Part shown: positions 1-63,638 of the stretch, piece after piece
Layout of the letters: every line of letters starts with the position of its first letter
Position numbering within the stretch: the stretch's first letter is position 1
Source: Nanobdellota archaeon
GTDB taxonomy: Archaea > Aenigmatarchaeota > Aenigmatarchaeia > Aenigmatarchaeales > Aenigmatarchaeaceae
Reading direction: 5' to 3'
Assembly: GCA_018901655.1 (NCBI GenBank)
Contig: JAHIEG010000001.1
Coordinates: 1 to 63,638 of the forward strand
DNA length: 63,638 nucleotides
Position numbers and translations under genes: made by a program
Notes under the pieces: model-generated
Databases searched by the model: none
What the model saw: the letters and a program-made list of their open reading frames with translations, nothing else
Told to the model about the DNA's origin: nothing

Positions 1-2
1 GG

Positions 3-110
3 AAATTCTTCTGGGGTTCTGGCCTCTGGAGCCCTGTTGTATTTTTTGATTCAGTGGGCCAGAACCATGAACTAATATCAGTCTATATCTCTTCACAGAA
101 ATACCACTAG
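3..110 (+). mobile_element. tnpA: C-terminal part of IS200/IS605-family HUH (Y1) transposase TnpA, truncated by the window edge
   Basis: Frame from nt 3 reads KFFWGSGLWSPVVFFDSVGQNHELISVYISSQKYH*, matching the TnpA C-terminal pattern LWSxSYFxxSVG...YIxxQ that carries the catalytic Tyr. Not in the ORF track. Confidence 0.8.
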
Positions 111-124
111 TCTCTGACTAGTGG
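104..124 (+). repeat. Perfect hairpin, probable IS200/IS605 right-end subterminal palindrome
   Basis: ccactagtc-tct-gactagtgg: 9-bp stem and 3-nt loop overlapping the tnpA stop codon. Confidence 0.7.
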
Positions 125-165
125 ATGCACAGGGGTTTATAAATGTTATTTTATAATAACTAACT

Positions 166-693
166 ATGGCGAAGAGAATTGTAATTACAGGAGCATCAGG
201 CACAGGTAAGAGCTCAATTATAGAAATGATACATGATAAAGGATTCTGCGTAGAACATGAAATAGCAAGAGAATTAATAGATGATTTAAGAAGATATGGA
301 CACAAAAATCCACACAAAGAAAATAGAGATTCTTTTCAGAAGGAAGTATTGCATAGACAATTAGAAAGGGAAAAAAAATTAATTGATTTTGAAGGAATTG
401 TTTTCTTTGACAGGGGTATAATCGATAACATCGCTTATTATCGATTAGATGAAATGGAGCCCCCAGGATATTTAAAAAATTTGGCTAGGGATATAAGATA
501 TGATTACATATTCTATCTTGAGCCAATCTCAAAAGATAAACTACAAAATAGAAATTTGAATGACAAGGAAAGAATTTATGTTGGGCAGTTAATATTAAAT
601 GAATATTTAAGATACGGATATAATCCTATAAAAGTGCCCGAATTAACTCCAGATGAAAGAATAAATATGATATTTACTAAGTTGTGTTTATGA
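166..693 (+). CDS. AAA_28 / NadR-type P-loop nucleoside kinase-like ATPase
   Basis: Walker A GASGTGKS, an E-x-AR motif, and FFDRG with D..AY, typical of the NadR RNK-like family. Confidence 0.8.
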   Translation: MAKRIVITGASGTGKSSIIEMIHDKGFCVEHEIARELIDDLRRYGHKNPHKENRDSFQKEVLHRQLEREKKLIDFEGIVFFDRGIIDNIAYYRLDEMEPPGYLKNLARDIRYDYIFYLEPISKDKLQNRNLNDKERIYVGQLILNEYLRYGYNPIKVPELTPDERINMIFTKLCL

Positions 694-706
694 GAGATGA
701 TGTAAA

Positions 707-1339
707 ATGATTAAGGTTATAGCTTTTGATATGTGGCAAACACTAGGCACGTATAAATTTAATCTCTTGGAAGAGGCTCTTAAATTGTCAGGATTGAATA
801 TGTCTCTAGAAGAATTTATACACCAAAAAGGCAAAATCAAAATAAGAAAAGATCTAGATGATAAAGGGCGTTTTGTAGATAAAATAAGACAGCTTGGGGT
901 AACCGATGATTCTAAATTGCAAAAAATAGAAGAATTGTACATTGATGCACATGAATCAATCTTCCTCTATAATGATGCGCTTGAGACACTAAATGGTCTG
1001 AAAAAGAGAGGAAAAATTCTTGTCATTATCACCAATGTCGATGCTTATGCACATAATAAAATTATGAAATTGTTTCCTAGAGAATTATTTGATTTTATTT
1101 TGGCATCACATGAAATAGGCATCAAAAAGCCGGATAAAAGAATTTTCTTAAAACTCATTGAAAAATTCCCTGTAAGATCGGAAGAGATTTTAATGGTAGG
1201 GGATAGTGATGAAATGGATATAAAGCCAGCAAAGCTGTTAGGTTGGAAAACAGCGTTTATTAGCAGAAATAACAAGAAAAGCAAGTATGCTGATTATAAT
1301 TTAACAAGTTTAAGAGATTTATTGCAGATAGCCGAATAA
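707..1339 (+). CDS. HAD-superfamily hydrolase (subfamily IA)
   Basis: FDMWQTL (motif I), ITN (motif II), KKPD and VGDSDEMDI (motifs III/IV). Confidence 0.9.
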   Translation: MIKVIAFDMWQTLGTYKFNLLEEALKLSGLNMSLEEFIHQKGKIKIRKDLDDKGRFVDKIRQLGVTDDSKLQKIEELYIDAHESIFLYNDALETLNGLKKRGKILVIITNVDAYAHNKIMKLFPRELFDFILASHEIGIKKPDKRIFLKLIEKFPVRSEEILMVGDSDEMDIKPAKLLGWKTAFISRNNKKSKYADYNLTSLRDLLQIAE

Positions 1340-1392
1340 ATTAAGATTTTTCAAGAAACTCATGTTAAATAACTTTTTTGTATATAAAATAT

Positions 1393-2613
1393 TTATGATA
1401 TTTTCAATTTTTTATCTGTATAAATATTATATGCCTTTTCTAATAGTATCTTTTGTTTTTTATTAAGATTTTCAAATAGTATTTTTTTGTTTTTTTCTTC
1501 TAATGCATCTACTACTCTTATAAAATGACTCGTTGGGATATATTTTTTAATCTTAAAAAGTTTCAGTAGAAAAGGCATACCCTTTTCTTTGTAATAAAAG
1601 TTATTAACCTCTTCTTCTGAATATTTTTGTTTATATAAATCAATAATAGCAAAAAATATTATTTTATCTGTAATATCTTTTAATTGTTTGATAGAGATCT
1701 TCAATGCGGCTCCGGTAAAAATAGAATCATCAATCATTAAAACAGGATAATTACGTTTTTTAAATTTACTAATACTACACTTTTTAATTATAGGTTCATG
1801 CATCTTTCTTTTTAGAAGATTATCAGTAAATTTTTTTCTATTATAGAGGTAATTATATTCTCCGACAATTAAAGGTAATTTCAAGTTTTTAAAAATTTGT
1901 TCTGTTAATATTAATGAATTCTTTTTGCAATACTTGTTTATTGGTGCTTTTGCTGTAGTATAAATGATATAATTTTTATTCTTCTTAATATAGTTTTTAA
2001 TAATTTTTGTTAATTTATTGGCATATTTTTTTATAATTATTGGATCTCCGAATTTAAATCGAGAATATTCTCGAATTATTTTTTTGTTAAGTTTTTTATA
2101 CAAAATTATTTTTTCAACATCAATATTTTTTATAGAATACCTTTTAAGTATTCTCTTAATAATATCTGTGGTATGGATTTTGTTAGATATTTTTAAAAGT
2201 CTAAACTTAATAGAAGGAAACTTTGATTCAAGTAGTTTTTTAAATTTTTGTCTTCTTTTAAATTCGATTTTATTATTTTGAGAAATAACTACCATGTCTG
2301 GCTTAATCGATTTTAAAATTTTATCATTATATGCTGATAGATAAGATGTAAAAACATAATCTACCGATTGAAGGCCCGCAATAATTTCAGCTCTTTGTTT
2401 AGCAGAAAAAATTGGGCGTGTTGATCCCTTTCTCTCTTTTACATTTTTATCATCTGCCAAACCAACTATTAAAATATCACCAAATTTTTTGGATTCCCTT
2501 AAATATCTGATATGACCTACAGTTATAATATCAAAACTACCACCAATTAAAACAGTTTTTAATTTTCCAAAATTAATTTTCTTTAATTTATTAATTGAAA
2601 TAATTTTTCCCAT
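1393..2613 (-). CDS. Cytidylyltransferase-like (HxGH) domain fused to a PRTase_3-like phosphoribosyltransferase domain
   Basis: GGSFDIITVGHIRYL..SKKFGDILIVG at the N-terminus; YSRFKFGD and the PRPP-binding loop MIDDSIFTG at the C-terminus; very AT-rich. Confidence 0.75.
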   Translation of the reverse strand: MGKIISINKLKKINFGKLKTVLIGGSFDIITVGHIRYLRESKKFGDILIVGLADDKNVKERKGSTRPIFSAKQRAEIIAGLQSVDYVFTSYLSAYNDKILKSIKPDMVVISQNNKIEFKRRQKFKKLLESKFPSIKFRLLKISNKIHTTDIIKRILKRYSIKNIDVEKIILYKKLNKKIIREYSRFKFGDPIIIKKYANKLTKIIKNYIKKNKNYIIYTTAKAPINKYCKKNSLILTEQIFKNLKLPLIVGEYNYLYNRKKFTDNLLKRKMHEPIIKKCSISKFKKRNYPVLMIDDSIFTGAALKISIKQLKDITDKIIFFAIIDLYKQKYSEEEVNNFYYKEKGMPFLLKLFKIKKYIPTSHFIRVVDALEEKNKKILFENLNKKQKILLEKAYNIYTDKKLKIS

Positions 2614-2781
2614 ATAATTTACTCCTTAGCATTACCGAATAATTAAATATAATATGTATAGATATTTATATATACTGATAAAAATGCTCCAGAAATAATT
2701 CTTTATTCATGTCATTGAGTAAGTAAACTACTCAAACATCCCGAGTGTACCACTTTTAAATTCTATAAAACCATTCTAATT

Positions 2782-2940
2782 ATGAGCTTTAAACGAAGAC
2801 GATATGAGAATCAAAAAATAGGTAAAGAAAGAATTCAAATATTAAGAGATATGAAAGAAAAATATCCAGAGTTTAAAGAAAGATATGATGAATTAATAAA
2901 TAAGATATCTAAAAAATATCGAATACCAAAAGGCTTTTAA
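2782..2940 (+). CDS. rnp4: Short RNase P protein Rpp21-like ORF (52 aa, no zinc ribbon)
   Basis: MSFKRRRYENQKIGKERIQILRDMKEKYPEFKERYDELINKISKKYRIPKGF matches the Rpp21 N-terminal helices (KIAxERI...P....RY....KI..KYR) and sits in the usual position upstream of rps19e. Not in the ORF track. Confidence 0.6.
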   Translation: MSFKRRRYENQKIGKERIQILRDMKEKYPEFKERYDELINKISKKYRIPKGF

Positions 2941-2971
2941 ACCTTGGTAGAACATTATAAAGTGATATAAT

Positions 2972-3367
2972 ATGAAGACACCTTCACAAACAATAGAGGG
3001 AATAAAGGAAACCTTGATGAAAGATAGTAAGATTTCACAGCCAGAATGGTCTAGATTTATTAAAACAGGAGTAAATGTAGAAAGACCACCTTCGCAACCA
3101 GATTGGTGGTTTATTAGAGAAGCAGCTATATTGAGAAAAGTATCAATTCATGGACCAGTTGGTGTACAGAGGTTAAGAACAGCATATGGTGGAAAGAGAA
3201 GAAGAGGACATAAGCCTCCACATCGAAAAGATGCAGGTGGTAAAATAATTAGAACAATGCTTCAACAGTTAGAAGAAGCAGGATATATTAAAAAGGTTGA
3301 TAAGCCTAAGATAGGAAGAATGCTTACAAGTAAAGGTCAATCATTGGTTGATAAGTGTGGTAAGTAA
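2972..3367 (+). CDS. rps19e: 30S ribosomal protein S19e
   Basis: PEWSRFIKTG..ERPP.QPDWWFIREAAILRK; YGG..RRG..P; GKIIRTMLQQLEEAG. Confidence 0.97.
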   Translation: MKTPSQTIEGIKETLMKDSKISQPEWSRFIKTGVNVERPPSQPDWWFIREAAILRKVSIHGPVGVQRLRTAYGGKRRRGHKPPHRKDAGGKIIRTMLQQLEEAGYIKKVDKPKIGRMLTSKGQSLVDKCGK

Positions 3368-3377
3368 AAAAATACAT

Positions 3378-3611
3378 ATGGATGGAGCAAATAAAGAAGT
3401 CTTGAAAAAAGCAATGACTAAAGACGCTTTAGAAAGATTATCACGACTTAAAATTTCAAGTCCAATAACAGCAACACAACTTGAAGCATATATAATTCAT
3501 GTTTACCAAACAGGACAAGTAACAACTAAGATAGATGATGAACAACTAAAGCAAGTTTTACAAGTTTTAAATCCTAAAAAAGATGTTAAAATAATAAGAA
3601 AGAGGAAATGA
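3378..3611 (+). CDS. PDCD5/TFAR19-family DNA-binding protein
   Basis: MTKDALERLSRLKI...EAYII...GQVTTKIDDEQLKQVL; conserved position after rps19e. Start moved to the ATG at 3378. Confidence 0.9.
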   Translation: MDGANKEVLKKAMTKDALERLSRLKISSPITATQLEAYIIHVYQTGQVTTKIDDEQLKQVLQVLNPKKDVKIIRKRK

Positions 3612-3613
3612 AT

Positions 3614-3781
3614 ATGGGAGCAATAAAACATTTAGCAAGAAAATTAAGATTGATTGCAGTTAGAAAGAAGAAAGCTGCTCCTAGATGGGCTGATTTAAAG
3701 AAATTTGGAAAACGAGCTAGATCAAGAAGAATTAGAGTTCATAAGACAAAACACTGGAGACGAAGCCGTCTTAAAGTTTAA
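3614..3781 (+). CDS. rpl39e: 50S ribosomal protein L39e
   Basis: MGAIKHLARKLRL...AAPRW...KHWRRSRLKV; basic 55-aa ORF not in the ORF track. Confidence 0.9.
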   Translation: MGAIKHLARKLRLIAVRKKKAAPRWADLKKFGKRARSRRIRVHKTKHWRRSRLKV

Positions 3782-4526
3782 TTCTTTTTTTGACATTATT
3801 AATATTTTTCTTAACTTTATTATATTCTTTTTCGTATTTTTTTCTATAAATTCCAAATAATCTTAAAATATTTTTAATAGCAGGGTGATCTAATATTTTA
3901 TCTAATTTATGCATTTTTTCCATTATAGCTAATAAACCTAAAGTAAGTAGCCCATAAGTTATCGGTGTTCCTATTTGAAAGCCAGCTTCATACACATAGC
4001 TTCCAGAATTAATGATTATTGTTTCAAATATTAAATCAGCTATAGTTGCTATTACTGCTAACATTAGTGCAGCTTCTTTGTTGTATTCTTTTATATTGGA
4101 TATTCCCCACAATCCAATAATTATTGATACTGGTAACATATTTGCTGTTGGTTCCATGTATATTTCTCTAATCCACATTGCTAATGCAATTAAAATTAGA
4201 ATATAAAAAATACCATTTGCTCTAATTGGCATTTTAATTTTATATGCATTTATGAATACAAATCTTGCTATTACTCCTGCTGAGAAAAATAAAAATACTA
4301 ATTCTATAGGAACTAGATCCATTATAAAATAAATAGATTCACGATAAGTCCAATTTCCTACAGACGTTCCAAGATATTCAATAATAAAATCTGCTAAAGC
4401 TAAAATCAAACCAATTATAGAATAATTTAATATTTCTCTAAAATCTTTAATTCTGAAAAGAAACATTAGTATTGCTAATGTTATTAAAATTCCAACTACA
4501 GTTAATATTGTTAAATATCCGAACAT
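3771..4526 (-). CDS. Multi-pass membrane protein with lycopene-cyclase-like (CarR/DUF2878-type) repeats
   Basis: IIEYLGTSVGNWTY...VPIELVFLFF, with a second repeat IFETIIINSGSYVY. Confidence 0.55.
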   Translation of the reverse strand: MFGYLTILTVVGILITLAILMFLFRIKDFREILNYSIIGLILALADFIIEYLGTSVGNWTYRESIYFIMDLVPIELVFLFFSAGVIARFVFINAYKIKMPIRANGIFYILILIALAMWIREIYMEPTANMLPVSIIIGLWGISNIKEYNKEAALMLAVIATIADLIFETIIINSGSYVYEAGFQIGTPITYGLLTLGLLAIMEKMHKLDKILDHPAIKNILRLFGIYRKKYEKEYNKVKKNINNVKKRIKL

Positions 4527-4563
4527 AACTAAACTAATACTGTATAGCTGGTATTTAAAAAAA

Positions 4564-5166
4564 TTATTTTATTTTTTCATTTAAATAGAGAGCTAATCCT
4601 GCTATAAGCACCCCAATGATGAAAAAATCTTTGTACGGTATTACAATATTATAACCCGTATATCCGCCTAATAGTAATAAAAGTGTATCAAATATTACAT
4701 CTATTGCTGCTCCAAGTGCACCAGCTATTATTATTATTGGATTTCTATATTTTAGGAATAAAGCTACTCCTAGAAATAAAAAGAATATAAATAAAGCAGT
4801 ATCTAAAACATATACAAATGCTGTTAAAAGTGTTAATAGGGCAAATAAAAATACATATTTACTACTTTTTTCTTGTTTTTGTGGATTAGGGTTAAAATAG
4901 TCTTTAAAATAAATTGTTAACACAGCTGTTGCAAATCCCATTAATACATATAGTAGTACCATTTCTAGTGGAGTATTTAGAATACTTATAAAAGTTTCTG
5001 GCCATGCCCAATCACCTCTAAGTATTCCTATTTCTTCAACAAATAATCCAAGTAAACCTGTAATAAATGCAGATAAAATATAGATAAGATATTTTCCTTT
5101 ATTATATTTGTAAAAAATTAAACCACATGCTATTATAGAAAATATAAGATAAATAAATAATAACAT
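4564..5166 (-). CDS. Multi-pass membrane protein, paralogue of 3771-4526
   Basis: FVEEIGILRGDWAW...TPLEMVLLY, with a second repeat IFDTLLLLLGGY. Confidence 0.55.
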   Translation of the reverse strand: MLLFIYLIFSIIACGLIFYKYNKGKYLIYILSAFITGLLGLFVEEIGILRGDWAWPETFISILNTPLEMVLLYVLMGFATAVLTIYFKDYFNPNPQKQEKSSKYVFLFALLTLLTAFVYVLDTALFIFFLFLGVALFLKYRNPIIIIAGALGAAIDVIFDTLLLLLGGYTGYNIVIPYKDFFIIGVLIAGLALYLNEKIK

Positions 5167-5308
5167 ATTGATATTGGAATAGAAGCAATATATAAAGTTT
5201 TTGTTTTAGTTGTTATCTTTAATATGTAATTTTATGAATATTTCAATTAAAGAGCAAACTTTAAATACATTAAAACCACGAATAATTATAAACATAAGGT
5301 AGATGTCT

Positions 5309-5758
5309 ATGGCTGATGAAAAAATATATACAATTCCTATGCGAAAAGCATATAGGGGAGTTAGACAAAAAAGAGCAAAGCGAGCTATTGCTATAATTAA
5401 TCAATATCTTATTAGACATATGAAAGCAGATAGTGTTAACATTGGTAAAACAGTTAATGAATCTGTTTGGGCAAGGGGTATACAAAAGCCACCAAGAAAA
5501 GTTAGAATTCATGCTATTTTAGATAATAAAGTTGCTTATGCCGAATTGGTTGGAATTGATATTAAAACACCTTCTCAAGAACAAGTTAAAGAAAAAGATA
5601 AAAAGAAAATAGATAAGAGAGAAAAAATAAAGGAAGAAAGAAAGGAAAGAAAGAAGATATCACTTTCAGAAGAATTGGACGAATCAGGAAGAGTGGGAGA
5701 AGAAGTAAAGGAAAAAGAATCTGTTCCAAAAGTAATTCCTGAAAATAGTGCAAAATAA
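5309..5758 (+). CDS. rpl31e: 50S ribosomal protein L31e with a charged C-terminal extension
   Basis: IYTIPMR...KRAKRAI...RHMK...NE.VWARGIQKPPRKVRI. Confidence 0.95.
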   Translation: MADEKIYTIPMRKAYRGVRQKRAKRAIAIINQYLIRHMKADSVNIGKTVNESVWARGIQKPPRKVRIHAILDNKVAYAELVGIDIKTPSQEQVKEKDKKKIDKREKIKEERKERKKISLSEELDESGRVGEEVKEKESVPKVIPENSAK

Positions 5759-5772
5759 TTATAGAGAATAGA

Positions 5773-5810
5773 TAACGTTAATTGTTGTATATAACATCAC
5801 TTTTATATAT
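5773..5810 (+). promoter_or_regulatory. 38-bp palindrome plus TATA element, copy A1
   Basis: taacgttaattgttgtatataacatcacttttatatat; 34/38 identical to 12285-12322; ends 22 nt before the ATG at 5833. Confidence 0.7.
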
Positions 5811-5832
5811 GCATTCTTTTAAACAATGTTTA

Positions 5833-6438
5833 ATGAAAGAAAGAGTAGTTTTTATTGATATTGATGATACGATTGTTAATGGGGCAATTGCAGAAGGTAT
5901 AGGTATTGCGGCATTAAGACAAACAAGAGGTAGTGTAAAAGCTTGTGCAACTTTGAAAGCGCTTCAAGTTAAAAGTGGTGCTTATTTGTTTGGAGAAACT
6001 TGGGCGCTTAGAGTTCTTGTAAAATCTCTTAAGAAAGCAGGATTTACTAAAAGTGATATAGAGAAATTTTCTGAAAGTTATATTGATAGAAAAATAAAAC
6101 CCGGAGCAGAAAAATTTTTGAGAGATGTTTCAGAAAATTCTGATCTTGTTATATTGACAACTGGATTTAATACTGGTTTAGAAATGCTGGAAAAAAAATA
6201 TAGTTTGAATTTGGTTGGAAAAATATCAAATGAACTTGTTTATAATGGAAACAATGAAATTGTTTCTTCAAATATTTTATATAATGATAAAAATATTGTA
6301 AGAAGGGTTTCAGAAATAGCTTCAGATTATGATACAGGTGTTGTAATTGATGATCGGCCTGGTAGATATTTTGAAATAAATGGTCATAATGATATGCTTG
6401 TTTACAAGAGTATTGTTGATTTTAAGAAAAATCAATGA
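5833..6438 (+). CDS. HAD-superfamily phosphatase (phosphoserine-phosphatase-like)
   Basis: VVFIDIDDTIV (DxDxT), ILTTG, VVIDD. Start set at MKERVV. Confidence 0.7.
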   Translation: MKERVVFIDIDDTIVNGAIAEGIGIAALRQTRGSVKACATLKALQVKSGAYLFGETWALRVLVKSLKKAGFTKSDIEKFSESYIDRKIKPGAEKFLRDVSENSDLVILTTGFNTGLEMLEKKYSLNLVGKISNELVYNGNNEIVSSNILYNDKNIVRRVSEIASDYDTGVVIDDRPGRYFEINGHNDMLVYKSIVDFKKNQ

Positions 6439-6479
6439 ATAAATCAAAACTTAAATACTTCTATTTCTCTATTGACTTT

Positions 6480-7130
6480 ATGGAATTCATTAAATTAGCT
6501 TTTAGTGGGGATTCTAATTTAGGACTATACGGTTTTGCTACAGAAACAAAGTGCTTATTAGGATTTGAACCACAGAATAAAAATAAAATTGAAAAGGTAC
6601 TTGGAGTTAAAGTATATCATAGTACAATTGCTGAGACGAGATTTGCTGGAATACTTGCAGTTGGAAATGATAATGGTCTATTAGTTCCAGGTATAACTGA
6701 ACCTCATGAGATAGAAAAATTAAAAAAAATATTTTCTAATGTTCAGGTTATAGATACAAAGCAAACAGCTTTGGGAAATTTAATCTTATGTAATGATAAA
6801 GGATGTTTAATTGCAGAAAATTTAGAAAAATATAAAGATATGATTTCTAAGTGTTTAGGAGTTCCAGTAGAAGTGGGTACAATAGCTGGATTAGATATAA
6901 TTGGATCTGCTGGAAAGGCTACAAATACTGGCTGTTTGGTTCATAGAGATGCAACAGATGAAGAGATTAAAAAAATAGAAGAAGTATTAGGAGTAAAGGT
7001 TGATGTTGGTACTGTTAATTTTGGAACACCATTTATAAAAGCTGGTGTTATAGTTAATAGTAAGGGTTTAGTGATTTCAGAGAAATCAACTGGACCAGAA
7101 ATAGATCGATGTTTTGAGGTGTTTAAATGA
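6480..7130 (+). CDS. eif6: Translation initiation factor 6 (aIF6)
   Basis: GDSNLGLYG, TALGNLILCNDKG, GTVNFG.PFIKAG..VNSKG, STGPE. Confidence 0.96.
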   Translation: MEFIKLAFSGDSNLGLYGFATETKCLLGFEPQNKNKIEKVLGVKVYHSTIAETRFAGILAVGNDNGLLVPGITEPHEIEKLKKIFSNVQVIDTKQTALGNLILCNDKGCLIAENLEKYKDMISKCLGVPVEVGTIAGLDIIGSAGKATNTGCLVHRDATDEEIKKIEEVLGVKVDVGTVNFGTPFIKAGVIVNSKGLVISEKSTGPEIDRCFEVFK

Positions 7131-7507
7131 GTCAAGAAAAAATGATGCAGTTTCAGGTTCTTCAAAATAATTTGAAGCAGCTTGAAGAAAGAGAAAAATT
7201 GTTAATTCAAGGAATAGACGATTTAGAAAGAACAAAATTTGCTTTAAACGAATTGGGTGGATTGAAAGGAAAAGCATACATACCGGTTGGAGCAAATAAT
7301 TTTATTGAAGGAAGTATAGAAGATAGCGAAAATGTTTTAATTACAATTGGTGCTGGAATAGCTGTTAAGAGACCAAGAAAAGAAGCTTTAGAAGTAAATG
7401 ATAAGAGAATTAAGGAATTTAATAATGAAGCTGAAAAAACATTGAAAGAGATGAAAGTATTAGGTTCTAAACTTTCTAAACTTCAAGCAGAATTACGAAA
7501 TAAGTGA
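7127..7507 (+). CDS. pfdA: Prefoldin subunit alpha
   Basis: Coiled coils flanking YIPVGAN.FIEG...ENVLITIGAGIAV. Confidence 0.95.
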   Translation: MSQEKMMQFQVLQNNLKQLEEREKLLIQGIDDLERTKFALNELGGLKGKAYIPVGANNFIEGSIEDSENVLITIGAGIAVKRPRKEALEVNDKRIKEFNNEAEKTLKEMKVLGSKLSKLQAELRNK

Positions 7508-7512
7508 GAATA

Positions 7513-8823
7513 ATGTTTGGTCTATTAAAGAAGAAACTTAAGGAAAGCGTTGAAAAGATTTCTAATGTAGTTAAGGCAAAGGAAGACCATCCAACGATTG
7601 AAGATATTGCTGAAAAAGTAGATGAAGTAGTTCATGAAAAATTAGAAGAAATTTCTTTAGAATCAGTTGAACGAAAAAAAACACTTGAAGAATTAGAAGC
7701 AGAAATTCTTGAACTTGAAAAGAAATTAGCTATACCTGAAGATATTCTTGAAAAACCAATTGAAGAGAAGACTGAAGTTGTAGAAAAAAATGAAGAAGAA
7801 GTTAAAGAGAAAGTAATGGAAGACGTTAAAGAGATTGTTGATGAATTAGAGAAAGAAGATCAATTTGTTGAAGATATTAAAATAAGTGAAGAGTTAGAAA
7901 AAGAAATAAAACCTGAAATTGTTAGAGAAATTAAAATAGAACCAAAAAAGGAAGGAATATTTAAAAAAATCAAAAAGAAAATTACTGAGAAAGAGTTGAA
8001 AGAGTCTGATGTTAAGGATATTTTGTGGGATTTACAAATTTCTTTAGTACAATCTGATGTAGCATTAGAAGTTGCTGAAAAAATAATTAAAGATTTAGAA
8101 AATAATTTGATTGGTCAGTCTGTATCAAAAAATAAGATTGATGATATTGTTAAAAGTTCATTAAAAGATTCTGTTAAAGATATACTAAATGTTAAAGAAA
8201 TTGATTTATTATCTGAAGTTAAAACCAAAAAACCTTATCTGATTACTTTTATTGGATTTAATGGATCTGGTAAGACAACAAGTATAGCAAGAGTTGGATA
8301 TTTATTGAAACAAGCTGGCTTTAGTGTTGTGTTTGCAGCAGCAGATACTTGGAGAGCAGCGTCGATTGAACAACTTGAAGAACATGGTAATAATCTTGGA
8401 ATAAATGTAATTAAACAAAAATATGGTTCAGACCCAGCAGCTGTTATATTTGATGCTGTTAAACATGCTAAGTCTAAGGGTATTGATATTGTACTTGCAG
8501 ATACTGCTGGAAGAAGTCACGCTAATGTTAATCTTATTGAGGAGTTGAAGAAAATCGTTAGAGTAAACACACCTGATATGAAAATACTTGTTATGGATGC
8601 ATTGACCGGTAATGACGTGGTTGATCAGACTTCAATGTTTAATGAGGCTGTTGGGGTTGATGCATTAATTCTAACTAAGACTGATGTTTATGAGAAAGGT
8701 GGAGCTATTCTTTCATCTGTTCATAATATCAAGAAGCCTATTCTTTATTTAGGTGTTGGTCAAGATTACAAGGATCTGAAGAAATTTGATTCTGATGAGA
8801 TTGTTAAGAACTTAATGGAATAG
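7513..8823 (+). CDS. ftsY: SRP receptor FtsY with an acidic N-terminal domain
   Basis: GFNGSGKTT, DTWRAASIEQL, DTAGR, TKTD, KGG. Confidence 0.97.
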   Translation: MFGLLKKKLKESVEKISNVVKAKEDHPTIEDIAEKVDEVVHEKLEEISLESVERKKTLEELEAEILELEKKLAIPEDILEKPIEEKTEVVEKNEEEVKEKVMEDVKEIVDELEKEDQFVEDIKISEELEKEIKPEIVREIKIEPKKEGIFKKIKKKITEKELKESDVKDILWDLQISLVQSDVALEVAEKIIKDLENNLIGQSVSKNKIDDIVKSSLKDSVKDILNVKEIDLLSEVKTKKPYLITFIGFNGSGKTTSIARVGYLLKQAGFSVVFAAADTWRAASIEQLEEHGNNLGINVIKQKYGSDPAAVIFDAVKHAKSKGIDIVLADTAGRSHANVNLIEELKKIVRVNTPDMKILVMDALTGNDVVDQTSMFNEAVGVDALILTKTDVYEKGGAILSSVHNIKKPILYLGVGQDYKDLKKFDSDEIVKNLME

Positions 8824-8862
8824 ATTTAAATTCTTTAATTCCAAACCTTAATTAGTGATTAA

Positions 8863-9153
8863 ATGGTTGAATCAAAACATTATACAAACGATAACAAGAC
8901 GAAATGGATAATTGCACCTAAAGAAGGAATTCATGAAAAATATCCAAATGCAATATGCTTAGGCGAGGATCATAGAGAAGATATTTTACAATGGCTAAAA
9001 CAGGAATATTATTTTGAAAGAGAGGATGGAGTTATTTATGCTGTTCCGTTCACTGATAGGAGAAGAAACTATTATAGACAAGTTGCTTCTAAAGTTGTAA
9101 ATGATATGACAGATCAAATAAAGAATTTTGTCTGGAAAGGAGATAACCAATAA
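8863..9153 (+). CDS. Hypothetical protein
   Basis: Open 96-aa ORF between ftsY and srp54; no motif recognised. Confidence 0.6.
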   Translation: MVESKHYTNDNKTKWIIAPKEGIHEKYPNAICLGEDHREDILQWLKQEYYFEREDGVIYAVPFTDRRRNYYRQVASKVVNDMTDQIKNFVWKGDNQ

Positions 9154-9182
9154 TTTAAAAGCCTTGAATATTAATTCTAATT

Positions 9183-12100
9183 ATGCTTGAAAAGTTAAGT
9201 TCTGGACTTAAAGAGGCATTAAGAAAGATAGCTAAAGCTGGATATATTGATACTAATACAGTAAATGAGTTAGTTCGAGATATTCAGAGAACATTAATTG
9301 CTTCTGATGTTGATGTTAAACTTGTATTCAAATTAACTGAATCGATTAAAAAAAGATCTTTAGGTGAAAAGCCCGGTAAAGGAATGACAGCTCGAGAGCA
9401 TATAGTTAATATTGTTTATGAAGAACTTGTTAAATTTGTAGGTGAGAAGCCGGAGTTGATGCTTAAACCAGGTAAGGTATTGTTTATAGGTTTATTTGGA
9501 TCTGGTAAATGTGTTCATCCTGATAGTTTGGTATCTTTGGATGATGGTAGACTTATTTCAGCTGCGAATTTGTATAATGAATATACTAATTATAATAAGC
9601 AGATATTAGAAGATGGTGAAATAATAGACATATCTAATAAAGAACTTTTTGTGCCTTCGTTCAATCCATATACATTAAAAGTAGAGAGAAAAAAAGTAAC
9701 TCATTTGTGGAAACTTGAAAAGGACGAACTTTTGAACGTATATTTGGATAATGGTAATGATTTTTCCGTAAAAGTAACTGTAGAACATCCATTTTTCGTG
9801 ATGAGAAATGGTCAAGTAATACAAGTAAGAGCTGACATGTTAAATGTCGATGATTTTGTTTCTGTTCCTAGAAACTATATTTGTAATACGCACCAAGTTT
9901 CATTATTTTCATATTTGAAAGATCTTAATTTGGATGTATATATATCCCCAAAAGAAGCTAAGGAAAATATATTGAAGATTTATCCAAATTTAAAAATAGC
10001 CAATAAAAATTTATTATATACTAAAAATTACTGTAAATTTACAATGAACGTTAAAGATGGAAAAATACCTATTGAATTCATAAAAAACGAACACAGCTGT
10101 TATAAATTAAAATTATATAATGCCACAAAATTAATCAGTTTCCCCAATTATCTTACGTCTGAATTTGCAGAATTTTTAGGTTATGTATTTGGAGACGGAC
10201 ATCTAGATAAAGGTTATGTAGAAATTTCTAATGAAAATAAAGAAGTTATAGATAGGGTTATAGAACTATCCAAATCCCTTTTCAATATAATACCAGAGAT
10301 TAAGAAAGATGGGAGAACAAAAAATATGTATAAAATAAGGATCGTTTCAACTACATTGGTTCATATAATGAACAAGATGTTTGGTGTTCCAATTGGGAAA
10401 AAAGGCAAAAAATTGAAAATTTCTGAACAAATATTCAGATCTCATGATAGAACAGTTATTTCATTCTTACGTGCATATTTTGACTGTGATGGTTATTCTG
10501 CACAAGGTACAAGAGAAATTGAAATAAGTTCTGAAAGTAAGAACATGATATCCGGTACAAATCTTCTGTTAAAGAGATTTGGAATAATGTCTACAATATC
10601 AAAGAAGATAATCAATAAGGTTCCATATTGGAGATTGTTTATAAGAGCTAGATATGCAGAATTGTATACTGATAAAATAGGATTTATGATTATGGATAAA
10701 ATGAAAAGGGCATCTGAATACAAAAGTATAGGTATTAAACAAGGTTGTGGAAAGCAGGATTTAATACCAGTTGGAAGCTTACTTGAGGAAATAAGAACTT
10801 CTTTGGGATTTTCTATAGGAGAATTGCAGAACGTTTGTAATAGTTATGGTCAATATGAAAGAAATGGGATGATCTCAAGAGAAAGCCTGGCTAAAGTAGT
10901 AGATTTATATGAAAAAAATGTTAACGGAATACATTTTAAATTTTTAAGTATTATAAGAAATAATACAATTTTACTTGATAAAGTATTTTCTACAGAAGCT
11001 ATAAATTCATTAATATATTATTATACTCAAAATGCTTTTATTGAAGAAGATAATGGTTTAATAGTACTTACTAAAAATGGATTAAGTTTTTTGGAGAATA
11101 TTTCTAATTTTGATTCAAAAATTGCTATTGAACATCTTAATAATTTGTGTAATTCTGATGTTTGTTGGTCAAAGGTCGATAAAATTGAAAATTATAAAAA
11201 TGAAACAGGATTTGTATATGATTTAACCGTAGAAGATAATCATAGTTTTATAGCTGATGGAATAATAGTTCATAATACAACTTCAATTGGTAAACTTGCT
11301 AGATTTTATCAACGAAAGGGTTTGAAACCAGCATTAATTGGTTGTGATGTTCACCGACCAGCTGCTATGGATCAATTGAAACAATTAGCTGAACAACTTG
11401 GTGTTCCTTATTATATTGACAAAGTAAATAAGGACGCTGTAAGTATAGCAAGAGCAGGACTGAAAGCTTTAGAAAAAAATGATATTTTAATATTTGATTC
11501 GTCAGGTAGAGATGCTTTAGATGGAGAGTTAGCTAAAGAATTAAAAGAATTGGGAGAAGTAATAAAACCCGATGAGGTTATTTTAGCAATACCAGCTGAT
11601 CTTGGTCAAGCTGCTGGAGAACAAGCTTCTGAATTTAATAAGTTAGTTGGAATTACTGGAATATTTTTAACAAAAATGGATGGAACAGCAAGAGGTGGTG
11701 GAGCAATAACAGCTTGTTCTATAACAGATGCTCCTGTTAAATTTATTGGTGTGGGTGAAAAAATGGATGCTTTAGAAGTGTTCGATCCGGAACGATTTAT
11801 TTCTAGATTGGTTGGATTTGGAGATCTTCAAGCTTTAGTAGAAAAAGCTAAAGAATCAATGGAACCCGAAAAGGCAGAAAAAATAGCTGAACGTATGAGT
11901 TCTGGTAAATTTACAATGGATGATTTTTATGAACAACTTAAGGGTATGGGAAAGATGGGTTCTCTCAAATCTATGATGGATATGATACCTGGCATGGGCG
12001 GTATGAAACTTCCTAAAAATTTAGACCTTAACAAACAAGAAGGCAAGATGAAGAAATGGAAATATGTGATAGAGTCTATGACCAAGGCTGAACGTGAAGA

Positions 12101-12287
12101 TCCAGAATTGATTGATTCTTCTAGAGTAAGTAGAATTGCAAAAGGATCTGGAACCGATGAAACTGTAGTAAGAGAGCTTCTTAAGAATTTCAAACAGTCT
12201 AAAAAGATGATGAAAATGATGACTGGAAAAGGAATGAAACGAGGAGCCATGTCTAGATTTGCTAAAAAGTTCAAAGGAATGATGTAA
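9183..12287 (+). CDS. srp54: Signal recognition particle protein SRP54, intein-containing
   Basis: GLFGSGK|TT after intein removal, DVHRPAA, DSSGR, TKMDGTARGGG, Met-rich M domain. Confidence 0.97.
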   Translation: MLEKLSSGLKEALRKIAKAGYIDTNTVNELVRDIQRTLIASDVDVKLVFKLTESIKKRSLGEKPGKGMTAREHIVNIVYEELVKFVGEKPELMLKPGKVLFIGLFGSGKCVHPDSLVSLDDGRLISAANLYNEYTNYNKQILEDGEIIDISNKELFVPSFNPYTLKVERKKVTHLWKLEKDELLNVYLDNGNDFSVKVTVEHPFFVMRNGQVIQVRADMLNVDDFVSVPRNYICNTHQVSLFSYLKDLNLDVYISPKEAKENILKIYPNLKIANKNLLYTKNYCKFTMNVKDGKIPIEFIKNEHSCYKLKLYNATKLISFPNYLTSEFAEFLGYVFGDGHLDKGYVEISNENKEVIDRVIELSKSLFNIIPEIKKDGRTKNMYKIRIVSTTLVHIMNKMFGVPIGKKGKKLKISEQIFRSHDRTVISFLRAYFDCDGYSAQGTREIEISSESKNMISGTNLLLKRFGIMSTISKKIINKVPYWRLFIRARYAELYTDKIGFMIMDKMKRASEYKSIGIKQGCGKQDLIPVGSLLEEIRTSLGFSIGELQNVCNSYGQYERNGMISRESLAKVVDLYEKNVNGIHFKFLSIIRNNTILLDKVFSTEAINSLIYYYTQNAFIEEDNGLIVLTKNGLSFLENISNFDSKIAIEHLNNLCNSDVCWSKVDKIENYKNETGFVYDLTVEDNHSFIADGIIVHNTTSIGKLARFYQRKGLKPALIGCDVHRPAAMDQLKQLAEQLGVPYYIDKVNKDAVSIARAGLKALEKNDILIFDSSGRDALDGELAKELKELGEVIKPDEVILAIPADLGQAAGEQASEFNKLVGITGIFLTKMDGTARGGGAITACSITDAPVKFIGVGEKMDALEVFDPERFISRLVGFGDLQALVEKAKESMEPEKAEKIAERMSSGKFTMDDFYEQLKGMGKMGSLKSMMDMIPGMGGMKLPKNLDLNKQEGKMKKWKYVIESMTKAEREDPELIDSSRVSRIAKGSGTDETVVRELLKNFKQSKKMMKMMTGKGMKRGAMSRFAKKFKGMM
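9510..11276 (+). mobile_element. 589-aa intein with LAGLIDADG endonuclease in the SRP54 P-loop
   Basis: Starts CVHPDS, ends GIIVHN, +1 residue Thr; blocks EFLGYVFGDG and FLRAYFDCDG. Confidence 0.95.
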
Positions 12288-12322
12288 CGTTAATCGTTGT
12301 ATGTCGCATCACTTTTATATAT
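12285..12322 (+). promoter_or_regulatory. 38-bp palindrome plus TATA element, copy A2
   Basis: taacgttaatcgttgtatgtcgcatcacttttatatat; starts at the srp54 stop codon and ends 22 nt before the ATG at 12345. Confidence 0.7.
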
Positions 12323-12344
12323 CAGTTTATACAAAGCTTTTGAT

Positions 12345-12692
12345 ATGCCAATAGGGATACTTTACACGAAAAACATTCAGTGTGAAAATAGAGCTTGTAA
12401 TAATGGATGCCCATTACTAAAAATGGCTCAGGATAATAGTCATAAACTTGGTGGATTTCCTGAAACTGAAGCTGGTAAATATCATCGAAAAATTACAGTT
12501 GAGGGTGAAACTATTTTAGACGTTGATTACACAATGATCGGTTCAGGTATTTTAGAGATATCTGGTCAAAGACAACATACTCCTGATCGTAGAGAATATT
12601 GCCATCTAATAATTAAAAAGAGCAAGGACAATGGCTCTGAAAACTACCTTCCTGATATTGATGTTTTCAAAAAATTATCGCCATCAGTGTAA
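12345..12692 (+). CDS. Hypothetical protein (Cys-containing)
   Basis: ORF MPIGILYTKNIQCENRACNNGCP...; start chosen from TATA spacing. Confidence 0.6.
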   Translation: MPIGILYTKNIQCENRACNNGCPLLKMAQDNSHKLGGFPETEAGKYHRKITVEGETILDVDYTMIGSGILEISGQRQHTPDRREYCHLIIKKSKDNGSENYLPDIDVFKKLSPSV

Positions 12693-12723
12693 GGTTTAAA
12701 TGTTTTTGCTTCTAAGTAATTCT

Positions 12724-13263
12724 ATGCCATAATTTGATAGTACTGGTAAAAGACCAACTAAAGTCGAATATTATTTAGGAATTGCTTCTGCTGTTCTTAG
12801 AAGAGGAACATGTTTGCGAAGAAATTATGGTGCAGTTATTGTTAAAGATGATATGATTGTTGCTACAGGATATAGTGGTGCTCCAACAGGTTCACCAAAT
12901 TGTATTGATCATAGTGTATGCCCTCGCGAAGAAGCAGGAATACCTTCTGGTCAAAGATATGAATTGTGTAAATCAATTCATGCTGAAGAAAATGCTATAA
13001 TTCCTACATCAAGAAAAGATCTTGATGGATCTATTTTATATCTTTCTGGAGTAAATGCTAAAACTGGAAAAACAATTGAAGCAGAACCGTGTATTAAGTG
13101 TAAACGATATATAATTCAAGCTCGTATTGAAAAGGTTGTTATGAAAACATCTGGTTATGAGTTCGAAGAATATTGGGTTTCTGAAACAGTAAATGAAGTT
13201 GTTGATTTGCAACAGAAAACAATGGATGAGTTTAAGCCAAGAAAAGTAGATGATATTAAATAA
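12724..13263 (+). pseudogene. dCMP deaminase (ComEB family) with an in-frame TAA at codon 3
   Basis: ATG CCA TAA, then RPTKVEYYLGIA..RGTCLRRNYGAVIV, HAEENA and PCIKC in the same frame. Confidence 0.75.
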
Positions 13264-13302
13264 ACTTTATAAACGTTTAAGACACAATTTGTTTTGATTA
13301 AT

Positions 13303-13584
13303 ATGGTAGTAAAATCACATGGAAAACATAGAAGAACTAGAGATAAGCTGAGAAAGAACACTAGAATTACTGTTAATCAATATCTTAAGAAATTTAACAT
13401 TGGTGATAGAGTTGCAATTGTAATTGAATCAGCTTCTATGGAATCTATGCCATGTAAGAGATTTCAAGGTTTAACTGGAAAAGTTATAGGAGAGAGAGGA
13501 AGAGCTTATTTTATTGAAATTAATGATTGTGGAAAACCTAAAAAGGTTTTAACAATGCCAGAGCATTTGAAGGTGATTAAATAA
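13303..13584 (+). CDS. rpl21e: 50S ribosomal protein L21e
   Basis: SHG..RRTRDKL...F.IGDRVAI...P.KRFQG.TG.VIG.RGRAY. Confidence 0.96.
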   Translation: MVVKSHGKHRRTRDKLRKNTRITVNQYLKKFNIGDRVAIVIESASMESMPCKRFQGLTGKVIGERGRAYFIEINDCGKPKKVLTMPEHLKVIK

Positions 13585-13931
13585 TGTATCATCCAGCAAA
13601 AGTTATTGAAATATTTTCAACTGGTAAGGATATTAAATCAGCTGATACTTCTATTCAAGTTACATTAGAAATGTGGGATGATAATATTCTTACATTTCAA
13701 ATCAATTCTAAACTTGGGAAAATAGCAAAAGAAGGAGATATTGTAATAGTTGATTATGGAATGAAGTCTATTAAAGAACCAGTTCCAAAGCATGATATAG
13801 TAAAAGTTTTGAAAGGAAAGAAAGGAGAAAAGATGTGGAAAAAATATCAAGACTTTTTAAGAAAAAATAAACCAAGTGCTAAAACTTCAACTCCAGTTAT
13901 TTCTAGACCACCTGTTCAGTATATAGGATAG
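13584..13931 (+). CDS. Conserved hypothetical protein, translationally coupled to rpl21e
   Basis: TAATG overlap; MYHPAKV...EMWDDN...GDIVIVDY beta-rich pattern. Confidence 0.7.
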   Translation: MYHPAKVIEIFSTGKDIKSADTSIQVTLEMWDDNILTFQINSKLGKIAKEGDIVIVDYGMKSIKEPVPKHDIVKVLKGKKGEKMWKKYQDFLRKNKPSAKTSTPVISRPPVQYIG

Positions 13932-13981
13932 CTTTTTATACTTAGAATTCTCTAATATTGTTTCACGAAAGGGTGATAAAT

Positions 13982-14167
13982 ATGGAAAACAATACAATAA
14001 AAATTGGAGATGAAATACTCTATAGTAAAGATAGACAGTCACCACCAACAGTACCAGGAAAGATTACAAATCTACGTCATTTAGACGTGTACATTGATGG
14101 CGATATGAATAGATATACTGGACATATTAGAAGAATTGATGAAATTACACGATCTGAAAAATATTAA
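13982..14167 (+). CDS. Small hypothetical protein (SH3/KOW-like)
   Basis: MENNTIKIGDEILY... preceded by an SD-like gggtga. Confidence 0.5.
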   Translation: MENNTIKIGDEILYSKDRQSPPTVPGKITNLRHLDVYIDGDMNRYTGHIRRIDEITRSEKY

Positions 14168-14259
14168 TTTAAATTTTCTTTGACACGTAAAATCCGTCTT
14201 TTGAGTAGCCAAGGCTGTAGAAGTATTGTTTATTTAAAGTTTTATTTACTATTATAATT

Positions 14260-14757
14260 ATGTTTGAATCAATTAAAAAATTAGATGCACAAATGGCTAG
14301 ATTAAAGGGTAGAATTTCTAGATCTGAAAGAAAACTTGATGATGATAAAGCAACATATAAGGAGCTTAGTGTTGAAAAACAATATCACACATTTGTTAAA
14401 GATGTAGAAACAAATGGTGAAAAATATAATCTCAATGTTCCAGGGATAGTTGAAAATTTGGATATGATGAAAAACTATATTGATAATACTTTCTTTGACG
14501 ATGCAGAGAACATTTCATCAGATATTGAAAGCGAAATTTACAATAGAAAATTTCAAAGATGTTTGATTGAAATATCATCAACCAGAACGAAGATATTAGA
14601 AGCTAGTCGCAAAGAATTAGATTTAACAGGCGTGCTAGATATATTAAATAATGCTAAGCATGAATTAAGAATAAAAGAATTTGATTCTGCCATGGAATAT
14701 GCAAAAGAAGCTTATGATATGGTAGATAATCTTTTGAAGGAATTTACAGTGGTTTAG
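14260..14757 (+). CDS. Hypothetical coiled-coil protein
   Basis: 165-aa helical ORF. Confidence 0.6.
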   Translation: MFESIKKLDAQMARLKGRISRSERKLDDDKATYKELSVEKQYHTFVKDVETNGEKYNLNVPGIVENLDMMKNYIDNTFFDDAENISSDIESEIYNRKFQRCLIEISSTRTKILEASRKELDLTGVLDILNNAKHELRIKEFDSAMEYAKEAYDMVDNLLKEFTVV

Positions 14758-16108
14758 AAACATATGGCCCTTCTTTTTTATAGCCTAATTTGTAGAAGTA
14801 TTCTCGAACACCCACACCAGAAATGACAACCATCTTATTACATTTTAATTCTTTAGTAATTTGCTCTGCTTCAATCATAAGTTTTTTACCATATCCTTTA
14901 TGTTGCCAGGTTGGTTCACCATTTATTTTAGCCATTCTCCCATAAGTGTGTATTTCTCTAACAATTGCTGTTTTGTTTGTTATTTCTTTTCTAAACGATT
15001 CAGTTGGTATTCTTAATCTTAAAAGTGAAACAAGTGCTCCATTATCATCTTCATAGCTTAGGAAGATTTCTTTCCCACCCGACGCTTGATAATCTTTTCT
15101 TTTTAATTTAAGTTCTCCAATTGTTTTTCCATCTTTTTCTAAATATCCAACTTCCCTACACCTTATACATTTGCATTTAATATTCAATTCTTTTAATTTG
15201 GTTTGAATCTCATCTCTAAGATGAGAATAGACGCATTCAGATGCGATATATTCAGCTGGAAGGTCTCTCATAATTCTCATTATTCGAACATGATTTGGGA
15301 TAAGTTGTTTTATTTTAACAATTAGGTCTACAATTTGTTCAGTAGAATATGGTTTGTAAACCCCTTGGTTATACATTTCTTCAAGTTTGGTTCCACGGAT
15401 TACGAATGTTGGATAAATTTTAATTTGATCAGGTTGATATCGTTCGTCGTTGAATAAAGTTTTAAACATCTCTAGGTCTTTATCAGAGTTTGATCCAGGA
15501 AGTCCTAACATCATATGGTAACTGATTTTGAATCCTGCGTTTTTTAGAAGTTTAGTTGCTTTAATTACATCTTCAACTGTATGACCACGTTCAGTTATTT
15601 TATGTATTTCATTATCTAAGGACTGGACACCTATTTCAATTCTTGTACATCCATAGTTTAACATTTGATCAATTGTTTTTTCATTAATCATATCTGGTCT
15701 AGTTTCTAAACATAGTGCTACTATTCTATTTTCAGCAGTTTCATTTACTTTTTGCGCTTCTTCAAGTGAATTAGATACAAAACCATTTGCTCCATCAAAA
15801 CAACCTTTGATAAACTCTTTTTGATAATCAGTTGGGTAATTGTTAAACGTTCCACCCATTATTATAAGTTCTATTTTATCTGTTGGGTGTTCCATTAATT
15901 TGAATATTTTGATTCTAGATTGAACTTGTTTATATGGATCATAATCTAAAGACGATGCTCTTAGAACTACTGGAGAAGTTTTAGTATAGCTTTCTGGCAC
16001 TCCTATTTGAGTTGGGCAATATATGCATTTTCCGTGTGGACAGGGGTATGGTTTAAGCATAACAGCTAATGGCACTATACCTGATAGTGATCTTACTGTT
16101 TTTTTCAT
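14744..16108 (-). CDS. elp3: tRNA uridine(34) acetyltransferase Elp3 (radical SAM plus GNAT)
   Basis: CPHGKCIYCP, IMGGTF, ETRPD, RGHTV, CIRCREVG, WQHKGYGKKL, SGVGVREYF. Confidence 0.96.
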   Translation of the reverse strand: MKKTVRSLSGIVPLAVMLKPYPCPHGKCIYCPTQIGVPESYTKTSPVVLRASSLDYDPYKQVQSRIKIFKLMEHPTDKIELIIMGGTFNNYPTDYQKEFIKGCFDGANGFVSNSLEEAQKVNETAENRIVALCLETRPDMINEKTIDQMLNYGCTRIEIGVQSLDNEIHKITERGHTVEDVIKATKLLKNAGFKISYHMMLGLPGSNSDKDLEMFKTLFNDERYQPDQIKIYPTFVIRGTKLEEMYNQGVYKPYSTEQIVDLIVKIKQLIPNHVRIMRIMRDLPAEYIASECVYSHLRDEIQTKLKELNIKCKCIRCREVGYLEKDGKTIGELKLKRKDYQASGGKEIFLSYEDDNGALVSLLRLRIPTESFRKEITNKTAIVREIHTYGRMAKINGEPTWQHKGYGKKLMIEAEQITKELKCNKMVVISGVGVREYFYKLGYKKEGPYVSKPL

Positions 16109-16160
16109 AGTTTAATTTAATTGAGTAATCTATATAAATCATGATAGATAGAATATTCTT

Positions 16161-16724
16161 ATGGTAGATTACATTGGGTTGTTAACAGCTTTTATAGTAA
16201 GCCTTTATTCTGGCTATGAAGGACAATTAATCACGTTAGCAATTTACACGGTTGGTATGGTTTTTTATGCAATAGTTATATGGCATTTTTATAGAAGTTT
16301 AGCAAAAAAAGAGATATTTCAAAAGAAAGGAATTAGTAGTTATGTTTTAAAATACTTAGTATTGTTTCCTTTAGTTGCTTCTGTTTGGTTTTTGATAATT
16401 TCAATGTTTTTGTTTTTCTTAGCAAAGGGTTTGTCAGTAGATCAAGTCTTATTGGCTTCAATAACAATTGTTTCATCTGTTAGAGCAGCAGCTTATTATA
16501 ATGAAGATCTTTCAAAAGATTTAGCTAAGATGATACCATTTGCGCTTCTTGGTATTTTTATTGTTGATCCAAGTTATTTTTCATATGAACTTGTAATTCA
16601 AAGAATTGATGTATTGCCATCTTTAATGCCTTTAATATTAAGATATTTATTGTTTGTATATATTTTAGAAATTACATTAAGAACCTTCCATAATTTATTA
16701 CATAGAGAACCTAAGAAAAAATAA
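16161..16724 (+). CDS. Conserved membrane protein
   Basis: Several hydrophobic helices; RAAAYYNEDLSKDLAKMIPFALL. Confidence 0.75.
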   Translation: MVDYIGLLTAFIVSLYSGYEGQLITLAIYTVGMVFYAIVIWHFYRSLAKKEIFQKKGISSYVLKYLVLFPLVASVWFLIISMFLFFLAKGLSVDQVLLASITIVSSVRAAAYYNEDLSKDLAKMIPFALLGIFIVDPSYFSYELVIQRIDVLPSLMPLILRYLLFVYILEITLRTFHNLLHREPKKK

Positions 16725-16729
16725 TTCTT

Positions 16730-17332
16730 ATGCAATTAAAAGAAGTTTATGACGAGATAGCAGAAGATTGGAATAATAAACATCAGTTTCCACATCCAGC
16801 GCAGCTTATTACATTAAAAAATTGGAAAGGAAAGATACTTGATTTAGGTTGTGGGAATTGTATTAATCTTACTATTTTTGAAGGATCTGAATTATATGGA
16901 CTCGATTTTTCTGAAAATATGATAAAAGAAGCTGAGAAATTTTGTAAGGATAATGAGATGGAAGTTCTTTTGAAAGTTGGAGATATATTAAATACTGGAT
17001 ATCCTGATAAATATTTTGACTATATCATATTTTCTAAAGCCATTCAACATCTTAAGAAAAAAGATCATTTTAAGGCGATGATAGAACTTAGGAGAATATT
17101 GAAAGATGGTGGAAAATGTTTTATCGCTTGTTGGAACAAGAAATATGAAGATAATCTGGATAAGAAAAAAGAAGCAATGATTCCATGGATACTTGGTGAT
17201 AAGATTTATGAAAGATATTATTATTTTTTTGATGAACAAGAACTTATTGATTTAATTAAAGAAACGGGGTTTAAGGTTAAAGAAAAGTTAAGTGAATCTG
17301 ATTCTAAGAACATATGTTTGGTTATATCATAA
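16730..17332 (+). CDS. Class I SAM methyltransferase, Trm9/ALKBH8-like
   Basis: ILDLGCGN; ELRRILKDGG...W...IPW...RYYYFF...EL, the Trm9-type C-terminal pattern. Confidence 0.7.
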   Translation: MQLKEVYDEIAEDWNNKHQFPHPAQLITLKNWKGKILDLGCGNCINLTIFEGSELYGLDFSENMIKEAEKFCKDNEMEVLLKVGDILNTGYPDKYFDYIIFSKAIQHLKKKDHFKAMIELRRILKDGGKCFIACWNKKYEDNLDKKKEAMIPWILGDKIYERYYYFFDEQELIDLIKETGFKVKEKLSESDSKNICLVIS

Positions 17333-17366
17333 ACTTTTAAAGCATTGGGTGGGATATTCTTAGTAT

Positions 17367-17444
17367 GGCTTAGATAGTGTAGCTCGGTTAACATAAGAGA
17401 TTGTGGCTCTCTTGACGGGGGTTCAAATCCCCCTCTAGGCCCCA
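17367..17444 (+). tRNA. tRNA-His(GUG), with genome-encoded G-1 and CCA
   Basis: Anticodon arm AGAGA-TT GTG GC-TCTCT; T-arm GGGGG TTCAAAT CCCCC; G-1:C73; ends in CCA. Confidence 0.95.
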
Positions 17445-17543
17445 TTATGGTTTATTTTATTATTGATTTATGATAGGAATAAAGAATAAGACGTCAATTA
17501 AGGGTTGATAGTAAATATCTTAAGAAGACAGAAAGAAAGATTT

Positions 17544-17999
17544 CTATTTGGCCAGAGCTCGGATAATATCTGCTCTAGCAATTATTCCAACTAATTTTTT
17601 ACCTTCAACAACAGCTAATCTTTTAATGTTTTTATTATTCATTATTTCAGCTGCTTTAATTATATTTTCATTTGGTTTAATGATAAATACTTTCTTTTCC
17701 ATAAAATCATTGACTTTTACGTTTTTACAATGTTTTTTCATATTTTCAATGTTGGGGGTTTTAACAAGTTCAACAATTAGTTTAAATGCAGTATTACTAT
17801 CAAATCTAATTTTAGGTAAACAAACATCAATAGTTTTAAGAACATCTGATTCAGTTACCATTCCTTTGATACAATTATTTTTATCAACTACTGGCATTCC
17901 GGATATTCTATATTTAGAAAAAATACTAAGAACATCTTGAAGATTATCGGTAGGTTTTACAGAGATTACTTTTTTGGTCATAATTTCTTTAACAAGCAT
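17544..17999 (-). CDS. CBS-domain pair protein
   Basis: VKEIMT.KVISV...ISGMPVVD; LAVVEGKKLVGIIARADI. Confidence 0.92.
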   Translation of the reverse strand: MLVKEIMTKKVISVKPTDNLQDVLSIFSKYRISGMPVVDKNNCIKGMVTESDVLKTIDVCLPKIRFDSNTAFKLIVELVKTPNIENMKKHCKNVKVNDFMEKKVFIIKPNENIIKAAEIMNNKNIKRLAVVEGKKLVGIIARADIIRALAK

Positions 18000-18005
18000 A
18001 ATAGA

Positions 18006-19859
18006 TTATTTACGAGCCGTAATATAAATGTATTCTCCAAACTGCCATTCATCTCTATCAACCTTAATGTCTTTAAATCCAGCTTCTCTAAATACTGTTT
18101 TAATAGTTCTGTTATGATGTAAGAAAGGATGAGTAGTTATTGTTGGTGCAATTATTGCTAGGAAACTTACTTTACCATTTTTCTTAAGTGATTTGTTTAT
18201 TTTTTCTAACTCTTTTTCTGGATTGATAAAGTAATTAATTGCAATTGAAGAAACAACTCTATCAAACATTCCTATTTTAAATGGGGAGGCCTTTGTTAGT
18301 TTAGTGTAAATTATGTTATTATGTTTTTTCCCAGATTTCATAGCTTTTTTTAATTGTTTTTCTGAAATATCGCCAGCAACAACTCTATAACATTTTTTAG
18401 CTATCATCCTAGTTGTTATTCCTGTTCCACATCCATAATCTAAAATAATGTGATCATCGTCTATATCTGCACTTTCCACAACTTTTTCTCTGTGCTCTGT
18501 TCTAACTAGTATTCTCAGAGCATAAATATCAAAGATAAAACCAATCTGATCAAAATATTTTTCTATAAAGTTTCGATCAGTTTGTAGTTTAATTATTAGG
18601 TATGCCGGAAGTCCTAAAATTATCATTCCTAATGCAAATGCTAATATATTAATTGATGGTTCGTGTGTTATCCATAAAAATATTAAATAAAAATTGAATA
18701 TGATAACTGCAAGAGGTCCAATTATTCCAAATGGTGCTTTAAAGTATCTTTTTACTTTAGGTTTGCTAAATCTTAGTTTTATAACACATGCCATTATAAC
18801 TGAATATGTTATCAAAACTAATGGAACAAGTAGTGTAAGTAGATACTGATAGTTTCCAAATGCTATTAGAGTTATTACAATTGTTATTATTGTTTGAAAT
18901 AAAATAGCAATATGTGGTGTTCCTCTTTTTTTATGTATTTTTTTAGCATCAGAAATAAATACTTTATCTCGGGCCATAGCAAATAATAATCTAGGTGAAG
19001 AAATAATCCACCCAGCAGCTGTACCAATGATAGGAATAAATATAATGAAGGCAAATATTTTACCAAAGCTTTCTCCGAATAAAACTGATGCAACAGCTAC
19101 AAGTGGTGCTTTTTCTTGTGAAAATGTTTCCCAATTTATAACACCTAAACAAACTGTAGTTAATAATATTGCTAAAATCGATATTATAATTGTAGAAATT
19201 ATTAATGCTTTTGGTATTGTTCTTTGTGCATCTTTGACTTCTTCAGCTAGAAAGGTAATTGTTTCCCATCCAAAGAAGGTTTCAGCTATAAAAAATATTG
19301 CAAGAAAAACTGTTGAATTTGGAAATACAAAAAACGGAGTAAAATTATTAATATCGATTTGAAACATGCCCGGTATTATAATTACAAGAAGTGCAGCAAT
19401 TGTCATTACTCCAAATATTAATACCATTTTTGAACTTTGTTTTATTCCACTATAATTAATTAAGTTGAAAAATAATATGAAAAATAAAGATACTATAAGA
19501 CTTGTTGTAAATTCAGCTCCTGGAAGAAGATAATAAACAGCACCAACAATAAGCATTGAAGTTGTTATATTAGCAATTATCCAAGACATCCAACCCAATA
19601 TAAATGATGGAATTTCTCCAAAAGCTTGTTTAACAAATTCATATGTACCACCTGCTTTAGGAAACATGCTAACTAATTCTGCAAAATATAGAGATATGAA
19701 AATTGCGATAACTGACATTATTGCCCAGGATAATAATGAAGCAGGACCAGCATAATGAGCACCTAAAGCAGGAAGAAAATATATTCCAGTTCCAACTATT
19801 GAATTAATTGTAAGAAGTATGAGAGTTTTAAAACCAATCTCTTTTTTCAATTGTTGCAT
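18006..19859 (-). CDS. APC-family amino acid permease fused to a C-terminal class I SAM methyltransferase domain
   Basis: SIVGTGIY, AELVSMFPKAGG, GWE..TFLAEE, PRLLFAMARD, GTPHIA; C-terminal ILDYGCGTG...AGDIS. Confidence 0.88.
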   Translation of the reverse strand: MQQLKKEIGFKTLILLTINSIVGTGIYFLPALGAHYAGPASLLSWAIMSVIAIFISLYFAELVSMFPKAGGTYEFVKQAFGEIPSFILGWMSWIIANITTSMLIVGAVYYLLPGAEFTTSLIVSLFFILFFNLINYSGIKQSSKMVLIFGVMTIAALLVIIIPGMFQIDINNFTPFFVFPNSTVFLAIFFIAETFFGWETITFLAEEVKDAQRTIPKALIISTIIISILAILLTTVCLGVINWETFSQEKAPLVAVASVLFGESFGKIFAFIIFIPIIGTAAGWIISSPRLLFAMARDKVFISDAKKIHKKRGTPHIAILFQTIITIVITLIAFGNYQYLLTLLVPLVLITYSVIMACVIKLRFSKPKVKRYFKAPFGIIGPLAVIIFNFYLIFLWITHEPSINILAFALGMIILGLPAYLIIKLQTDRNFIEKYFDQIGFIFDIYALRILVRTEHREKVVESADIDDDHIILDYGCGTGITTRMIAKKCYRVVAGDISEKQLKKAMKSGKKHNNIIYTKLTKASPFKIGMFDRVVSSIAINYFINPEKELEKINKSLKKNGKVSFLAIIAPTITTHPFLHHNRTIKTVFREAGFKDIKVDRDEWQFGEYIYITARK

Positions 19860-19879
19860 AAAAATAATTATTCATTTTG

Positions 19880-20824
19880 TTATATAAAGAATATTTGATA
19901 ATTCAAAAGAGCAATTATATAACCAAAAAATAAAATTATTAGAATAATTCCTTGTTTTTTACCATATGTTGTAGCAGAAGTTAAGAATAGGAATATCATA
20001 CTTGTAAATAATAAAAATATTGCTAAAAACTTAGAAACCGGACCTATAACTATTGGTGCAATAATAGCTGCTGAACCAAGTATTAAAGTCAAATTAGTTA
20101 CAAGTGAACCAATTAAATCACCTATAGCTAATGATATATTCTTTCTTTTTATTGCTATAAGAGATATTGACAATTCTGGCAATGTTGTTCCTATAGCTAA
20201 TATACTTGCCCCTATCAATGATTCTGCTATTCCAAACAATGATGCTATTTGTATTGCGGAATCTGTTACAAATTTAGCACTTATTATAACAAGAATTATT
20301 GAAGCAACTGCATATGCAAATGTTTTAACTGTTTCAACAGTTTTTAAACCTTCATATTTAATTTTCTTAGGTTTAAGTTTATAGCTATTTTTGTATATAC
20401 TGTAAAAGAATAATACAAATGTTGTTATACAGAATAATCCAAAGAGAAATCCAATTTCATTTAAAAACACAAATGCAAGTGAAACAGCAGATATAATTGC
20501 TATTGTTCTTATAAGTTGTTTATAGTCTTCTTTGCTTGTCTTAATAGTTACAAGTATAGCCATGATTCCAAAAATCAATGTCATATTAATTATGTTTGCA
20601 CCAAATAAATTTCCAACACTTAGTAGTCCTTCTCCCTTTAAACTTGATAAAATAGCTATAGAAAATTCTGGTAATGATGTAATAATAGATATAAACAAGA
20701 AACCGATAGCCATTTGAGTTACTTCAAGTAGTTTTGCAAGCCTTATTGAATACAATATTGACATTTCACTTGATTTAATAAGTATTATCAAACCTACTAG
20801 TAGTATGATGCCTTCTATGAACAT
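19880..20824 (-). CDS. Sodium:calcium antiporter (CaCA/YrbG family)
   Basis: Alpha repeats ITSLPEF and GTTLPEL; GN..GANI. Confidence 0.92.
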   Translation of the reverse strand: MFIEGIILLVGLIILIKSSEMSILYSIRLAKLLEVTQMAIGFLFISIITSLPEFSIAILSSLKGEGLLSVGNLFGANIINMTLIFGIMAILVTIKTSKEDYKQLIRTIAIISAVSLAFVFLNEIGFLFGLFCITTFVLFFYSIYKNSYKLKPKKIKYEGLKTVETVKTFAYAVASIILVIISAKFVTDSAIQIASLFGIAESLIGASILAIGTTLPELSISLIAIKRKNISLAIGDLIGSLVTNLTLILGSAAIIAPIVIGPVSKFLAIFLLFTSMIFLFLTSATTYGKKQGIILIILFFGYIIALLNYQIFFI

Positions 20825-20857
20825 ACTTTTATAATAGAGTTTTGCCTATAAATAAGT

Positions 20858-22144
20858 ATGGAAATTATATCAGCAATAGGCGTCTTAACATTATTTAGTA
20901 TTACAATATTTTTAGGTTATATTGGAAATTTAATTTTTGAAAGAACAAAGATACCTGATATTGTTTGGTTATTACTTTTCGGTTTATTTGTTGGTCCAAT
21001 TTTTAATTTAATTGATACAACTATGTTTGTAAAGATATCCCCACTATTTGGTGCAGTTGCTTTGTTGATTATTCTTTTTGATGCCGGATTAAATATGAAT
21101 TTTTATACAATGATTAAAGAATTTCCAAGAGCTACCACATTGGCTATTATTGGAATGATTAGTTCAATGGCGGTTGTTGGTTTGGTTTCAATTTATATGT
21201 TTAATTTTGATATTTATACCGGAATAATGATTGGTGCGATTTTAGGCGGTATATCATCGCCAATAGTTATTTCAATTGTTTCTGGACTTGAGCTTAATGG
21301 AAAAGTTAAAACCATTTTAGAACTTGAATCGATATTAACTGATCCGTTATGTATTATTGTTACAATTGCTTTAATTCAGTTAATTGTTTCTTCATTTGCA
21401 GGAAATATAGTTCATGATATTATTGCTTCTTTTTCAATTGGGATAGTTATTGGTTCTATTGTTGGTTTAATTTGGCTTTCGATACTTCATATTTTGAGAA
21501 AAAGACCATTTGGTTATATGATTACTTTAGCAATTTTGCTTATATTATATGCTTTTGTAGAAACAATAGCGGGATCAGGAGCGATTGCAGCTTTATTTTT
21601 TGGACTTGTTCTTGGGAATGGAAGATTAATAACTAAAGTTTTGAAATTTAAAAGAACTATTGGTATAAAACCATTTATTAGAACATTTCATAGAGAAATG
21701 TCATTTTTTATAAGATCGTTCTTTTTCGTGTTTTTAGGTTTAATAGTTGAAATAAATATGACGTATGTTATGTATGGTGTAGTAATTGCAGCAATATTGA
21801 TATTGTTGAGGATAATTGTTGCACAAATAAGTATGATTGGTTCTGGAATAACAAAAGCTGAATTGAATATTATGAGAATAATGACACCAAGAGGATTAGC
21901 AGCAGCAGTGTTAGCACAATTACCACTTCAAGCAGGAATTGTTGGTGGTAATTTGATATCAAATATCGTGTTTGTTGTTATTTTAATAACAGTACTTTAT
22001 GCATCATTTGCAATTAGATTTGTTTATAAAACACCTAAGAATCTTGTTGCAATTGGAAAAAAAGAAAATATTCGATATGCTAAAGAGAAAAAATCAGCTG
22101 TGAAAGAAGGTAAACTTCAGAAAGCAAAAAAGTTAAAAAAATAG
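20858..22144 (+). CDS. Cation:proton antiporter (CPA1, NhaP-type)
   Basis: ILFDAGL, LESILTDP, TPRGLAAAVLA. Confidence 0.92.
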   Translation: MEIISAIGVLTLFSITIFLGYIGNLIFERTKIPDIVWLLLFGLFVGPIFNLIDTTMFVKISPLFGAVALLIILFDAGLNMNFYTMIKEFPRATTLAIIGMISSMAVVGLVSIYMFNFDIYTGIMIGAILGGISSPIVISIVSGLELNGKVKTILELESILTDPLCIIVTIALIQLIVSSFAGNIVHDIIASFSIGIVIGSIVGLIWLSILHILRKRPFGYMITLAILLILYAFVETIAGSGAIAALFFGLVLGNGRLITKVLKFKRTIGIKPFIRTFHREMSFFIRSFFFVFLGLIVEINMTYVMYGVVIAAILILLRIIVAQISMIGSGITKAELNIMRIMTPRGLAAAVLAQLPLQAGIVGGNLISNIVFVVILITVLYASFAIRFVYKTPKNLVAIGKKENIRYAKEKKSAVKEGKLQKAKKLKK

Positions 22145-22285
22145 AAACCTTTTTAAAGGTTAATTACTTCTATATTAATACGCTGTGGCGGCGTTTAAGT
22201 AAGACTTGGCACTATAAAGCTAGGAATGAAATACTTATTTCTGTTCACAGTAATAAATGGGGCCACTAGTTAATATTTTTGGCTG

Positions 22286-22317
22286 ATGTAAGTAAGGATG
22301 TGCAAACATTTCTGTGT
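22286..22317 (+). other. 5' arm of the 16S pre-rRNA processing stem (BHB)
   Basis: atgtaagtaaggatgt-gcaa-aca-tttctgtgt pairs with 25330-25361 to form a canonical BHB with a 16-bp outer helix. Confidence 0.9.
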
Positions 22318-23069
22318 TGTTACAGATAACCCGCAAAATTAATTCCGGTTGATCCCGCCGGAGATCACTGTTATCAGGTTTCGATTTAGCCATGCGAGGT
22401 GAGAGGGTTTAGACCCTCGCCGAACTGCTCAGTAACACGTAGTTAACTTACTCTTAGGTGGGGCATAAACTCGAGAAATTGAGGCTAATACCCCATAACT
22501 GTTTATAGCTGGAATGCTTTAACAGTAAAAGTTCCGACGCCTAAGAATAGGACTGCGGCGTATCAGGCTGTTGTGAGTGTAAAATACTCACAAACCTATA
22601 ACGCGTAGAGGCCATGAGAGTGGGAGCCTCGAGATGCCTTCTGAGACATGAAGGCAGGTCCTACGGGACGCAGCAGGCGCGAAAACTTTCCAATTCATTA
22701 ACGTGTGAGAAGGGAAGCCTGAGTGCTTATGCATTGCATAAGCTTTTCTTTAGCTTAAATCGCTAAAGGAATAAGTGGTGGGTAAGACAGGTGCCAGCCG
22801 CCGCGGTAATACCTGCGCCACGAATGGTGATCACGATTATTGGGTCTAGAGCGTCCGTAGCCGGTTTAGCAAGTTCCTGGTGAAATCTAACAGTAAACTG
22901 TTAGGCATGCTGGGAATACTATTAAACTTGAGATCGGGAGAGGTCGGAGGTAGTCCATGGGTAGGGGTTAAATCCTTTAATCCATGGAGGACCACCGGTG
23001 GCGAAGGCGTCCGACTGGAACGAGTCTGACGGTGAGGGACGAAAGCGTGGGGAGCAAAGCGGATTAGAT

Positions 23070-23815
23070 ATAAAAATGAGGAAACATTAAAAGCACAGAA
23101 ACCTTAATGTGACTATGTTAGAATTCCGGGTAAAACAGTTTTTGAAGAAAAATCAAGATATTAAAAAAATTGATAAACTGTTTACTTGTCGAGCATCACC
23201 ATATCAAATTAAGATTCCTATAAATATTTCAACAGATCTTTGTAGATTATTAGGAATAATACATGGTGATGGAAATCTTTCATCAAAGAGAATACATATT
23301 ACAGACAAATGTAAAGAATATCATACCAAGGAATTAAAACCTTTGTTTGAGAAATTATTTGGAATAAAGTTAAATCTCTATCATGATGTAAATAGGAATT
23401 CATACTATAGTCATATCAAAAGTAGTATCTTATATAGATATTTTATAGATGTTTTGGAATTACCAAAAGGTGCAGTTAGACAAAATTTGATTTTGCCAAG
23501 TTTTATGCAAAAATTAGAAAATAAATTTATTGCATCTTATATTGGAGGAGTATATGATGCTGAATCAAATATAAGCAAGAGGCAAGCTCAAATTAGTTTT
23601 TCAACAACTACAAAGCAAATATTTGATTTGGTTAAAAATTTTTTAATCATAAATAATATAAAATATAGTATCTATATAAGATCTCGAAGAATTAATAAAG
23701 AATATGAAATTTACATTTATGGAAAAGAAAATATTAGGAATTTTTTAAGATATATTAAAATATCACACCCAGAAAAAATTAAGCTTTTGAAAAGGTTTCT
23801 TCATTTTTACTAGAT
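23070..23815 (+). other. 16S intron 1 (746 nt, BHB), after about E. coli position 793
   Basis: Central helix ttag/ctag, bulges ata/ata, 15-bp terminal stem taaaaatgaggaaac/gtttcttcattttta; splicing restores GGATTAGATACCC. Confidence 0.92.
23109..23813 (+). CDS. Intron-encoded double-motif LAGLIDADG homing endonuclease
   Basis: RLLGIIHGDGNL and YIGGVYDAESNI motifs. Confidence 0.9.
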   Translation: MTMLEFRVKQFLKKNQDIKKIDKLFTCRASPYQIKIPINISTDLCRLLGIIHGDGNLSSKRIHITDKCKEYHTKELKPLFEKLFGIKLNLYHDVNRNSYYSHIKSSILYRYFIDVLELPKGAVRQNLILPSFMQKLENKFIASYIGGVYDAESNISKRQAQISFSTTTKQIFDLVKNFLIINNIKYSIYIRSRRINKEYEIYIYGKENIRNFLRYIKISHPEKIKLLKRFLHFY

Positions 23816-24004
23816 ACCCGTGTAGTCCACGCTGTAAACGATGTCCGCTTGATGTCACAAATCTTACGTGGATTTGTGGTGTCGGAGCGTAGGTGTTAAG
23901 CGGACCACCTGGGGACTACGACCGCAAGGTTGAAACTTAAGGGAATTGGCGGGGGAACACACAAGAGGTGGAGACTGCGGTTCAATTGGAGTCGACGCCG
24001 AGAA

Positions 24005-24605
24005 AAGAAAGCAACTATTATAAATATCAAACTTGGTAAATAATACCGGGATTGATATGGGTGTTTATCAAAAGTGTTTAAAAAACAAAGAACTTGCAGC
24101 AAATGTTCTTTTATCTTTGATTGAATTTGAATTTAGTTTGGTAAGTGACGATACGCCAACTTTGCTTCAATCACATGTCAATAAAGAACAATTAATTGCT
24201 GTATTCAGAATCTGTAAATCTCATAAATGGACAAAATTTAAGAAATTGAAACTTAAAGGCGAAAATTTTTATTTTCGTTTGACTATTGATGGATTAAAAG
24301 AAATATATGAGATAGCTGGTCCATTTGTTAGTAAAAAAAGAAATATGTGGACTAAATTAATTACAGAAAGGGCAGGAAAGAAAGGAGGATATATGAAAGA
24401 AATGCCTTCGACTGAAAAAAGAATCATCGATCTACTGCAAACGAATCATGACTGGTGGACAGTAGAAGGTGTATGTTTAAACTTAAGATTAACACCAAGT
24501 ACAATAAGAAAATCATTTAGAAAAATAGATAATAGTTTTATAGAAAGGAAAAAAATCGGAAGATCGGTTTTGTGGAAATTAAAATAATAGGTGTTTTCTC
24601 TCGAA
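24005..24605 (+). other. 16S intron 2 (601 nt, BHB), after about E. coli position 978
   Basis: Central helix cgag/ctcg, bulges aaa/aat, stem agaaagca/tgttttct; splicing restores GACGCCGAGAATCTCACC. Confidence 0.92.
24033..24587 (+). CDS. Intron-encoded protein: divergent LAGLIDADG-like domain plus C-terminal winged HTH
   Basis: LLSLIEFEFSL in the helix-1 position; C-terminal IIDLL...WTVEGVCLNLRLTPSTIRKSFRKI...IERKKIGRSVLWKL is wHTH-like. Confidence 0.6.
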   Translation: MVNNTGIDMGVYQKCLKNKELAANVLLSLIEFEFSLVSDDTPTLLQSHVNKEQLIAVFRICKSHKWTKFKKLKLKGENFYFRLTIDGLKEIYEIAGPFVSKKRNMWTKLITERAGKKGGYMKEMPSTEKRIIDLLQTNHDWWTVEGVCLNLRLTPSTIRKSFRKIDNSFIERKKIGRSVLWKLK

Positions 24606-25135
24606 TCTCACCAGGGTTGACAGTAGGATGAAGGTCAAGCTAATGGTCTTACCAGACAAGCTGAGAGGTGTTGCATGGCCATCGTCAGCTCGTACCTTGA
24701 GGCGTGCCGTTAAGTCGGTTAACGAGCGAGACCCACGCTATCATTTGCTACCATATTTTATCTTGGAGTAATCCAAAATGTAAATTATGAGCACTATGTT
24801 AGGACCGCCACTGATAAAGTGGAGGAAGGAGTGGGCAACGATAGGTCCGTATGGCCCGGATACCCTGGGCTACACGCGGTCTACAATGGTTAGGACAATG
24901 CGATGCAACTCCGAAAGGAGAAGCTAATCGCCTAAACCTAATCTTAGTCCGGATTGAGGATTGTAATTCATTCTCATGAAGCTGAAATCTCTAGTAAGCG
25001 AAAGTTAATATCTTTCGCTGAATATGTCCCTGTTCTTTGCACACACTGCCTGTCAAACCATGCGAATGGATTTTTGGTGAGGCTTTGCTTTAACAAAGTC
25101 GAGCCAGAGGTCTGTGAGTGGGGTTAAGTCATAAC

Positions 25136-25253
25136 AAAATACTCAGTAGAATTTTTCGATTATTCCTTAGTGAATGAAGAAAAGGCAGCAAGCTTAATGC
25201 TTGTACGAGGTGAAATGAAAGGAAGTAATTTTTCTTTGCTGGTATTTTATGAA
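25136..25253 (+). other. 16S intron 3 (118 nt, ORF-less, BHB), after about E. coli position 1501
   Basis: Central helix cata/tatg, bulges aca/aaa, stem aaatac/gtattt; splicing restores AAGTCATAACAAGGTAGCC. Confidence 0.9.
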
Positions 25254-25329
25254 AAGGTAGCCGTACTGGAAGGTGCGGCTGGATCACCTCCTATATTTTA
25301 TAATATAGATTATCCGGTGCTAGTTAATT

Positions 25330-25361
25330 ACACAGAAGTTGCATAACATCCTTACTTACAT
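25330..25361 (+). other. 3' arm of the 16S pre-rRNA processing stem (BHB)
   Basis: acacagaag-ttgc-ata-acatccttacttacat, complementary to 22286-22317. Confidence 0.9.
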
Positions 25362-25379
25362 TTGATAATTTTAAAAAAA

Positions 25380-26582
25380 TTATTTTGCAGATGAAACTAT
25401 TTCTATTACGTCTCTATTTTTTAAACGATATTCTCCTTTAATTTTCATTTTAGTTCTAACATCATATGCATATAATAGTCCTTTTGCAAGATCAGTATGT
25501 ATTTTATTTGCAAAATCCATTACAGTTGAACCTGGTTTCATTAGGAAAACATCTGGTAATATGTTTCCATTTTTATCGCCTAATCCTTTTATTCCTCCTG
25601 GAAATATTGCTATGTATTTTAAGAAATCAAATACAGAATCATCTAAAGTTGTTTGTACTCCTGTTGTTTTGTATTTTTCTAAAACATTTTTCTTAATAAA
25701 TTCTAAACCTTTTATTTGTTTTTCATTCATATCTTTATTTATTATTTCAAAAACTGCATCTCCTGGGTTATATTTAATCCATGTTTTTTTAGCTGCTTCT
25801 CTTAATGCTAGTTCTGATTCTGCTGAACATGGTTTGAAATAATAGTTTGGAAATTCTTTTTTTAATCTTTCATAATTTTCATGAGCTCCTGGGATATCAA
25901 TTTTATTACAAGCAATTAAGATTGGTTTTGTTCTTTTTCTTAACTCGGTTGCAATTTGTTTTAATTGTTCTTCTGTCCATTTAGTTGGATCGAGCTTTGG
26001 TATTTTTAGTTCTTCTAATACATCATCTATTAGTTCTGGTTTAACTCCAAATACATCTAATTGAATTGCTAATTGTTCTGAAATTTGAACTTCTTTGTCC
26101 TGATTCATTTTTCTTGATAATTTGTTCCATCCTTTTTTTAATACTCCTAGATACCACATATCTAATTCTATTTCTAAAAATCTTACATCATTGGCTGGAT
26201 CGTAAGAACCTGGCTTATCTAGTTCTCCTTTTTCATTAGCTGAACCAGAAATATCTATTACATGAATTAAAACATCTGCTCTATTAAGATCATTAAGAAA
26301 CTGATTACCAAGTCCTTTTCCTTCATATGCGCCTGGTACGAGTCCAGCTACATCTATTATTTCTACTGGTACATATCTTATTCCTTTTTCACAATATCCA
26401 GTTCTTGGATTACACTGTTTATTAAATTCTTTATCTACGCATTCAACTCTTACAAAACCTGTTCCGTGATTTGGTTTAATTGTTGTAAATGGATATGATG
26501 CTATTTCTACATTTATTAAAGTTGCTGCTTTAAAAAACGTTGATTTACCAGTTGATGGTTTACCAACTATACCTATTAACAT
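25380..26582 (-). CDS. ychF: Obg-family ATPase YchF (archaeal), with TGS domain
   Basis: GIVGKPSTGKSTFF, YPFTTI, DVAGLV.GA..G.GLGNQFL, NKID, C-terminal TGS. Confidence 0.95.
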   Translation of the reverse strand: MLIGIVGKPSTGKSTFFKAATLINVEIASYPFTTIKPNHGTGFVRVECVDKEFNKQCNPRTGYCEKGIRYVPVEIIDVAGLVPGAYEGKGLGNQFLNDLNRADVLIHVIDISGSANEKGELDKPGSYDPANDVRFLEIELDMWYLGVLKKGWNKLSRKMNQDKEVQISEQLAIQLDVFGVKPELIDDVLEELKIPKLDPTKWTEEQLKQIATELRKRTKPILIACNKIDIPGAHENYERLKKEFPNYYFKPCSAESELALREAAKKTWIKYNPGDAVFEIINKDMNEKQIKGLEFIKKNVLEKYKTTGVQTTLDDSVFDFLKYIAIFPGGIKGLGDKNGNILPDVFLMKPGSTVMDFANKIHTDLAKGLLYAYDVRTKMKIKGEYRLKNRDVIEIVSSAK

Positions 26583-26611
26583 ATTAGAAGTATTGAACTT
26601 AGATTATTAAA

Positions 26612-26905
26612 TCAATATGTTGGTTCTGAATTTACTTTTTTCATTAGTCGATCTATTTTTGAATCAATCCATTCTATTGTCTCATCTGTTGGTTCTGGAC
26701 CTGAAAATTTTACTGTTAGAATATTATTTTGATATGTGATACTTTGTAGAATATTTTCATTATGTTTTATTTCATCTGCTTTAAGATACCATATATATTC
26801 ATCTTCAATTAGATTGCTAATATCATAATTTTTAAGTATTATATGATATTCATGAAAACCCGGGTTTTCTATTACTTCTGCTTGTTCTAATGGATTATAT
26901 AACAT
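26612..26905 (-). CDS. Hypothetical protein
   Basis: 97-aa acidic ORF. Confidence 0.55.
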   Translation of the reverse strand: MLYNPLEQAEVIENPGFHEYHIILKNYDISNLIEDEYIWYLKADEIKHNENILQSITYQNNILTVKFSGPEPTDETIEWIDSKIDRLMKKVNSEPTY

Positions 26906-27011
26906 AATTATAATTAAAAATTAAAAGAATTTAAATGGTTAAAAATAATAGAACCCCCAAAGTCACACCAACTTGATGTATAAAATAACCTTAAGAATTA
27001 CAAAATTTTAT

Positions 27012-27290
27012 TTACTCATCTTCAGGTTTTTCTTCATCTTCAGATTCTTCGTTTGATTCTTCAACTTCTTCCTTTACTTCTTTTGTTTCTGTTGATTCAT
27101 CAGCTTTTTTGACTTTTGTTGCCATTGGACCTTTTTCACTTTGTGATTTTTCGAATTCTACTAGATCTCCTTCTTGTGGTGAATAATCTCCAATAACTTC
27201 ATTTTTGTGGAAAAACAAACCTCTTTTTTCACCAATATCGATGAAACCAAAGTTTTTGTCATCTAACCACTTTTCTATTTTTCCTTTCAT
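27012..27290 (-). CDS. Cold-shock domain protein with an acidic tail
   Basis: KGKIEKW...KNFGFI (RNP1), LFFH (RNP2), GPMATKV; strong SD aaggaggt. Confidence 0.93.
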   Translation of the reverse strand: MKGKIEKWLDDKNFGFIDIGEKRGLFFHKNEVIGDYSPQEGDLVEFEKSQSEKGPMATKVKKADESTETKEVKEEVEESNEESEDEEKPEDE

Positions 27291-27377
27291 AAATTAACCT
27301 CCTTAACATTGCGAACTTTAATTTTTAAGTTCACTGTGTGTTAATTGGTTATACACACTTTAAATAAGAAAGATTTA

Positions 27378-27420
27378 TGGTGGACTCAGGGGAATGTGAC
27401 TAAAAGGTACAAACCCCCTT
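27378..27420 (-). repeat. tRNA-Ala 3'-end-derived repeat R1 (att-like)
   Basis: Minus strand GGGGGTTTGTACCTTTTAGTCACATTCCCCTGAGTCCACCA; 25/28 identical to R2 over the core. Confidence 0.8.
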
Positions 27421-27421
27421 T

Positions 27422-28504
27422 TTAGATAATATCAATATGATGTTTAAGCTTTCTATGTTCTGGAACAATATGTAAATTATTAAGTTCATCTGTAAATTGT
27501 ATTTCTCCCCAAAGAATAAATTGATTCGGAGTTGTTATTGTTTGACAATTGTCTCCATTAATATCACAAGATTCTCGTGTACTCTCTTTTTCAACCGTAT
27601 TATCACATAAAACATTAAATGTTAATATTTCCGTTGTATATGGAATTAAACTACTTTCTCTTCCTATTATCGTATTTTCAGTAGAATCAAAAGTTACTTG
27701 ACATACTTCTTCAACATCATTAGCAAACGCGGTTCTTATATCAGCATTTAATATTTTGTAAGTAATATCATTGAATTGATAATTTTCAAGTTGAATTCCT
27801 ATTTCTGTTGTTTCTCCTATGTTGATAATTGTTGATATTATTCTTTGAGCTGGTGCAGTAGCAGGGTCATCATCTGTATCCTCACTACCTTCTACATTTG
27901 TTAATTCGTTTATTTTCAAGTCGTCTTTATGAACTGGTTTACAAACTTCTTCTTTGTAACTTATTATATCAGAATATCCATTCTCTCCGTTAAGTCGTGC
28001 GTTGGACCATAACTCTATATCTTCGCTAGTTTTTAAAAAACTAAACACATAATCTTTTCCAATAATTGAATCAAGATCAATAGTGCATTTTACCATGTAA
28101 AGAAAACTATCACCAAACTTTTCTGTTTCAAGACATAATTCAGAGAAACTAAACATATTGTAAACCTGTTCTTCACATTCTACAGTAGTCATTCCGCTTT
28201 CAAGACATGACATATACTCTTCACGTACAATAAAATCTTGTTCAAGCGGCTCATTTACATCTAATCTAACTGAAACTCTTTCAGTATTTTTTTCACAGTT
28301 CAGGATTGTAGTATCTACCTCTAAAATTATCTCATCTGTTAAGTAAGTATAATCGATAAGTTTTCCATAAAAATTATATTCTATCGCATTCATAGTCATT
28401 TCTGTTCCTGTATTTCCACCTCTTCCTGTGCTTTGTTCTTCAACACAACCACTGATTAACACTATAGAAATTAGAACAAGTGTTAATAAAATTTGTTTTT
28501 TCAT
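27422..28504 (-). CDS. Putative lipoprotein / secreted surface protein
   Basis: MKKQILLTLVLISIVLISGCVEE, an archaeal lipobox-like signal; acidic and Cys-containing. Confidence 0.75.
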   Translation of the reverse strand: MKKQILLTLVLISIVLISGCVEEQSTGRGGNTGTEMTMNAIEYNFYGKLIDYTYLTDEIILEVDTTILNCEKNTERVSVRLDVNEPLEQDFIVREEYMSCLESGMTTVECEEQVYNMFSFSELCLETEKFGDSFLYMVKCTIDLDSIIGKDYVFSFLKTSEDIELWSNARLNGENGYSDIISYKEEVCKPVHKDDLKINELTNVEGSEDTDDDPATAPAQRIISTIINIGETTEIGIQLENYQFNDITYKILNADIRTAFANDVEEVCQVTFDSTENTIIGRESSLIPYTTEILTFNVLCDNTVEKESTRESCDINGDNCQTITTPNQFILWGEIQFTDELNNLHIVPEHRKLKHHIDII

Positions 28505-30360
28505 CCAAACCAACTGAACATGCCCTTAGCACTATTTTCTTTTTTTTCAGCTTTCTTAAGTATCTCTCCTGCCTGCTCTTGCAATGATTCGGCTTGTTCT
28601 ACTAAAATAGATTTAGCTGGTTCATCAACTTGTTTAGAAATCTCTAATAATAAATCTGCAGTTTTTATTAATCTTTGTCCCTGACTTTTTAAAAATTCAG
28701 CATCTTCTTTTTCTTGTTCTACAACCATTCCGAAGAACCATTTAAACCTATAGCCAAATCCTCTTTCATCGATTTCTTTTTCAAAAGTATCTGTATCTGT
28801 ACTAACCTTTAATATTTCTTCCTGAACTGTTTCAATTTCTACGGCTTTTTCCCCAACTACTTTTGATTTAATTGTTTCTAACTGTTTAACTCTTGCAACA
28901 GCAACTTCATCTACTTGTAGAGTCTGTCCAGTATAACTAACTCGTAATGTCGCATATTTCCAGCTATCATCTATTGATATAAAATTTATTACAGCACCAA
29001 ATACGGGTTTTGCTTCTGTAAGAGGTAATGTTATTGTTTCTGATTTATCTTCAAACAATACTTCAAGTTTGATTGTTTGTTCGTATTTACTTATTCCCCA
29101 AAGATAAATTTTCAATGGATTATTATTCTTATCTAAATAATCTACTATTTTAACTGGCTGTCTTTCCTGCAATTTGAACATTTCTCCCAATTCTGCATAT
29201 GTCCCATAAATAGTTTCTTCCGAACCGATTGGTTCTATTATAACGCCTTCACTTTCTTCTTCTACAGGTGTTATTTCACTTTCTTCTTCAATTAATGAAT
29301 TACTTGGAGTTTGTACTCTCAAACTCACACGATCTTTACTTCCAAAAGGAGGATTTAAATCATAGAAAATAGAATCTATAGTAATAAACATTGTATTTTT
29401 GCCAGAAAGAACACTCTTTGGTTCTGTTGTGCTAACCCAATATTCTAATACAACATTTGTATCGGGATCAATTGCCTTTATCTTTGCTGTTTCTCCACTA
29501 ACTTCAGAAATCATAAAACGATTGCCACTATAATCATACAAATATTCCATCATTGGTGCCTGATAATAATTATAAACATAACAATTTTCATATACTGGAC
29601 CGTCTTCTGCTGAGCACTGATCAACTTTACTTTTAAGAAGACAAACTTGATAAGCACTTTTTATACAAGTATATTCATTTTGACAAATTACCCCATCACA
29701 AACTTCATTAGGGATCATTGTTATAGATGTAGAAAGCATGTTATTAGCTTCATTTGTTTCAATTACTTGATTTTGTGGATCAACAGTTGCAATAATATCT
29801 ATTGTTCTTACTGTTTTCAATGAGCTACCGTCAGACAAATATCCATAACCTGTTTCTGTACATGTTTCTCCTGGTAAAAGTTCTGTACTACCACATACAT
29901 TATCAACATAAACGCTCAATTGTGGTATCTGTGGATTTATTCCAAATGTTTGTGTTGCCGCGCTTCCAACATTACTAACTTTTATATAATAATATATTTT
30001 TTTAGGATTATCGTTGTTATCAAATGTATATGTTATTTTTTCAACCTTCAAATCAGCTGCTGTAGTATTTTCAACACATACTGCATCTTGACAATTACAC
30101 TGAGTAAATTCAATCCAATAATATGGGTCTCCTCCTGCAACAGTTCCACAAAAATAATGCAAAAATCCATATTCTCCAGAACCACTACTATATCCACACT
30201 TATCAGTCAGTGTTTTTACATAACCATCATCATAAGAAACCGTTATTGATTTTTCTGACTCTACACAGCTGGTTATTTCTTGAGCAAATACAGAAACGGA
30301 ACTTAACGATATCAAAATCGTTACTATTATAAAACAAATCATTAAATTATTTATTCTCAT
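28501..30360 (-). CDS. Secreted surface protein with a CARDB (Ig-like) domain and C-terminal coiled coil
   Basis: Signal peptide ending VFAQ; ADLKVEKI...VSNVG...TVDPQNQVIETNEANN. Confidence 0.8.
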   Translation of the reverse strand: MRINNLMICFIIVTILISLSSVSVFAQEITSCVESEKSITVSYDDGYVKTLTDKCGYSSGSGEYGFLHYFCGTVAGGDPYYWIEFTQCNCQDAVCVENTTAADLKVEKITYTFDNNDNPKKIYYYIKVSNVGSAATQTFGINPQIPQLSVYVDNVCGSTELLPGETCTETGYGYLSDGSSLKTVRTIDIIATVDPQNQVIETNEANNMLSTSITMIPNEVCDGVICQNEYTCIKSAYQVCLLKSKVDQCSAEDGPVYENCYVYNYYQAPMMEYLYDYSGNRFMISEVSGETAKIKAIDPDTNVVLEYWVSTTEPKSVLSGKNTMFITIDSIFYDLNPPFGSKDRVSLRVQTPSNSLIEEESEITPVEEESEGVIIEPIGSEETIYGTYAELGEMFKLQERQPVKIVDYLDKNNNPLKIYLWGISKYEQTIKLEVLFEDKSETITLPLTEAKPVFGAVINFISIDDSWKYATLRVSYTGQTLQVDEVAVARVKQLETIKSKVVGEKAVEIETVQEEILKVSTDTDTFEKEIDERGFGYRFKWFFGMVVEQEKEDAEFLKSQGQRLIKTADLLLEISKQVDEPAKSILVEQAESLQEQAGEILKKAEKKENSAKGMFSWFG

Positions 30361-30458
30361 AATTAAAATGCTATTTCTATGCTTATATAAACTTCTATTT
30401 AGTTCGGTCAAAACCTAACCAATCTTAATTTTATAAACATTACTCTATAATTCTATTC

Positions 30459-30953
30459 ATGGAAATAGATAAGAAAACAATTAAGCTATTATCATCAGAT
30501 ACCAGAGTAAATATTTTAAAAAGTCTATCAAGAAGAAGAAAAACATTAACTGAGTTAGCTTCTGAGTTTGATTTAGCTAAATCTACTATTACTGAACATC
30601 TAAGTAAATTAGAAGAATCAAATCTAATCATAAAACAAGAAACTGGAAGAAAATGGATTTATTATGAACTATCTTCAAAGGGTGAAAAATTAATAAAACC
30701 TAAAACTCCAACACCGTTCGTAATTTTACTAACATTAGGAATCATAATCATAATATTTGGATCAATGAGTTTAGGAATAATGGACTCAGGTTCTTCTCAA
30801 TTTCAATCAGCTGAAACAACAGCAAAACCATCTATAGACGGAATAGTACACGAAGAAGTTAATCAATTTAATCCTTTACCTATTAGTTTGGTTGTATTAG
30901 GTTTAATTGTTGTAGTATTTAGTGTGTATAAAATTAAAAAATTAAAATCTTAA
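30459..30953 (+). CDS. ArsR-type wHTH regulator with two C-terminal TM helices
   Basis: LSSDTRVNILKSL...TLTELASEFDLAKSTITEHLSKLEE..GRKWIYYEL, then two hydrophobic segments. Confidence 0.88.
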   Translation: MEIDKKTIKLLSSDTRVNILKSLSRRRKTLTELASEFDLAKSTITEHLSKLEESNLIIKQETGRKWIYYELSSKGEKLIKPKTPTPFVILLTLGIIIIIFGSMSLGIMDSGSSQFQSAETTAKPSIDGIVHEEVNQFNPLPISLVVLGLIVVVFSVYKIKKLKS

Positions 30954-30959
30954 TTTTGA

Positions 30960-30997
30960 TGAACTCAGGGTAATGTTACTAAAAGGTGTGGTGGACT
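30960..30997 (-). repeat. tRNA-Ala 3'-end-derived repeat R2
   Basis: tgaactcagggtaatgttactaaaaggtgtggtggact; 34/38 identical to 32633-32670. Confidence 0.85.
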
Positions 30998-31112
30998 TAA
31001 TTAACAGCCACATAATCTTTTACAACATTGTTCTATTTCTGCGTCTGCTCTAACCATTTCTTCTTTTAATCACATTATATCTAATTCTTAATTGTTCTTA
31101 AATAACCCGTAT

Positions 31113-31200
31113 ACTCACAGTTTACTATATATGATAAATGTTATACTATAAGTTCATTATATATAGTAAATGTTTATCTATTTTGTTATAAACTGTGAGT
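31113..31200. promoter_or_regulatory. Nested inverted repeats upstream of the toxin-antitoxin-like pair
   Basis: actcacagttta (31113-31124)/taaactgtgagt (31189-31200), 12 bp perfect; tttactatata (31121-31131)/tatatagtaaa (31160-31170), 11 bp perfect. Confidence 0.6.
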
Positions 31201-31281
31201 TTACATGTATAAATTCGTAGTTTATTACTACTGCAGTAATAAAAGCATAACTTTATATATTATTACCGCTATAGTAATATT

Positions 31282-31896
31282 ATGAAGTACTATGAATTAT
31301 GGATCATTATGTGGAGATGGAAAAAAGAGTTTTCTGTAAAGGAATTTATATCAACTTTTCAGACACCTAGTCCAAATAAGACATTATTTGATATGACTAA
31401 GAAAGGATTTATAGAAAAAACAGAGAGAGGAAACTATAAGGTGGTTTCTCCTGAACAATTATTTAAAAACAGGGTAAATATATCAAAATTTTATGATTTT
31501 TTAAAACAGATTAAGTTAAAATATAGCTTAACAGGCCAGGATGCAGTGTTCTTATGGACTAAAGGCGGATATCAGGTAGGCAGATTCTTTGGCTTTTATC
31601 CTGTTTACGTAAAAGTTTTACAATCAGATTTGAACAAATGGAAAGAATTATTAAAAACTAATAATATGAGTTATCATGTACAGGGAAACGAATTAAAAGA
31701 AACATATTTTGGAGCGTTTTATATGTTAATTCCTGAAGAAGATTTCAAAACAGAAATAGCAGATAATTTCTCAGTCGATCCGTTGAAAGAAACTATAAAA
31801 TTCTGCAAAGATAACATATATCAATACGAACCTGCGTTGGAAATGTTAAACGAGATGTATAACTTAGGTATGGAAGTGAGGTACAGAGAAGTATGA
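31282..31896 (+). CDS. Putative AbiEi-like antitoxin / wHTH transcriptional regulator
   Basis: N-terminal wHTH (LFDMTKKGFIEKTERGNY); ATGA overlap with the nucleotidyltransferase gene. Confidence 0.6.
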   Translation: MKYYELWIIMWRWKKEFSVKEFISTFQTPSPNKTLFDMTKKGFIEKTERGNYKVVSPEQLFKNRVNISKFYDFLKQIKLKYSLTGQDAVFLWTKGGYQVGRFFGFYPVYVKVLQSDLNKWKELLKTNNMSYHVQGNELKETYFGAFYMLIPEEDFKTEIADNFSVDPLKETIKFCKDNIYQYEPALEMLNEMYNLGMEVRYREV

Positions 31897-32600
31897 AATT
31901 TGTTGAAAGAGAAAATGAGATTATAGAAATAATAAGAAAATTATCAGATTTTAAAATGGTAGTAGTTGGTGGTTATGCTGTTTCAGCTAGAGCTAAGCAT
32001 AGATTTTCTGTTGATTGCGATATTGTTATTCCTAAAGATGAATTGGAGAAAATAGTTGAACTAGTGAAAAAAGAAGAATTTGAAAAAACAATAATTAAAG
32101 ATAATCTTGATAATGAATATGGTGGAGAATTTATCAGATATGTAAAGAAAATAGAAGACCTTCCTGTTAGTGTTGATATATTAGTTAGTTCTTTGGTTTG
32201 TAGAACAACAAGTGCTTCCTGGAGTTTTGATTATATTCTTAAAAATTCAGATAAAATAATTATAGCTGGAATAGAGAGTTCTGTTGAATGTATGGTTCCA
32301 AATAAAGAATTATTATTGGCCTTTAAGATCCACTCTGCTAGAAAAACTGATCTAAGAGATATTATTATGTTAAAAGACGCTAATTGGAATGCTGTTAAAG
32401 ATCATCTAAACAGAGGGGATTCAGATGTTTTGAAAAAACAAATTGGATCCATGATCAAGGAATTGGACAGCGAATATCTGGCTGATTCATTAAAAGGAGT
32501 ATTTCAGTTAAAAGAAGATGTTGAGAAAATAATAAAGGATACCAAAAAGAAATTAACTGGTTTATTAAATAAAATAGGTGTTAATGATGAGCGAAACTAA
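31893..32600 (+). CDS. Nucleotidyltransferase, AbiEii/type IV TA toxin-like
   Basis: VVVGGYAV...RFSVDCDIVI; FKIHSAR.TD.RDI. Confidence 0.75.
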   Translation: MKFVERENEIIEIIRKLSDFKMVVVGGYAVSARAKHRFSVDCDIVIPKDELEKIVELVKKEEFEKTIIKDNLDNEYGGEFIRYVKKIEDLPVSVDILVSSLVCRTTSASWSFDYILKNSDKIIIAGIESSVECMVPNKELLLAFKIHSARKTDLRDIIMLKDANWNAVKDHLNRGDSDVLKKQIGSMIKELDSEYLADSLKGVFQLKEDVEKIIKDTKKKLTGLLNKIGVNDERN

Positions 32601-32670
32601 ATGGTGTGGGTGAACTGAGTAAATATACTAAGTGGACTCAGGGTAATGTTACTAAATGGTGAGGAGGACT
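32596..32670 (-). repeat. tRNA-Ala 3'-end-derived repeat R3 (tandem degenerate units)
   Basis: taagtggactcaggg (32629-32643) is 15/15 identical to 33480-33494; actaaatggtg occurs twice. Confidence 0.85.
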
Positions 32671-32681
32671 AAACGCGATAT

Positions 32682-33428
32682 TCAGCAAGGATATTCGTTA
32701 CAATAATTTTCTATCATTTCTCTACAAGGTGGTGTAGAAGTGTCTTCGGTTATCATATCACAAATTTCTAAAGCTCTTGCTTCATCTGACCTCCTTGCTA
32801 TTACAGCGATATTGTGAAAACACATATCTTTTGCTTTTGTAATTAATTCATTACAAAAATTTACACCTGCTTCTACATCAGTTTCAGCCATTTTTGTACC
32901 TATTTCCTGTAAACAATTCTCTTTTGGATATCCTTCAAAATAATTATTGCAGACATTCTCTGCTTCATCGAAATTATTATTAGTTATCGCTGTTTGTGCT
33001 TTTTGTTTAATACACGAATTTGCTAGACTTTCATCAGATATCATATTACAAATTTCAATAGCTTTATCTAAACCATCATTAATATATGCTACACCTGAAG
33101 CTTGCATATAACAATCTGGGCATATGTCTAAAATTTCTCCCCAGGTTTCAGGATTTTTACAATCAGGAACTTCTACTTGTTCTCCTTGTATTGAAGTATA
33201 GCATTTTTTCTCAGATGTTACTATACCAGAGCAATATATATGTGTACCACAATCCAAGCAACCAACTGGATAATAATCAAATTTGAAACCTATGCAGCCA
33301 TATTCTGTTCGTTGAATATGCGGTGGACCAGGACAGAAACCGCAGGTACCACCAGCATCTTTAGGATAGAAAAATGCTATTAGAGGTATAAGAATTATTA
33401 TTATTAAAATTAAAATCAGTTTATTCAT
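32682..33428 (-). CDS. N-terminally anchored Cys-rich surface protein with helical repeats
   Basis: Hydrophobic N-terminus, CGFCP and CLDC motifs, repeating A..ICN.I......C units. Confidence 0.75.
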   Translation of the reverse strand: MNKLILILIIIILIPLIAFFYPKDAGGTCGFCPGPPHIQRTEYGCIGFKFDYYPVGCLDCGTHIYCSGIVTSEKKCYTSIQGEQVEVPDCKNPETWGEILDICPDCYMQASGVAYINDGLDKAIEICNMISDESLANSCIKQKAQTAITNNNFDEAENVCNNYFEGYPKENCLQEIGTKMAETDVEAGVNFCNELITKAKDMCFHNIAVIARRSDEARALEICDMITEDTSTPPCREMIENYCNEYPC

Positions 33429-33458
33429 AACAATAATTAGTAGAACTGTCTTATAAAA
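33424..33458 (-). promoter_or_regulatory. Leaderless promoter element C3, shared with two pilin-like genes
   Basis: ttcataacaataattagtagaactgtcttataaaa resembles 34823-34861 and 43024-43062. Confidence 0.55.
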
Positions 33459-33483
33459 TTAGGGGATTTGTACAAAAAGTAAG

Positions 33484-33610
33484 TGGACTCAGGGGGATTT
33501 TCACTCAATGTAAATTATACTATCAAGATTTGAACCCCCAACCCCTCGCTGTTCTGAAAACAAATTGTTTCTTGCAAAGCGAGTGCTCTACCAGGTTGAG
33601 CCATGAGCCC
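33484..33610 (-). tRNA. tRNA-Ala(UGC) with introns at 37/38 (33551-33572, 22 nt) and 59/60 (33498-33528, 31 nt)
   Basis: Spliced GGGCTCATGGCTCAACCTGGTAGAGCACTCGCTTTGCAAGCGAGGGGTTGGGGGTTCAAATCCCCCTGAGTCCA; G3:U70; both introns form BHBs (TTTG/CAGA and TTCA/TGAA). Confidence 0.93.
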
Positions 33611-33682
33611 GGTATAAGTAATTATAAGATAATAGAATTTAAAGCTTTGGGTAAAAAGAAGAAAGGGCTGTTGACCCTAAAA

Positions 33683-33994
33683 TTATTTTTTGCTTAAAAC
33701 AATCTCTATACTAGAGACATTTAGTTTCTCGCCTTGATCGTTTGATACTTGTTCTGTACCTATGGTTACGTTTTTAATTATTGTATCTGTTACAAACTTG
33801 TTTCTAACTATTTCAGCTATATCGACAGCATGAGAAATTGCTCTTCCCCTCGCTCTTAATAGCACTTCTTTTTGTCCCTCGTTAAACTGTGTTACGCACG
33901 CTAGTACGTAGGACATTGCCGGTATAAAGATAAGTAAAATAAACAACTTTACTTAATTCTTCCCGACAAAGACCACATTGTCCATATCTGTCAT
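33683..33994 (-). CDS. albA: DNA/RNA-binding protein Alba, spliced: join(33957..33994, 33683..33923), 92 aa
   Basis: SD gaggtg before ATG 33994; spliced [29 protein letters not shown]...[23 protein letters not shown]. Confidence 0.92.
33924..33956 (-). other. 33-nt BHB-type intron in alba mRNA
   Basis: TTAAGTAAAGTTGTTTATTTTACTTATCTTTAT; 7-bp exon helix, 4-bp central helix, AUA and AAU bulges, 9-bp intron stem; contains an in-frame TAA. Confidence 0.85.
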
Positions 33995-34064
33995 ACTACC
34001 ACCTCGAACTGATTATTTACAACCACAAAGATCTTTACATTCTGCTTCCGACCTTATTTTATAT

Positions 34065-34487
34065 TTAACAACCACATAGTGCTGCACAATTTGCTTCTGT
34101 ATTAATATTGTAATAATTGTAACATAGTGCTGCTAAATTGTCGTTATCTACTGCGTCGTCTAAATTGCTCTTTGTCCATATTGTCGCTGTTTGCCAACCA
34201 GTTCCTGGATCAAGGCCATTGGTTCCTGATGTTGTAGCTGTTTCTTCTACTGCATCTTTGTCTGCATCAAAATTTGTTATCATTATTTGATTCGTTGATT
34301 TAGTACAACCTCCTCCAACTAGTTGAGAACAAGCAGCACTTTTTGCATCTCCAGATGCTGATGTAAACGCATCTTGATTAAATCCTGCTAAAAACAAAGC
34401 TACAACTCCTAAGAGTACGATTACAGATACTGCTACGACCACTAAAAGGTTTATTGGTAATTCCATTCCTTTCATTTTTTTTGTCAT
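34065..34487 (-). CDS. Type IV pilin-like protein (class III signal peptide)
   Basis: MTKKMKG|MELPINLLVVVAVSVIVLLGVV; Cys pairs in the head domain. Confidence 0.85.
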   Translation of the reverse strand: MTKKMKGMELPINLLVVVAVSVIVLLGVVALFLAGFNQDAFTSASGDAKSAACSQLVGGGCTKSTNQIMITNFDADKDAVEETATTSGTNGLDPGTGWQTATIWTKSNLDDAVDNDNLAALCYNYYNINTEANCAALCGC

Positions 34488-34509
34488 TTTTTATCACCTA
34501 TGAATATAA

Positions 34510-34830
34510 TTAGCAATTACATATTTCAATTCCTGTTTGATCACTATTAAAACAATAAGTTATTAATTCATCAAGATGGTCTGTTACTTTATCTCCTTCT
34601 TCTTGACCACATTTAACTTCATTTATTGTTATATCAGCTGCAGTTACATCACCTGTACAACCATTTAATGAAATGAATTTTTGACATCCGCTGTTTTTAG
34701 CTGCATCTAATTGTAATCCAGATGAACTTTGACCAAATACGTTTGTAAACATTGCTAAACTTGCTATAAGAACTACTATAGCTATTAGAAGTATAATAAG
34801 CATGTTGATTGGTAAACTTGAACCTTTCAT
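34510..34830 (-). CDS. Type IV pilin-like protein
   Basis: MKG|SSLPINMLIILLIAIVVL; AAKNSGCQK resembles AKSAACSQ of the neighbouring gene. Confidence 0.85.
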   Translation of the reverse strand: MKGSSLPINMLIILLIAIVVLIASLAMFTNVFGQSSSGLQLDAAKNSGCQKFISLNGCTGDVTAADITINEVKCGQEEGDKVTDHLDELITYCFNSDQTGIEICNC

Positions 34831-34861
34831 AACAATAATTAAGTAGAACCGATATATAAAA
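34823..34861 (-). promoter_or_regulatory. Leaderless promoter element C1
   Basis: 37/39 identical to 43024-43062; TATA about 25 nt upstream of the ATG. Confidence 0.7.
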
Positions 34862-34900
34862 GCTATGTAACTATGTGTTTTTTACCAATGTTCTTTATGA

Positions 34901-36370
34901 TTAAGTGGTAGCTGTTTCTACTGTACACGTTGAAGAGCACCCATCTCCATCAACATTATTTCCATCATCACACCTTTCTCCTATTTCTTTAATATTGTTT
35001 CCACATATAGTAACAGATTTAGTTTTTTCATTATTGTTTTCATCTGTTTCTAAAAATTCTCCTGAAGGAAGTGATGTAGAGGTAGGATCTACAATTATTT
35101 TAACAGTTCCACTTTGAGAAACATCGGCACAGGCATCAAATTTATTTTCTCCTTGGGCAGCTATGTATGAAATTATACCACCACATAGTTTAGTAGATCC
35201 CAAATACATATCATATTTAACATCAGATACTTCTAAATTTCCATTATTTTTAACAGTAAACTTTACAGATATTGGATCGTTAATTCCGATTAGTTCTATA
35301 TCAACCGCTTCTAAATCATAATATTTTAATTCAGCTTTGATTGGTTTTAAATTAAATTTTAATCTTAATTGATCAGTTGGCGAATCGCCAACTTCTCTTT
35401 CTTCGCTTGATAGATATATATTGGATTCGGTATCTGTTATTATTACTTTAGGATTTATTGTAAATATATTTGCATTCTTTGAAACAGTTCCTTTAGTTAT
35501 AAATACATTTATATTTTCAGAGCTTAAATCAGAGTTTAATGAATTAGTTGTACCGTTTAAGATTGCATCTATTCTGAAATTTATTTCATTTAGATCATTG
35601 TTTGTAATTGTTCCAATTCCAGGATTTGATTTATAACCACATAAAATAGCAACCTTTACAATGTTTTTAATATTGGCATATGTAAATCCTGAAACGCTTG
35701 TATCATCTATAGCATCAAAGAATTCTATAGAACTACATTCGGAAATATGACTTGTTACACTAAACGTTGAATCACTAGGAGTAAACCATAGAGAGTTTAT
35801 AGAATATTGTTCTTTATCAATTAGTGCTCTTCCTTGAGTTGCTAATCTAAAATAAGATAAAACAATTGTTTCATCAATTATTATTTCTGACTTTGAAGTT
35901 GATTCAAGTATAGAATTGGTAATTTTTATTTCTTTTTTTCCACTTACAATAAAATTAGTTTCATAATCTTCTAATTCTAAAACATCTACATCGTTTCCAC
36001 CTAAATCTTTTATATTATTAAATTCAATACGTCTATTTCCATCTATAACAGTTTTCGTTAGTCTATTGTTTATATCATTTTTTAAATTTATTTTAATATC
36101 GTCTAATGTAGGAGAACTTTCACTCCACTCATCGTTTCCACATCCAGTGGCTCCCATATAATAGGTTGAATATCTTAACATGTAAGGAATTGATTCTACA
36201 TATAATTTTCTATAAAGTTGAACATCATTTGCAAAACTTACTATTTTTCCAGAATTTATTGCCTGTCCTGTTTGTACTGGTTCAGCTTGTGTCATATATA
36301 TTACAACAAATGTAGCAACTAGACACATTCCTAATATCCCACCCCATGCTAATGCTAATCCTTTTTTCAT
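34901..36370 (-). CDS. Large pilin-like/adhesin protein with CARDB and a C-terminal DUF4215-like Cys-rich repeat
   Basis: MKKG|LAL...; IVDP...ETDENNN; CGNNIKEIGERCDDGNNVDGDGCSSTC. Confidence 0.75.
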   Translation of the reverse strand: MKKGLALAWGGILGMCLVATFVVIYMTQAEPVQTGQAINSGKIVSFANDVQLYRKLYVESIPYMLRYSTYYMGATGCGNDEWSESSPTLDDIKINLKNDINNRLTKTVIDGNRRIEFNNIKDLGGNDVDVLELEDYETNFIVSGKKEIKITNSILESTSKSEIIIDETIVLSYFRLATQGRALIDKEQYSINSLWFTPSDSTFSVTSHISECSSIEFFDAIDDTSVSGFTYANIKNIVKVAILCGYKSNPGIGTITNNDLNEINFRIDAILNGTTNSLNSDLSSENINVFITKGTVSKNANIFTINPKVIITDTESNIYLSSEEREVGDSPTDQLRLKFNLKPIKAELKYYDLEAVDIELIGINDPISVKFTVKNNGNLEVSDVKYDMYLGSTKLCGGIISYIAAQGENKFDACADVSQSGTVKIIVDPTSTSLPSGEFLETDENNNEKTKSVTICGNNIKEIGERCDDGNNVDGDGCSSTCTVETATT

Positions 36371-36371
36371 A

Positions 36372-36917
36372 TTAATCAACATATAATTCTAAATTTACTG
36401 TTGTACCATCTACTAACCATAATCTCGTTGTTGACTTCTGATCGGTATTTGGAACAATTATACCATCCTCATTATAAATCCCACCAAGTATCATTTCAGG
36501 ATCAGTTATTCTTAACAAATAATTTTTTGGTTGATTATTTTGATTTTTTCTTAATTTAAAATAAACATCGTTAAGTAAAGTGTTAGTTAACGCCGCAACA
36601 TCATATGTATTTCCTTCATAACTAACTATACACCCTTCTTTAACAGTACACGGATCAGGTTGTTGTATTGCAACTAATGTAAATAGTTTTTTCATTGGAA
36701 CTCCTGATTCTGTAGTTTCTAAAATTGCTAAAAGTACTCCGTCGTTTTTTAATGGATTTTCAAATAATTTTATTTTTAAATCTCTGGTCCAGTTATCATC
36801 ATCGCCAAATTTATATGTCATAATAACTGCCCACAACATTCCAGATATTAATAACATAGTTACCAATAAAACAAATAGCATAAAAATATCACTAAACATT
36901 GAAACTCCTTTTTTCAT
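36372..36917 (-). CDS. Minor pilin-like protein
   Basis: MKKG|VSMFSDIFMLFVLLV. Confidence 0.75.
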   Translation of the reverse strand: MKKGVSMFSDIFMLFVLLVTMLLISGMLWAVIMTYKFGDDDNWTRDLKIKLFENPLKNDGVLLAILETTESGVPMKKLFTLVAIQQPDPCTVKEGCIVSYEGNTYDVAALTNTLLNDVYFKLRKNQNNQPKNYLLRITDPEMILGGIYNEDGIIVPNTDQKSTTRLWLVDGTTVNLELYVD

Positions 36918-37381
36918 AATTTAACCTTCATATTAGCAAGTTTCACTTCTCCGTCTATCATTTTAATAGCAACTACATAATTTGCAGTTGCATCTTTAGC
37001 AACACATTTTTCTGTTGAAACTACACGACCTAAAGACGGCCCGATAGTATAAATCCATAAGTTTTCTGTATCTAAATTTTCTAATAGCTGAATTGTTATT
37101 GTGCCAGCATCAGATTTAATATCGCACGCTCCTTCTCCACCTGTTTTTAGACTATTTATTTTAGATTCTAAGAAAAGTCCTTTTATTGGATAACCACTTA
37201 CATCTGTTTCAACTAAACAACCATTTGATAATAATGTATCTCCTAAGACAACTGCTGTTTTGTGAGAATCTTCATAACATATAATTACATTGTACTGTAT
37301 GAATATGAAAAATATAGATAAAACCCCAACAATTGCAATAGCGATTGTTATTAATTTTAAAAAATCTTCAGTTAATTCCAT
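36914..37381 (-). CDS. Minor pilin-like protein lacking the basic leader
   Basis: MELTEDFLKLITIAIAIVGVLSIFF; TAATG coupling. Confidence 0.7.
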   Translation of the reverse strand: MELTEDFLKLITIAIAIVGVLSIFFIFIQYNVIICYEDSHKTAVVLGDTLLSNGCLVETDVSGYPIKGLFLESKINSLKTGGEGACDIKSDAGTITIQLLENLDTENLWIYTIGPSLGRVVSTEKCVAKDATANYVVAIKMIDGEVKLANMKVKL

Positions 37382-37830
37382 TAAGCAATAACCTCAATTT
37401 TACAGCCAGTGTCTGTAATTTCTTTTTTAATCCAAATTTGTTTAACATCTAAAAGTTGTATATCTAGATCTTCAATTTCACATGCTAGTGATAGTTCTGT
37501 TGGCTCTGCTGAAGCAAATTTTGTTTTCATCTCAGCTGCTTGTGAAGGTGCAATGTGTAAATAATAATAATCTGTTTCTAGATCTTTTTCTATTTGTAAT
37601 TTATGGTTTTTACCAGAAGATTCAATCTTTATTTTAAAATAACCAGGAGCATCATTTGCTGTAGTTAGTGCTACCTTTATACTATCTTGTAATATTATTG
37701 GTTCAGCATATTGCATGTAATCATATGTTCCCATTATTATACCATTTTGAGTAAATAGTATAGCAAATATCATTAAAACTAAAATTGCTTCTGCCAAAAG
37801 TTTAATTATATCTTTTGTTGTTTCAGGCAA
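37381..37830 (-). CDS. Minor pilin-like protein lacking the basic leader (TTG start)
   Basis: MPETTKDIIKLLAEAILVLMIFAILF. Confidence 0.65.
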   Translation of the reverse strand: MPETTKDIIKLLAEAILVLMIFAILFTQNGIIMGTYDYMQYAEPIILQDSIKVALTTANDAPGYFKIKIESSGKNHKLQIEKDLETDYYYLHIAPSQAAEMKTKFASAEPTELSLACEIEDLDIQLLDVKQIWIKKEITDTGCKIEVIA

Positions 37831-40353
37831 TTAATCATCTCCTGTAAGTTTTTTCATTTCTTCTTGAAATTTTCCATATGTACAAGTATCTGTACCTGCT
37901 TTCATTTTTTCAAATGTCATATCTTCAAATGGATAACCTGGCCAACTAATTGCAGCTTCTACTAATGATTGACCAATTGTAACAACATCTAAATCTATAG
38001 TTTTTCCAGCAAATGTCTTTAGTGATTCTTTAGCTGTTATTTCAACTACTTTACCTCCTATTTTAAACGTTCCCATTGATACTAATGATAAAGCAACATC
38101 TGTATAATCACTTATTGCCCAAATTGCTGCATATCTATTAACTAAGCTTTCATCTGCAAAACAATAATTAGAAGCACCACCTGCATCGCATTTTTCCATT
38201 GAAATAAAAATAGTGTTTTCACCTTCTATTACCTCATTGGTTTTCCATATTTTTGCTTTTGCAAAACAAGGACTTACCACATAAAACCGTGGATGTTCTG
38301 GAACGTGCATCAATGCTATTTGTGGACTACCATACTGTGCAAGACTATTAACCGGTCTCCAAACTCTTACAAAGTAATTATCTGCTTCTTCACTCATATA
38401 ATGTGGATCTTCTGATTCTGTTACGTGATCATAAAGACATATTGAATTTCCTTCACAATATTCTGTCATTGCTTCTCCTACAAATTGTTTTAATACCCAA
38501 CTATTTGGATTTACCATTGCAGTACCATCTATGTAAATCATTTTACCTATTTCTTGACTAGCATATTGTCTAGGAAGAGTTGTTGGTAATGTGTCAATAT
38601 CTTGTGTTAAAAAGCCAAGCATAATTCCAAGTTCTTTTATAGCTTCTGGGTCAGTTGGGTTATCTTTCAAACGAGCTGTAATTCTTCTAAAGAAATCTTC
38701 ATTTCCTACAGTTTCAAATCCTAATTTATCAACATATACAATTCCAGGAACATCAGAAACAATTGTAGCATCATCAAGTTTTGTTGCAAGATTGTTATAA
38801 ATCTCATCAAATTGAGATTCTGAAATATCTCCAAAATTATCAAGTTCTTTAACCTGTTCGAATATATTTCGCTTTACTGTTGTTGGTGATATAAGATACT
38901 CGTCAAAATTATTTTGCATTTCATTTATAATTACTCTGTCAACATTGTATACTGATTCTTTTGGTAATAACCACATACCACCATCTGGCATATCATTTAC
39001 AAAAGAAATAATATGTGATTGCTTTATTTCACTTGCTGATGTTAATTTGAATTTTTTCATTATTGATTCTTTTACCGATTGTTTTGATTCTATTATAGGC
39101 ATTACTACATGTTTATGAAAATCGTCTCCAACATTTAAATCCGCAGCCATATTTAATACAGATAACTTTAATGCAAGAGCTGAATCTGCATCAATAGGTG
39201 TTTTTTCTAACATGTGAGTTGGACTTATTCTCTGAAATAATTTTTTTAATTTTCCACCTTCTTTAAGAGGATTGTATACATGTTTATACATTCCAGTTTG
39301 TGTTATATCAAAATTAGAAAGTTTTGTCCAAGTAGAAACACCCTCTGTATCAAATTCATATATTTCTTTTATTAAATCACGATTAGCTTTATTTATACTG
39401 GTATCAAATGCATAATCATGCATTACATCATATGGAACATATGTAAGTTCTTCAAAACCACTTCCTGCTTCTGCAGCAGTTCTTGCTAATAAACTATCGA
39501 TTATTTCTCCTTTAGCATTTTTTTTAACAAAAAGAGTTTTTTCGATTCTAACAAAATCTGCATCTGTTACAAACATTCTTACTGGACGGGGAGTTTTACT
39601 TAATCCTGCCTTGCCTGCTGGACTAAATAATACTTCTTGTGCATCTTCTGCAAGCCAACCACTAAGTTTCATACTTTCAAGTGCATTAAATGCATCTGCT
39701 TTCCCCATAATACTAATAAATTCTTCTGCTTTGCCACTTTGTTTAAATTCTTTATATGCAATTTTCAGAGCTGGATTATTATCTATCATATTCATTGTTT
39801 TCTTTGAATTCTTCAAAATTTGTATAAATGATGATCTTTCTTTAAGAATCCTATGAATTGTTGTTGTTGCAGATAACCCCATTTTAACTTTAGCAAATGC
39901 AACATACTTAATTCCTCTTGCTGCAGCAGTTCCTAATCTCAAACCACCCCAGAAAAATAAACTTGATGCTGCACCACCTGACCATGGATAATTTTCTGTC
40001 CACATCCAAGCACCACCATTGAAGAATCCTTCTGGAAACTGTTCATAATAAATTTGATATTCTGGAAAGCCTCCCATAAAAGATTGTGTGTAAGAATAGA
40101 ATGAATGTTGTTGACAAAGTGATATTTGTTTTTCAACATAAACCCCCGGATCGTTTGGAACACCATCACCGGTATATGACTCATAGTTTTCTGCTACGTC
40201 ATTTATTCCTATTCTTAACTGTTCTGCTGTAACACTTGCTAAATCATTACATTTTGGTGATCCGAAAACATTCCAAAAAAGTAGAAGAACAAATACAAAA
40301 ACAACAACCATCATTACTATTTGTGTTGTTATTTCTGTTCCTTTCATGGGCAA
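37831..40353 (-). CDS. Giant (840 aa) class III signal peptide protein
   Basis: MPMKG|TEITTQIVMMVVVFVFVLLLF; internal Gly/Ala amphipathic segments. Confidence 0.8.
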   Translation of the reverse strand: MPMKGTEITTQIVMMVVVFVFVLLLFWNVFGSPKCNDLASVTAEQLRIGINDVAENYESYTGDGVPNDPGVYVEKQISLCQQHSFYSYTQSFMGGFPEYQIYYEQFPEGFFNGGAWMWTENYPWSGGAASSLFFWGGLRLGTAAARGIKYVAFAKVKMGLSATTTIHRILKERSSFIQILKNSKKTMNMIDNNPALKIAYKEFKQSGKAEEFISIMGKADAFNALESMKLSGWLAEDAQEVLFSPAGKAGLSKTPRPVRMFVTDADFVRIEKTLFVKKNAKGEIIDSLLARTAAEAGSGFEELTYVPYDVMHDYAFDTSINKANRDLIKEIYEFDTEGVSTWTKLSNFDITQTGMYKHVYNPLKEGGKLKKLFQRISPTHMLEKTPIDADSALALKLSVLNMAADLNVGDDFHKHVVMPIIESKQSVKESIMKKFKLTSASEIKQSHIISFVNDMPDGGMWLLPKESVYNVDRVIINEMQNNFDEYLISPTTVKRNIFEQVKELDNFGDISESQFDEIYNNLATKLDDATIVSDVPGIVYVDKLGFETVGNEDFFRRITARLKDNPTDPEAIKELGIMLGFLTQDIDTLPTTLPRQYASQEIGKMIYIDGTAMVNPNSWVLKQFVGEAMTEYCEGNSICLYDHVTESEDPHYMSEEADNYFVRVWRPVNSLAQYGSPQIALMHVPEHPRFYVVSPCFAKAKIWKTNEVIEGENTIFISMEKCDAGGASNYCFADESLVNRYAAIWAISDYTDVALSLVSMGTFKIGGKVVEITAKESLKTFAGKTIDLDVVTIGQSLVEAAISWPGYPFEDMTFEKMKAGTDTCTYGKFQEEMKKLTGDD

Positions 40354-40622
40354 TCACACAAAGAATATATTTGGTCTTCTGAATAATCACCATTTGGTAT
40401 AACAAAATCTGATAGGAAATTACCATCATCGCATTCAATAAAACCTATTGTAGCAGGATTACAATCATTTGCTAAATATTTTCCACAACAACTTTTTAAC
40501 TTACTTTGTTCTCCTAAACTTCTTCCAGGTTCTGTAACTGTTCCAGATAATACTAATAATAATGCTACTAAAACAACAATAACAAGTACAATTGTAATCA
40601 TTTTATTAATCGCTAGATCCAT
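40344..40622 (-). CDS. Pilin-like protein lacking the basic leader
   Basis: MDLAINKMITIVLVIVVLVALL; CC...C Cys pattern as in the 34065 and 34510 genes. Confidence 0.75.
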   Translation of the reverse strand: MDLAINKMITIVLVIVVLVALLLVLSGTVTEPGRSLGEQSKLKSCCGKYLANDCNPATIGFIECDDGNFLSDFVIPNGDYSEDQIYSLCDCP

Positions 40623-40947
40623 CTGTTTCCCCTCTTTTTGATGTACATAGGTCTATACATTTTTGTTTAAATGTCGGATTTGCAAGAGTTTTAGTACTAC
40701 TAGTAGGATCAATATCACTTACTCCAAGCGCGGTTCGACATTGTTCGTTCATATTTATTGTTCCGTCTGTTGTTTCAAATTCAGAATGTTTATAGCTATC
40801 TCCAAACCAAAAAAGACAGGCCTGACTAAAAGATATTTTATTTCCAGTCATATCTCTTGCACTTGCACTAGTGGTAGAAACCCATACAAACACAAGAACT
40901 ATAACAATTACTACTACTATAATTGATGTCATCATCTTTTCTGGCAT
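40606..40947 (-). CDS. Pilin-like protein
   Basis: MPEKMMTSIIVVVIVIVLVFVW; SFSQAC motif. Confidence 0.7.
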   Translation of the reverse strand: MPEKMMTSIIVVVIVIVLVFVWVSTTSASARDMTGNKISFSQACLFWFGDSYKHSEFETTDGTINMNEQCRTALGVSDIDPTSSTKTLANPTFKQKCIDLCTSKRGETDGSSD

Positions 40948-41018
40948 AAAAGAGATATGTATTTACCTATTAATAAAAACTATGGTGTTTGAATATTAAG
41001 AGATTTGATATCTTTAAC

Positions 41019-41195
41019 CTAGAATGGTATTTTAAATGTTATCAGATTTGATATTTTTGAACCTATAGCTGTTAAAAAACCTGATTGAATTGCCATAAAA
41101 GTAAGTACAACAACTAATACAAATACTGCTAAAACAATCATTAATATTCCCGTTCCTTCTGCTAACCCTTTATTTGATGCATTTACTTTGATCAC
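41019..41195 (-). CDS. Small pilin-like protein (58 aa, GTG start)
   Basis: MIKVNASNKG|LAEGTGILMIVLAVFVLVVVLTFMAI...; not in the ORF track. Confidence 0.6.
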   Translation of the reverse strand: MIKVNASNKGLAEGTGILMIVLAVFVLVVVLTFMAIQSGFLTAIGSKISNLITFKIPF

Positions 41196-41448
41196 ATTTA
41201 TAATCTCCTATAAGATGATTACAATCATCATCTATTCTACAACTACAGTGTATTTCTGGAAGATCAGAACAAAAAGAACCAAGTTCACTATCTATACAAT
41301 AATCTGGTGAATTTTCACATGTTTCGATTTCTTCTGTTGGTTCTGCACTAGTATTGGTTAATCCTCCAGCTAATCCTGACCAGACAATAGCTACTATAAT
41401 AACTAAAATTATTACAGCTTGTGTTACTCGTATAGCCATTGCTTTCAT
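41170..41448 (-). CDS. Pilin-like protein with a Cys-rich C-terminal knot
   Basis: MKA|MAIRVTQAVIILVII; six Cys in the last 50 aa. Confidence 0.7.
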   Translation of the reverse strand: MKAMAIRVTQAVIILVIIVAIVWSGLAGGLTNTSAEPTEEIETCENSPDYCIDSELGSFCSDLPEIHCSCRIDDDCNHLIGDYKCDQSKCIK

Positions 41449-41489
41449 AAATATAATTAATAGAAGAAGTTAATAAAGATTAAATTTGT

Positions 41490-43031
41490 TTAACTAAGTA
41501 AAGAACCGCCATTTCCAGTTTCAGGTGGTATTGGAGGAATTATTTTTGATATTATAATTAATCTTTCTTTGGCATATATGTCATTACCAAATCCGTCACG
41601 CGTAGCGACACCTGTATCTTCTGTCCTATATATATAATTTGTAACTATCATTCTATATTCTTTATCCTTATAAATTTTTTCATTTGAAATCATATTGTGT
41701 GGTATTATTTTATACGGAGTTTCTATTGTTGTTTCTCCCATAGCCCAGTATGGACCCGTTCCCGTGACAGGTCGTTGTGGAAAACAAGAATATATATTTT
41801 CTTGGAAGCACGATGTTTCAATTGTTACACCATATGAAGCATCAGTAGAATAGATATTTCCAGCATCAATTGCAATCTTGAATGCTTCTAAAGTAAAATC
41901 TGCTTCTGCTGTAAAATTAATATCAATAATTTTTCTCATATCTTGTATAAATAAACCGGCATAATTGTCTCTATATGAGAATTTTTTATTATTGATATTA
42001 TCTGATAGTGTAGTTAAACTTGCTGTACCAATATCATAGTTTTCTAAAAATGATTGATAATATATTCTATATCCACTATAACCAGTATCTCTATCTATTG
42101 TAACAATATAGTGATTTCCAAAGATAGGTGGGAAATTGTCATTATTTTTAATTATGCATTTTTCTGAATCTGTCCATCTTGAGCCCTCTTTTTGAGTTCC
42201 TGAATTTGGTACTACACCATTTGCAAAATTTACATTACAATATTTATATTCACTTTTATCTTTTGGTTCTTTCATTAATCTATCATTAAGACAATCTTCG
42301 TCATCTTCATTAGAACATTCATCATTTCCAACCCAGTTATTATCAGGATGGGCACAAGTTTGGCTACCAGAATTATGAGATTCGTCTTCTATTGTAAGGA
42401 TTCCGTTAATATAACGTCGTTCATTTGCAAATATTACATTTTTTTCTGTACCGTCATAATTTTTAGTTTTACCTTGCCACACACCACAAAAATTGTGATC
42501 ACCAACTTTTAATAAATTAAAATTTTTATTTATACAAACTTCATTTAGAAGATCACAGGTTGCACACTCGATATCATTTGGTGGACCAGCTACAGTTTTA
42601 AGTTCATAATATCCTATTAAACACTGTTTTCTGCTTTTTCCACCACCTGGCTCATTAACACAGTAATAACCGTCTTCATATTTACCAAGACCCATTTTTC
42701 TACTGCCAGCTTTGGTAAAATCGCCATCATAGTCTCCATAAAGTATCATATCATCATAAATATTTTTTGCAATTGCACAGCCGTAATCTGAAATAGTTGG
42801 ATCCACTGTATCTTTTATATAATCTACAAAATTGGTTACTTCAAGATCTCCACCGCCTCCTTGACCGTCTTGACCTCCAGTACCTGGACCACCATCAATA
42901 TCAGGTCTAATACCAAGTAGACCTGGAATATCAAGAGCACTAACTTCTCCAGTAAAACCAACACTAACTAATATTACTACTAAAACAACAATAATTCCAG
43001 CCATTAAACTTTTCCAAGTTACTCCTTTCAT
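41490..43031 (-). CDS. Large class III signal peptide surface protein, Cys-rich with a Gly linker
   Basis: MKG|VTWKSLMAGIIVVLVVILV; GGPGTGGQDGQGGGG linker. Confidence 0.78.
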   Translation of the reverse strand: MKGVTWKSLMAGIIVVLVVILVSVGFTGEVSALDIPGLLGIRPDIDGGPGTGGQDGQGGGGDLEVTNFVDYIKDTVDPTISDYGCAIAKNIYDDMILYGDYDGDFTKAGSRKMGLGKYEDGYYCVNEPGGGKSRKQCLIGYYELKTVAGPPNDIECATCDLLNEVCINKNFNLLKVGDHNFCGVWQGKTKNYDGTEKNVIFANERRYINGILTIEDESHNSGSQTCAHPDNNWVGNDECSNEDDEDCLNDRLMKEPKDKSEYKYCNVNFANGVVPNSGTQKEGSRWTDSEKCIIKNNDNFPPIFGNHYIVTIDRDTGYSGYRIYYQSFLENYDIGTASLTTLSDNINNKKFSYRDNYAGLFIQDMRKIIDINFTAEADFTLEAFKIAIDAGNIYSTDASYGVTIETSCFQENIYSCFPQRPVTGTGPYWAMGETTIETPYKIIPHNMISNEKIYKDKEYRMIVTNYIYRTEDTGVATRDGFGNDIYAKERLIIISKIIPPIPPETGNGGSLLS

Positions 43032-43062
43032 AACAATAATTAAGTAAAACCAATATATAAAA
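43024..43062 (-). promoter_or_regulatory. Leaderless promoter element C2
   Basis: 37/39 identical to 34823-34861. Confidence 0.7.
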
Positions 43063-43070
43063 CTATAAAA

Positions 43071-43274
43071 TTAACCACCCGGAATTGCTGCACAAGCTTG
43101 ACTTAGGGCACCCATCATACTAGCAAGAGGTACCCAAAATAATATTCCACATACTATCCATCTAACTACAGCACCGCCAGTTAATTTATTTATTAAATAT
43201 ATAAAAATTAAAAAACCTATTAATATGAATATTGTTGTACTAACCATTTTTAATGTTTCTTCTGTTGTTTCCAT
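43071..43274 (-). CDS. Small hydrophobic pilin-like protein
   Basis: METTEETLKMVSTTIFILIGF. Confidence 0.65.
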   Translation of the reverse strand: METTEETLKMVSTTIFILIGFLIFIYLINKLTGGAVVRWIVCGILFWVPLASMMGALSQACAAIPGG

Positions 43275-43281
43275 AAAATCA

Positions 43282-43512
43282 CTACCAAGGCACTAAACTA
43301 CCTATTGTTGATATTATTGCTTTAGATATTCCTGAAAATATACCAGTATATCCAGTAGCAGATAATAACATTTGACCCATAACATCAAACATTGTTTTGC
43401 CCATTCCACTAGTAAAAAGTGGTAAGACAAATTTAAAAATAACAAGTACAGCAATTAAAGATATTATTATTATCGCTACTAATTGAACTGGTTCTGGTCC
43501 TGCTTCTCCCAT
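43282..43512 (-). CDS. Small hydrophobic pilin-like protein
   Basis: MGEAGPEPVQLVAIIIISLIAVLV; SD gaggt. Confidence 0.65.
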   Translation of the reverse strand: MGEAGPEPVQLVAIIIISLIAVLVIFKFVLPLFTSGMGKTMFDVMGQMLLSATGYTGIFSGISKAIISTIGSLVPW

Positions 43513-43521
43513 ATTAATACC

Positions 43522-43677
43522 TCATATTGAAAATAACTTTGTCATTGCTTTTAAAAAGCCTGAAAATATCCCTGTTTCTAAATGTGGATACATTACTATA
43601 AACAAACCTACAGCTATAAGTATAAATGCAAATCCTATTATTATTTTTGTTACCATTGAAATTGTTTCTGGTTCCAT
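43522..43677 (-). CDS. Small hydrophobic pilin-like protein (51 aa)
   Basis: MEPETISMVTKIIIGFAFILIAVGLFIVMYPHLETGIFSGFLKAMTKLFSI; not in the ORF track. Confidence 0.6.
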   Translation of the reverse strand: MEPETISMVTKIIIGFAFILIAVGLFIVMYPHLETGIFSGFLKAMTKLFSI

Positions 43678-43681
43678 ATTA

Positions 43682-43807
43682 TTACCCGTTTAAAGTTACT
43701 TCTGTTCCTATTAAATTAAATAATATTTCTTTTCCGAATAAAATAAATAGAGCTGCAATAAACAGACCCACAATTACCCAAAATAAAATCATTTGACTTT
43801 GACCCAT
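43682..43807 (-). CDS. Small hydrophobic pilin-like protein (41 aa)
   Basis: MG|QSQMILFWVIVGLFIAALFILFGKEILFNLIGTEVTLNG; not in the ORF track. Confidence 0.55.
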   Translation of the reverse strand: MGQSQMILFWVIVGLFIAALFILFGKEILFNLIGTEVTLNG

Positions 43808-43808
43808 A

Positions 43809-45884
43809 TTATACCACCGGATTTAGTAGTACACCCAATGAATCTCCAAATACGGAGAATGATATGTACCAACTAATAATATATACAAGTATTCCAATTA
43901 TTAAAACTGACCACATGCTGTTTCTAATTCCAATCTTATCTTCACCATATTTAATCTGATTCAAAAACATTGAAAGTAAAACTCCCATTTCAACCATATA
44001 AATTCCTACAATTAATTGAAAAACTGCTGGACTAATTGGAGGTGCTCCACCCATTGCCCAAGGAATTAACATTAAACCTTGTGCAGCAGAAACACCTGCG
44101 CCTGATTCCATTATTCCACCAAGAGTTGAACCAAGTTGTGATAAGATTTGTAGAATAACAACAGCCATTGTTACTGTTACACCTGCTACCATTGGAGCTA
44201 AGAACATTGCTAAAAATTGCATAGATGTTATTGTTTCACCAAGAATTTCATCAATTTCTTCTTTAACATTGTGAACATTTTTAAGATAATTAGAAACTAC
44301 AATCATAGAAGTTGAAGCTGTTTGAATTGATTTTTTAGAAGATTCAATTATTGTTTGCATAATTGATTGAATTAAAGTTGAAGGATAATAATAAATTGCA
44401 CCAACATCTTTGTCAAACAAAGCTTGTTCAAACGTATAACCGAATTTTTTCATATTCATACTTATTATTTCAAACAGTTCAGCAATCTTTAGACCTTTCA
44501 TATTTGATCTTGCTTTATCAATTGCTAATTCAATTGGCATTCCACTTGCTAAAACATTTCCTAATTGGAATAATGCAACTGAAAACTCATCTTCAATTTG
44601 TTCAATATCTTTTCTTATTTTCATTTTTTGAAAACTATCTAATAAGCAGTATGAACCAATTCCTATTGATAAAGAAAATATTACTATCATAGAATATGCT
44701 ACAGAAGTGTATGTATCAGGATTGTTTATTCCAACAAAACCAAATATCAATAAAGGTAAACTAATTCCTATTGCTACAGGTAAAACTGGTATGTTCATAT
44801 TTTTAAATTTAAAGTATCCCATTTTTGGAATTCCTTTTGCCATTGAAACATCTGGTTGTGAAAATGTTGGAGGTTTAGATTGTAAAATATAACTTGTGAA
44901 AAATAATAAAGCTAATGGTAATAACACATCATATCCTAAAAATACAAAAATCGGTTTTACCTTTTCTGCCATAAAGATCATAACAATAGGAAACATTACT
45001 AATCCCATTACTGGTAATAAAACTCCCATTGCATGTATCATCATCATTGGCATTCTTAATCCAGAAGCATAGTGTTTTGCTCTTTCTCGAGTTCCATTAA
45101 GTATAACACTTATTGTTTCATCAAAAATAATATTTCGTCTAGAAGGTTCAACTGCAACTCCTCTTAATAGATGTAAAGCTTCTGCAAATTCTTTGTTCTT
45201 ATCTTTCCACTTGTAAACATATTCAAGTAATGCTGCGTCCGCAGAAGAATGAACTCCAACTTCAATATCCCAAATTAATTTTTTAAGATCCCATGAAAGA
45301 GGTCCTTTAAGATGTTGTGCAGCAAATTTTAATGCTCCTTCTAAATTTGGAGAAGTTCGCATGTAAATAACCATATATAGAACAGCAAGAACTGTATCTG
45401 AAGACATTCTCATTCCCATAACTTTTGCTTGCATTGTTGGATAATTATAAAGATAATAAGCAGTTCCTGCAGCACATATTAGTAAAACTATACCAACTGC
45501 TCCTCCTATTCCTAGGAAAATTAAACCAAAAGTTAAAGCAAATAATAATAAACCTATTATAACAGAAAATGATAAAACTCCTTTTGGAGTAGCATGCATG
45601 AAAGATGCTTTAATATTTTCTTCTAACTTATCTGCCATCTTTTGATCTGGTTTTATTGGAAATATTTTTTCAGAAAATGCACAAGATAATTCAAACCAAG
45701 TTTTTGGTTTAGTCTCTATTTCAGTTAAAAACTGTTTATATTCTCTTGTTTTAAATGAAGAACTGGAACTTCCTGTTGGCATTTCTATTCGAGATAATTT
45801 TTTTATTTTTTCAATCTCTTTAAGTCTTTTTTCTTTTGCTCTTTTTTCAGCTTCAGTTATTTTTTTACTTTTTTTAAATGCCAT
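43809..45884 (-). CDS. Type IV pilus membrane platform protein (TadC/ArlJ-like, T2SSF duplicate)
   Basis: Two cytoplasmic T2SSF-like domains (SPNLEGAL; LASGMPIELAI) with TM bundles; immediately downstream of the ATPase. Confidence 0.85.
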   Translation of the reverse strand: MAFKKSKKITEAEKRAKEKRLKEIEKIKKLSRIEMPTGSSSSSFKTREYKQFLTEIETKPKTWFELSCAFSEKIFPIKPDQKMADKLEENIKASFMHATPKGVLSFSVIIGLLLFALTFGLIFLGIGGAVGIVLLICAAGTAYYLYNYPTMQAKVMGMRMSSDTVLAVLYMVIYMRTSPNLEGALKFAAQHLKGPLSWDLKKLIWDIEVGVHSSADAALLEYVYKWKDKNKEFAEALHLLRGVAVEPSRRNIIFDETISVILNGTRERAKHYASGLRMPMMMIHAMGVLLPVMGLVMFPIVMIFMAEKVKPIFVFLGYDVLLPLALLFFTSYILQSKPPTFSQPDVSMAKGIPKMGYFKFKNMNIPVLPVAIGISLPLLIFGFVGINNPDTYTSVAYSMIVIFSLSIGIGSYCLLDSFQKMKIRKDIEQIEDEFSVALFQLGNVLASGMPIELAIDKARSNMKGLKIAELFEIISMNMKKFGYTFEQALFDKDVGAIYYYPSTLIQSIMQTIIESSKKSIQTASTSMIVVSNYLKNVHNVKEEIDEILGETITSMQFLAMFLAPMVAGVTVTMAVVILQILSQLGSTLGGIMESGAGVSAAQGLMLIPWAMGGAPPISPAVFQLIVGIYMVEMGVLLSMFLNQIKYGEDKIGIRNSMWSVLIIGILVYIISWYISFSVFGDSLGVLLNPVV

Positions 45885-48800
45885 TTATTTCGCCTGTTTT
45901 TTAAACCATTCGAGCCACGAATTAAATACAATTTTAGGATCAACTTTTCCAACTTCAGACATTGATTCATTTGATAATTGGTGGAACATTTGATTTGTTT
46001 TTATCATTACAGGTGCTTCTAATAATTGTCTATTACCTGTTTTTCTTGAAATTTCAACCATTTTTTCAAGTATATCTGCTCTTAATTGAATGTTTTCCCA
46101 AACTAAATTCCATCTTCCTGCCCATCCAGGAACTCGTTTAGCAAGTTCATTTAAAATATAAGATTCGCCATTTAGCAAAGTATCAGTAGGTTTTAATTTA
46201 TCTTCTTCAGAAGAATATTCCATTAGGTTTACAAATCCTCCTTCTTCTGCTGGATCTTTTGTCCAATGTTTTCTAACCTCTGTAAGTTCAACAACTCTTC
46301 TAAAATTATGAACTCCATCAGCTGTTTTTAATCTATTACAAACTACAACAAAATCTGTTGCTTTAAAACTTGTTGGAGGAACACCTAGGTCGTTTACAAC
46401 TCTATCAAATACTCCATATGCAGATTCACCATGTATTGTACCAGCTACAACATTAGCTAATGCACCGATTCTCATTGCTTCATAAAGTGCTTTAGCTTCT
46501 GTATTATGAAGTAGCAATCCTCCAAATCCGCCAATAAATCTTTGAGTTGATTTTACTTCTAAATCATAAACATATTCAGGTTTTTTAAGATTGATAACAT
46601 CAATAAATTTTACTTTATCAACGAAAAAATCGCCATGGGCAAAATCATGCAATTCATCGCTGCACTTTACCTCTTCAGTTATTTTTTTCAAATAATCTTT
46701 TGAGCAACATTTTGTTTTTCTAAGATGCCTGTATTTTCTTGGCAATTTTAAATGATTTTCCAGTTCTTTTGGATCAAATGAAACCGAATCGTCTTTGCTA
46801 TGTGAAAACGATTTTGATGTTATAAGAGGATTTTTATGAGTAAATCCTATCTCATTTAAAAAACATTCAATATATCTTCTCTTTTTTATTTCTGCTGTAT
46901 AAAGAATTCTTTTTCCTTTTTTTCCAGGTTCTCTACTATGTAATCTACACACAATTTCTAGACATAATAAGGCATATGCAACATCTTCAACAAGTTTTTT
47001 TGATGTTGAAAAATATCTTATCATATCCCCAGCATTTTTTGTAGCTGAAAATGATCCATCACCACTGTACATCCCTCTTAATAAACTACATATTTTTCTT
47101 TTATTCAGCCCATAAAACATCTGTGGAATTCTTTTATGAAATGATGTTTTTCCACAACCAAGATAAATAAATAAATCAGAAAGCGGTTTACAGCATATAA
47201 ACATCTGTACTGAAGTTCCATATCCCTTTATTTGTCTTTGAGATATTTTTAATCCAAGTTCTTTTTTACAGATATCTTTAATATCTTCAATAATTTTTGC
47301 TTTTGAATTAGTTATTTGAATTTTATTTTTATCTATATTCCCCTCTGCTAAATAATAACCAATCAATCTTAATGTATTTTCATTTATTGGGAATCTTGCA
47401 GGAATGCTATTTGAAGTGCCTCTTTTTATTCTCAAATTATTTATATCATATTTTATTTTAGCTTTTTCCATCAACTCTAAAAATGAATTTATAGGAATTC
47501 TTGTTTTTTGCGTAGACAATAAATATCTGTAAATATCAGGAATTTTACATATTTTGCTTACATTTTTCCAACCAAGAACTTTAATTGCCTTTCTAATATA
47601 AGGTTCAGCATTTTCCAAGCGATAATCTTCTTTAAAAATTTCAAGAAGATTGATATAATCTATATCATTAAACCCACAAGGAATTTTTGAAGGAATTATT
47701 ATTGGGTCCCCTGCTTTTAATTTATCACTGTTTATAGCTGCTATTTTAAAATTAACATGAGTAAAAACACTATGATCAGGAGTAACAACAACCTCTCTTC
47801 CACTATTTGTGATAATCTTAATCAGTTTCTTTCTTTTTGGATGCTTTACAAAACCTGAAAGAGGCTTTAATTCCACTTTATTATCTTTAGTCAAAGTTGG
47901 AAGATTGAAAGATTTTATATCAATATTTTCAAAATCTTTAATAGGAAGTCTTTTTGTTATTCCCTTATCAACAACTACAACTTCTTGATCTCCTCTCAAA
48001 GAACTTCTTACTTCTCCTATAAACAAACATGAATCTCCTAATCTTAATGCAGTTCTTAATGCTTCTTCTGCTGGAAGTTCTGTTTCAATTTTAGTAATAA
48101 CAGATCTTGATTTCATTCTTTGAATATTATATCCTAATTTTCTTAACGCACTAACAGGTAATTCTAAAGTGTCCTCCACCGTAATCATTCTATAATATGG
48201 TAATATTTGCAACATCATTGAACCTAGAAGTGATGATTTACCTGAAGATCTTGTTCCTGCAACTAAAAATGTTCTTCCATATGATTCAGTAAACCACATT
48301 AAACCACCAAATAGTGGATCAAAATAACGAGTATCTATAAAGAGAGGAAATGTCCAAGGGTTATCTCTATGTCTTCTTAATGCAAAACCTAAACCATCTG
48401 GAGAAAGTTTTGGATTAATTGCCGCAACTCTTGCTATTCCACCTGGAACCATTAGTTCAGTATCTAAAACTGGATTAGCTTCATCAAGTGGTCGTCCAGA
48501 TAATAATTTAAAACGAGTACTCCATCTTTCTGCATCTTGTTTTGTTGGAACTAAATTTGTTTCGCATTCTCCGTAGTCCTGATGATTAATATAAATTGGA
48601 ATATTACCAAGTGGTGAATTAATGTAAATATCTTCTATTTTATTATCTGCTAAAAGTAATTCTATTATTCCTAAACCTGCAGTATATCTTGTAAGTATTC
48701 CAGAAAGTTTTGTAATTTGAGAAGAACCAATTGGTATATCCATTTGATCAGATAAATCAGTTAATAAATCAACTGATAATGTATAAAATAATTCTCTCAT

Positions 48801-49616
48801 CTTTTCCTGTTCAGTAATTTCTAATTCTTTTGGTCTTCTTTCTTCTAATATTCTTCTTGCCCCATCTAATAGTGTGTACTCGTTTTCTCCCAATTTAAAT
48901 TCTGGTGGAATAACATGATAAATATGTCTTATTTTTCCAGGAATTCTATATATTTCAACTTTAGAATCTCCTACTGAATATTTTTCTATAAGCTCTCCTT
49001 CTGGTCGTTGAGACATATACTTCGTGTACATGAAATTTGGCCTAATTGTTGGCTTAAAAATTCTTCTATAAATTGTTCTATCTCCAGCATGATAAGCTGT
49101 TAAACTTGGTCTTGCAATTTGAATTAATTTACACTCGTCTAAAATATCCTGAATTGGTAATAATGAATTTTCTAAAAAGTATTGTATACATTCTGCATGT
49201 TCTGAAGAATTCATCATCTTTGTTTTAAGATGTCTAATTTCTCTTGTTAAAGATAAATATGCTCCTATTGGATCTCCTCTCATTTGTAAAGCCATTAAAT
49301 CTTGAATCCAAGAATACCATTTTGGAATGTATGCTTCACAAGATTTGCTTCCTATTTTTTTAATAGATATTAACTTTTCTTCTTTTATGATTTTATTTAT
49401 TGCTTCAGCAATTTCTTTCAAATATGTTGTTTGAAGAGTATCATATTCATATTCCCTGGTTTCAGCAAGAATAATATCAGTTACTTTCTTATTAACTATC
49501 AAAGAACCTATTACCCTAGCCATTACAACATCAGAATCTTCTAAAGTAAATCCAAAAATAGAGCCAATACAGTTCATTCTCATTATTCCATCATTTACTT
49601 CTATCTCAAAAACCAT
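45885..49616 (-). CDS. Type II/IV secretion/pilus assembly ATPase (VirB11/ArlI/TadA family), intein-containing
   Basis: AGTRSSGKSSLL, TVEDTLEL, ALRLGDSCLFIGEVRS|TEA, GTIHGES. Confidence 0.95.
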   Translation of the reverse strand: MVFEIEVNDGIMRMNCIGSIFGFTLEDSDVVMARVIGSLIVNKKVTDIILAETREYEYDTLQTTYLKEIAEAINKIIKEEKLISIKKIGSKSCEAYIPKWYSWIQDLMALQMRGDPIGAYLSLTREIRHLKTKMMNSSEHAECIQYFLENSLLPIQDILDECKLIQIARPSLTAYHAGDRTIYRRIFKPTIRPNFMYTKYMSQRPEGELIEKYSVGDSKVEIYRIPGKIRHIYHVIPPEFKLGENEYTLLDGARRILEERRPKELEITEQEKMRELFYTLSVDLLTDLSDQMDIPIGSSQITKLSGILTRYTAGLGIIELLLADNKIEDIYINSPLGNIPIYINHQDYGECETNLVPTKQDAERWSTRFKLLSGRPLDEANPVLDTELMVPGGIARVAAINPKLSPDGLGFALRRHRDNPWTFPLFIDTRYFDPLFGGLMWFTESYGRTFLVAGTRSSGKSSLLGSMMLQILPYYRMITVEDTLELPVSALRKLGYNIQRMKSRSVITKIETELPAEEALRTALRLGDSCLFIGEVRSSLRGDQEVVVVDKGITKRLPIKDFENIDIKSFNLPTLTKDNKVELKPLSGFVKHPKRKKLIKIITNSGREVVVTPDHSVFTHVNFKIAAINSDKLKAGDPIIIPSKIPCGFNDIDYINLLEIFKEDYRLENAEPYIRKAIKVLGWKNVSKICKIPDIYRYLLSTQKTRIPINSFLELMEKAKIKYDINNLRIKRGTSNSIPARFPINENTLRLIGYYLAEGNIDKNKIQITNSKAKIIEDIKDICKKELGLKISQRQIKGYGTSVQMFICCKPLSDLFIYLGCGKTSFHKRIPQMFYGLNKRKICSLLRGMYSGDGSFSATKNAGDMIRYFSTSKKLVEDVAYALLCLEIVCRLHSREPGKKGKRILYTAEIKKRRYIECFLNEIGFTHKNPLITSKSFSHSKDDSVSFDPKELENHLKLPRKYRHLRKTKCCSKDYLKKITEEVKCSDELHDFAHGDFFVDKVKFIDVINLKKPEYVYDLEVKSTQRFIGGFGGLLLHNTEAKALYEAMRIGALANVVAGTIHGESAYGVFDRVVNDLGVPPTSFKATDFVVVCNRLKTADGVHNFRRVVELTEVRKHWTKDPAEEGGFVNLMEYSSEEDKLKPTDTLLNGESYILNELAKRVPGWAGRWNLVWENIQLRADILEKMVEISRKTGNRQLLEAPVMIKTNQMFHQLSNESMSEVGKVDPKIVFNSWLEWFKKQAK
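46503..48002 (-). mobile_element. 500-aa intein with LAGLIDADG endonuclease just after the Walker B motif
   Basis: Starts SLRGDQEV (Ser1), ends LLLHN, +1 Thr; blocks LIGYYLAEG and LLRGMYSGDG. Confidence 0.93.
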
Positions 49617-49687
49617 GAAATCACTTATATTTTATATATACTCCGATATTAATATATTAAGTAACCCATATAATAGTTTGTGATTAA

Positions 49688-50065
49688 ATGCCTGAGAAAA
49701 AAGATATTCAAGTAATTCTATCAGAAATGGTTAGAAGAATGAATGACCATGGTCGAAGACTTCGGGCTATGGAAGAAAAAACATCTTTACTGGAATCCAG
49801 AGTAAGTTCGTTACAAGATATGATTTTGAAGAATAATGAAAAAGCTAAGAAAAATGTAAAAGAAGTTGAAGATGAATTTGAAAAAATAAACACTACATTA
49901 ATGAAAATTGATAACGATATTACAAAAATTAGTAAAAATATGGAACGCTTTGCTCGAAAATCAGATTTGAAAGAAGTAGAAAATATAATTTCATTATACA
50001 ATCCATTGAAGACAAGCTTTATAACTAAAGAAGAACTAAAAAGAATATTGACCAAGGGTGAATAA
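49688..50065 (+). CDS. Coiled-coil protein divergent from the pilus ATPase
   Basis: Heptad-rich; RRLRAMEEK..LE.RV; LYNPLK. Confidence 0.75.
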   Translation: MPEKKDIQVILSEMVRRMNDHGRRLRAMEEKTSLLESRVSSLQDMILKNNEKAKKNVKEVEDEFEKINTTLMKIDNDITKISKNMERFARKSDLKEVENIISLYNPLKTSFITKEELKRILTKGE

Positions 50066-50866
50066 ATGGCAGTATTTCCTTTTATGAAAAAGAAACCACA
50101 AGAACAGCAAAAAAATTATATTCCTGTTAATATGGTTCAACAATATGCTTCTCAAGGTATGCCTGAAGGTAGAATTATTAATGAATTAAAAAATCAGGGT
50201 TTTAGTCCTTCTCAAGTTGATTCAGCTTTAAGATCAGTATTAAAAAGACAAGTAAGTTCTCCAAGACAAGAAATGTCTCAACGATCTAGAGAAATGAATC
50301 AAGATGAGTTTCCAACTATGCAAATGGGTGGAAGAGCACCTTCACAAGAGAGAGAAATGCCACAGGAGAGAAGACAACCAATGCCCCAAAGAAGACCAGA
50401 GGAAATGCAAAGACGACCAATGGAAGAAATAGAAAGAAGACCAGTTGAACAAAGACAACAATTACCAGTTCAAGAACAACAGCAAATGGAAATACCTTCA
50501 AGAGCAAGTCCAGCACAATATACTTTTGAAGAACCACAAAAAATGCTGGGACCCGGATTAGAAGATATAACTCTTGAAGAAATAATTGAAGGAATTGTTT
50601 CAGAAAAATGGCAAGTTTTTGAAGAAAGACTAGCTAATTTTGAAGAACGAGATTTGCAATTACAAGAACAAATTGAATCAATGAGAAGTTCGATTAAAGA
50701 TGTTGAAAAATTAGTTGTATCTAAAGAACAAAATATGAGTGGTCAGTTTAATGAATTTAGTGGTTCAATGAGTGATATTCAAGGAAGAATTGGATCAATT
50801 GAAAAGGTATTTAAAGATCTTGTTCCTGAATTAACAGATGCACTTAGAAGAGTACCTAGACAATAG
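50066..50866 (+). CDS. Conserved hypothetical protein: small helical N-domain, Q/P/M/R-rich repeat linker, coiled coil
   Basis: ELKNQGFSPSQVDSAL; RRP repeats; EEIIEGIVSEKW. Confidence 0.75.
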   Translation: MAVFPFMKKKPQEQQKNYIPVNMVQQYASQGMPEGRIINELKNQGFSPSQVDSALRSVLKRQVSSPRQEMSQRSREMNQDEFPTMQMGGRAPSQEREMPQERRQPMPQRRPEEMQRRPMEEIERRPVEQRQQLPVQEQQQMEIPSRASPAQYTFEEPQKMLGPGLEDITLEEIIEGIVSEKWQVFEERLANFEERDLQLQEQIESMRSSIKDVEKLVVSKEQNMSGQFNEFSGSMSDIQGRIGSIEKVFKDLVPELTDALRRVPRQ

Positions 50867-50961
50867 TTTAATTTCTTACAATTTAGAGAGGTATTCCCCT
50901 GCACTTGGTATGGTATATAGAAAAGTCATAAAATCGCAGTAAAGAATCAGTGATATATTAT

Positions 50962-51513
50962 TTAATTTCCTTTCTTACTTGGATCAGCAACCATCCATAC
51001 AATAGCTAATACAACTACTGCTAAGAACATGTATGACATTATTGCTGAATCTGTTAATTGTAATGTTGGCAATCCTAATAATTCTAATCCACCTGCTCCA
51101 ATAAATATTAAAGTTACAATTATTAAAAATCCAACTGCAAATAATAGTGGATATTTCTGGAATATAGTAACTTCAACAGGACCTTTAACATCTCTACCTT
51201 CTTTATCTTTACCTATTACTTGTTCTCGAGTTGGTTTAATTCCAGCTGTTTCTAAAAATACTATGAATACCAAAACTCCTACAATCATTAAAATCATACT
51301 TGAGGACATTTTAGCTATAACATCAATTAATTGATTAGGTACTGAAAATAATACAAAAAATGCTGAAACTAATGCAATTATTGCTCTAGTACCTTGTGAT
51401 TTTGGAATACCACCATCTCCTGCTTGAGATAATACTCCATAAACTATCGCAAAAGTTAAAAGCCATAAAAGTATTTGTGGAAATCCTAAATTAACTAACA
51501 TGCTAATATCCAT
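50962..51513 (-). CDS. Four-TM membrane protein, paralogue 4 of the tandem array
   Basis: ILLWLLTFAIVYGVLS. Confidence 0.8.
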   Translation of the reverse strand: MDISMLVNLGFPQILLWLLTFAIVYGVLSQAGDGGIPKSQGTRAIIALVSAFFVLFSVPNQLIDVIAKMSSSMILMIVGVLVFIVFLETAGIKPTREQVIGKDKEGRDVKGPVEVTIFQKYPLLFAVGFLIIVTLIFIGAGGLELLGLPTLQLTDSAIMSYMFLAVVVLAIVWMVADPSKKGN

Positions 51514-51514
51514 T

Positions 51515-52018
51515 TTACTTACCTTCTTTTCCTTCTTTCATTAATATCCAAATAGTTACAACCATGATTGCTACAAAGAATAATATAGCAATTGTTGGAT
51601 TACCAATTGTAATGGCAGGAATGTTTAACAGTCCTAATCCACCTGCTCCAATAAATATCAAAATTAATAATACAATTAAAGCGATTCCAAAGAATTTTGG
51701 ATGTACTGCAAAAATATGTGCTCCATCTTTCTTTGCACCAGATATTTCTAAAAATATCATTACTATAAACAGAGCAAAAGCAATTACTAATCCAGATACC
51801 ATTATATTTTCAACAAATTGGACTGCTGGTCCTGATGCTGCTGCAAATAAAACCATAAATGCTGCTACAATTGATATTGTTCCCCTCACTACTTTTGATT
51901 TTGGCATATCAATATGTGATAGAATTCCATAAACTACTGCCATTGTTAATACCCATAATAAAAGTAATGGTATTCCTTCTGCTCTTAAATTCAATATTAA
52001 GTCTTGTAATGCTGCCAT
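51515..52018 (-). CDS. Four-TM membrane protein, paralogue 3
   Basis: LLLWVLTMAVVYGILS; FIGAGGLGLL shared with 50962-51513. Confidence 0.8.
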   Translation of the reverse strand: MAALQDLILNLRAEGIPLLLLWVLTMAVVYGILSHIDMPKSKVVRGTISIVAAFMVLFAAASGPAVQFVENIMVSGLVIAFALFIVMIFLEISGAKKDGAHIFAVHPKFFGIALIVLLILIFIGAGGLGLLNIPAITIGNPTIAILFFVAIMVVTIWILMKEGKEGK

Positions 52019-52055
52019 GTTATCACTTTAGTTTATGTTGTTTATGTATATAAGA

Positions 52056-52568
52056 TTATTGTTTTTTCTGAGATGATTCAATTGCTTTTTGGACATCTGA
52101 TAAGGTATTCATTCTAAATGCTGCCCAAAAGATTATTGCGATAAATATTATTCCTAATAATAAAAGTAAATTTTCTGCATCTCCAACAAGTGGGATTTTT
52201 CCAGGTATTTGATCTATTACAGACCAACCAATAGTTAATAGTAAAAATAAAACAACTCCACTTAATATCACTTTTTCAGGTGTTGCAAATGGTTGTTTAC
52301 TTCTTAATCCAAAAAGTTCTAGTAAAAATGCTATAAAGAACATTGCTATAAAGAACCATGTTATTGTTGGTAAATAAGCCCAAAGCATTGTAATAAATGG
52401 TGAATATGATATTGCAAAAAAAGTAATTGCTAAAGAAATTATAACAATAACAGATCTATTCATTTTTTTAGGTGTAGCTAATTCTAGTACTCCAAAAACA
52501 ATTGCGAAAACAAATAAGAAAGGGACAAAAAATTGCATTATGGGATCCAAAGCAAGTTCAATTGCCAT
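52056..52568 (-). CDS. Multi-TM membrane protein, paralogue 2
   Basis: FVPFLFVFAIVFGVLE. Confidence 0.8.
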   Translation of the reverse strand: MAIELALDPIMQFFVPFLFVFAIVFGVLELATPKKMNRSVIVIISLAITFFAISYSPFITMLWAYLPTITWFFIAMFFIAFLLELFGLRSKQPFATPEKVILSGVVLFLLLTIGWSVIDQIPGKIPLVGDAENLLLLLGIIFIAIIFWAAFRMNTLSDVQKAIESSQKKQ

Positions 52569-53168
52569 TTAACCACCTAACTCTTCTATTGCACGTTTTA
52601 GTTGTTGTTCTTCATCTAATTTTTGACTATAAAGTGCTTTTAAAGTTGCCATTGTTCGTCTATCATTTGCTATCTTTGCAGCTCTCATATCATCATCTAG
52701 TCTTTTAAGTGTTTTTCTTGTATAAGTTAATTGATCTTCAAGTGCGTCAATTTCTTTACCTTTATTTGCTTTTTTACCAACACTTTCAAACCCTTTTGAT
52801 ATTAATCCACTTGTAACTTTTCCAGCTGCTGGATGCCAAATTACACTTATGAAAAATACTATAAAGGCTAATACTAGTACTATAGTAAACCAACCTGTTA
52901 AGAGTGGTATTAATATTGATCCATACCAACCTCCCCAAACTATGAAAATATAAGTAATAATTTGAAACAGATAAGAAAATCCTTTATGTTCTCCAACTAT
53001 TCTCAAAACAGTTCCTTTAGATACAGCATAAATAAACATAAGTAAAATTACATGAGGAATCAAAATCAGATATAATAATTGGTCTGGAACTGTAGTATAT
53101 TTAGCTATAATAGAAGGATCTATCTTTAGCAAAGTTTCAAAAATTAATGTAAATACATTAAATGCCAT
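52569..53168 (-). CDS. Multi-TM membrane protein with a C-terminal coiled coil
   Basis: Three hydrophobic helices, then a UVR-like hairpin (RAAKIANDRRTMATLK). Confidence 0.75.
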   Translation of the reverse strand: MAFNVFTLIFETLLKIDPSIIAKYTTVPDQLLYLILIPHVILLMFIYAVSKGTVLRIVGEHKGFSYLFQIITYIFIVWGGWYGSILIPLLTGWFTIVLVLAFIVFFISVIWHPAAGKVTSGLISKGFESVGKKANKGKEIDALEDQLTYTRKTLKRLDDDMRAAKIANDRRTMATLKALYSQKLDEEQQLKRAIEELGG

Positions 53169-53204
53169 ACAGATTTATTAGAAGTTCTAATATTTAAAAT
53201 AAAA

Positions 53205-53768
53205 TTAAGCATATGCGAGATCTTTTTCAAGATTATAACTTCCTGTTTCATCCACTAGTACATGTGCCAATTCATATATGCCTTCATTCAACTCTTTATT
53301 TTCTTCATCTTCTTTCAAAAGTATTTTTTGTAAAACTTGTTGATATTGTTCAGTTCTTGTGCTATCAATATCTTTTAATATATCTTTTATATATTTTACA
53401 CTTGCCCCTCTTCCATTAGAATAACCTTCATAAATAGCTGTAATTGGACTAACTGCTCTACCTATTAAACCCCTAACATCTAAAGTAGAACACATTTCCC
53501 AAAACATTGCTGGCTGTCCACCAGGTAAATAATTACTAACTAATCCATCAACAAGACTACCTTCACCAGTAGTACTATTAAATGGTCTTAAAGCATCAGT
53601 TAATTGTGAAGAAAATGTTTTTTTCTGTCTTTCAAGTAATCCCATTTTTTCAAATGCATTATAAACAGTATCTACAGGTCCTTCCATATGAGGCAATTCT
53701 CCATATTTACCTCCATACATTGCATTCCTTATTGCTTCTGATAATTGTTGTGGATTAAGTTCGCTCAT
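53205..53768 (-). CDS. Hypothetical protein
   Basis: 187-aa soluble ORF with its own promoter element B1. Confidence 0.7.
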   Translation of the reverse strand: MSELNPQQLSEAIRNAMYGGKYGELPHMEGPVDTVYNAFEKMGLLERQKKTFSSQLTDALRPFNSTTGEGSLVDGLVSNYLPGGQPAMFWEMCSTLDVRGLIGRAVSPITAIYEGYSNGRGASVKYIKDILKDIDSTRTEQYQQVLQKILLKEDEENKELNEGIYELAHVLVDETGSYNLEKDLAYA

Positions 53769-53803
53769 ACTTATATTTACTACTAGATAGTATATAAGTC
53801 TAT
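53766..53803 (-). promoter_or_regulatory. 38-bp leaderless promoter with internal palindrome, copy B1
   Basis: catacttatatttactactagatagtatataagtctat; 37/38 identical to 55763-55800. Confidence 0.75.
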
Positions 53804-53813
53804 GCTTTTTTCA

Positions 53814-54068
53814 CTAGATTCGCTCTTCGACAGAAAATATACCTAAATCAAGACAAAGTTCATATATGCTCCACGACCAGATTACAGCTTCAAATGCTCG
53901 AACATAATCTTTTTGTTCAATAAAATGTTTTGCATCTGAAATATAGGCTTTCATATTAATAAAAAGTGATCCACCTTTAGTATCAAAATATTCTATCTTT
54001 TTTACAATTGGTTCAATTCGTTCTAACCACTTATGTGTCTCTGCAATCAAAACTTCTTCTGTGTTCAT
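53814..54068 (-). CDS. DUF357-family protein
   Basis: MKAYISDAKHF.EQKDYV.AFEAV.WSW; usual neighbour of dph5. Confidence 0.85.
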   Translation of the reverse strand: MNTEEVLIAETHKWLERIEPIVKKIEYFDTKGGSLFINMKAYISDAKHFIEQKDYVRAFEAVIWSWSIYELCLDLGIFSVEERI

Positions 54069-54772
54069 AAAATCTCCAAAAACTCTTTTTCCTTAAAATG
54101 TAATTTACCTGGTAATATTAAAATAGATGGTGTTTCTATATCTTTTTCAATAAGTTCAGAAACTGTTTTATAAAAAATATCATCTCCAATTTTACCTGCT
54201 ATCATTTTAGTTGATCTAGTTACTAATTTATTATCTAATAATAACTTTAAAGCATTTTTAACAGGCATGTAAATATTCATTTCAGCATCTAAGTCTAATA
54301 ATAATAAAGTATGTAATCCTAATTTCTTATTACCTTCTATAGCGTCTTTAACAGATTCAAGTTTTCCAGAATATGGAATGGTAGCTGTTCGACCCATTTT
54401 ATACAATTGCAATCCAGTTTCTCCTATTGCTGAAAATATAGAAGTATTATGAATTATCTCAACTCTGATTCCTTGGGACCTTGCTTCTAAAACAAGATCA
54501 GCATGTGTTGTCGCTGCGAGTGGATCTCCTAATACGAAAAGTGCTACATGGTTTTTTTTGCATTTTTCTAAAAATTGTTTTTGATTATCTTCTAAATCAC
54601 TTCTTCTTAACTGTTTAATCTCTTTACCAACCATTCTTTCAAGATTTCTTAAATCACCTGACCATTTAGAAGTATAAGTTTCAATAAAACAATCACATGT
54701 TTTAGCTACTTCAACTCCTTTAAGTGTGATTCCTTTCTCATCACTAATTCCTAATCCTATCAAATAAAGCAT
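54065..54772 (-). CDS. dph5: Diphthine synthase
   Basis: LYLIGLG, ETYTS, GDPLAATTH, HNTSI, GLHTLLLLD. Confidence 0.95.
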   Translation of the reverse strand: MLYLIGLGISDEKGITLKGVEVAKTCDCFIETYTSKWSGDLRNLERMVGKEIKQLRRSDLEDNQKQFLEKCKKNHVALFVLGDPLAATTHADLVLEARSQGIRVEIIHNTSIFSAIGETGLQLYKMGRTATIPYSGKLESVKDAIEGNKKLGLHTLLLLDLDAEMNIYMPVKNALKLLLDNKLVTRSTKMIAGKIGDDIFYKTVSELIEKDIETPSILILPGKLHFKEKEFLEIL

Positions 54773-54844
54773 AGAATAAATTACAAATTAAAGTATAAAA
54801 GTTTAGATATTATAAATTCCAAATGGATTTACAACCATGAAAAT

Positions 54845-55765
54845 CTAACATTTTGGTGGCGGAATTATATTCGCCCACTTCTTTGGATCTATCACATCAT
54901 TTTTCAATGCAGGCATCTTGTGAACTCTTCCAATAGCTTCTAAAGTTTCTGTTCCATTAAGTATGGTTTGTATCTGCTGATTTGGGATTCCTATTATTCT
55001 ACATCTACTTATAAGATCGCTATAAAAACGATCATAATAGATTGCACTTTTTCCAGATAAACAATATTTAAAATCTACTATTGCTTGTCCAATTTCAGTA
55101 TCCCACGAATTGAGTGATCCTTCTACCATACATATTCCTGGTGCTATTGGTAATGTATATGCTTGCTGAAAAGTACCCTTTTCTTCTAAAAATGAGGTTA
55201 AATCACTTGTTGCAAGTTTATGTAAAATTTTATCAAATTGCTTATCATATCTATCAAAATAAAGCACTATTTTATTAGTAGCATCGGCGGATCTACCGTC
55301 TTCTCTAGACCATTCACCAACATGATGTAATTTAATTTGACCACCTAATCCTTGACACGATTCAAATATTTCTTTAATTGCTTTTTTGGGTGCGTCTCCA
55401 CTCATTCCACCCATGTCGGGAGAAATATATATTCTTATCAAATCCTCTGTCAAGAAATTTGAGCCAAAAACATAACATGGGCCAGTCATCATACCGAAAG
55501 AGTTGGCATTAGTTCTTTTTGCAATTTCGGTTGTGTATTTATAAATATCATTTTCAAAATTTGCTAAAGCTAATGGACGAGGAGGACCTGCTGTTCTGTC
55601 TGTATCAAATTTCTGATATAATTTTTTTCCAACAACTTCTAACTCTTCATAATCAAATTGCTTAATTGTTTCTCTGACTTCTCTATAACTAACACTGGGA
55701 TCTTCAAACCATGAAAGGATCTCTAGATCTCGTATATCGTCCATAGGACTATCATGATATGACAT
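54845..55765 (-). CDS. Hypothetical protein with a HopA1-effector-like domain
   Basis: RIYISP...DATNKIVLYFD...YTLPIAPGICMVE resembles the R.Y.N / D..VLY / FTK.LAPG.G.AE pattern, recalled from memory. Confidence 0.5.
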   Translation of the reverse strand: MSYHDSPMDDIRDLEILSWFEDPSVSYREVRETIKQFDYEELEVVGKKLYQKFDTDRTAGPPRPLALANFENDIYKYTTEIAKRTNANSFGMMTGPCYVFGSNFLTEDLIRIYISPDMGGMSGDAPKKAIKEIFESCQGLGGQIKLHHVGEWSREDGRSADATNKIVLYFDRYDKQFDKILHKLATSDLTSFLEEKGTFQQAYTLPIAPGICMVEGSLNSWDTEIGQAIVDFKYCLSGKSAIYYDRFYSDLISRCRIIGIPNQQIQTILNGTETLEAIGRVHKMPALKNDVIDPKKWANIIPPPKC

Positions 55766-55800
55766 ACTTATATTTACTACTAGGTAGTATATAAGTCTAT
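55763..55800 (-). promoter_or_regulatory. 38-bp leaderless promoter with internal palindrome, copy B2
   Basis: catacttatatttactactaggtagtatataagtctat. Confidence 0.75.
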
Positions 55801-55837
55801 CTATATAGTTAAATAAAGAGTAAACACAATTTAATTT

Positions 55838-56551
55838 ATGGTTTACGAGATTATCGGAAGCAAAGAAAAGGCAGTAGCTATTATTGGGTTCGGAACTGAA
55901 AACATAAAGGAATTAGCTGAAAAGATAATGAAACAACATAAAAATGTTAAATCTGTTTTAGCTAAAACTGGTCAAAGAGAAGGAGTATTTAGAACTCATC
56001 CAACTAAACTTATTCTAGGTGATAAGAACACTGAAGTGATTCATAAAGAAAATGGATATTCAATTAAAATCGATCCAAGAATTGCTTATTTCTCACCTAG
56101 AGAATCAACTGAACGATTAAGATTAAGTAAAATGATTAAAGCTGGAGAAAAGATTCTTGTGATGTTTTCTGGCGTGTCGCCAATTGCTATAGCTATTAAG
56201 AAAGTTCAACCCGATTGTAAAATAACATGTATTGAAATTAATCCAGAAGCTGTAAAATACGCTGATGAAAATGTTAAACTAAACAAGATATGTGGAATCA
56301 AGAATATATGTGGCGATGTGAGGGAAGTTAAATTAGAAAAATATGACAGAATTATTATGCCTTTACCAGAGACGTCTTTAGAGTATTTAGACTTAGCTAA
56401 GAAACATTGTAAAGGAATAATTCATCTATATGGATTTGCTAAAGACCCGAAGGAGATAACAAGTAAGATAGAAGATAAAATAATTAAGATACAAAGAGTA
56501 TTACCTTATGGTCCTGGAATTTACAAAATGAGATTTGATATCGAAATCTAA
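55838..56551 (+). CDS. Trm5/Taw2 (Met-10+) family tRNA-37 modification enzyme
   Basis: IHKENG...ID....YFSPR..TER; VMFSGVSP; EINPEA; IIMPLP. Confidence 0.88.
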   Translation: MVYEIIGSKEKAVAIIGFGTENIKELAEKIMKQHKNVKSVLAKTGQREGVFRTHPTKLILGDKNTEVIHKENGYSIKIDPRIAYFSPRESTERLRLSKMIKAGEKILVMFSGVSPIAIAIKKVQPDCKITCIEINPEAVKYADENVKLNKICGIKNICGDVREVKLEKYDRIIMPLPETSLEYLDLAKKHCKGIIHLYGFAKDPKEITSKIEDKIIKIQRVLPYGPGIYKMRFDIEI

Positions 56552-56665
56552 CTAATCTACACTATATTCTTTTTTTAGGATTCTTCTAAACTGTGGACTT
56601 CCATCTTCTGCTCCAGTTCTAAGTGTATAAAATCTTGGTTCCATTTCTTCATCTGGTCTTAACAT
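56552..56665 (-). CDS. Possible 37-aa small protein
   Basis: MLRPDEEMEPRFYTLRTGAEDGSPQFRRILKKEYSVD fills the gap between the two Trm5-like genes. Confidence 0.25.
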   Translation of the reverse strand: MLRPDEEMEPRFYTLRTGAEDGSPQFRRILKKEYSVD

Positions 56666-56689
56666 AATTTAATTAACATAGGAAAGAAT

Positions 56690-57484
56690 TTAAACCTTCT
56701 TTAAATCATAAACCATGTGCCATACATTCGGTGAATATGATTTAACCTTTCTTGTCCTCAAAACTTTAACTTGTTTTGGAAACTTAATTTCTTCTCCATC
56801 TCTAACGTTACGATGGAAATGAATAATCGCTCCTTTTTTAGCTATTTTCAACGCGCTTGGTAAGAAGTTTTCAGTATCATAAAGATGTCCCATAACAATT
56901 CTATTAGCCGTGTTCTCAAGCAAGCTAGCGAAATCTCTACAATCTCCTTCTAATATCTCAATTTTATTTTCAACTTTATTAAGAAAAGAATTTCGTTTAA
57001 GATATTTAATTGCATCTGGATTCAAATCAATTGAATAAACTTTCTTAGCTTTTTTAGCTAATAGAATTGAAAAATATCCTATGCCTGCAAACATGTCAAC
57101 AACTATCTCACTCGACTTAACAGATTTAATCATTATCTCCTTTTCCATTTTATTTCCTTTAGACCACATTACTTTAGTCACATCTAAAAAGAATTTAGCA
57201 CCATGTTCTTTGTGAATAGTTTCAGTATTTTTAGATCCAGCAATTACTTCCATCTTTGGTTTTCGTTTAACTCCGTCTATACTTCGTTCAAGAACAACGG
57301 TTTCAATATATGGTAATATTTCTAAAATGGCTTTTCCAATTTTCTTTCTATGTTTGTATAATTCTGGTTTTAATTTAACTATGAGTATCTTACCAAGAAT
57401 AAAGTAAGACCTCGGGGCTAATCGAAGGTCTTGAGAAGGAATATTATCTTTTAGATTGTCTATAAGTTTTGTATAAAACGACAT
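56690..57484 (-). CDS. Trm5/Taw2 (Met-10+) family tRNA-37 modification enzyme, second paralogue
   Basis: TIHKEHG..F.LDVTKVMWSKGN..EK; DMFAGIGYF; DLNPDA; ANRIVMG. Confidence 0.9.
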   Translation of the reverse strand: MSFYTKLIDNLKDNIPSQDLRLAPRSYFILGKILIVKLKPELYKHRKKIGKAILEILPYIETVVLERSIDGVKRKPKMEVIAGSKNTETIHKEHGAKFFLDVTKVMWSKGNKMEKEIMIKSVKSSEIVVDMFAGIGYFSILLAKKAKKVYSIDLNPDAIKYLKRNSFLNKVENKIEILEGDCRDFASLLENTANRIVMGHLYDTENFLPSALKIAKKGAIIHFHRNVRDGEEIKFPKQVKVLRTRKVKSYSPNVWHMVYDLKKV

Positions 57485-57618
57485 AATTCTTTATGTTCTC
57501 TTGCATATTAAATATTATACTCATTGGTAAACACCGGGCTTTTTATCACCATATATTCCCTTCAATTCTTTAGGATTTAGTACAACATATCTAATTTCTT
57601 TTTTCTCTTCCATTATAA

Positions 57619-57756
57619 TCACATTAAATTTATCACATCTTGAGGATTATGTGTTTCATAGGTTCCCCCCCGATTACTAATTATATATGTTTCTAATCCA
57701 CCAATTAATTTTGATTCTATTGTTTCACCATTTTTTCCTTTGTATTCCCCAGGCAT
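57619..57756 (-). CDS. Small hypothetical protein (45 aa)
   Basis: SD gaggtg 7 nt before the ATG; MPGEYKGKNGETIESK... Confidence 0.4.
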   Translation of the reverse strand: MPGEYKGKNGETIESKLIGGLETYIISNRGGTYETHNPQDVINLM

Positions 57757-57827
57757 TTTTCTTCACCTCATGAACATAATAAAAAAGGGGGAGGGGTCGT
57801 TAAAAGTGACAATACATGTGAAATTCC

Positions 57828-58208
57828 TTACATGTATTTAATTGATCCTGCTTTCCAGATTGCTTCTATTGCTAGAATTGCAACTGCTGGTGCTGCTAAT
57901 ACTGCAATGTGTCCAACGATTGGTGCTAAGTAGTCACCCACGTATGGTACACCTGCTAATACAGCTCCAGATGCTCCTACTGCCATCAAAGCGATTGCAG
58001 CAAGCATGAAAATTTCTATATCATCTTTTCCGATTGATCCCATGCCAAATGCTCCTAACAAACCTACTACAAATCCTAACACCACTAATAGTGTTCCTGC
58101 TGAAGGTATTGTTCCAACCATCAATCCCTCTATTACTGCGATTAACATTCCTAGTAGGAATAGATAGCCACTGAGCTTTATCCATTGATTTCCTTGTTTT
58201 TTTGCCAT
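57828..58208 (-). CDS. Small Gly/Ala-rich four-TM membrane protein
   Basis: GYLFLLGMLIAVIEG...FMLAAIAL...VPYVG..LAAPAVAILAIEAI; SD aggtga; C/T-rich terminator downstream. Confidence 0.8.
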   Translation of the reverse strand: MAKKQGNQWIKLSGYLFLLGMLIAVIEGLMVGTIPSAGTLLVVLGFVVGLLGAFGMGSIGKDDIEIFMLAAIALMAVGASGAVLAGVPYVGDYLAPIVGHIAVLAAPAVAILAIEAIWKAGSIKYM

Positions 58209-58253
58209 ATTTTTTCTCACCTTTGAGCATAATAGTAAAGGGGCTAGTGGGGC

Positions 58254-58529
58254 CTACTTAAAGACCCCTAATAAAACAAATACAACACCAATTAAGGTGA
58301 CTAATAAACCGATTACGCTAAACAATGTCGTTCCCCATGTTACAGCACTTCCTATTGAAATTGCTGATCCAATTCCTAAATTAAATGCTGCAGCAAGTAA
58401 ATACGATGCACCACCTGCACCTAACCATATAAATCCTTTGTCGCCTTTCTTTTTAATTTTTCCATATTCTGCTAAAATTGGGGCTAATAGCAATGCGATT
58501 CCCATCCATACGAATGTTGCTTCAAACAT
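58254..58529 (-). CDS. Small Gly/Ala-rich three-TM membrane protein
   Basis: Start at MFEATF after SD aggtga; three hydrophobic helices. Confidence 0.75.
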   Translation of the reverse strand: MFEATFVWMGIALLLAPILAEYGKIKKKGDKGFIWLGAGGASYLLAAAFNLGIGSAISIGSAVTWGTTLFSVIGLLVTLIGVVFVLLGVFK

Positions 58530-58689
58530 TTTTTCACCTAATAGAAAGGTGGTAAAATTTGTTCTTAAAGGTAGCTTCGACAATCGTATTACTTCTCTCA
58601 AATATAGAAATCTTTATATATTATTAATTTGTGTATATAACACCCTTATAGAAATAAATTATATTTTTCTAGATAATTTATATAAAAGT

Positions 58690-58799
58690 TGGTAGCGGGG
58701 GCACGATTTGAACGTGCGACCCCTGGGTTATGAGCCCAGTGAGCACTCCAGGCTGCTATAGGCAATCTAGTTCGCTAAAACAAAGACTTCCACCCCGCT
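58690..58799 (-). tRNA. Initiator tRNA-Met(CAU) with a 32-nt intron at about 10/11 (58758-58789)
   Basis: Spliced AGCGGGGTGGAGCAGCCTGGAGTGCTCACTGGGCTCATAACCCAGGGGTCGCACGTTCAAATCGTGCCCCCGCTACCA; A1:U72, three G:C pairs in the anticodon stem, A11:U24. Confidence 0.92.
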
Positions 58800-59060
58800 A
58801 TACCTAGAGTTTTGAAACAGCCCCGCCATATTGTAATTTTATCTTATATGAATTGTGTTTCAAGCTTTTAAAACTTGTTGATATTCTCATTCTATGTATT
58901 TTATTATTTGACTTATAATTATTTTCTAACCAACATTTTCTTATCGGAATATTCAATGATTTTGTAATATTTTTTTAGGTTTAGAACTCATTATACTCAC
59001 AGACAAACATTTATAATTACGTTATTAAATAATAGATGCTAACTAATTTACGTGAGTTAA

Positions 59061-59714
59061 ATGACAACAATTTTAGGAATTGATGAAGCAGGAAGAGGAT
59101 CAGTAATTGGCCCAATGGTTATAGCTGGATTAATGATAGATGAAAAAGATGAATTTAAATTAAGAGAAATAGGAGTTAAAGATTCAAAATTACTAACTAA
59201 AGTTCAAAGAGAATTTATGTTTGATAAAATAAAAAATATTGCAAAAGATTATGTTATATTAAGTGTATCTGCTAAAGAAATAGATGAACTTAGAAAAACA
59301 ATTAATTTAAATAAAATTGAAGGACATAAAATGGCTGAAATTTTAAAAACCTTAAAAGCTGATAAAGCTTACATTGATACTCCTCAAGTTTCAACAGGTA
59401 AGTTTAAAGATTTCCTATTTTCAATCTCAAAAACTAAAACAAAAATGATATGTGAAAACGGGGCTGACTTAAAATATCCAGTTTGTTCAGCTGCATCTAT
59501 ACTAGCTAAAGTTACTAGAGATAGGGAAATTGAAGTGATTAAGAAAAAAGTTGGATTTGATTTTGGAGTTGGTTATTCACATGATAAAAAAAGTATTGAA
59601 TTTGTACAAAAATGTTTAAAAGAAAAGAAAAATCTTGAATATTTAAGACACTCATGGATAACTGTTTCTGAACTTGTTAAAGAGAAGGAACAAAAACGAT
59701 TAGGAGATTTCTAA
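59061..59714 (+). CDS. rnhB: Ribonuclease HII
   Basis: GIDEAGRGSVIGP, KDSK, AASILAKV.RD. Confidence 0.97.
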   Translation: MTTILGIDEAGRGSVIGPMVIAGLMIDEKDEFKLREIGVKDSKLLTKVQREFMFDKIKNIAKDYVILSVSAKEIDELRKTINLNKIEGHKMAEILKTLKADKAYIDTPQVSTGKFKDFLFSISKTKTKMICENGADLKYPVCSAASILAKVTRDREIEVIKKKVGFDFGVGYSHDKKSIEFVQKCLKEKKNLEYLRHSWITVSELVKEKEQKRLGDF

Positions 59715-59775
59715 AATAACATTTATATTAAAGTAAATACATAGTTAGTTCATAATAATTGATTAGGGTGTTATA

Positions 59776-60240
59776 ATGGATTTGATTAACCTAAAAACTA
59801 CTATTGATAATAATATTGATTTTGACAAATCTTTTAAAAATGAGAAAGATTTCTGTGAATGGATAAGAAAAAACTATAAATTGTTAGGATTTTCAGAAAT
59901 ATGCGAAGATAATAAAGATTCTACACCAGATTTTGTATTTTCTATCAATGGAACAAAAATTAGAACAGAAATAGAAACAAAATCAAGCAATTTTATTTTA
60001 CACAAGCATGATAAAAATAATATAGATTTAATATTATGTTTAAAAAAAGATAAAGAAATCTATGATATTGATATTATTGAAATAAAAAACTTCGAGTTTA
60101 TTGATCCCACAAAGATTTTAATTAATCTAACTGATTATCATATTGAAGAATTAGACAAATTAGTAAAAATGGGGGTGTATCAACACAAAGCAGAAGCTAT
60201 TCGTGATGCAATTAGAAAACTAATCGAGGGACGTTTATGA
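59776..60240 (+). CDS. PD-(D/E)xK nuclease-like domain plus C-terminal ribbon-helix-helix
   Basis: TPDF...EIETKSSNF..HKHD...DLILC; INLT....EELDKLVKMGVY..KAEAIRDAIRKLI. Confidence 0.65.
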   Translation: MDLINLKTTIDNNIDFDKSFKNEKDFCEWIRKNYKLLGFSEICEDNKDSTPDFVFSINGTKIRTEIETKSSNFILHKHDKNNIDLILCLKKDKEIYDIDIIEIKNFEFIDPTKILINLTDYHIEELDKLVKMGVYQHKAEAIRDAIRKLIEGRL

Positions 60241-63200
60241 AAAAAATAATAATTTTATCTCTTCTAGTAATATTTTTATTTTCCGTAACATCAGCTTTCG
60301 CAGCTGTTTGGTGGACCGGGACACCCGATTTTTATATAAATGAAACAGCTGACTACGATACCCCAGCAGTTAAAGTAAACACAACAACAATCACAGATAG
60401 ATACAACCAAAGTTCAAATACAGCTGAGATGGATTTTCCTTATGCTTCTAAAGATGCTAATCTTATTTCTTATTATAGGGGTGCAGATGTAACAGATGAA
60501 ACAGGAACTAATGATTTAACAAATGTAGGAGCAGGTTTTGTAGCAGGTAAATTTGGCAATGCTTTTGATACAGATGGAGCAGGTAGTAATTTTAATGATT
60601 TAACTTTTACAAGTTTTGAAAATGCAGGAGCAATTACAATAGTTGCTTGGGTTAATCCTGATGTAACAAATGTAGGAGCACAAGCTGATTATATTATTTC
60701 TTTACCAGATGGATATGGAGCAAATGGAATAGATTTAGCACAAAAAAATAATCATTTTCAATGGGTATTAATAACGCATTCAGATTCTACAGTTCAAGAA
60801 GGTTCAACTGCAATAACAGCAGGAACATGGTATATGCTTTCTATTACTTATGATGGAACAAATTCAAGAGGTTATGTTAATAATGTATTAGAATTTACAG
60901 ACCCTTTAACATTAGGAACAGGATTAAAACACACAACTGGAGATATTTATATTGGAAGACAAAGTGATTATGCTGGAGTGTTTTTCAATGGACAGATTGA
61001 TGAAGTTAAAGTCTATAATCGTGGTTTAACAACAGCAGAAATAACAGTTCTTTACAACAATGGTAAAAGATATATAGACACAGCTTGGGCAGGTTCAGCT
61101 TCTAATTGGACAAGTGATACACAAACAATGACAGCAGGAAACAAACTTTTAAACACTACAATAAATTTAACTTCAAGTGCAACAGCTTATTTAACTAAAG
61201 TAGAATGGTTGTCTAATGGAATAATAGTTGCTTCAAACGAAACTGATATAACTTCAACTGGATTAGTTACTTACTCAACAGCAAACGGATTAGATACAGG
61301 AAGTTTTGATTACATAAACGATAGTTATACTTTTACAATAAGAACATATTTTACTGGAGATGGAACAACAACACCAAAGGTAGATGATATAATAGGTTAT
61401 TATGAAGAAGGAGAAACAATTGTTTGGCAAGGTGGAACATCAACTGATTGGAATGTCGGTTCTAATTGGAATACATCAACTGTTCCAGGAACAGTTAATC
61501 GTGTAATATTAAATGCAACTTCAGAGAGACAACCAAATTTAACTTCAAATTCTTATGCATATAATATTTCAATACCATATGGAGCTAGTCTGAACACAAG
61601 TGGTTATAATCTGCAAGTTGGAGATGATATTTCTGTTTCTGGATTGCTGAATGTTTCTGGTGGAAAATTAATAATGAATGGCGATTCTGATGGAGATTGT
61701 GAATTGAATATTAGAGACGGTGGCACAATGTATTTGCTTAATTCAGGAAATGTGACAAATGGCGCTGCTGATTCTGCAAATTATCAATTTTATATTGCAG
61801 ATGGTTCGAATATGAGTGCAAATGATTCTTATATTCGTAAAGCAGGATGGGAAGATGTAAATTATCACCGAGGAGTTGATGTTTATTCTGACAGTGTGAA
61901 TATGAATAATATGACAATAAGTGGAATGGATTATATTGGACTTTATTTTTCTGATTCTAATAATGGTATTTATAATAATATTACAATCACTTCAACTGAT
62001 AATGCAGTTTTTTTAAATTCAAGTTCAAATAGTAATAAGTTTATTAATAGTACATTAATTTCATCTTCAGATTATGTAATATATATTGGCAATAGCAATT
62101 CTACAAATTTTACAACTAGTAGCATTTCAGGTTCATCTGGAATTTTTATAAATTCAGGAAATTATAATTTCTTTAAAGGAATGGCAGCAGGCGTTACAAA
62201 CAACGCGTTGTATTATAAAGGTTCTGATTCTATTTTTCGAAATTCTAATTTTACTGGTTCAACAAATCAGTTAAATTCTGACGGAGGAAATAATAGTTTT
62301 ATAAACTCAAATTTTACAGGAACAGTATCTGACGCTCTTTATGTTTATAGTACATCAGGAAACAACAGCATCTATAATGCAACATTTTCTTCAGATATAG
62401 GAGCAGGTGATTATGACATAGAATTTGACACATCAGGAAATAATCTTACTTTGGTTAATTGTTCTTTTAATGCAAATAAAATTGCATGGACCTCTTCAAC
62501 ATCTTATTTGTTTGTAAAATATTACATTGATGTTCATATGATGAATTCTTCTGATTCAAACAATACCCTGAATGCTAATGTTACTATGAAAGATGTTTTT
62601 GATTCTCAATTGTTTAATGAAAACACTTCTTCAACTGGCTACACATCTGTTTATGAAATTTTGGCTTACAAACAAAATGGAACATTAACTGGCAATATAA
62701 CATCTTATGATTTGCATAATATATCAGCAACAGCAGACCACTATAATGCAAATTCAACAACATATAATGTTACTGCACAGAAAAGTTCAACTGCTGAATT
62801 ATATTTAACAACAGCGACACCAGGTTTCACAATTAATAACTTATATTGGCTGAGAACATATCAATCTGATAATTATTCAAGATCATTTTTCACAGAAAAA
62901 GAAACTGTCAGAATAATAACAAATTTGTCTGGAACAATTGTTGAAGGGCAACTTTATCCAAGGATATCTGTTTATTATCCTAATGGAACTATGGTAGTAA
63001 ATCAGTTTGATATGACAAATTATTCAACAGGAACTTCTGGAATATATTATTATGATTATGATATCAACACTTCAGAAATAGGTTATTATAATGTTTCAAT
63101 AGGAACAAAAAGTATAACAAATGCGTTTTACAGCGGATATAGATGGCAAGACAATTGGACAAATTCTTCTGGTATTATTTATCCATTTGAAATAAATCTA

Positions 63201-63638
63201 ACTGTTAACAATAGTGCAGGTTCAGAAAGACACTGGGAAGTAATTGATAAATATATTAACTTTAGTTCTGGTGCTCATGAGAATTCAGTAAGAGTTTGTT
63301 TGTATAATGGAACAGATTTGATAGAAATTCCGTCTCAAGTATATAATAAAACAGAATCAGCTGGAGTTATTTCATATGCAAATGTTGTGTTCTTAAGTTC
63401 TTTAAATGAAACTCAAAGTAGATCATATAATCTTTATTACAAAAAATCAGATACAGGTGCGATGAATTACTCTACTGATTTGAATTATACAAACCATACT
63501 GGTTATTATACATTTGAAAATAAAAATTATAAAATCCAAACAAACAAAACATTTGGAGGACTTATGTATTCTGCATATAATAAATTAGGAAGCAACACAA
63601 ATTTATCAGGACTTAATCCAATGCAATCAATGCCTGAA
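60237..63638 (+). CDS. Very large secreted glycoprotein (LamG/ConA-like domain, parallel beta-helix repeats); partial, runs off the window
   Basis: Signal peptide MKKIIILSLL...AFA; GKFGNA, TIVAWVNP, WYMLSITYDG, FFNGQIDEVKVYNRGLT; many NxS/T sequons; frame consistent to the last base (1134 codons). Confidence 0.85.
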   Translation, partial: MKKIIILSLLVIFLFSVTSAFAAVWWTGTPDFYINETADYDTPAVKVNTTTITDRYNQSSNTAEMDFPYASKDANLISYYRGADVTDETGTNDLTNVGAGFVAGKFGNAFDTDGAGSNFNDLTFTSFENAGAITIVAWVNPDVTNVGAQADYIISLPDGYGANGIDLAQKNNHFQWVLITHSDSTVQEGSTAITAGTWYMLSITYDGTNSRGYVNNVLEFTDPLTLGTGLKHTTGDIYIGRQSDYAGVFFNGQIDEVKVYNRGLTTAEITVLYNNGKRYIDTAWAGSASNWTSDTQTMTAGNKLLNTTINLTSSATAYLTKVEWLSNGIIVASNETDITSTGLVTYSTANGLDTGSFDYINDSYTFTIRTYFTGDGTTTPKVDDIIGYYEEGETIVWQGGTSTDWNVGSNWNTSTVPGTVNRVILNATSERQPNLTSNSYAYNISIPYGASLNTSGYNLQVGDDISVSGLLNVSGGKLIMNGDSDGDCELNIRDGGTMYLLNSGNVTNGAADSANYQFYIADGSNMSANDSYIRKAGWEDVNYHRGVDVYSDSVNMNNMTISGMDYIGLYFSDSNNGIYNNITITSTDNAVFLNSSSNSNKFINSTLISSSDYVIYIGNSNSTNFTTSSISGSSGIFINSGNYNFFKGMAAGVTNNALYYKGSDSIFRNSNFTGSTNQLNSDGGNNSFINSNFTGTVSDALYVYSTSGNNSIYNATFSSDIGAGDYDIEFDTSGNNLTLVNCSFNANKIAWTSSTSYLFVKYYIDVHMMNSSDSNNTLNANVTMKDVFDSQLFNENTSSTGYTSVYEILAYKQNGTLTGNITSYDLHNISATADHYNANSTTYNVTAQKSSTAELYLTTATPGFTINNLYWLRTYQSDNYSRSFFTEKETVRIITNLSGTIVEGQLYPRISVYYPNGTMVVNQFDMTNYSTGTSGIYYYDYDINTSEIGYYNVSIGTKSITNAFYSGYRWQDNWTNSSGIIYPFEINLTVNNSAGSERHWEVIDKYINFSSGAHENSVRVCLYNGTDLIEIPSQVYNKTESAGVISYANVVFLSSLNETQSRSYNLYYKKSDTGAMNYSTDLNYTNHTGYYTFENKNYKIQTNKTFGGLMYSAYNKLGSNTNLSGLNPMQSMPE

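Follow-up and report, generated by a model that had tools for sequence, protein, structure and literature searches.

BHB introns in rRNA, tRNA and protein-coding genes of an Aenigmatarchaeota genome, and a possible role of neighbouring homing endonucleases in their spread

Introduction

How do introns of a single type come to interrupt rRNA, tRNA and protein-coding genes within one short stretch of an archaeal chromosome? tRNA-type introns in archaeal protein-coding genes are very rare. A sequence-only reading of a 63,638-nt stretch of DNA (the window, taken at its full length) had reported seven bulge-helix-bulge (BHB) introns, three in the 16S rRNA gene, two in tRNA-Ala, one in the initiator tRNA and one in alba, together with a BHB in the 16S processing stem. 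It had proposed that short introns spread there by reverse splicing in a DPANN lineage. The source is indeed a tiny, mesophilic groundwater DPANN archaeon (Aenigmatarchaeota), whose genome is 84% complete. It was compared with 40 relatives, among which G009 served as the reference for rRNA and for the genome-wide scan.

Results

All seven introns were located where the sequence-only reading had put them (Table 1), as was the canonical BHB of the 16S processing stem, whose GCAA/TTGC central helix and its bulges (ACA and ATA) lie between a 16-bp and a 9-bp helix. The four short introns, announced as 22-33 nt, measure 22, 31, 32 and 33 nt. The three 16S introns share one layout, with a central helix of 4 bp, a pair of 3-nt bulges and an inner helix of 7-10 bp: intron 1 has an HBh' motif with a TTAG/CTAG central helix, bulges ATA/ATA and a 10-bp inner helix, intron 2 combines CGAG/CTCG with 8 bp, and intron 3 combines CATA/TATG with 7 bp. 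Their excision joins GGATTAGAT to ACCC, GCCGAGAA to TCTCACC and GTCATAAC to AAGGTAGCC, respectively. Because of intron 3, the Rfam 16S match ends at 25159. The ORF of intron 2 has no match in Pfam or the PDB, at best an NCBIfam match to Sta1 (E = 0.018), and its AF2 model has a pLDDT of 53. None of the three introns occurs in G009, whose 16S gene is contiguous at all three sites. Relative to G009, the 23S rRNA of the present genome also carries three inserts, one of which (865 nt) is a BHB intron encoding a LAGLIDADG protein, bringing the rRNA total to six.

Table 1. Positions of the analysed features in the window.
Feature	Position	Strand	Description
Pre-16S processing stem, 5' strand	22286-22317	+	helix ATGTAAGTAAGGATGT, central GCAA, bulge ACA, helix TTTCTGTGT
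16S rRNA gene	22342-25292	+	Rfam RF01959, 1067 bits; 3' end ...GGATCACCTCCT read from sequence
16S exons	22342-23069, 23816-24004, 24606-25135, 25254-25292	+	
16S intron 1	23070-23815	+	746 nt, after ~E. coli position 793
LAGLIDADG homing endonuclease ORF in 16S intron 1	23109-23813	+	234 aa; Pfam LAGLIDADG_3, E = 3e-11
16S intron 2	24005-24605	+	601 nt, after ~E. coli position 978
ORF in 16S intron 2	24033-24587	+	184 aa; C-terminus weakly winged-helix-like
16S intron 3	25136-25253	+	118 nt, without ORF, after ~E. coli position 1501
Pre-16S processing stem, 3' strand	25330-25361	+	ACACAGAAG, central TTGC, bulge ATA, ACATCCTTACTTACAT
tRNA-Ala(UGC)	33484-33610	-	G3:U70, two introns, CCA not encoded
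tRNA-Ala intron 2	33498-33528	-	31 nt, T-loop 59/60, strict hBHBh' (H4 h5 h'6)
tRNA-Ala intron 1	33551-33572	-	22 nt, canonical 37/38, strict hBHBh' (H4 h5 h'6)
alba	33683-33994	-	exon 1 33957-33994 (38 nt), exon 2 33683-33923; tblastn
alba intron	33924-33956	-	33 nt, in-frame TAA
Initiator tRNA-Met	58690-58799	-	A1:U72, CAU, CCA encoded; one intron; Rfam partial match
tRNAi-Met intron	58758-58789	-	32 nt, D-arm 10/11, HBh' (GGGU/GCCU, 5-bp inner helix)

Once both introns are excised, tRNA-Ala is recognised by aragorn. Across the genome, Rfam tRNA matches and in-silico splicing indicate that about 25 of 35 tRNA genes (about 70%) are interrupted and 9 are intron-less; aragorn alone finds 27 intron-less tRNAs in G009 and 12 in the present genome. 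Introns lie at 10/11, 29-32 and 59/60, besides 37/38. With six rRNA inserts and at least three interrupted mRNAs, the genome-wide load is high, as the sequence-only reading had anticipated. Chance is excluded as a source of the interruptions in the window, since each excision restores conserved tRNA, rRNA or protein sequence.

The single-copy alba gene provides the most detailed protein-coding case. In-silico splicing removes the TAA and restores a GKK-PAMSY motif, yielding a 92-aa product that matches Pfam Alba (1.6e-20) over model positions 1-65, across the junction. The intron is framed by a 7-bp exon helix (h), a central helix GAAG/CUUU (H) and an inner hairpin of 8-9 bp; the 3' bulge is AUA, the 5' bulge AAU faces one extra U, and the motif is relaxed because the inner hairpin is offset by 1 nt. 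An 87-aa ORF begins at a TTG within the insert. Among 35 alba matches in the 40 relatives, 30 are uninterrupted across the site. Inserts at one and the same codon occur in five genomes, which belong to two families; their lengths are 33, 33, 30, 34 and 31 nt, two of the five not multiples of three. The genomes are the present one, G001, G006, G011 and G039. Of the 55 helix cells in these five, 98.2% are paired, and both partners have changed in 4 of the 11 pairs; only 1 of 500 shuffles scored as high, and slid registers gave 35-55% pairing with no compensatory change. The third position of the Val codon pairs with that of the Pro codon (C-G, U-A, A-U, U-A and G-C). As judged from this comparative evidence, the alba intron is real. 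The gene had been placed about 70 nt from tRNA-Ala, and the distance from the alba stop to the tRNA-Ala start is 72 nt. This closeness is not a cause of the interruption, as the neighbourhood is a conserved synteny also found beside intron-less alba.

Further protein-coding introns, whose occurrence elsewhere in the genome was a corollary of the earlier proposal, do exist. When the present genome was scanned for homology to that of G009 in its entirety, exactly three short stop-bearing inserts emerged, in alba, minD and sec61-beta, and the same two-genome scan revealed a 21-nt intron in uppS of G009. The minD and sec61-beta introns are 30-nt BHB introns, that of minD with a relaxed motif; both are absent from all 40 relatives, hence present in 1 of 41 genomes, and look like recent gains. 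In all four genes the intron lies 38-52 nt downstream of the start codon. It could be argued that such interruptions are pseudogenes, assembly errors, sites of translational bypassing or the result of a downstream start, given the in-frame stops within the inserts and the TTG-initiated ORF in that of alba. This is highly improbable: alba has no second copy and its exon 1 protein sequence is conserved in the five genomes, the 31- and 34-nt inserts break the frame, the helices covary, the same motif recurs in three unrelated essential genes, and a public run yields exactly the contig of the assembly. Matched take-off and landing codons, as bypassing would need, are absent.

The machinery for removing these introns is encoded in the genome. 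A single EndA gene was found (179 aa), with a Lys-rich L3 loop, GVKPMKKGPKQEQEH, common to the enzymes of Nanoarchaeum and ARMAN-2, and we infer an alpha4 homotetramer, the absence of a second subunit being provisional at 84% completeness. The literature associates this loop with relaxed substrates and with heavily disrupted tRNA genes, the latter in DPANN (Kaneta 2018, PMC5829648). All Aenigmatarchaeota EndA proteins examined have Ala, Ser or Thr at the position of M. jannaschii Lys156 and thus lack the canonical catalytic lysine; activity and broad specificity are predictions from the protein sequence. A gene for RtcB is also present. EndA would cut each RNA in both 3-nt bulges after transcription, and RtcB would then join the exons.

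Discussion

The sequence-only reading is partly supported: its description of the introns stands, and its explanation of their spread is not supported. According to that explanation, excised introns are reinserted into tRNA, rRNA and mRNA when the endonuclease and ligase reactions run backwards, fixed through reverse transcription and recombination, and proliferate as mobile elements at the RNA level. An EndA of broad-specificity type accompanied by RtcB, introns in all three RNA classes and the apparently recent gains in sec61-beta and minD are consistent with it. However, an all-against-all comparison of about 29 introns, in which near-identical copies at different loci would be expected to appear, revealed no related pair, the best matches being AT-rich words of 8-12 nt. 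No reverse transcriptase domain (RVT_1) was detected in the 84%-complete genome, a provisional absence. The 3' end of each intron is the exact complement of the last nucleotides of its own exon, so that no BHB would form anew if a free intron RNA were inserted at another place. Neither the 5' clustering of the protein-coding introns nor the adjacency of endonuclease genes is predicted by reverse splicing, which we regard as improbable.

It is this adjacency that suggests another route. The genes with a free-standing LAGLIDADG ORF directly upstream are minD, three interrupted tRNA genes, alba in both G001 and G011 (where the two ORFs are orthologous and 53% identical) and uppS in G009, and no such ORF was found at the roughly 25 intron-less alba loci inspected. 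Four of the five free-standing endonuclease genes adjoin an interrupted gene (chance P ~1e-5). The association is incomplete: no such gene adjoins alba here or in G039, or sec61-beta here, and beside two of the free-standing endonuclease genes of G009 and one of G040 no intron is visible. A precedent is offered by the 16S gene of Pyrobaculum oguniense, where a hairpin intron is co-converted by the endonuclease of a neighbouring intron (PMC4496867). The association with interrupted genes favours homing at the DNA level over reverse splicing, and the endonuclease genes beside several introns probably spread those introns as DNA.

It can alternatively be surmised that the introns are passive relics of an intron-rich Aenigmatarchaeota ancestor, that lineages differ by loss alone, that mobility is over and that the endonuclease genes are unrelated neighbours. 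The alba intron is indeed old, being homologous across two families, with an GUUGCGGC-type loop common to G011, G039 and G006, and its distribution is patchy, with 5 of about 35 genomes carrying it; the Val-Pro third-position pairing persists in 12 of 21 intron-less alba genes and may be a footprint of intron loss. Yet for sec61-beta and minD dozens of independent precise losses would be needed, G009 lacks every one of the 16S introns and of the 23S inserts (three of each), and the adjacency of endonuclease genes, orthologous beside alba in G001 and G011, is far above chance. A purely relict origin is thus unlikely, although less so than reverse splicing.

We consider it reasonably probable, as a joint explanation built on comparative sequence data, that all seven interruptions are genuine archaeal BHB introns that would be spliced, and that their spread is better modelled as homing at the DNA level, accompanied by co-conversion. 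The introns would most likely spread and persist as DNA, driven by LAGLIDADG endonucleases encoded either inside large rRNA introns or free-standing just upstream of the target gene. We propose that a mini-intron splits the endonuclease recognition region, 38-52 nt into the target gene, and that homing would co-convert endonuclease gene and mini-intron together; later decay of the endonuclease gene would leave orphan mini-introns, such as the present alba intron. The model covers spread and persistence, the origin of the mini-intron sequences lying outside its account. We read the window as a sample of a genome-wide intron condition in an Aenigmatarchaeota lineage.

The closest known protein-coding counterpart is the BHB intron of cbf5 pre-mRNA in Crenarchaeota, which is short, has a patchy distribution attributed to gain and loss, and is excised by the endonuclease and ligase of tRNA splicing, the host EndA bearing an extra loop that confers broad specificity (Watanabe 2002; Yoshinari 2006; Yokobori 2009, PMC2738675). 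A short BHB intron within a gene that codes for a protein, a patchy distribution and a loop-bearing EndA are shared with the present case, where splicing is predicted. The hosts differ, TACK there and DPANN here, as do the enzymes, an alpha2-beta2 EndA with a Crenarchaea-specific loop (CSL) in cbf5 hosts and one EndA gene with an L3 loop here. Unlike cbf5, the interrupted genes are alba, minD, sec61-beta and uppS, with several affected per genome, all introns lying 38-52 nt from the start codon and several adjoining free-standing LAGLIDADG genes.

Archaeal rRNA introns of BHB type with LAGLIDADG proteins are known from Desulfurococcus 23S (I-DmoI) and Thermoproteales 16S (Jay and Inskeep 2015, PMC4496867), and two introns found here, the first of 16S and the 865-nt insert of 23S, resemble them. 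Locus 978, the site of intron 2, is among the 13 16S intron loci listed, whereas ~793 and ~1501, in our own numbering, are not (PMC4496867). Hairpin intron Pog.S1205, co-converted by the endonuclease of intron Pog.S1213 (PMC4496867), parallels the short ORF-less introns proposed here to ride with a neighbouring endonuclease; in Pog the endonuclease sits inside a second intron, here its gene stands free, upstream of a tRNA or protein gene. Those hosts are thermophilic crenarchaea, and ours is a mesophilic groundwater DPANN archaeon.

Multiple and non-canonical tRNA introns together with a loop-bearing EndA have been described in Thermoproteales, Nanoarchaeum, ARMAN and other DPANN (Fujishima 2011; Hirata 2012, PMC3488258; Kaneta 2018, PMC5829648), and the positions 10/11, 29-32, 59/60 and 37/38 and the relaxed HBh' motifs found here are alike; the genomes covered by these three studies included no Aenigmatarchaeota. 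As in the reported DPANN, a putative alpha4-type EndA with an L3 loop accompanies increased tRNA gene disruption. Unlike earlier loop-bearing enzymes, the present EndA lacks lysine at the canonical catalytic site.

Collaborative homing between an intron and a free-standing endonuclease is said to have been described in T-even phages by Bonocora and Shub in 2009 and by Zeng in 2009. There, an endonuclease-less intron reportedly interrupts the cleavage site of the target, protects its carrier and is co-converted; the introns are said to be of the self-splicing group I kind, and their partner endonucleases of GIY-YIG or HNH type. As in these phages, a free-standing homing endonuclease gene here adjoins an interrupted target gene, with a putative cleavage specificity, but the partners are BHB mini-introns of 21-34 nt, presumably spliced by proteins, and LAGLIDADG endonucleases.

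Introns in the rRNA and tRNA genes

The archaeal 16S rRNA gene of the window covers 2.8 kb, against 1.48 kb for the Rfam model. Every candidate splice pair was scored for bulge-helix-bulge (BHB) architecture, that is, a central helix of 4 bp that has, on each strand, a 3-nt bulge 3' of the helix, cleaved behind its second nucleotide. All three 16S introns exhibit a perfect 4-bp central helix and an inner helix of 7-10 bp, and the excision of each rebuilds an invariant 16S segment. The true 3' end of the 16S rRNA, GGATCACCTCCT, lies at 25292, past the end called by Rfam, and the sequences flanking the gene pair as a long processing stem in which a canonical BHB is formed. In G009, a relative of the same family whose whole genome was compared, the 16S rRNA is contiguous at all three intron sites. 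Primers at 16S positions 785/806, 968 and 1492 are expected to fail on this lineage. The 184-aa ORF of the second intron (24033-24587, +) found no match in Pfam, NCBIfam or the PDB beyond a weak one to NCBIfam Sta1 (E = 0.018), in which its C-terminal 60 residues appear winged-helix-like, and its single-sequence AF2 model (pLDDT 53) was too poor for a fold search. The 23S rRNA gene of the same genome (G000) carries three inserts compared with G009, one of which combines a good BHB with a LAGLIDADG ORF.

The tRNA-Ala and the initiator tRNA of the window are recognised by aragorn once their introns are removed in silico, and all seven introns of the window have a central helix of 4 bp and conform to the bulge and helix definition of a BHB intron. 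In G000, 33 tRNA loci were found by Rfam and one more by aragorn; in-silico splicing left 9 intron-less genes and about 25 interrupted ones, the latter holding at least 29 introns, of which roughly half lie at 37/38 and the remainder at 9-11, 29-32 and 59/60. Aragorn detected 12 intron-less tRNAs in G000 versus 27 in G009. The tRNA-Ala, whose 3' end is at window position 33484, encodes no CCA, its discriminator A being followed by CTT; CCA is encoded by nearly all other tRNA genes of G000 and by the tRNA-Ala orthologue of the relative G001.

Location and structure of introns, inserts and associated genes. Plain coordinates refer to the window; C-numbers are contigs of G000 unless another genome is named. 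H, central helix; h and h', flanking helices; hBHBh', strict motif; HBh', relaxed motif; the slash in GKGGVG/KT marks the splice junction.
Feature	Location	Strand	Length	Motif	Remarks
16S rRNA processing stem	22286-22317 with 25330-25361			canonical BHB	
16S rRNA intron 1	23070-23815	+	746 nt	HBh'	encodes LAGLIDADG protein
16S rRNA intron 2	24005-24605	+	601 nt	HBh'	contains 184-aa ORF
16S rRNA intron 3	25136-25253	+	118 nt	HBh'	
tRNA-Ala(UGC)	33484-33610	-	22 and 31 nt	strict hBHBh'	introns at 37/38 and 59/60
alba intron	33924-33956	-		hBH	7-bp exon helix, GAAG/CUUU central helix, AUA bulge
alba exon 1	33957-33994				
Initiator tRNA	58690-58799	-	32 nt	HBh'	intron at 10/11
minD intron	C5		30 nt	HBh'	inside GKGGVG/KT; excision restores MinD GKGGVGKT
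sec61-beta intron	C6		30 nt	strict hBHBh', h = 7	spliced product MAGLVRYYDEDK
sec61-beta	C6 6649-6700				
uppS intron	G009 C6		21 nt	HBh'	excision restores UppS DGNRRWA
23S rRNA gene	C22, about 10134-14468	-			
23S rRNA insert	C22 10788-10974	-	~187 nt		no clean BHB register in quick scan
23S rRNA insert	C22 11394-12258	-	865 nt	good BHB	260-aa LAGLIDADG ORF
23S rRNA insert	C22 13736-13875	-	~140 nt		no clean BHB register in quick scan
Free-standing LAGLIDADG	C5 7016-7915				directly upstream of minD
Free-standing LAGLIDADG	C2 3342-4136				upstream of interrupted tRNA at 4166
Free-standing LAGLIDADG	C17 46458-47111				overlaps interrupted tRNA-Ile at 47091
Free-standing LAGLIDADG	C1 14275-15201				upstream of interrupted tRNA at 15296
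EndA	C18 (locus L001 1474-2013)	-	179 aa		

An mRNA intron in alba

The alba gene carries an 11-codon insert with a TAA codon between GK and PAMSY (tblastn, Sso10b query). Its second bulge lies opposite one extra U, with the inner helix offset by 1 nt, so that the motif is a relaxed one. The spliced product (...VFVGKK/PAMSYVLA...) matches the Pfam Alba profile from position one. The gene is single-copy, and 30 of the 35 alba hits in 40 relatives' genomes are uninterrupted at the intron site; the identical codon and phase are interrupted in four relatives, G001 (33 nt), G006 (30 nt), G011 (34 nt) and G039 (31 nt), the last belonging to a different family. An in-frame peptide insertion is excluded by the lengths of 31 and 34 nt. 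The inserts of the four relatives are unalignable or barely alignable, and a GUUG(C/A)GGC loop common to the introns of G011, G039 and G006 indicates that the alba intron is old and homologous.

Covariation was counted over five genomes on the fixed-length outer 28 nt (outer and central helices), because a MAFFT alignment of the whole intron region mis-registered the 3' side. In these helices, 98.2% of cells are paired and both partners have changed in 4 of 11 pairs, a result matched by only 1 of 500 shuffles; slid registers gave 35-55% pairing and zero compensatory change. The synonymous third positions of a Val and a Pro codon covary as C-G, U-A, A-U, U-A and G-C. Such compensatory change was examined for alba alone. 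Taken together, these observations make it highly probable that the alba intron is real. Among sequencing runs, the locus was located in DNA metagenomes and in none of RNA; in the DNA contigs it occurs solely as the intron-bearing allele, together with the tRNA-Ala of a second organism. The Val and Pro third positions belong to the exon helix, and in the intron-less alba genes of relatives (loci L004-L031) they can still pair in 12 of 21 genes, with Watson-Crick pairing in 10; G009 retains the exact GUCGG/CCGGC of the window; this residual pairing may be the footprint of recent intron loss.

Introns in further protein-coding genes

Structure alone was useless as a guide to introns in protein genes: a scan for BHB motifs joining ORFs returned 3.66 million candidates with a 4-bp central helix, of which 360 joined ORFs and nearly all were false, and although alba ranked second, the scan either overlooked minD and sec61-beta or left them deep in the list. 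The top structural match (C19 14512-14578) had a junk second exon and is probably a terminator hairpin. We therefore turned to homology, comparing all G009 ORFs with G000 by tblastn, and in the reverse direction. Exactly three short stop-bearing inserts were found in G000, in alba, minD and sec61-beta, and a fourth intron was found in uppS of G009. Split matches at C17 18135-18178 and on C1 of G009 fell in intergenic regions or antisense frames and hold no introns, and the split tail of nrdD on C5 is a genuine two-gene arrangement, with a stop, a Shine-Dalgarno sequence, an ATG and no BHB.

The predicted spliced junctions read GGGAAGAA/ACCGGC for alba, GTCGGAA/AAACC for minD and GGACTAG/TTCGC for sec61-beta, and the Pfam Sec61_beta profile spans the junction of the latter. 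For tRNA-Ala, the initiator tRNA, 16S rRNA and all four protein genes, conserved sequence is restored on excision, as befits predicted BHB introns. The minD and sec61-beta inserts were found in none of the 40 relatives searched, which argues that they are recent gains. In G011, the minD orthologue (C48:1652-2389) matches only from residue 9, within an open frame of 735 aa; the P-loop site occupied by the mini-intron of G000 may therefore hold a large in-frame element in G011, either an intein or an endonuclease fused to the protein.

The sequence-only reading had proposed BHB introns in 16S rRNA, tRNA-Ala, the initiator tRNA and alba, in addition to the BHB of the 16S processing stem, and each was confirmed by BHB scoring and by the restored sequences. 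The heavy load extends across the genome, to about 25 interrupted tRNAs, three 23S inserts and the minD and sec61-beta introns; intron counts are not ordinary and alba is not the sole interrupted coding sequence.

A splicing endonuclease with a possibly relocated lysine

We found one EndA ORF, with PF01974 and PF02778 matches in the same frame, and neither phmmer nor profile searches detected a second EndA paralogue in G000 (84% complete) or G009. Among solved structures, its closest relative is the catalytic subunit from Nanoarchaeum. Between its catalytic Tyr and His lies an insert, common to Nanoarchaeum alpha and ARMAN-2, that is conserved across all Aenigmatarchaeota homologues; here it reads GVKPMKKGPKQEQEH and aligns with NEQ GVIP-KKGKRSEREH (3IEY) and ARMAN-2 GAKPIKEN--NEWIH (4FZ2). 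Such an insert has been termed the L3 loop, and L3-bearing alpha4 EndA occurs in several DPANN lineages alongside heavy tRNA gene disruption (Kaneta et al, 2018; PMC5829648). The enzyme type and the ligase, which were singled out for identification, are a single EndA of predicted alpha4 type with an L3 loop and an RtcB that is present and intact in G000.

The Tyr-His-Lys triad of this EndA is incomplete, since Tyr and His are kept and the position of M. jannaschii Lys156 is Ala (AHNIRAN versus AHSVRKK). This position is Ala, Ser or Thr in the 14 Aenigmatarchaeota homologues aligned, and it keeps Lys in Woesearchaeota, Crenarchaeota, Thaumarchaeota and Heimdallarchaeota. A lysine-rich loop, KKGPK, is inserted ahead of the catalytic His and may supply the missing lysine from a relocated position, as has been proposed for lysines of CSL/ASL (PMC12397907). 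An EndA devoid of the canonical catalytic lysine constitutes a natural experiment on the rebuilding of a splicing-endonuclease active site.

Homing-endonuclease genes and a proposed route of intron gain

Profile search revealed 13 LAGLIDADG ORFs in G000, including those of inteins and of rRNA introns, namely 16S intron 1 and the 865-nt 23S insert. Within the window, SRP54 (9168-12284, +) holds an intein with a LAGLIDADG domain inside its GTPase domain, and a T2SSE/FlaI-type ATPase (45888-49631, -) holds one of about 496 aa. These two inteins and the endonuclease of the rRNA intron indicate a genome rich in homing elements. The arrangement of free-standing LAGLIDADG genes beside interrupted genes has a chance probability of P ~1e-5. 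In keeping with homing-driven mobility, LAGLIDADG genes are located within 16S intron 1 and the 865-nt 23S insert, and free-standing ones directly precede minD and three interrupted tRNA genes; none adjoins alba or sec61-beta in G000.

Of the 30 alba loci compared, just two, those of G001 and G011, have a LAGLIDADG ORF; both are intron-bearing, and the ORF is immediately upstream of alba in each. The two proteins are orthologues (53% identity, E = 3.5e-74), and comparison with the intron-less G012 places the endonuclease gene as an insertion in the pilin-alba spacer. In G009, a LAGLIDADG gene overlaps the start of uppS. No LAGLIDADG gene adjoins alba of the window, alba of G039 or sec61-beta of G000. 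A search of the relatives for the alba-type endonuclease yielded one clear orthologue (G011), and beside a distant free-standing homologue in G040 no intron is visible. The G011 ORF (locus L030 734-1702, -) shares the reading frame of alba exon 1 and ends at the intron stop (...RGETKMTENADNIVFVGKNF); the product of the unspliced RNA would consequently be an endonuclease to which exon 1 of Alba adds a tail, whereas the spliced RNA could encode a fusion.

It had been supposed that a broad-specificity EndA and ligase may allow short BHB introns to spread by reverse splicing into any RNA class. This interpretation is upheld in part, as regards the load of introns, their presence in mRNAs and a putatively permissive machinery; spread by reverse splicing or retro-homing is not supported. 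Such spread should leave kinship between introns of separate loci and would need a reverse transcriptase. Introns at different loci are unrelated, no near-identical copies having emerged from an all-against-all blastn of about 29 introns or from their comparison with the genome, and no PF00078 match for a reverse transcriptase was obtained at E <= 1 in G000 (84% complete). Moreover, each intron is complementary at its 3' end to the end of its own exon and would therefore lose the BHB motif if transplanted. The sole intron-related similarity found is an identical 17-nt stretch across an intron-exon boundary of tRNA-Leu(CAA) and tRNA-Leu(UAA) (C1 17387-17485 and C21 30392-30442), which is consistent with the duplication of an already interrupted gene.

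We tentatively propose, at somewhat less than even odds, that Aenigmatarchaeota harbour a two-part mobile element by which tRNA genes and protein-coding genes acquire new introns. Its first part, a free-standing LAGLIDADG homing endonuclease gene, would insert just upstream of a conserved gene, and a BHB mini-intron of 21-34 nt, situated 38-52 nt into that gene, would split the endonuclease target site. The host tRNA-splicing machinery, that is, the putatively lysine-relocated alpha4 EndA and RtcB, would render the interruption harmless, and homing would spread the endonuclease gene together with the mini-intron. Subsequent decay of the endonuclease gene would leave orphan mRNA introns behind, and we infer that alba of the window, alba of G039 and sec61-beta are such orphans. 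The four independent CDS introns start 38 (alba), 46 (minD), 52 or 46 (sec61-beta) and 49 nt (uppS) past the start codon, as expected if the intron marks the target of an endonuclease gene sited just upstream, and the homology scan that found them has no bias towards 5' ends.

Implications and comparison with known systems

A DPANN genome of 0.66 Mb thus harbours three intron-bearing protein genes, with a fourth in a relative, and alba is backed by covariation across two families. Judged from the predicted introns, at least one archaeal lineage has a tRNA-splicing machinery for which mRNAs are routine substrates, and the gain of mRNA introns takes little evolutionary time; intron position and neighbouring genes suggest a concrete mechanism of gain. 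If the two-part element holds true, it would constitute an observable and ongoing route of archaeal mRNA-intron gain. Gene callers are expected to truncate or split such interrupted genes.

In the literature searched, archaeal mRNA BHB introns are confined to cbf5 of Crenarchaeota (PMC2738675), and no report was found of BHB introns in alba, minD, sec61-beta or uppS, or in Aenigmatarchaeota. A precedent for the proposed co-mobility is the 16S rRNA of Pyrobaculum oguniense, in which the endonuclease encoded by one intron brings about co-conversion of a hairpin intron next to it (PMC4496867). The BHB kind of intron, the homing of rRNA introns and the L3-loop EndA are already known; what is new is the identity of the host genes and how many of them each genome contains, the clustering of CDS introns towards the 5' end, and the arrangement of a free-standing endonuclease with a mini-intron at protein genes.

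What the first reader, a model, noticed from the sequence alone, without database searches (positions are those of the whole stretch)
24033..24587. 16S intron ORF with unusual architecture: degenerate LAGLIDADG-like domain fused to a winged HTH
Seen: the 184-aa ORF has only a LAGLIDADG-like helix (LLSLIEFEFSL, glycines lost) and a clear C-terminal wHTH. Established: archaeal rRNA-intron endonucleases are usually plain single- or double-motif LAGLIDADG proteins. Inference: this could be a new homing endonuclease subtype with an added DNA-binding module, or a repurposed maturase/regulator.
Basis: partly seen in the sequence, partly recalled or inferred. Interest (0 to 1): 0.58.

Follow-up and report, generated by a model that had tools for sequence, protein, structure and literature searches.

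The report
Winged-helix LAGLIDADG nuclease in 16S intron
An intron in the 16S rRNA gene of a tiny DPANN archaeon encodes a real, selectively maintained protein with a very divergent LAGLIDADG nuclease fold and an added winged-helix DNA-binding domain. It is most likely a selfish homing endonuclease of an undescribed subfamily, not a decayed gene.

Summary
Window 24005-24605 is a 601-nt bulge-helix-bulge-type intron at 16S position 978/979. It is almost filled by one ORF, most likely 24057-24587 (ATG, 176 aa) rather than the 184-aa TTG frame.

[quoted passage not shown] It matches I-CreI at Z 9.4 (91 residues, 2.7 A). Residues 112-176 are an ArsR-type winged helix (Z 10). Pfam does not detect the N-domain.
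- **Motif.** LLSLIEFEF lines up with LAGLIDADG. Both glycines are lost, but the catalytic-position acid E25 is invariant.
- **Family.** The 16 homologous loci I examined all lie in 16S introns of the same DPANN phylum, at two sites (978 and about 1319). All 17 ORFs, counting the window's, are intact, with dN/dS about 0.1-0.2.
- **Distribution.** It is patchy: 12 of 371 genomes. A decay series exists: full ORF, a 155-nt remnant, a 52-nt ORF-less mini-intron and empty sites.

This is a homing-endonuclease life cycle, not a pseudogene and probably not a domesticated regulator. Longer two-domain paralogues sit in an operon with a DRG-type GTPase and look like host genes, much as WhiA does.

The scan noted a similar protein before, in an Asgard 16S intron (e1-5639440). 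Cleavage, dimerisation and the role of the winged helix are untested.

The parts
24005..24605 (+). 16S rRNA intron 2 (601 nt), inserted at E. coli position 978/979
   Evidence: The Rfam alignment shows a 603-nt insert here. I set the boundaries from the BHB-type motif and from the spliced sequence expected from intronless relatives. The MFE fold of the whole intron closes it with the same helices.
23999..24013 (+). 5' half of the splice motif: central helix strand CGAG (23999-24002), 3-nt bulge AAA (24003-24005) and inner helix strand AGAAAGCA (24006-24013)
   Evidence: The central helix co-varies across loci: CGAG/CTCG, CAGG/CCTG, CGGG/CCCG, CCGG/TCGG and CCAG/CTGG.
24592..24606 (+). 3' half of the splice motif: inner helix strand TGTTTTCT (24592-24599), central helix strand CTCG (24600-24603) and bulge AAT (24604-24606)
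   Evidence: In the MFE fold the 3' bulge is part of a 10-nt loop closed by an exon-exon helix, 23991-23996 with 24616-24621. The motif is therefore BHB-like rather than strictly canonical.
24057..24587 (+). ORF of 176 aa (stop codon included): LAGLIDADG-fold domain plus winged helix. The maximal frame from TTG 24033 gives 184 aa.
24078..24389 (+). N-terminal LAGLIDADG-fold domain (residues 8-111). The motif helix LLSLIEFEF is residues 18-26 (24108-24134), and the invariant acid E25 is at 24129-24131.
   Evidence: AlphaFold secondary structure is a-b-b-a-b-b-a-a. I-CreI 1af5 gives Z 9.4, rmsd 2.7 A, 91 aligned, model 9-110 against chain 4-113. I-CreI 1t9i_A gives Z 9.2 with 93 aligned. E25 is invariant in alignment A3.
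24390..24584 (+). C-terminal ArsR/MarR-type winged helix-turn-helix (residues 112-176)
   Evidence: The PDB profile search finds HlyU/ArsR at E 0.005. VIA gives Z 10.0 to 3r0a and Z 9-10 to ArsR, MarR and Zalpha chains. Distant family members hit Pfam HTH_5 at 1.8e-10. hhalign to the winged helix of the genome's canonical LAGLIDADG_3 protein gives 94.6% probability.
24019..24052 (+). Conserved leader: TATA-like box (TATTATAAATATCA, 24019-24032), then a hairpin or palindrome CTTGGTA-AATAA-TACCGGG (24034-24052) ending 4 nt before the ATG
   Evidence: Alignment A5 of 10 site-978 introns has invariant TCA, GTA and AC columns. In the stem 85.7% of cells pair against 75.5% in shuffles (0 of 500 shuffles reach it), and 4 of 7 pairs change on both sides. 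Its function is not tested.

Best explanation
The ORF encodes a functional, selfish homing endonuclease of a very divergent single-motif LAGLIDADG subfamily that carries a C-terminal ArsR-type winged helix.

Shown here:
- The protein has the LAGLIDADG fold followed by a winged helix.
- It keeps the acidic residue at the foot of the motif helix (E25, equivalent to I-CreI D20).
- It is under purifying selection.
- It lives only in bulge-helix-bulge introns at two 16S sites in one DPANN phylum.
- It shows the gain, decay and loss pattern of a homing element.

Inferred:
- Two subunits pair through the motif helices, as in I-CreI, to build two active sites.
- The dimer cuts the intronless 16S gene near position 978, and repair copies the intron in.
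- The beta1-beta2 hairpin is shorter than I-CreI's as I recall that structure. The two winged helices are proposed to supply the missing DNA contacts by reaching flanking DNA.
- They may also repress the ORF's own promoter at the palindrome in front of the start codon.

Splicing itself is done by the host tRNA-splicing endonuclease at the BHB-type motif and needs nothing from this protein.
For: Fold:
- The AlphaFold model has pLDDT 95.5 and pTM 0.86.
- The N-domain matches I-CreI at Z 9.4 (91 aa, 2.7 A), I-CvuI at Z 9.4 and PI-PfuI at Z 8.7.
- Foldseek finds I-CreI with probability 0.99.
- ESM Atlas structural neighbours include LAGLIDADG_3 and WhiA clusters.

Active site:
- E25 is invariant across 11 diverse members.
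- Distant members carry near-canonical motifs: TLEGEGD and AIIDEGAIG.
- A conserved K/R lies about 5 residues after the conserved GPF, topologically where I-CreI K98 sits. Q38 at the end of beta2 matches the place of Q47. Both equivalences are inferred from the aligned ranges and my recollection of the I-CreI sequence.

Dimer plausibility:
- A two-domain paralogue folds (pLDDT 89.5) as an I-DmoI-like pseudo-dimer. I-DmoI gives Z 13.1 with 181 of 188 residues at 3.1 A, and I-Tsp061I gives Z 13.1.

Selection:
- All 17 ORFs are intact, and dN/dS is 0.09-0.23 where dS is not saturated.

Mobility:
- The same family sits at 16S 978 (11 loci) and at about 1319 (6 loci).
- Only 12 of 371 genomes of the phylum carry a close full-length copy, spread over 5 taxonomic families.
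- Most 16S genes, including 9-10 of 12 in the window's own taxonomic family, are uninterrupted at 978.
- One genus holds a full ORF (G125), a 155-nt deletion remnant (G131 and G127) and an empty site (G129). G003 has a 52-nt ORF-less mini-intron at the same site.
Against: - No Pfam or NCBIfam LAGLIDADG model hits the protein at E <= 1.
- hhalign against two canonical LAGLIDADG proteins aligns no part of the N-domain.
- Both motif glycines, which let the two helices pack tightly in known enzymes, are replaced by Phe (LIEFEF). Dimer geometry and the spacing of the two active sites may therefore differ or fail.
- No dimer model could be made, and cleavage is untested.
- The spliced target shows no more palindromic symmetry than shuffled sequence.
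- WhiA shows that a LAGLIDADG fold plus HTH can be a pure DNA-binding regulator.
- Related long forms look like host genes.
Confidence: 0.62

Rival explanations
1. The protein is a nuclease-dead, WhiA-like DNA-binding protein. The LAGLIDADG domain is only a dimerisation or scaffold module, and the winged helix binds an operator. That operator could be the palindrome in front of its own start codon or a host promoter. The ORF would then persist as a regulator or addiction-type factor rather than as a homing enzyme.
For: - The glycines of the motif are lost, and no LAGLIDADG HMM detects the domain.
- WhiA is among the structural neighbours.
- Long paralogues sit in a conserved operon with a DRG-type GTPase in three genomes of two taxonomic families.
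- A conserved palindrome, GTA-N5-TAC, lies between a TATA-like box and the ATG.
Against: - WhiA lost the acidic and basic active-site residues (PMC3384342). Here the acid is invariant and a basic residue is conserved.
- A host regulator would be inherited vertically. This ORF is in 12 of 371 genomes, always inside rRNA introns, at two different sites, and it decays by deletion in close relatives.
Confidence: 0.22
2. The protein is a maturase or RNA-binding helper. It would bind the intron or pre-rRNA, for example through the winged helix (Zalpha-like domains bind nucleic-acid duplexes), to aid splicing or ribosome assembly around helix 31.
For: - Some LAGLIDADG proteins are maturases; the bI3 maturase appears among the fold hits of the long form.
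- Zalpha domains are among the best winged-helix matches.
- A conserved hairpin lies in the intron leader.
Against: - The intron ends form a BHB-type motif with a covarying central helix. That motif is the substrate of the host splicing endonuclease (PMC4496867).
- ORF-less mini-introns and deletion remnants persist at the same site in relatives, so removal does not need the protein.
- Zalpha matches are no better than ArsR or MarR matches; Z values are tied within 1.
Confidence: 0.08
3. The ORF is a decaying remnant or a chance open frame with no current function.
For: The motif is degenerate and no family hits were found.
Against: - There are 17 intact ORFs of constant length at 41-79% amino-acid identity.
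- dN/dS is 0.09-0.23.
- The AlphaFold model is confident, with pLDDT 95.5.
- True remnants exist in G131, G127 and G003 and look quite different.
Confidence: 0.03

Closest known systems
Homodimeric single-motif LAGLIDADG homing endonucleases (I-CreI, I-CvuI; archaeal intron-encoded I-Vdi141I, PMC2602781)
   Same: [quoted passage not shown]
- Encoded inside an rRNA intron, with a gain, decay and loss cycle.
- I-CreI and I-CvuI are the best structural matches of the N-domain, at Z 9.4.
   Different: - The motif is LL(S/P)LIEFEF, with both glycines replaced by Phe.
- The beta1-beta2 hairpin is shorter: about 13 residues by DSSP against about 27 in I-CreI as I recall that structure.
- There is an added C-terminal winged helix.
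- It is invisible to the Pfam LAGLIDADG_1, _2 and _3 models.
- I-Vdi141I itself did not appear in the lists I saw, so no direct comparison was made.
WhiA / DUF199 (degenerate double LAGLIDADG domain plus C-terminal HTH; Kaiser et al. 2009, reviewed in PMC3384342)
   Same: [quoted passage not shown]
- WhiA clusters are structural neighbours. WhiA 8dy7_I matches the long paralogue at Z 12.0.
   Different: - WhiA is bacterial, monomeric with two domains, vertically inherited, and has lost the catalytic acids.
- This ORF is archaeal, single-domain and intron-borne, keeps the acid, and is patchily distributed.
- The HTH types also differ: a sigma-70 region 4-like HTH in WhiA, and an ArsR-type winged helix here.
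I-TevI-type homing endonucleases with a separate HTH DNA-binding module that also autorepress (PMC3384342 cites Edgell et al. 2004)
   Same: A nuclease domain is combined with a separate HTH module. Dual use of the HTH for target binding and for repression of its own promoter is possible, because a conserved palindrome lies at the ORF's promoter-like leader.
   Different: I-TevI is a GIY-YIG enzyme of a phage group I intron. Autorepression here is only a hypothesis.
Canonical DPANN LAGLIDADG_3 proteins with a C-terminal winged helix (example in this genome: contig C5, L009 1480-2688, 402 aa)
   Same: The C-terminal winged helix is of the same kind (hhalign 94.6%), in the same organism. ESM Atlas shows archaeal clusters carrying LAGLIDADG_3 plus HTH_5.
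   Different: Those proteins have two recognisable LAGLIDADG motifs (GDGHIS and FDDEGTV) and are free-standing. The intron ORF has one unrecognisable motif and is half the size.
Archaeal 16S intron locus 978 (Jay and Inskeep 2015, PMC4496867)
   Same: The insertion site is the same in E. coli numbering, and the splice motif is of the BHB type.
   Different: In that survey, locus 978 (Caldiarchaeum) held only short hairpin introns with no ORF. Here the locus carries an endonuclease-type ORF. The second site, about 1319, is not among that paper's 13 loci.

Membership tests
LAGLIDADG homing endonuclease superfamily | [quoted passage not shown] | tested here: met
   AlphaFold secondary structure. 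I-CreI Z 9.4 with 91 aa at 2.7 A, I-CvuI Z 9.4, PI-PfuI Z 8.7. Foldseek probability 0.99.
LAGLIDADG homing endonuclease superfamily | Conserved acidic residue (D/E) at the C-terminal end of the motif helix, which binds the metal | tested here: met
   E25 is invariant in alignment A3. Offsetting the aligned ranges (model 8-111 against I-CreI 3-114) places it at I-CreI D20.
LAGLIDADG homing endonuclease superfamily | Sequence motif LAGLIDADG with small residues (Gly) that allow tight helix-helix packing | tested here: not met
   The motif is LL(S/P)LIEFEF, with Phe at both Gly positions. No Pfam or NCBIfam LAGLIDADG hit at E <= 1. hhalign to canonical members aligns no part of the N-domain.
LAGLIDADG homing endonuclease superfamily | Two domains or subunits paired through the motif helices | tested here: inconclusive
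   No multimer prediction was available. A two-domain paralogue models as an I-DmoI-like pseudo-dimer (Z 13.1, 181 aa, 3.1 A). That shows the family's bulky motifs are compatible with the pairing, but it does not show that this protein dimerises.
LAGLIDADG homing endonuclease superfamily | Site-specific double-strand cleavage of the intronless allele | not testable with these tools
   This needs a cleavage assay.
Mobile (homing) intron element | Sporadic distribution at a fixed target site, with full, degenerate and empty alleles among relatives | tested here: met
   12 of 371 genomes carry it. Most 16S genes are uninterrupted at 978. One genus holds a full ORF, a remnant and an empty site, and G003 holds a mini-intron.
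Archaeal BHB intron | Two 3-nt bulges separated by a 4-bp helix at the exon-intron junctions | tested here: met
   A 4-bp central helix with covariation and 3-nt bulges AAA and AAT. The outer helix next to the 3' bulge is loose, so the form is relaxed. Splicing itself was not observed.
WhiA/DUF199 | Two degenerate LAGLIDADG domains lacking catalytic acids, plus a C-terminal HTH_WhiA, vertically inherited in bacteria | tested here: not met
   This protein has a single domain and conserves the acid. No Pfam LAGLIDADG_WhiA or HTH_WhiA hit. It is intron-borne and patchy.
ArsR/SmtB-type winged helix (Pfam HTH_5) | Three-helix bundle plus a beta-hairpin wing; HMM match | tested here: met
   The fold matches at Z 9-10. 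The family profile hits HlyU/ArsR chains at E 0.005. Distant members pass the HTH_5 cut-off, with P0048 at 41 bits. The window protein alone is below the cut-off.

The most novel reading that the evidence does not exclude
The family may capture an archaeal counterpart of the WhiA story at both ends. On one side are mobile intron-borne single-domain nucleases. Their winged helix would extend target recognition and also autorepress the ORF at the GTA-N5-TAC palindrome. On the other side are vertically inherited two-domain paralogues in an operon with a ribosome-associated DRG-type GTPase, which would be domesticated descendants with a host function. The Phe-for-Gly motif would also define a new way of pairing LAGLIDADG helices.
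Probability: 0.2. Interest if true: 0.72.

Novelty: new variant of a known kind. Interest (0 to 1): 0.52.

Why it matters
- It adds a LAGLIDADG subfamily that current family models miss. ORFs of this kind in DPANN rRNA introns are therefore likely to go unannotated or be called hypothetical.
- It supplies an endonuclease-type ORF for 16S locus 978. One survey of archaeal 16S introns had found only ORF-less hairpin introns there. That makes the origin of such mini-introns testable, as decay products of homing elements.
- The Phe-substituted motif and the tethered winged helix would interest meganuclease engineers, as a compact nuclease core with a modular specificity domain.
- rRNA introns of this size also affect 16S primer surveys of DPANN archaea.

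Tried and rejected
- **Family models.** Pfam and NCBIfam scans of the ORF gave nothing beyond weak HTH hits.
- **Profile comparison.** hhalign of the family against the intron-1 LAGLIDADG_3 ORF found no alignment. Against the genome's canonical LAGLIDADG_3-wHTH protein, only the winged helix aligned.
- **ESM Atlas.** The feature search for the N-domain gave only unnamed clusters below 0.9. Its structure search was useful.
- **Group I intron.** Rfam found no group I model in the window. The intron has only about 50 nt and 18 nt outside the ORF, so I rejected this reading.
- **Target palindromy.** The spliced 978 site and the 1319 site were no better than shuffles (P 0.63 and 0.38). This does not exclude a homodimer, but it gives no support.
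- **Winged-helix half-site in the exons.** I looked for a copy of the leader half-site (yAGTA) in the flanking exons. Only the window has CAGTA downstream and it is not conserved, so I dropped it.
- **Distant members.** The near-canonical P0035, P0048 and P0031 are not in rRNA genes on their short contigs. The intron association therefore holds only for the two close subfamilies.
- **Literature.** No paper in the library combined LAGLIDADG, 'winged helix-turn-helix' and homing endonuclease. The CPR rRNA-insertion survey lists NUMOD fusions but no wHTH fusions.
- **Dimer model.** I could not make one, because no multimer tool was available.

Full report
**Setting.** Rfam places an archaeal 16S rRNA gene at window 22342-25159 (1067 bits). 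The gene is about 1.3 kb too long. Partial alignments and BLAST against relatives show three inserts:
- about 23071-23862, holding a 234-aa ORF with a Pfam LAGLIDADG_3 hit (3e-11);
- the 603-nt insert that holds the target ORF;
- about 25138-25253, without an ORF.

The exon resumes at 25254, so the gene really ends near 25300. The genome is a 0.66-Mb, 84%-complete DPANN-type assembly. The closest named homologue record is annotated Candidatus Micrarchaeota.

**The intron.** I read the sequence against ten homologous loci. The junctions form a bulge-helix-bulge-type motif:
- Exon bases 23999-24002 (CGAG) pair with the last intron bases 24600-24603 (CTCG).
- A 3-nt bulge AAA follows on the 5' strand and AAT on the 3' strand.
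- An inner helix AGAAAGCA/TGTTTTCT closes the intron.

Cutting after the second bulge base on each side gives GACGCCGAGAA+TCTCACC. This matches the uninterrupted sequence of relatives, so the intron is 24005-24605 and the junction is E. coli 978/979. The central helix co-varies between loci: CGAG/CTCG, CAGG/CCTG, CGGG/CCCG, CCGG/TCGG and CCAG/CTGG.

ViennaRNA folds of a mini-substrate and of the whole intron recover these helices. The 3' bulge, however, sits in a 10-nt loop closed by an exon-exon helix (23991-23996 with 24616-24621). The motif is therefore of the relaxed kind. No group I model matches.

**The ORF.** The frame 24033-24587 is open from a TTG. All homologues start 2-4 residues before a conserved VY, and the database gene call is the 176-aa product from ATG 24057. 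Five close homologues (48-68% identity, E 1e-43 to 1e-72) and 44 profile hits exist. None has a name or a Pfam domain except weak HTH hits.

**Fold.** With a 31-sequence alignment, AlphaFold gives pLDDT 95.5 and pTM 0.86.
- Residues 8-111 form a-b-b-a-b-b-a-a.
- VIA-align matches this part to I-CreI (1af5, Z 9.4, rmsd 2.7 A, 91 aligned; 1t9i_A, Z 9.2, 93 aligned, model 8-111 against chain 3-114). It also matches I-CvuI (Z 9.4) and the endonuclease domain of PI-PfuI (Z 8.7).
- Foldseek lists I-CreI at probability 0.99, although at a weak E-value of 0.016 because the model has two domains.
- Residues 112-176 are a winged helix, with Z about 10 to archaeal and bacterial ArsR, MarR and Zalpha-type chains.
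- The family profile finds HlyU/ArsR chains at E 0.005, and distant members pass Pfam HTH_5 (1.8e-10).

**Is the nuclease site kept?** The offset of the aligned ranges puts LLSLIEFEF (residues 18-26) on I-CreI's LAGFVDGDG. E23 then falls on D18 and E25 on D20. Both glycines are Phe.
- E25 is one of only three invariant columns across 11 diverse members.
- The more distant members carry nearly canonical motifs: TLEGEGD and AIIDEGAIG.
- A K/R about five residues after the conserved GPF, and Q38 at the end of beta2, sit where I-CreI K98 and Q47 sit. This last equivalence rests on my recollection of the I-CreI sequence and on aligned ranges, not on a residue-level superposition.
- WhiA, the known nuclease-dead LAGLIDADG+HTH protein, has lost exactly these residues (PMC3384342).

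**Can such a motif pair?** I could not model a dimer. A 345-aa paralogue (L024 1027-2061) with two such degenerate motifs (IALIEEM and SFDLEF) plus one winged helix folds at pLDDT 89.5. Both of its domains superpose jointly on monomeric archaeal enzymes:
- I-DmoI, Z 13.1, 181 of 188 residues, 3.1 A;
- I-Tsp061I, Z 13.1;
- PI-PfuI, Z 14.1;
- WhiA, Z 12.0.

Bulky residues after the acid are thus compatible with the canonical two-helix interface, at least in prediction.

**Where the family lives.** All 16 homologous loci I examined lie inside 16S genes.
- Counting the window, eleven loci are at site 978.
- Six loci, a subfamily with LLPLIEFEFAFxGAQKP, are at a second site: UCUGCAA|CUCG, about E. 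coli 1319/1320 by my numbering.
- The window is uninterrupted at that second site.

In several loci the ORF reads through the 3' splice site into the exon. All 17 ORFs are intact. Nei-Gojobori dN/dS is 0.09-0.23 wherever dS is not saturated, with window against L004 at 0.10.

**Distribution.** A profile search of 371 genomes of the phylum finds close full-length copies in only 12, spread over five taxonomic families. A search with an intronless 16S stretch finds that region in 195 genomes. The great majority align straight across position 978, including 9-10 of 12 in the window's own taxonomic family.

In one genus I found a full ORF (G125), a 155-nt intron in two genomes, and an empty site (G129). 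The 155-nt intron (G131 and G127) keeps the first 45 or so codons and then an internal deletion. G003, of the window's own taxonomic family, has a 52-nt ORF-less mini-intron with its own 4-bp helix and 3-nt bulges at the same site. This is the classic invasion, degeneration and loss cycle of homing endonuclease genes. It also shows that removal of the intron does not need the protein.

**What is known.** The survey of archaeal 16S introns by Jay and Inskeep (PMC4496867) lists locus 978 with short hairpin introns only and no ORF. It does not list 1319. Papers on archaeal group I introns and on CPR rRNA insertions detect endonuclease ORFs through the Pfam LAGLIDADG models, which would miss this family. 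No paper in the library combines LAGLIDADG, winged helix-turn-helix and homing endonuclease.

The architecture as such is not unique, though:
- This genome encodes a canonical double-motif LAGLIDADG_3 protein with the same kind of winged helix.
- ESM Atlas holds archaeal clusters with LAGLIDADG_3 plus HTH_5.
I did not test whether the two are related.

**Verdict.** The ORF is real, folded, selected and mobile in pattern. It is best read as a homing endonuclease of a divergent LAGLIDADG subfamily with a tethered winged helix (confidence about 0.6 for nuclease activity; about 0.9 for the fold and architecture). The main rival is a nuclease-dead WhiA-like binder (about 0.2). That reading fits the long chromosomal paralogues better: they sit in an operon with a DRG-type GTPase (MMR_HSR1+TGS) in three genomes of two taxonomic families.

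The role of the winged helix is inferred, not shown. It may provide extra target contacts, or autorepression at the conserved palindrome before the ATG, or both.

Noticed in passing
window 24019-24056; alignment A5 of 10 loci: Site-978 introns share a leader made of a TATA-like box (TTTAAATATCA type), then a hairpin or palindrome yyyrGTA-N5-TACyrrr that ends 1-5 nt before the ATG, with compensatory changes. Site-1319 introns have GTA-N4-6-TAC overlapping the ATG. It could be an mRNA hairpin or an operator for the winged helix.
   Followed up: partly
L024 1027-2061 (+), L025 1495-2511 (-), L026 1465-2526 (-): Paralogues of 339-354 aa have two degenerate LAGLIDADG domains plus an ArsR-type winged helix. 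They are not in rRNA genes. They lie directly upstream of, and overlap or abut, a DRG-type GTPase gene (MMR_HSR1+TGS) in three genomes of two taxonomic families. This looks like a vertically inherited, WhiA-like host gene of DPANN archaea.
   Followed up: partly
L009 1480-2688 (-) = own genome contig C5: A 402-aa canonical double-motif LAGLIDADG_3 protein (GDGHIS, FDDEGTV) carries a C-terminal winged helix homologous to that of the intron ORF. Its gene overlaps the start of an archaeosine tRNA-guanine transglycosylase-like gene (my reading of the sequence).
   Followed up: partly
window 23071-23862 and 25138-25253: The same 16S gene has two more introns. One follows GGAUUAGAUA and holds a 234-aa LAGLIDADG_3 ORF (23109-23813). 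The other is an ORF-less insert of about 116 nt near E. coli 1503. Rfam's 3' end of the gene (25159) is therefore too early; the exon resumes at 25254.
   Followed up: partly
L003, L013, L015, L016, L018: In five site-978 loci the ORF runs through the 3' splice site and ends in the downstream exon (C-terminal ..SLETLPGKTAG). The full product can therefore only be translated from unspliced RNA or from a separate transcript, not from the excised intron.
   Followed up: no
L032 (G003), L033 (G131), L034 (G127): Site 978 shows decay products: a 52-nt ORF-less mini-intron with its own 4-bp helix and 3-nt bulges, and a 155-nt intron that keeps about 45 codons of the ORF before an internal deletion. 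This may explain the hairpin-only introns reported at locus 978 in Caldiarchaeum.
   Followed up: yes
query positions 42-58 of L017:940-1150: Many 16S genes of the phylum break at a further site about 60 nt upstream of 978. That is roughly E. coli 908-919, a known archaeal intron locus.
   Followed up: no

Follow-up and report, generated by a model that had tools for sequence, protein, structure and literature searches.

Repeats carrying the tRNA-Ala 3′ end border small integrase-less gene modules in a DPANN archaeon

The tRNA-Ala gene and the modules downstream

We analyzed a window of 63,638 nucleotides from contig JAHIEG010000001.1, which belongs to the 665-kb, 84% complete metagenome-assembled genome (MAG) of a DPANN archaeon (Nanobdellota archaeon, GCA_018901655.1; hereafter G000). 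In this window, a tRNA-Ala gene is followed by three gene modules delimited by the repeats R3, R2, and R1, together forming the C14 array of the genome. The features are as follows, in order from the tRNA gene to the distal end.

33484–33610, minus strand: tRNA-Ala(UGC) gene, putative attB site, defined by in-silico splicing; CCA not encoded
33573–33610, 33528–33550, and 33484–33496, minus strand: exons of tRNA-Ala
33551–33572 (anticodon loop, 22 nt) and 33497–33527 (T-loop, 31 nt), minus strand: introns of tRNA-Ala
33461–33473, plus strand: AGGGGATTTGTAC, a partial copy in inverted orientation of the T-arm-like arm of R1-type sites, read from the sequence; 11/13 positions match the R1 arm
33436–33460, minus strand: P′ left-end arm, 25 nt, promoter-like, AATTTTATAAGACAGTTCTACTAAT, separating the first cassette gene from the tRNA 3′ end
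32682–33428, minus strand: module A, an ORF for a Cys-rich protein of 248 aa, secreted or anchored, with the stop codon 8 nt ahead of R3
32629–32673, minus strand: R3, full att-type repeat (nhmmer E = 4e-12; model R1, 51.8 bits)
32596–32621, minus strand: partial arm copy, ACTCAGTTCACCCACACCATTTAGTT, overlapping the final codons of the toxin gene and substituting for them
31222–32600, plus strand: module B, an AbiE-like pair with its own promoter, antisense to the array
31282–31896 and 31893–32600, plus strand: genes of module B, for a 204-aa HTH protein and a 235-aa nucleotidyltransferase, respectively
30956–31003, minus strand: R2, full att-type repeat (nhmmer E = 2e-12; model R1, 54 bits)
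27422–30953, mixed strands: module C, three ORFs (Pfam HTH_5, 9.5e-13; CARDB, 2.9e-8)
30459–30953, plus strand: membrane-anchored ArsR-type HTH protein of module C
28501–30411, minus strand: 636-aa CARDB secreted protein of module C
27422–28513, minus strand: 363-aa Cys-rich lipoprotein of module C
27377–27424, minus strand: R1, distal attR-type site, GGGGGTTTGTACC-TTTTAGTCACATT-CCCCTGAGTCCA-CCA (nhmmer E = 1e-9), overlapping the stop codon of the 363-aa gene

The tRNA-Ala gene was missed by ARAGORN and by Rfam at the gathering threshold; a weak Rfam tRNA match was found at 33518–33608. Removal of both introns yielded a tRNA-Ala(TGC) with a perfect cloverleaf and a G3:U70 pair, and its 5′ exon was identical, apart from one base, to that of the tRNA-Ala in JAHIDZ01, a genome of the sister genus (hereafter G001). 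The gene is therefore genuine despite being missed by both programs, and a tRNA-Ala stands at the array head as the original prediction had it. Among 26 tRNAs, only tRNA-Ala had extra copies of its own 3′ 16-mer. The 25-nt P′ arm recurred identically behind a tRNA-Ala 3′ fragment on contig C2 of G000 (15951–15975), where the homology between the two contigs around P′ extended over 76 nt at 80% identity. At 33461, a tandem degenerate unit had been suggested, but 33461–33473 turned out to be the inverted partial copy of the R1-type arm listed above. No inverted arm copy was found beside any tRNA 5′ part in G000.

The C14 modules are 0.8–3.5 kb in size, and the array end is convergent with the 16S gene. 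The module A protein matched no Pfam or NCBIfam family. Module B matched AbiEi, AbiEii, and NTP_transf_5, all weakly, and shared 80–82% nucleotide identity with toxin-antitoxin (TA) modules of G001 and of an Aenigmarchaeota MAG. This homology ended at about 32575, and in the other genomes compared, the homologues lay in unrelated contexts with no flanking repeat. Because such modules are found with no repeat beside them, the TA module moves independently of the repeat. Matches of the lipoprotein gene on contigs C21 and C5 were considered as further cassettes and rejected, because a signal-peptide sequence is common to them.

The repeat family and its distribution

The repeat unit is ~45 nt long and reads AAGTCCACCACACC-wTTTAGTmACATT-mCCCwGAGTCCAC(CA); R1, R2, and R3 are all members. 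A search for its 25-nt core with up to three mismatches gave matches at 27380, 30959, and 32632, compared with 0.00 expected from 100 shuffles, so the three repeats lie where they had been placed from inspection. Their description as copies of the tRNA-Ala 3′ end was correct for the last 13–16 nt of the unit, but not for the rest of it. This tRNA-derived core, CCCCTGAGTCCAC (also given as GAGTCCACC), occurs in both R1 and R3, whereas R2 has it with two changes. R2 aligns with R3 over 41 nt at 88% identity. Two details of the original prediction were likewise borne out: R3 and the tRNA end with its trailer have TAAGTGGACTCAGGG in common (15/15), and R1 carries CCA and a GGGGG T-stem-like remnant.

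An alignment of eight copies showed a mean column identity of 79%, and the central box, TTTAGTnACATT, was conserved above the tRNA-derived core. The copies are mosaic. Between R1 and the C2 copy, 29 core-side nucleotides are identical and the arms differ, whereas R2 and the C5 copy agree in 29 arm nucleotides and have different cores. An origin of the arm by copying from the T-loop intron was rejected, as local alignments were no better than those of shuffles (p = 0.15–0.95).

A search for further copies, which the original prediction had proposed, found 9–10 in G000, including copies on three contigs besides C14. Inside the arrays, all copies were co-oriented (4/4, 5/5, and 2/2), and seven of ten began no more than 10 nt from a stop codon on the same strand. 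Elsewhere in G000, the repeats border small accessory-gene insertions at three loci. The array on contig C7 (10309–13371) carries genes for a JAB-like protein, a Lit-like protease, and a nucleotidyltransferase plus M23 peptidase; it sits between the M50 protease and NusA-KH genes, which are directly adjacent in 8/8 family relatives. In its leftmost copy, an element-type arm abuts the M50 stop codon. The cassette on contig C2 sits between EF-1a and S10, which are adjacent in 3/8 relatives where both genes were seen, and represents a minimal unit composed of a core, the 25-nt P′ promoter, one ORF, an arm, and a core. Over the four loci, cassettes span 0.3–3.5 kb.

The repeat was carried by two genomes only, G000 and G001. 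Pattern scans of metagenomes, GTDB genomes, and viral sequences matched the metagenome of G000 itself and G001 alone, and exact-protein look-ups for other strains or samples returned only SRR6976411, which is the same sample. There is no same-genus genome with which to compare the C14 array; the tRNA-Ala of other genera of the family was not located because the 5′ exons differ by more than three mismatches.

Integrases and the occupied tRNA-Ala of the sister genus

As originally noted for the window, no integrase lies between the modules. In the arrays of G000, there was neither an integrase nor a fragment of one, with no PF00589 match and a best E value of 0.09 in tblastn searches with five integrases. 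In SSV-type (suicidal) elements, the insert lies between the gene halves int(N) and int(C), with att inside the ORF; searches with the local and G001 integrases as queries yielded no integrase-like fragments. A search of the genome for tyrosine recombinases, suggested along with the original prediction, revealed three Xer-like integrases with a C-terminal Zn ribbon, all outside the arrays and on contigs other than C14. They are encoded at 8080–9282 on C22, 2878–4317 on C23, and 19330–20613 on C10. One lies beside tRNA-Arg, one beside the RNase P RNA, and the third beside no recognised RNA gene. In G000, members of this integrase family thereby adjoin stable RNA genes, those for tRNA-Arg and RNase P RNA, at the 3′ end.

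In G001, the 3′ end of tRNA-Ala is occupied by a 25.6-kb island bounded by the same 16-nt core, with a tyrosine integrase at its start and an R1-type site at its end. G001 contig C2 terminates with Alba and then tRNA-Ala. Contigs C1 and C4 both open with the same 141 nt of the C2 end and then diverge; the first ORF of C1 after tRNA-Ala encodes a 417-aa tyrosine integrase (PF00589, 4e-20), and the end of C1 shows an R1-type site, behind which comes the C4 flank. C1 is also linked to C4 via this attR in an independent 158-kb ENA contig. Occupied and empty junctions of this tRNA-Ala were both assembled. R1 has the same architecture as the attR of this island. Behind the island follow a module that lacks an integrase, then a Fic cassette and a complete repeat, and the array end is convergent with the 16S gene, a layout like that of the G000 window. 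The repeat is conserved across two genera, and the cargo is entirely different. The G001 island integrase shared only 27–29% identity with each of the three G000 integrases.

Origin of the array

Comparison with relatives, as proposed earlier, showed M50|NusA and EF-1a|S10 to be uninterrupted in the relatives counted above, and both junction states were assembled in G001. The insertions revealed by this comparison, the co-oriented repeat family, the lack of integrases in the G000 arrays, and the G001 island are all established by the data. We consider it probable that R1, R2, and R3, as attR-type sites, mark successive rounds of site-specific integration at the tRNA-Ala 3′ end and that the modules are island remnants or cassettes moved in trans. 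Successive integration at this site had been one of the two original interpretations, and it is well supported by the co-oriented direct repeats that carry the core, by the restriction of such copies to one of 26 tRNAs, and by the G001 island. The tRNA-Ala(UGC) 3′ end would be the attB of genomic-island-type elements using a Xer-like tyrosine recombinase. Each integration would regenerate the tRNA 3′ exon and leave an attR at the distal boundary of the insert, composed of an element arm of ~30 nt and the 13–16-nt tRNA core. The regenerated site could then be re-used, so that inserts would become stacked in tandem. The three modules, now without an integrase, may be trimmed island remnants or small cassettes brought by a recombinase encoded elsewhere. 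Because the site family also borders insertions at three loci without tRNA-Ala, att-bearing pieces were probably re-inserted at secondary sites. Which recombinase acts, where crossover takes place, how integrases disappeared, and whether any cassette is still mobile are matters of inference.

Some observations count against this explanation. The secondary loci lack tRNA-Ala, and the element-type arm at the M50 stop codon is not predicted by a simple attP × attB event. The higher conservation of the central box than of the core forms a pattern unlike that of neutral relics. Moreover, no recombinase can be assigned, since the integrases share only the low identity given above and the MAG is incomplete, and the repeat is carried by just two genomes.

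A different reading is that the ~45-nt repeat is the working recombination site of an active integron- or CIME-like system, in which promoter-bearing, integrase-less cassettes are served in trans by a Xer-like integrase, either one of the three in G000 or one on a co-resident island. Such a system would account for the size range of the cassettes at four loci, the minimal unit on C2, the mosaic arm and core combinations, and a repeat that persists over two genera while the cargo is wholly different; the invariant central box would then suggest a putative binding site. Insertions amid tightly adjacent core genes without a tRNA and the defence- or TA-like cargo, comparable with that of chromosomal integrons, also fit. 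However, no dedicated integrase adjoins any array, the site lacks an attC-like fold, the TA module occurs without the repeat and so moves independently, and the repeat is known from two genomes only. We regard this alternative as unlikely, although the data would accommodate an integron-like array whose cassettes move in trans.

It is very improbable that the repeat itself is a non-autonomous element of the MITE or REP type, which spread behind genes that are ordinary residents. Its copies are indeed short, intergenic, numerous, and confined to one lineage, but they form co-oriented clustered arrays instead of being scattered and have neither terminal inverted repeats nor target duplications. 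In addition, the genes between them are absent from relatives, where the flanking core genes are directly adjacent, and in G001 the insertion at the same core was driven by an integrase. We give still less credence to a role at the RNA level as a terminator or processing signal, a tRNA-like mRNA 3′ tag, or trans-joined 3′ halves of a split tRNA-Ala. In most cases a copy does lie on the sense strand just past a stop codon, ...GAGTCCA-CCA is found in several of them, and the genome is rich in BHB introns. Nevertheless, RNAalifold predicted 0 conserved pairs from the eight-copy alignment, no copy had a terminator-like site, and both R2 and the partial R3 copy run antisense to the gene that precedes them; a structured RNA or terminator was rejected on the lack of consensus pairs and terminator-like sites. 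Generic terminators spread genome-wide, contemplated in the original prediction, are equally at odds with copies that border lineage-specific insertions and show no terminator or hairpin features. Split-tRNA 3′ halves were rejected because the sole 5′ part of a tRNA-Ala is already supplied with a 3′ exon in cis and there is no partner 5′ half; the separate 5′ half with a complementary trailer that characterizes split or trans-spliced tRNAs was not found, and the acceptor changes in several copies would not pair with GGGCUCA.

Repeated integration at tRNA-Ala finds its closest relatives among tandem tyrosine-integrase elements that re-use one tRNA or tmRNA attB, as described for archaeal integrated elements (PMC8371274, PMC6563490) and for the Dehalococcoides ssrA islands (PMC3146451); loss of the integrase gene after integration is documented for such elements. 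As in those islands, stacked inserts are parted by direct repeats of the RNA gene 3′ end, the RNA gene is regenerated, and, in G001, the integrase adjoins it. Features of tRNA-targeting islands seen here are direct repeats flanking the insert, an intact tRNA, and inserts absent from or polymorphic in relatives (M50|NusA, EF-1a|S10, and the G001 junctions), whereas an integrase inside the element was present only in G001. Unlike those islands, the G000 modules measure only 0.8–3.5 kb, with no integrase or fragment in any, the conserved site is ~45 nt with 13–16 nt derived from the tRNA, and the same site borders arrays at loci without tRNA-Ala. CIMEs and site-specific accretion in streptococci (reviewed in PMC5704250) offer another parallel. 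The modules similarly are flanked by att sites of an integrase-bearing family, lack recombination and transfer genes, and stand in tandem with, and may be mobilisable by, an integrase-bearing element using the same site. However, CIMEs are bacterial and tied to conjugative elements, and the cassettes here are much smaller and occur also at secondary sites.

The array also resembles integrons (IntI, attI, attC) in its short cassettes, each closed by a recombination-type repeat right behind the ORF, in the co-orientation of these repeats, in its TA- or defence-like cargo, and in a reversed TA cassette with its own promoter. In contrast to integrons, there is no adjacent IntI-type integrase, the cassettes carry promoters, and a tRNA 3′ end serves as the anchor of the array; its head is the tRNA gene instead of IntI, attI, and Pc, and the recombinases are Xer-like and on other contigs. 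The site is conserved in sequence and not in structure, with no attC-type fold among the eight aligned copies. Partial tRNA 3′ ends left as integration scars, which can be mistaken for tRNA genes, are known among tRNA gene fragments of prokaryote genomes (PMC9897764); here, such an end lies within a longer, conserved, multi-copy site.

The locus is therefore a familiar tRNA integration hotspot that is unusually miniature and has no integrase of its own. A tRNA 3′ end right behind a T-loop intron can evidently still act as an integration site, integrations accumulate as very small defence, toxin-antitoxin, and surface-protein modules, and the same site marks insertions amid core genes that are elsewhere tightly packed.

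DPANN archaea are host-dependent organisms with tiny genomes, whose gain and exchange of accessory genes are poorly known. It is conceivable, though we think it doubtful, that this lineage has an integron-like cassette system without a dedicated integrase. Such a system would be built on a ~45-nt site from the tRNA-Ala 3′ end and promoter-bearing cassettes. Xer-like integrases with genes elsewhere in the genome or on co-resident islands would excise and shuffle these cassettes and insert them anew at tRNA-Ala and at secondary sites between core genes. If this is true, genomes of ~0.7 Mb would have a compact stock of defence and surface genes that can be exchanged. If the cassettes move by a recombinase encoded elsewhere, they would be the archaeal equivalent of gene capture by integrons or CIMEs, and the tRNA-Ala attB with the 45-nt site would provide a substrate pair for Xer-like archaeal integrases.

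The repeat and the tRNA-Ala gene

The genome that contains the window (G000; 665 kb, 30% G+C, 23 contigs, 84% complete) belongs to a DPANN archaeon, and the window is its contig C14. Repeats of a tRNA-Ala 3′ end had been proposed to divide the region downstream of this gene into integrase-less modules. The features concerned are as follows.

22342-25159, archaeal 16S rRNA gene, intron-bearing
27377-27424, minus strand, repeat R1
27422-30953, module C
30956-31003, minus strand, repeat R2
31222-32600, module B, AbiE-like toxin-antitoxin (TA) pair
32629-32673, minus strand, repeat R3
32682-33428, module A
33484-33610, minus strand, tRNA-Ala gene

The tRNA-Ala gene was undetected in the window by ARAGORN and by Rfam at its gathering threshold, although its 5′ two-thirds scored weakly with the Rfam tRNA model. 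It is nevertheless real: in-silico removal of two introns, of 22 nt in the anticodon loop and 31 nt in the T-loop, gave a 74-nt tRNA-Ala(TGC) that folds into a perfect cloverleaf and has the G3:U70 identity pair. CCA was not encoded. All three predicted repeats were present, with a 25-nt core at 27380, 30959, and 32632 (≤2 mismatches; 0.00 expected from shuffles) and 88% identity between R2 and R3 over 41 nt. The T-stem-like remnant noticed in R1 was also seen, R1 being a variant whose arm starts with GGGGGTTTGTACC.

The repeat unit of ~45 nt reads, in tRNA sense, AAGTCCACCACACC-wTTTAGTmACATT-mCCCwGAGTCCAC(CA). Only its final 13-16 nt correspond to the tRNA 3′ exon plus discriminator (the core), and the other ~30 nt form the arm. 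Derivation of the arm from the T-loop intron was not significant (p = 0.15-0.95). Among the 26 tRNA genes of G000, tRNA-Ala alone had extra non-tRNA copies of its 3′ 16-mer. Across the genome, nhmmer and a sequence-only covariance model recovered 8 full copies together with a partial and a degenerate one. Orientation was uniform inside each array (4/4, 5/5, and 2/2), and 7/10 copies started ≤10 nt from a same-strand stop codon.

Several further observations were made in the window. The 16S gene, which stands alone and convergent with the array, is 2.8 kb long where the model has 1478 nt and therefore contains large insertions or introns. A 13-nt T-arm-like sequence occurs inverted at the array ends (27405-27417, GGGGGTTTGTACC; 33461-33473, GGGGATTTGTAC), which may be a trace of an inversion between att sites. 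Two tandem AT-rich 32-nt units at 31110-31173, upstream of the TA promoter region, are possibly an operator.

Arrays in the genome and its relatives

Repeat copies were found on four contigs of G000.

Repeat-bearing loci of G000
C14 (the window): three full copies downstream of tRNA-Ala
C7, 10309-13371: five copies bounding four mini-cassettes (JAB-like; Lit-like HExxH protease; nucleotidyltransferase + M23 peptidase; ~300 bp without ORF)
C2, 15866-17644, EF-1a/S10 spacer: 20-nt tRNA-Ala 3′ fragment, 25-nt promoter-like sequence, lipoprotein gene, full repeat
C5: tRNA-Arg(TCT), 65-aa membrane ORF, one copy

The tRNA fragment on C2 is of the intron-less type, and the promoter-like sequence behind it is identical to one after the C14 tRNA-Ala. 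Comparison with relatives showed that the repeats on C2 and C7 flank lineage-specific inserts in G000, at EF-1a/S10 and M50/NusA-KH. The M50 protease and NusA-KH genes were directly adjacent and convergent in 8/8 same-family relatives, whereas 3.1 kb of cassettes separate them on C7, where no tRNA is present. EF-1a and S10 were adjacent in 3/8 relatives having both genes in view; four carried different inserts and one was rearranged, indicating that this is a family-wide variable spot. The G000 gap holds the C2 cassette and an EamA transporter gene. Separately, the contig ended 0.2-4 kb downstream of Alba in 5/10 relatives examined (loci L039, L040, and L042-L044), which fits a repeat-rich or variable region by Alba and 16S across the family.

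No integrase had been seen between the modules. Consistently, tblastn with the three G000 integrases and two G001 recombinases detected no integrase fragment in any G000 array. The PF00589 search, in line with the suggested genome-wide check, identified three Xer-like integrases (400-480 aa, C-terminal Zn ribbon), all on off-array contigs; they neighbor tRNA-Arg(TCG), the RNase P RNA gene, and no recognized RNA gene, respectively. At C22:8080-9618, the second (400 aa) directly follows its RNA neighbor, which scores 103.8 bits with Rfam RF00373 and itself lies behind the 23S rRNA 3′ end; this integrase is probably part of another element using a stable-RNA gene as attB. At C9:14535-14645, just after tRNA-Ser(TGA), a 37-aa stretch resembles the C10 integrase N-terminus (46% identity, E = 4e-4) and may be an integrase remnant.

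An integrase-bearing island in a sister genus

Pattern-based and model-based searches were run on 60 relatives, 42 same-order genomes, GTDB species representatives, JGI metagenomes, and IMG/VR. Beyond the MAG's own metagenome contigs, the repeat was found in this scope only in G001 (JAHIDZ01, 'Nanoarchaeota archaeon'), of a sister genus. Its contig C2 ends in Alba and then a tRNA-Ala with the same two introns and an encoded CCA. G001 contigs C1 and C4 begin with an identical 141 nt of that tRNA-Ala and then diverge, and C1 ends in GTGGGGGATTTAAGC-16 nt-CCCTGAGTCCACCATA, after which 114 nt match C4 exactly. Because the two share their start and C1 runs into C4 sequence, C1 is a 25.6-kb island flanked by direct repeats of 16 nt from the tRNA end. 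A 417-aa tyrosine integrase is encoded by the first ORF of the island, and the cargo includes a SNF2 helicase, a 1184-aa methyltransferase, Cys-rich lipoproteins, and a second recombinase. An independent ENA contig of 158 kb links the island to C4 across attR. The tRNA-Ala/C4 and attR/C4 junctions were both present as 141-mers in the assembly, which is suggestive, though not proof, of a population with occupied and empty sites.

G001 C4 has the same layout as 25159-33610 of the window, in this order.

Integrase-less 4.8-kb module (AAA_14 ATPase, S51 peptidase, HhH-GPD protein)
Second R1-type site
Fic cassette
Variant repeat
Small ORF
Full repeat, 87% identical to the G000 C2 copy
One ORF
16S gene 3′ end, convergent with the array

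The two genera have the ~45-nt repeat in common, with wholly different cargo.

Probable integration at the tRNA-Ala 3′ end and other readings

In the best-supported reading, the tRNA-Ala 3′ end serves as the attB of islands with Xer-like integrases, and each of R1-R3 is an attR-type site joining an element arm to a tRNA core. Reuse of the regenerated attB would stack inserts, and the modules of the window would either have lost integrases of their own or have lacked them from the start. On the G001 island, the integrase gene is tRNA-proximal, in contrast to the retained cargo, which abuts the distal attR. The successive integration originally proposed gains support from that island, which carries its integrase at the same tRNA-Ala end.

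Several features exceed mere decay and sustain, as a less likely alternative, an active cassette system served in trans. All full copies have the central box TTTAGTnACATT unchanged, whereas their tRNA core varies. Arms and cores form mosaics: identical stretches of 29 nt occur in R1 and the C2 copy and again in R2 and the C5 copy, the other half differing in each pair. Arrays also occupy tRNA-less loci, and the arm of the leftmost C7 repeat, which is of the element type, sits precisely at the M50 stop codon; plain attP x attB recombination does not predict this. However, the TA cargo at least also moves by other routes, since the module (31222-32575) has 80-82% nucleotide identity to AbiE-like copies in unrelated, repeat-less contexts in G001 and Aenigmarchaeota MAG JAGGXH01. 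This similarity, as high as that of EF-1a and above most core genes at the nucleotide level, suggests recent horizontal transfer. In the window, a partial repeat replaces the final 7-8 codons of the toxin gene. Since the intervening genes are lineage-specific insertions in their own right, a MITE-like repeat that propagates itself is not a fitting explanation. An RNA-level role is disfavored: the repeat showed no conserved pairs, its copies no terminator-like sites, and both R2 and the partial copy of R3 lie antisense to neighboring genes; for a split tRNA, no partner 5′ half was found in G000.

An integron is distinguished by IntI at the array head and a folded attC, both absent at this locus. 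Tandem reuse of tRNA or tmRNA attB sites and integrase loss after integration have been described for archaea and bacteria (PMC8371274, PMC6563490, PMC3146451), and att-flanked integrase-less modules are the CIMEs of streptococci (PMC5704250). Compared with these, the modules here are unusually miniature, a 45-nt site is conserved across two genera despite entirely different cargo, arrays lie at secondary non-tRNA sites, and attB is limited to a 3′ exon of 13 nt immediately following the T-loop intron. Overall, the analysis confirms the original observation. One sample (Ga0180732/SRR6976411) contained G000 contigs together with others that match G001 exactly (TA locus, Fic cassette); therefore, the two repeat-bearing genera co-occur and could exchange elements.
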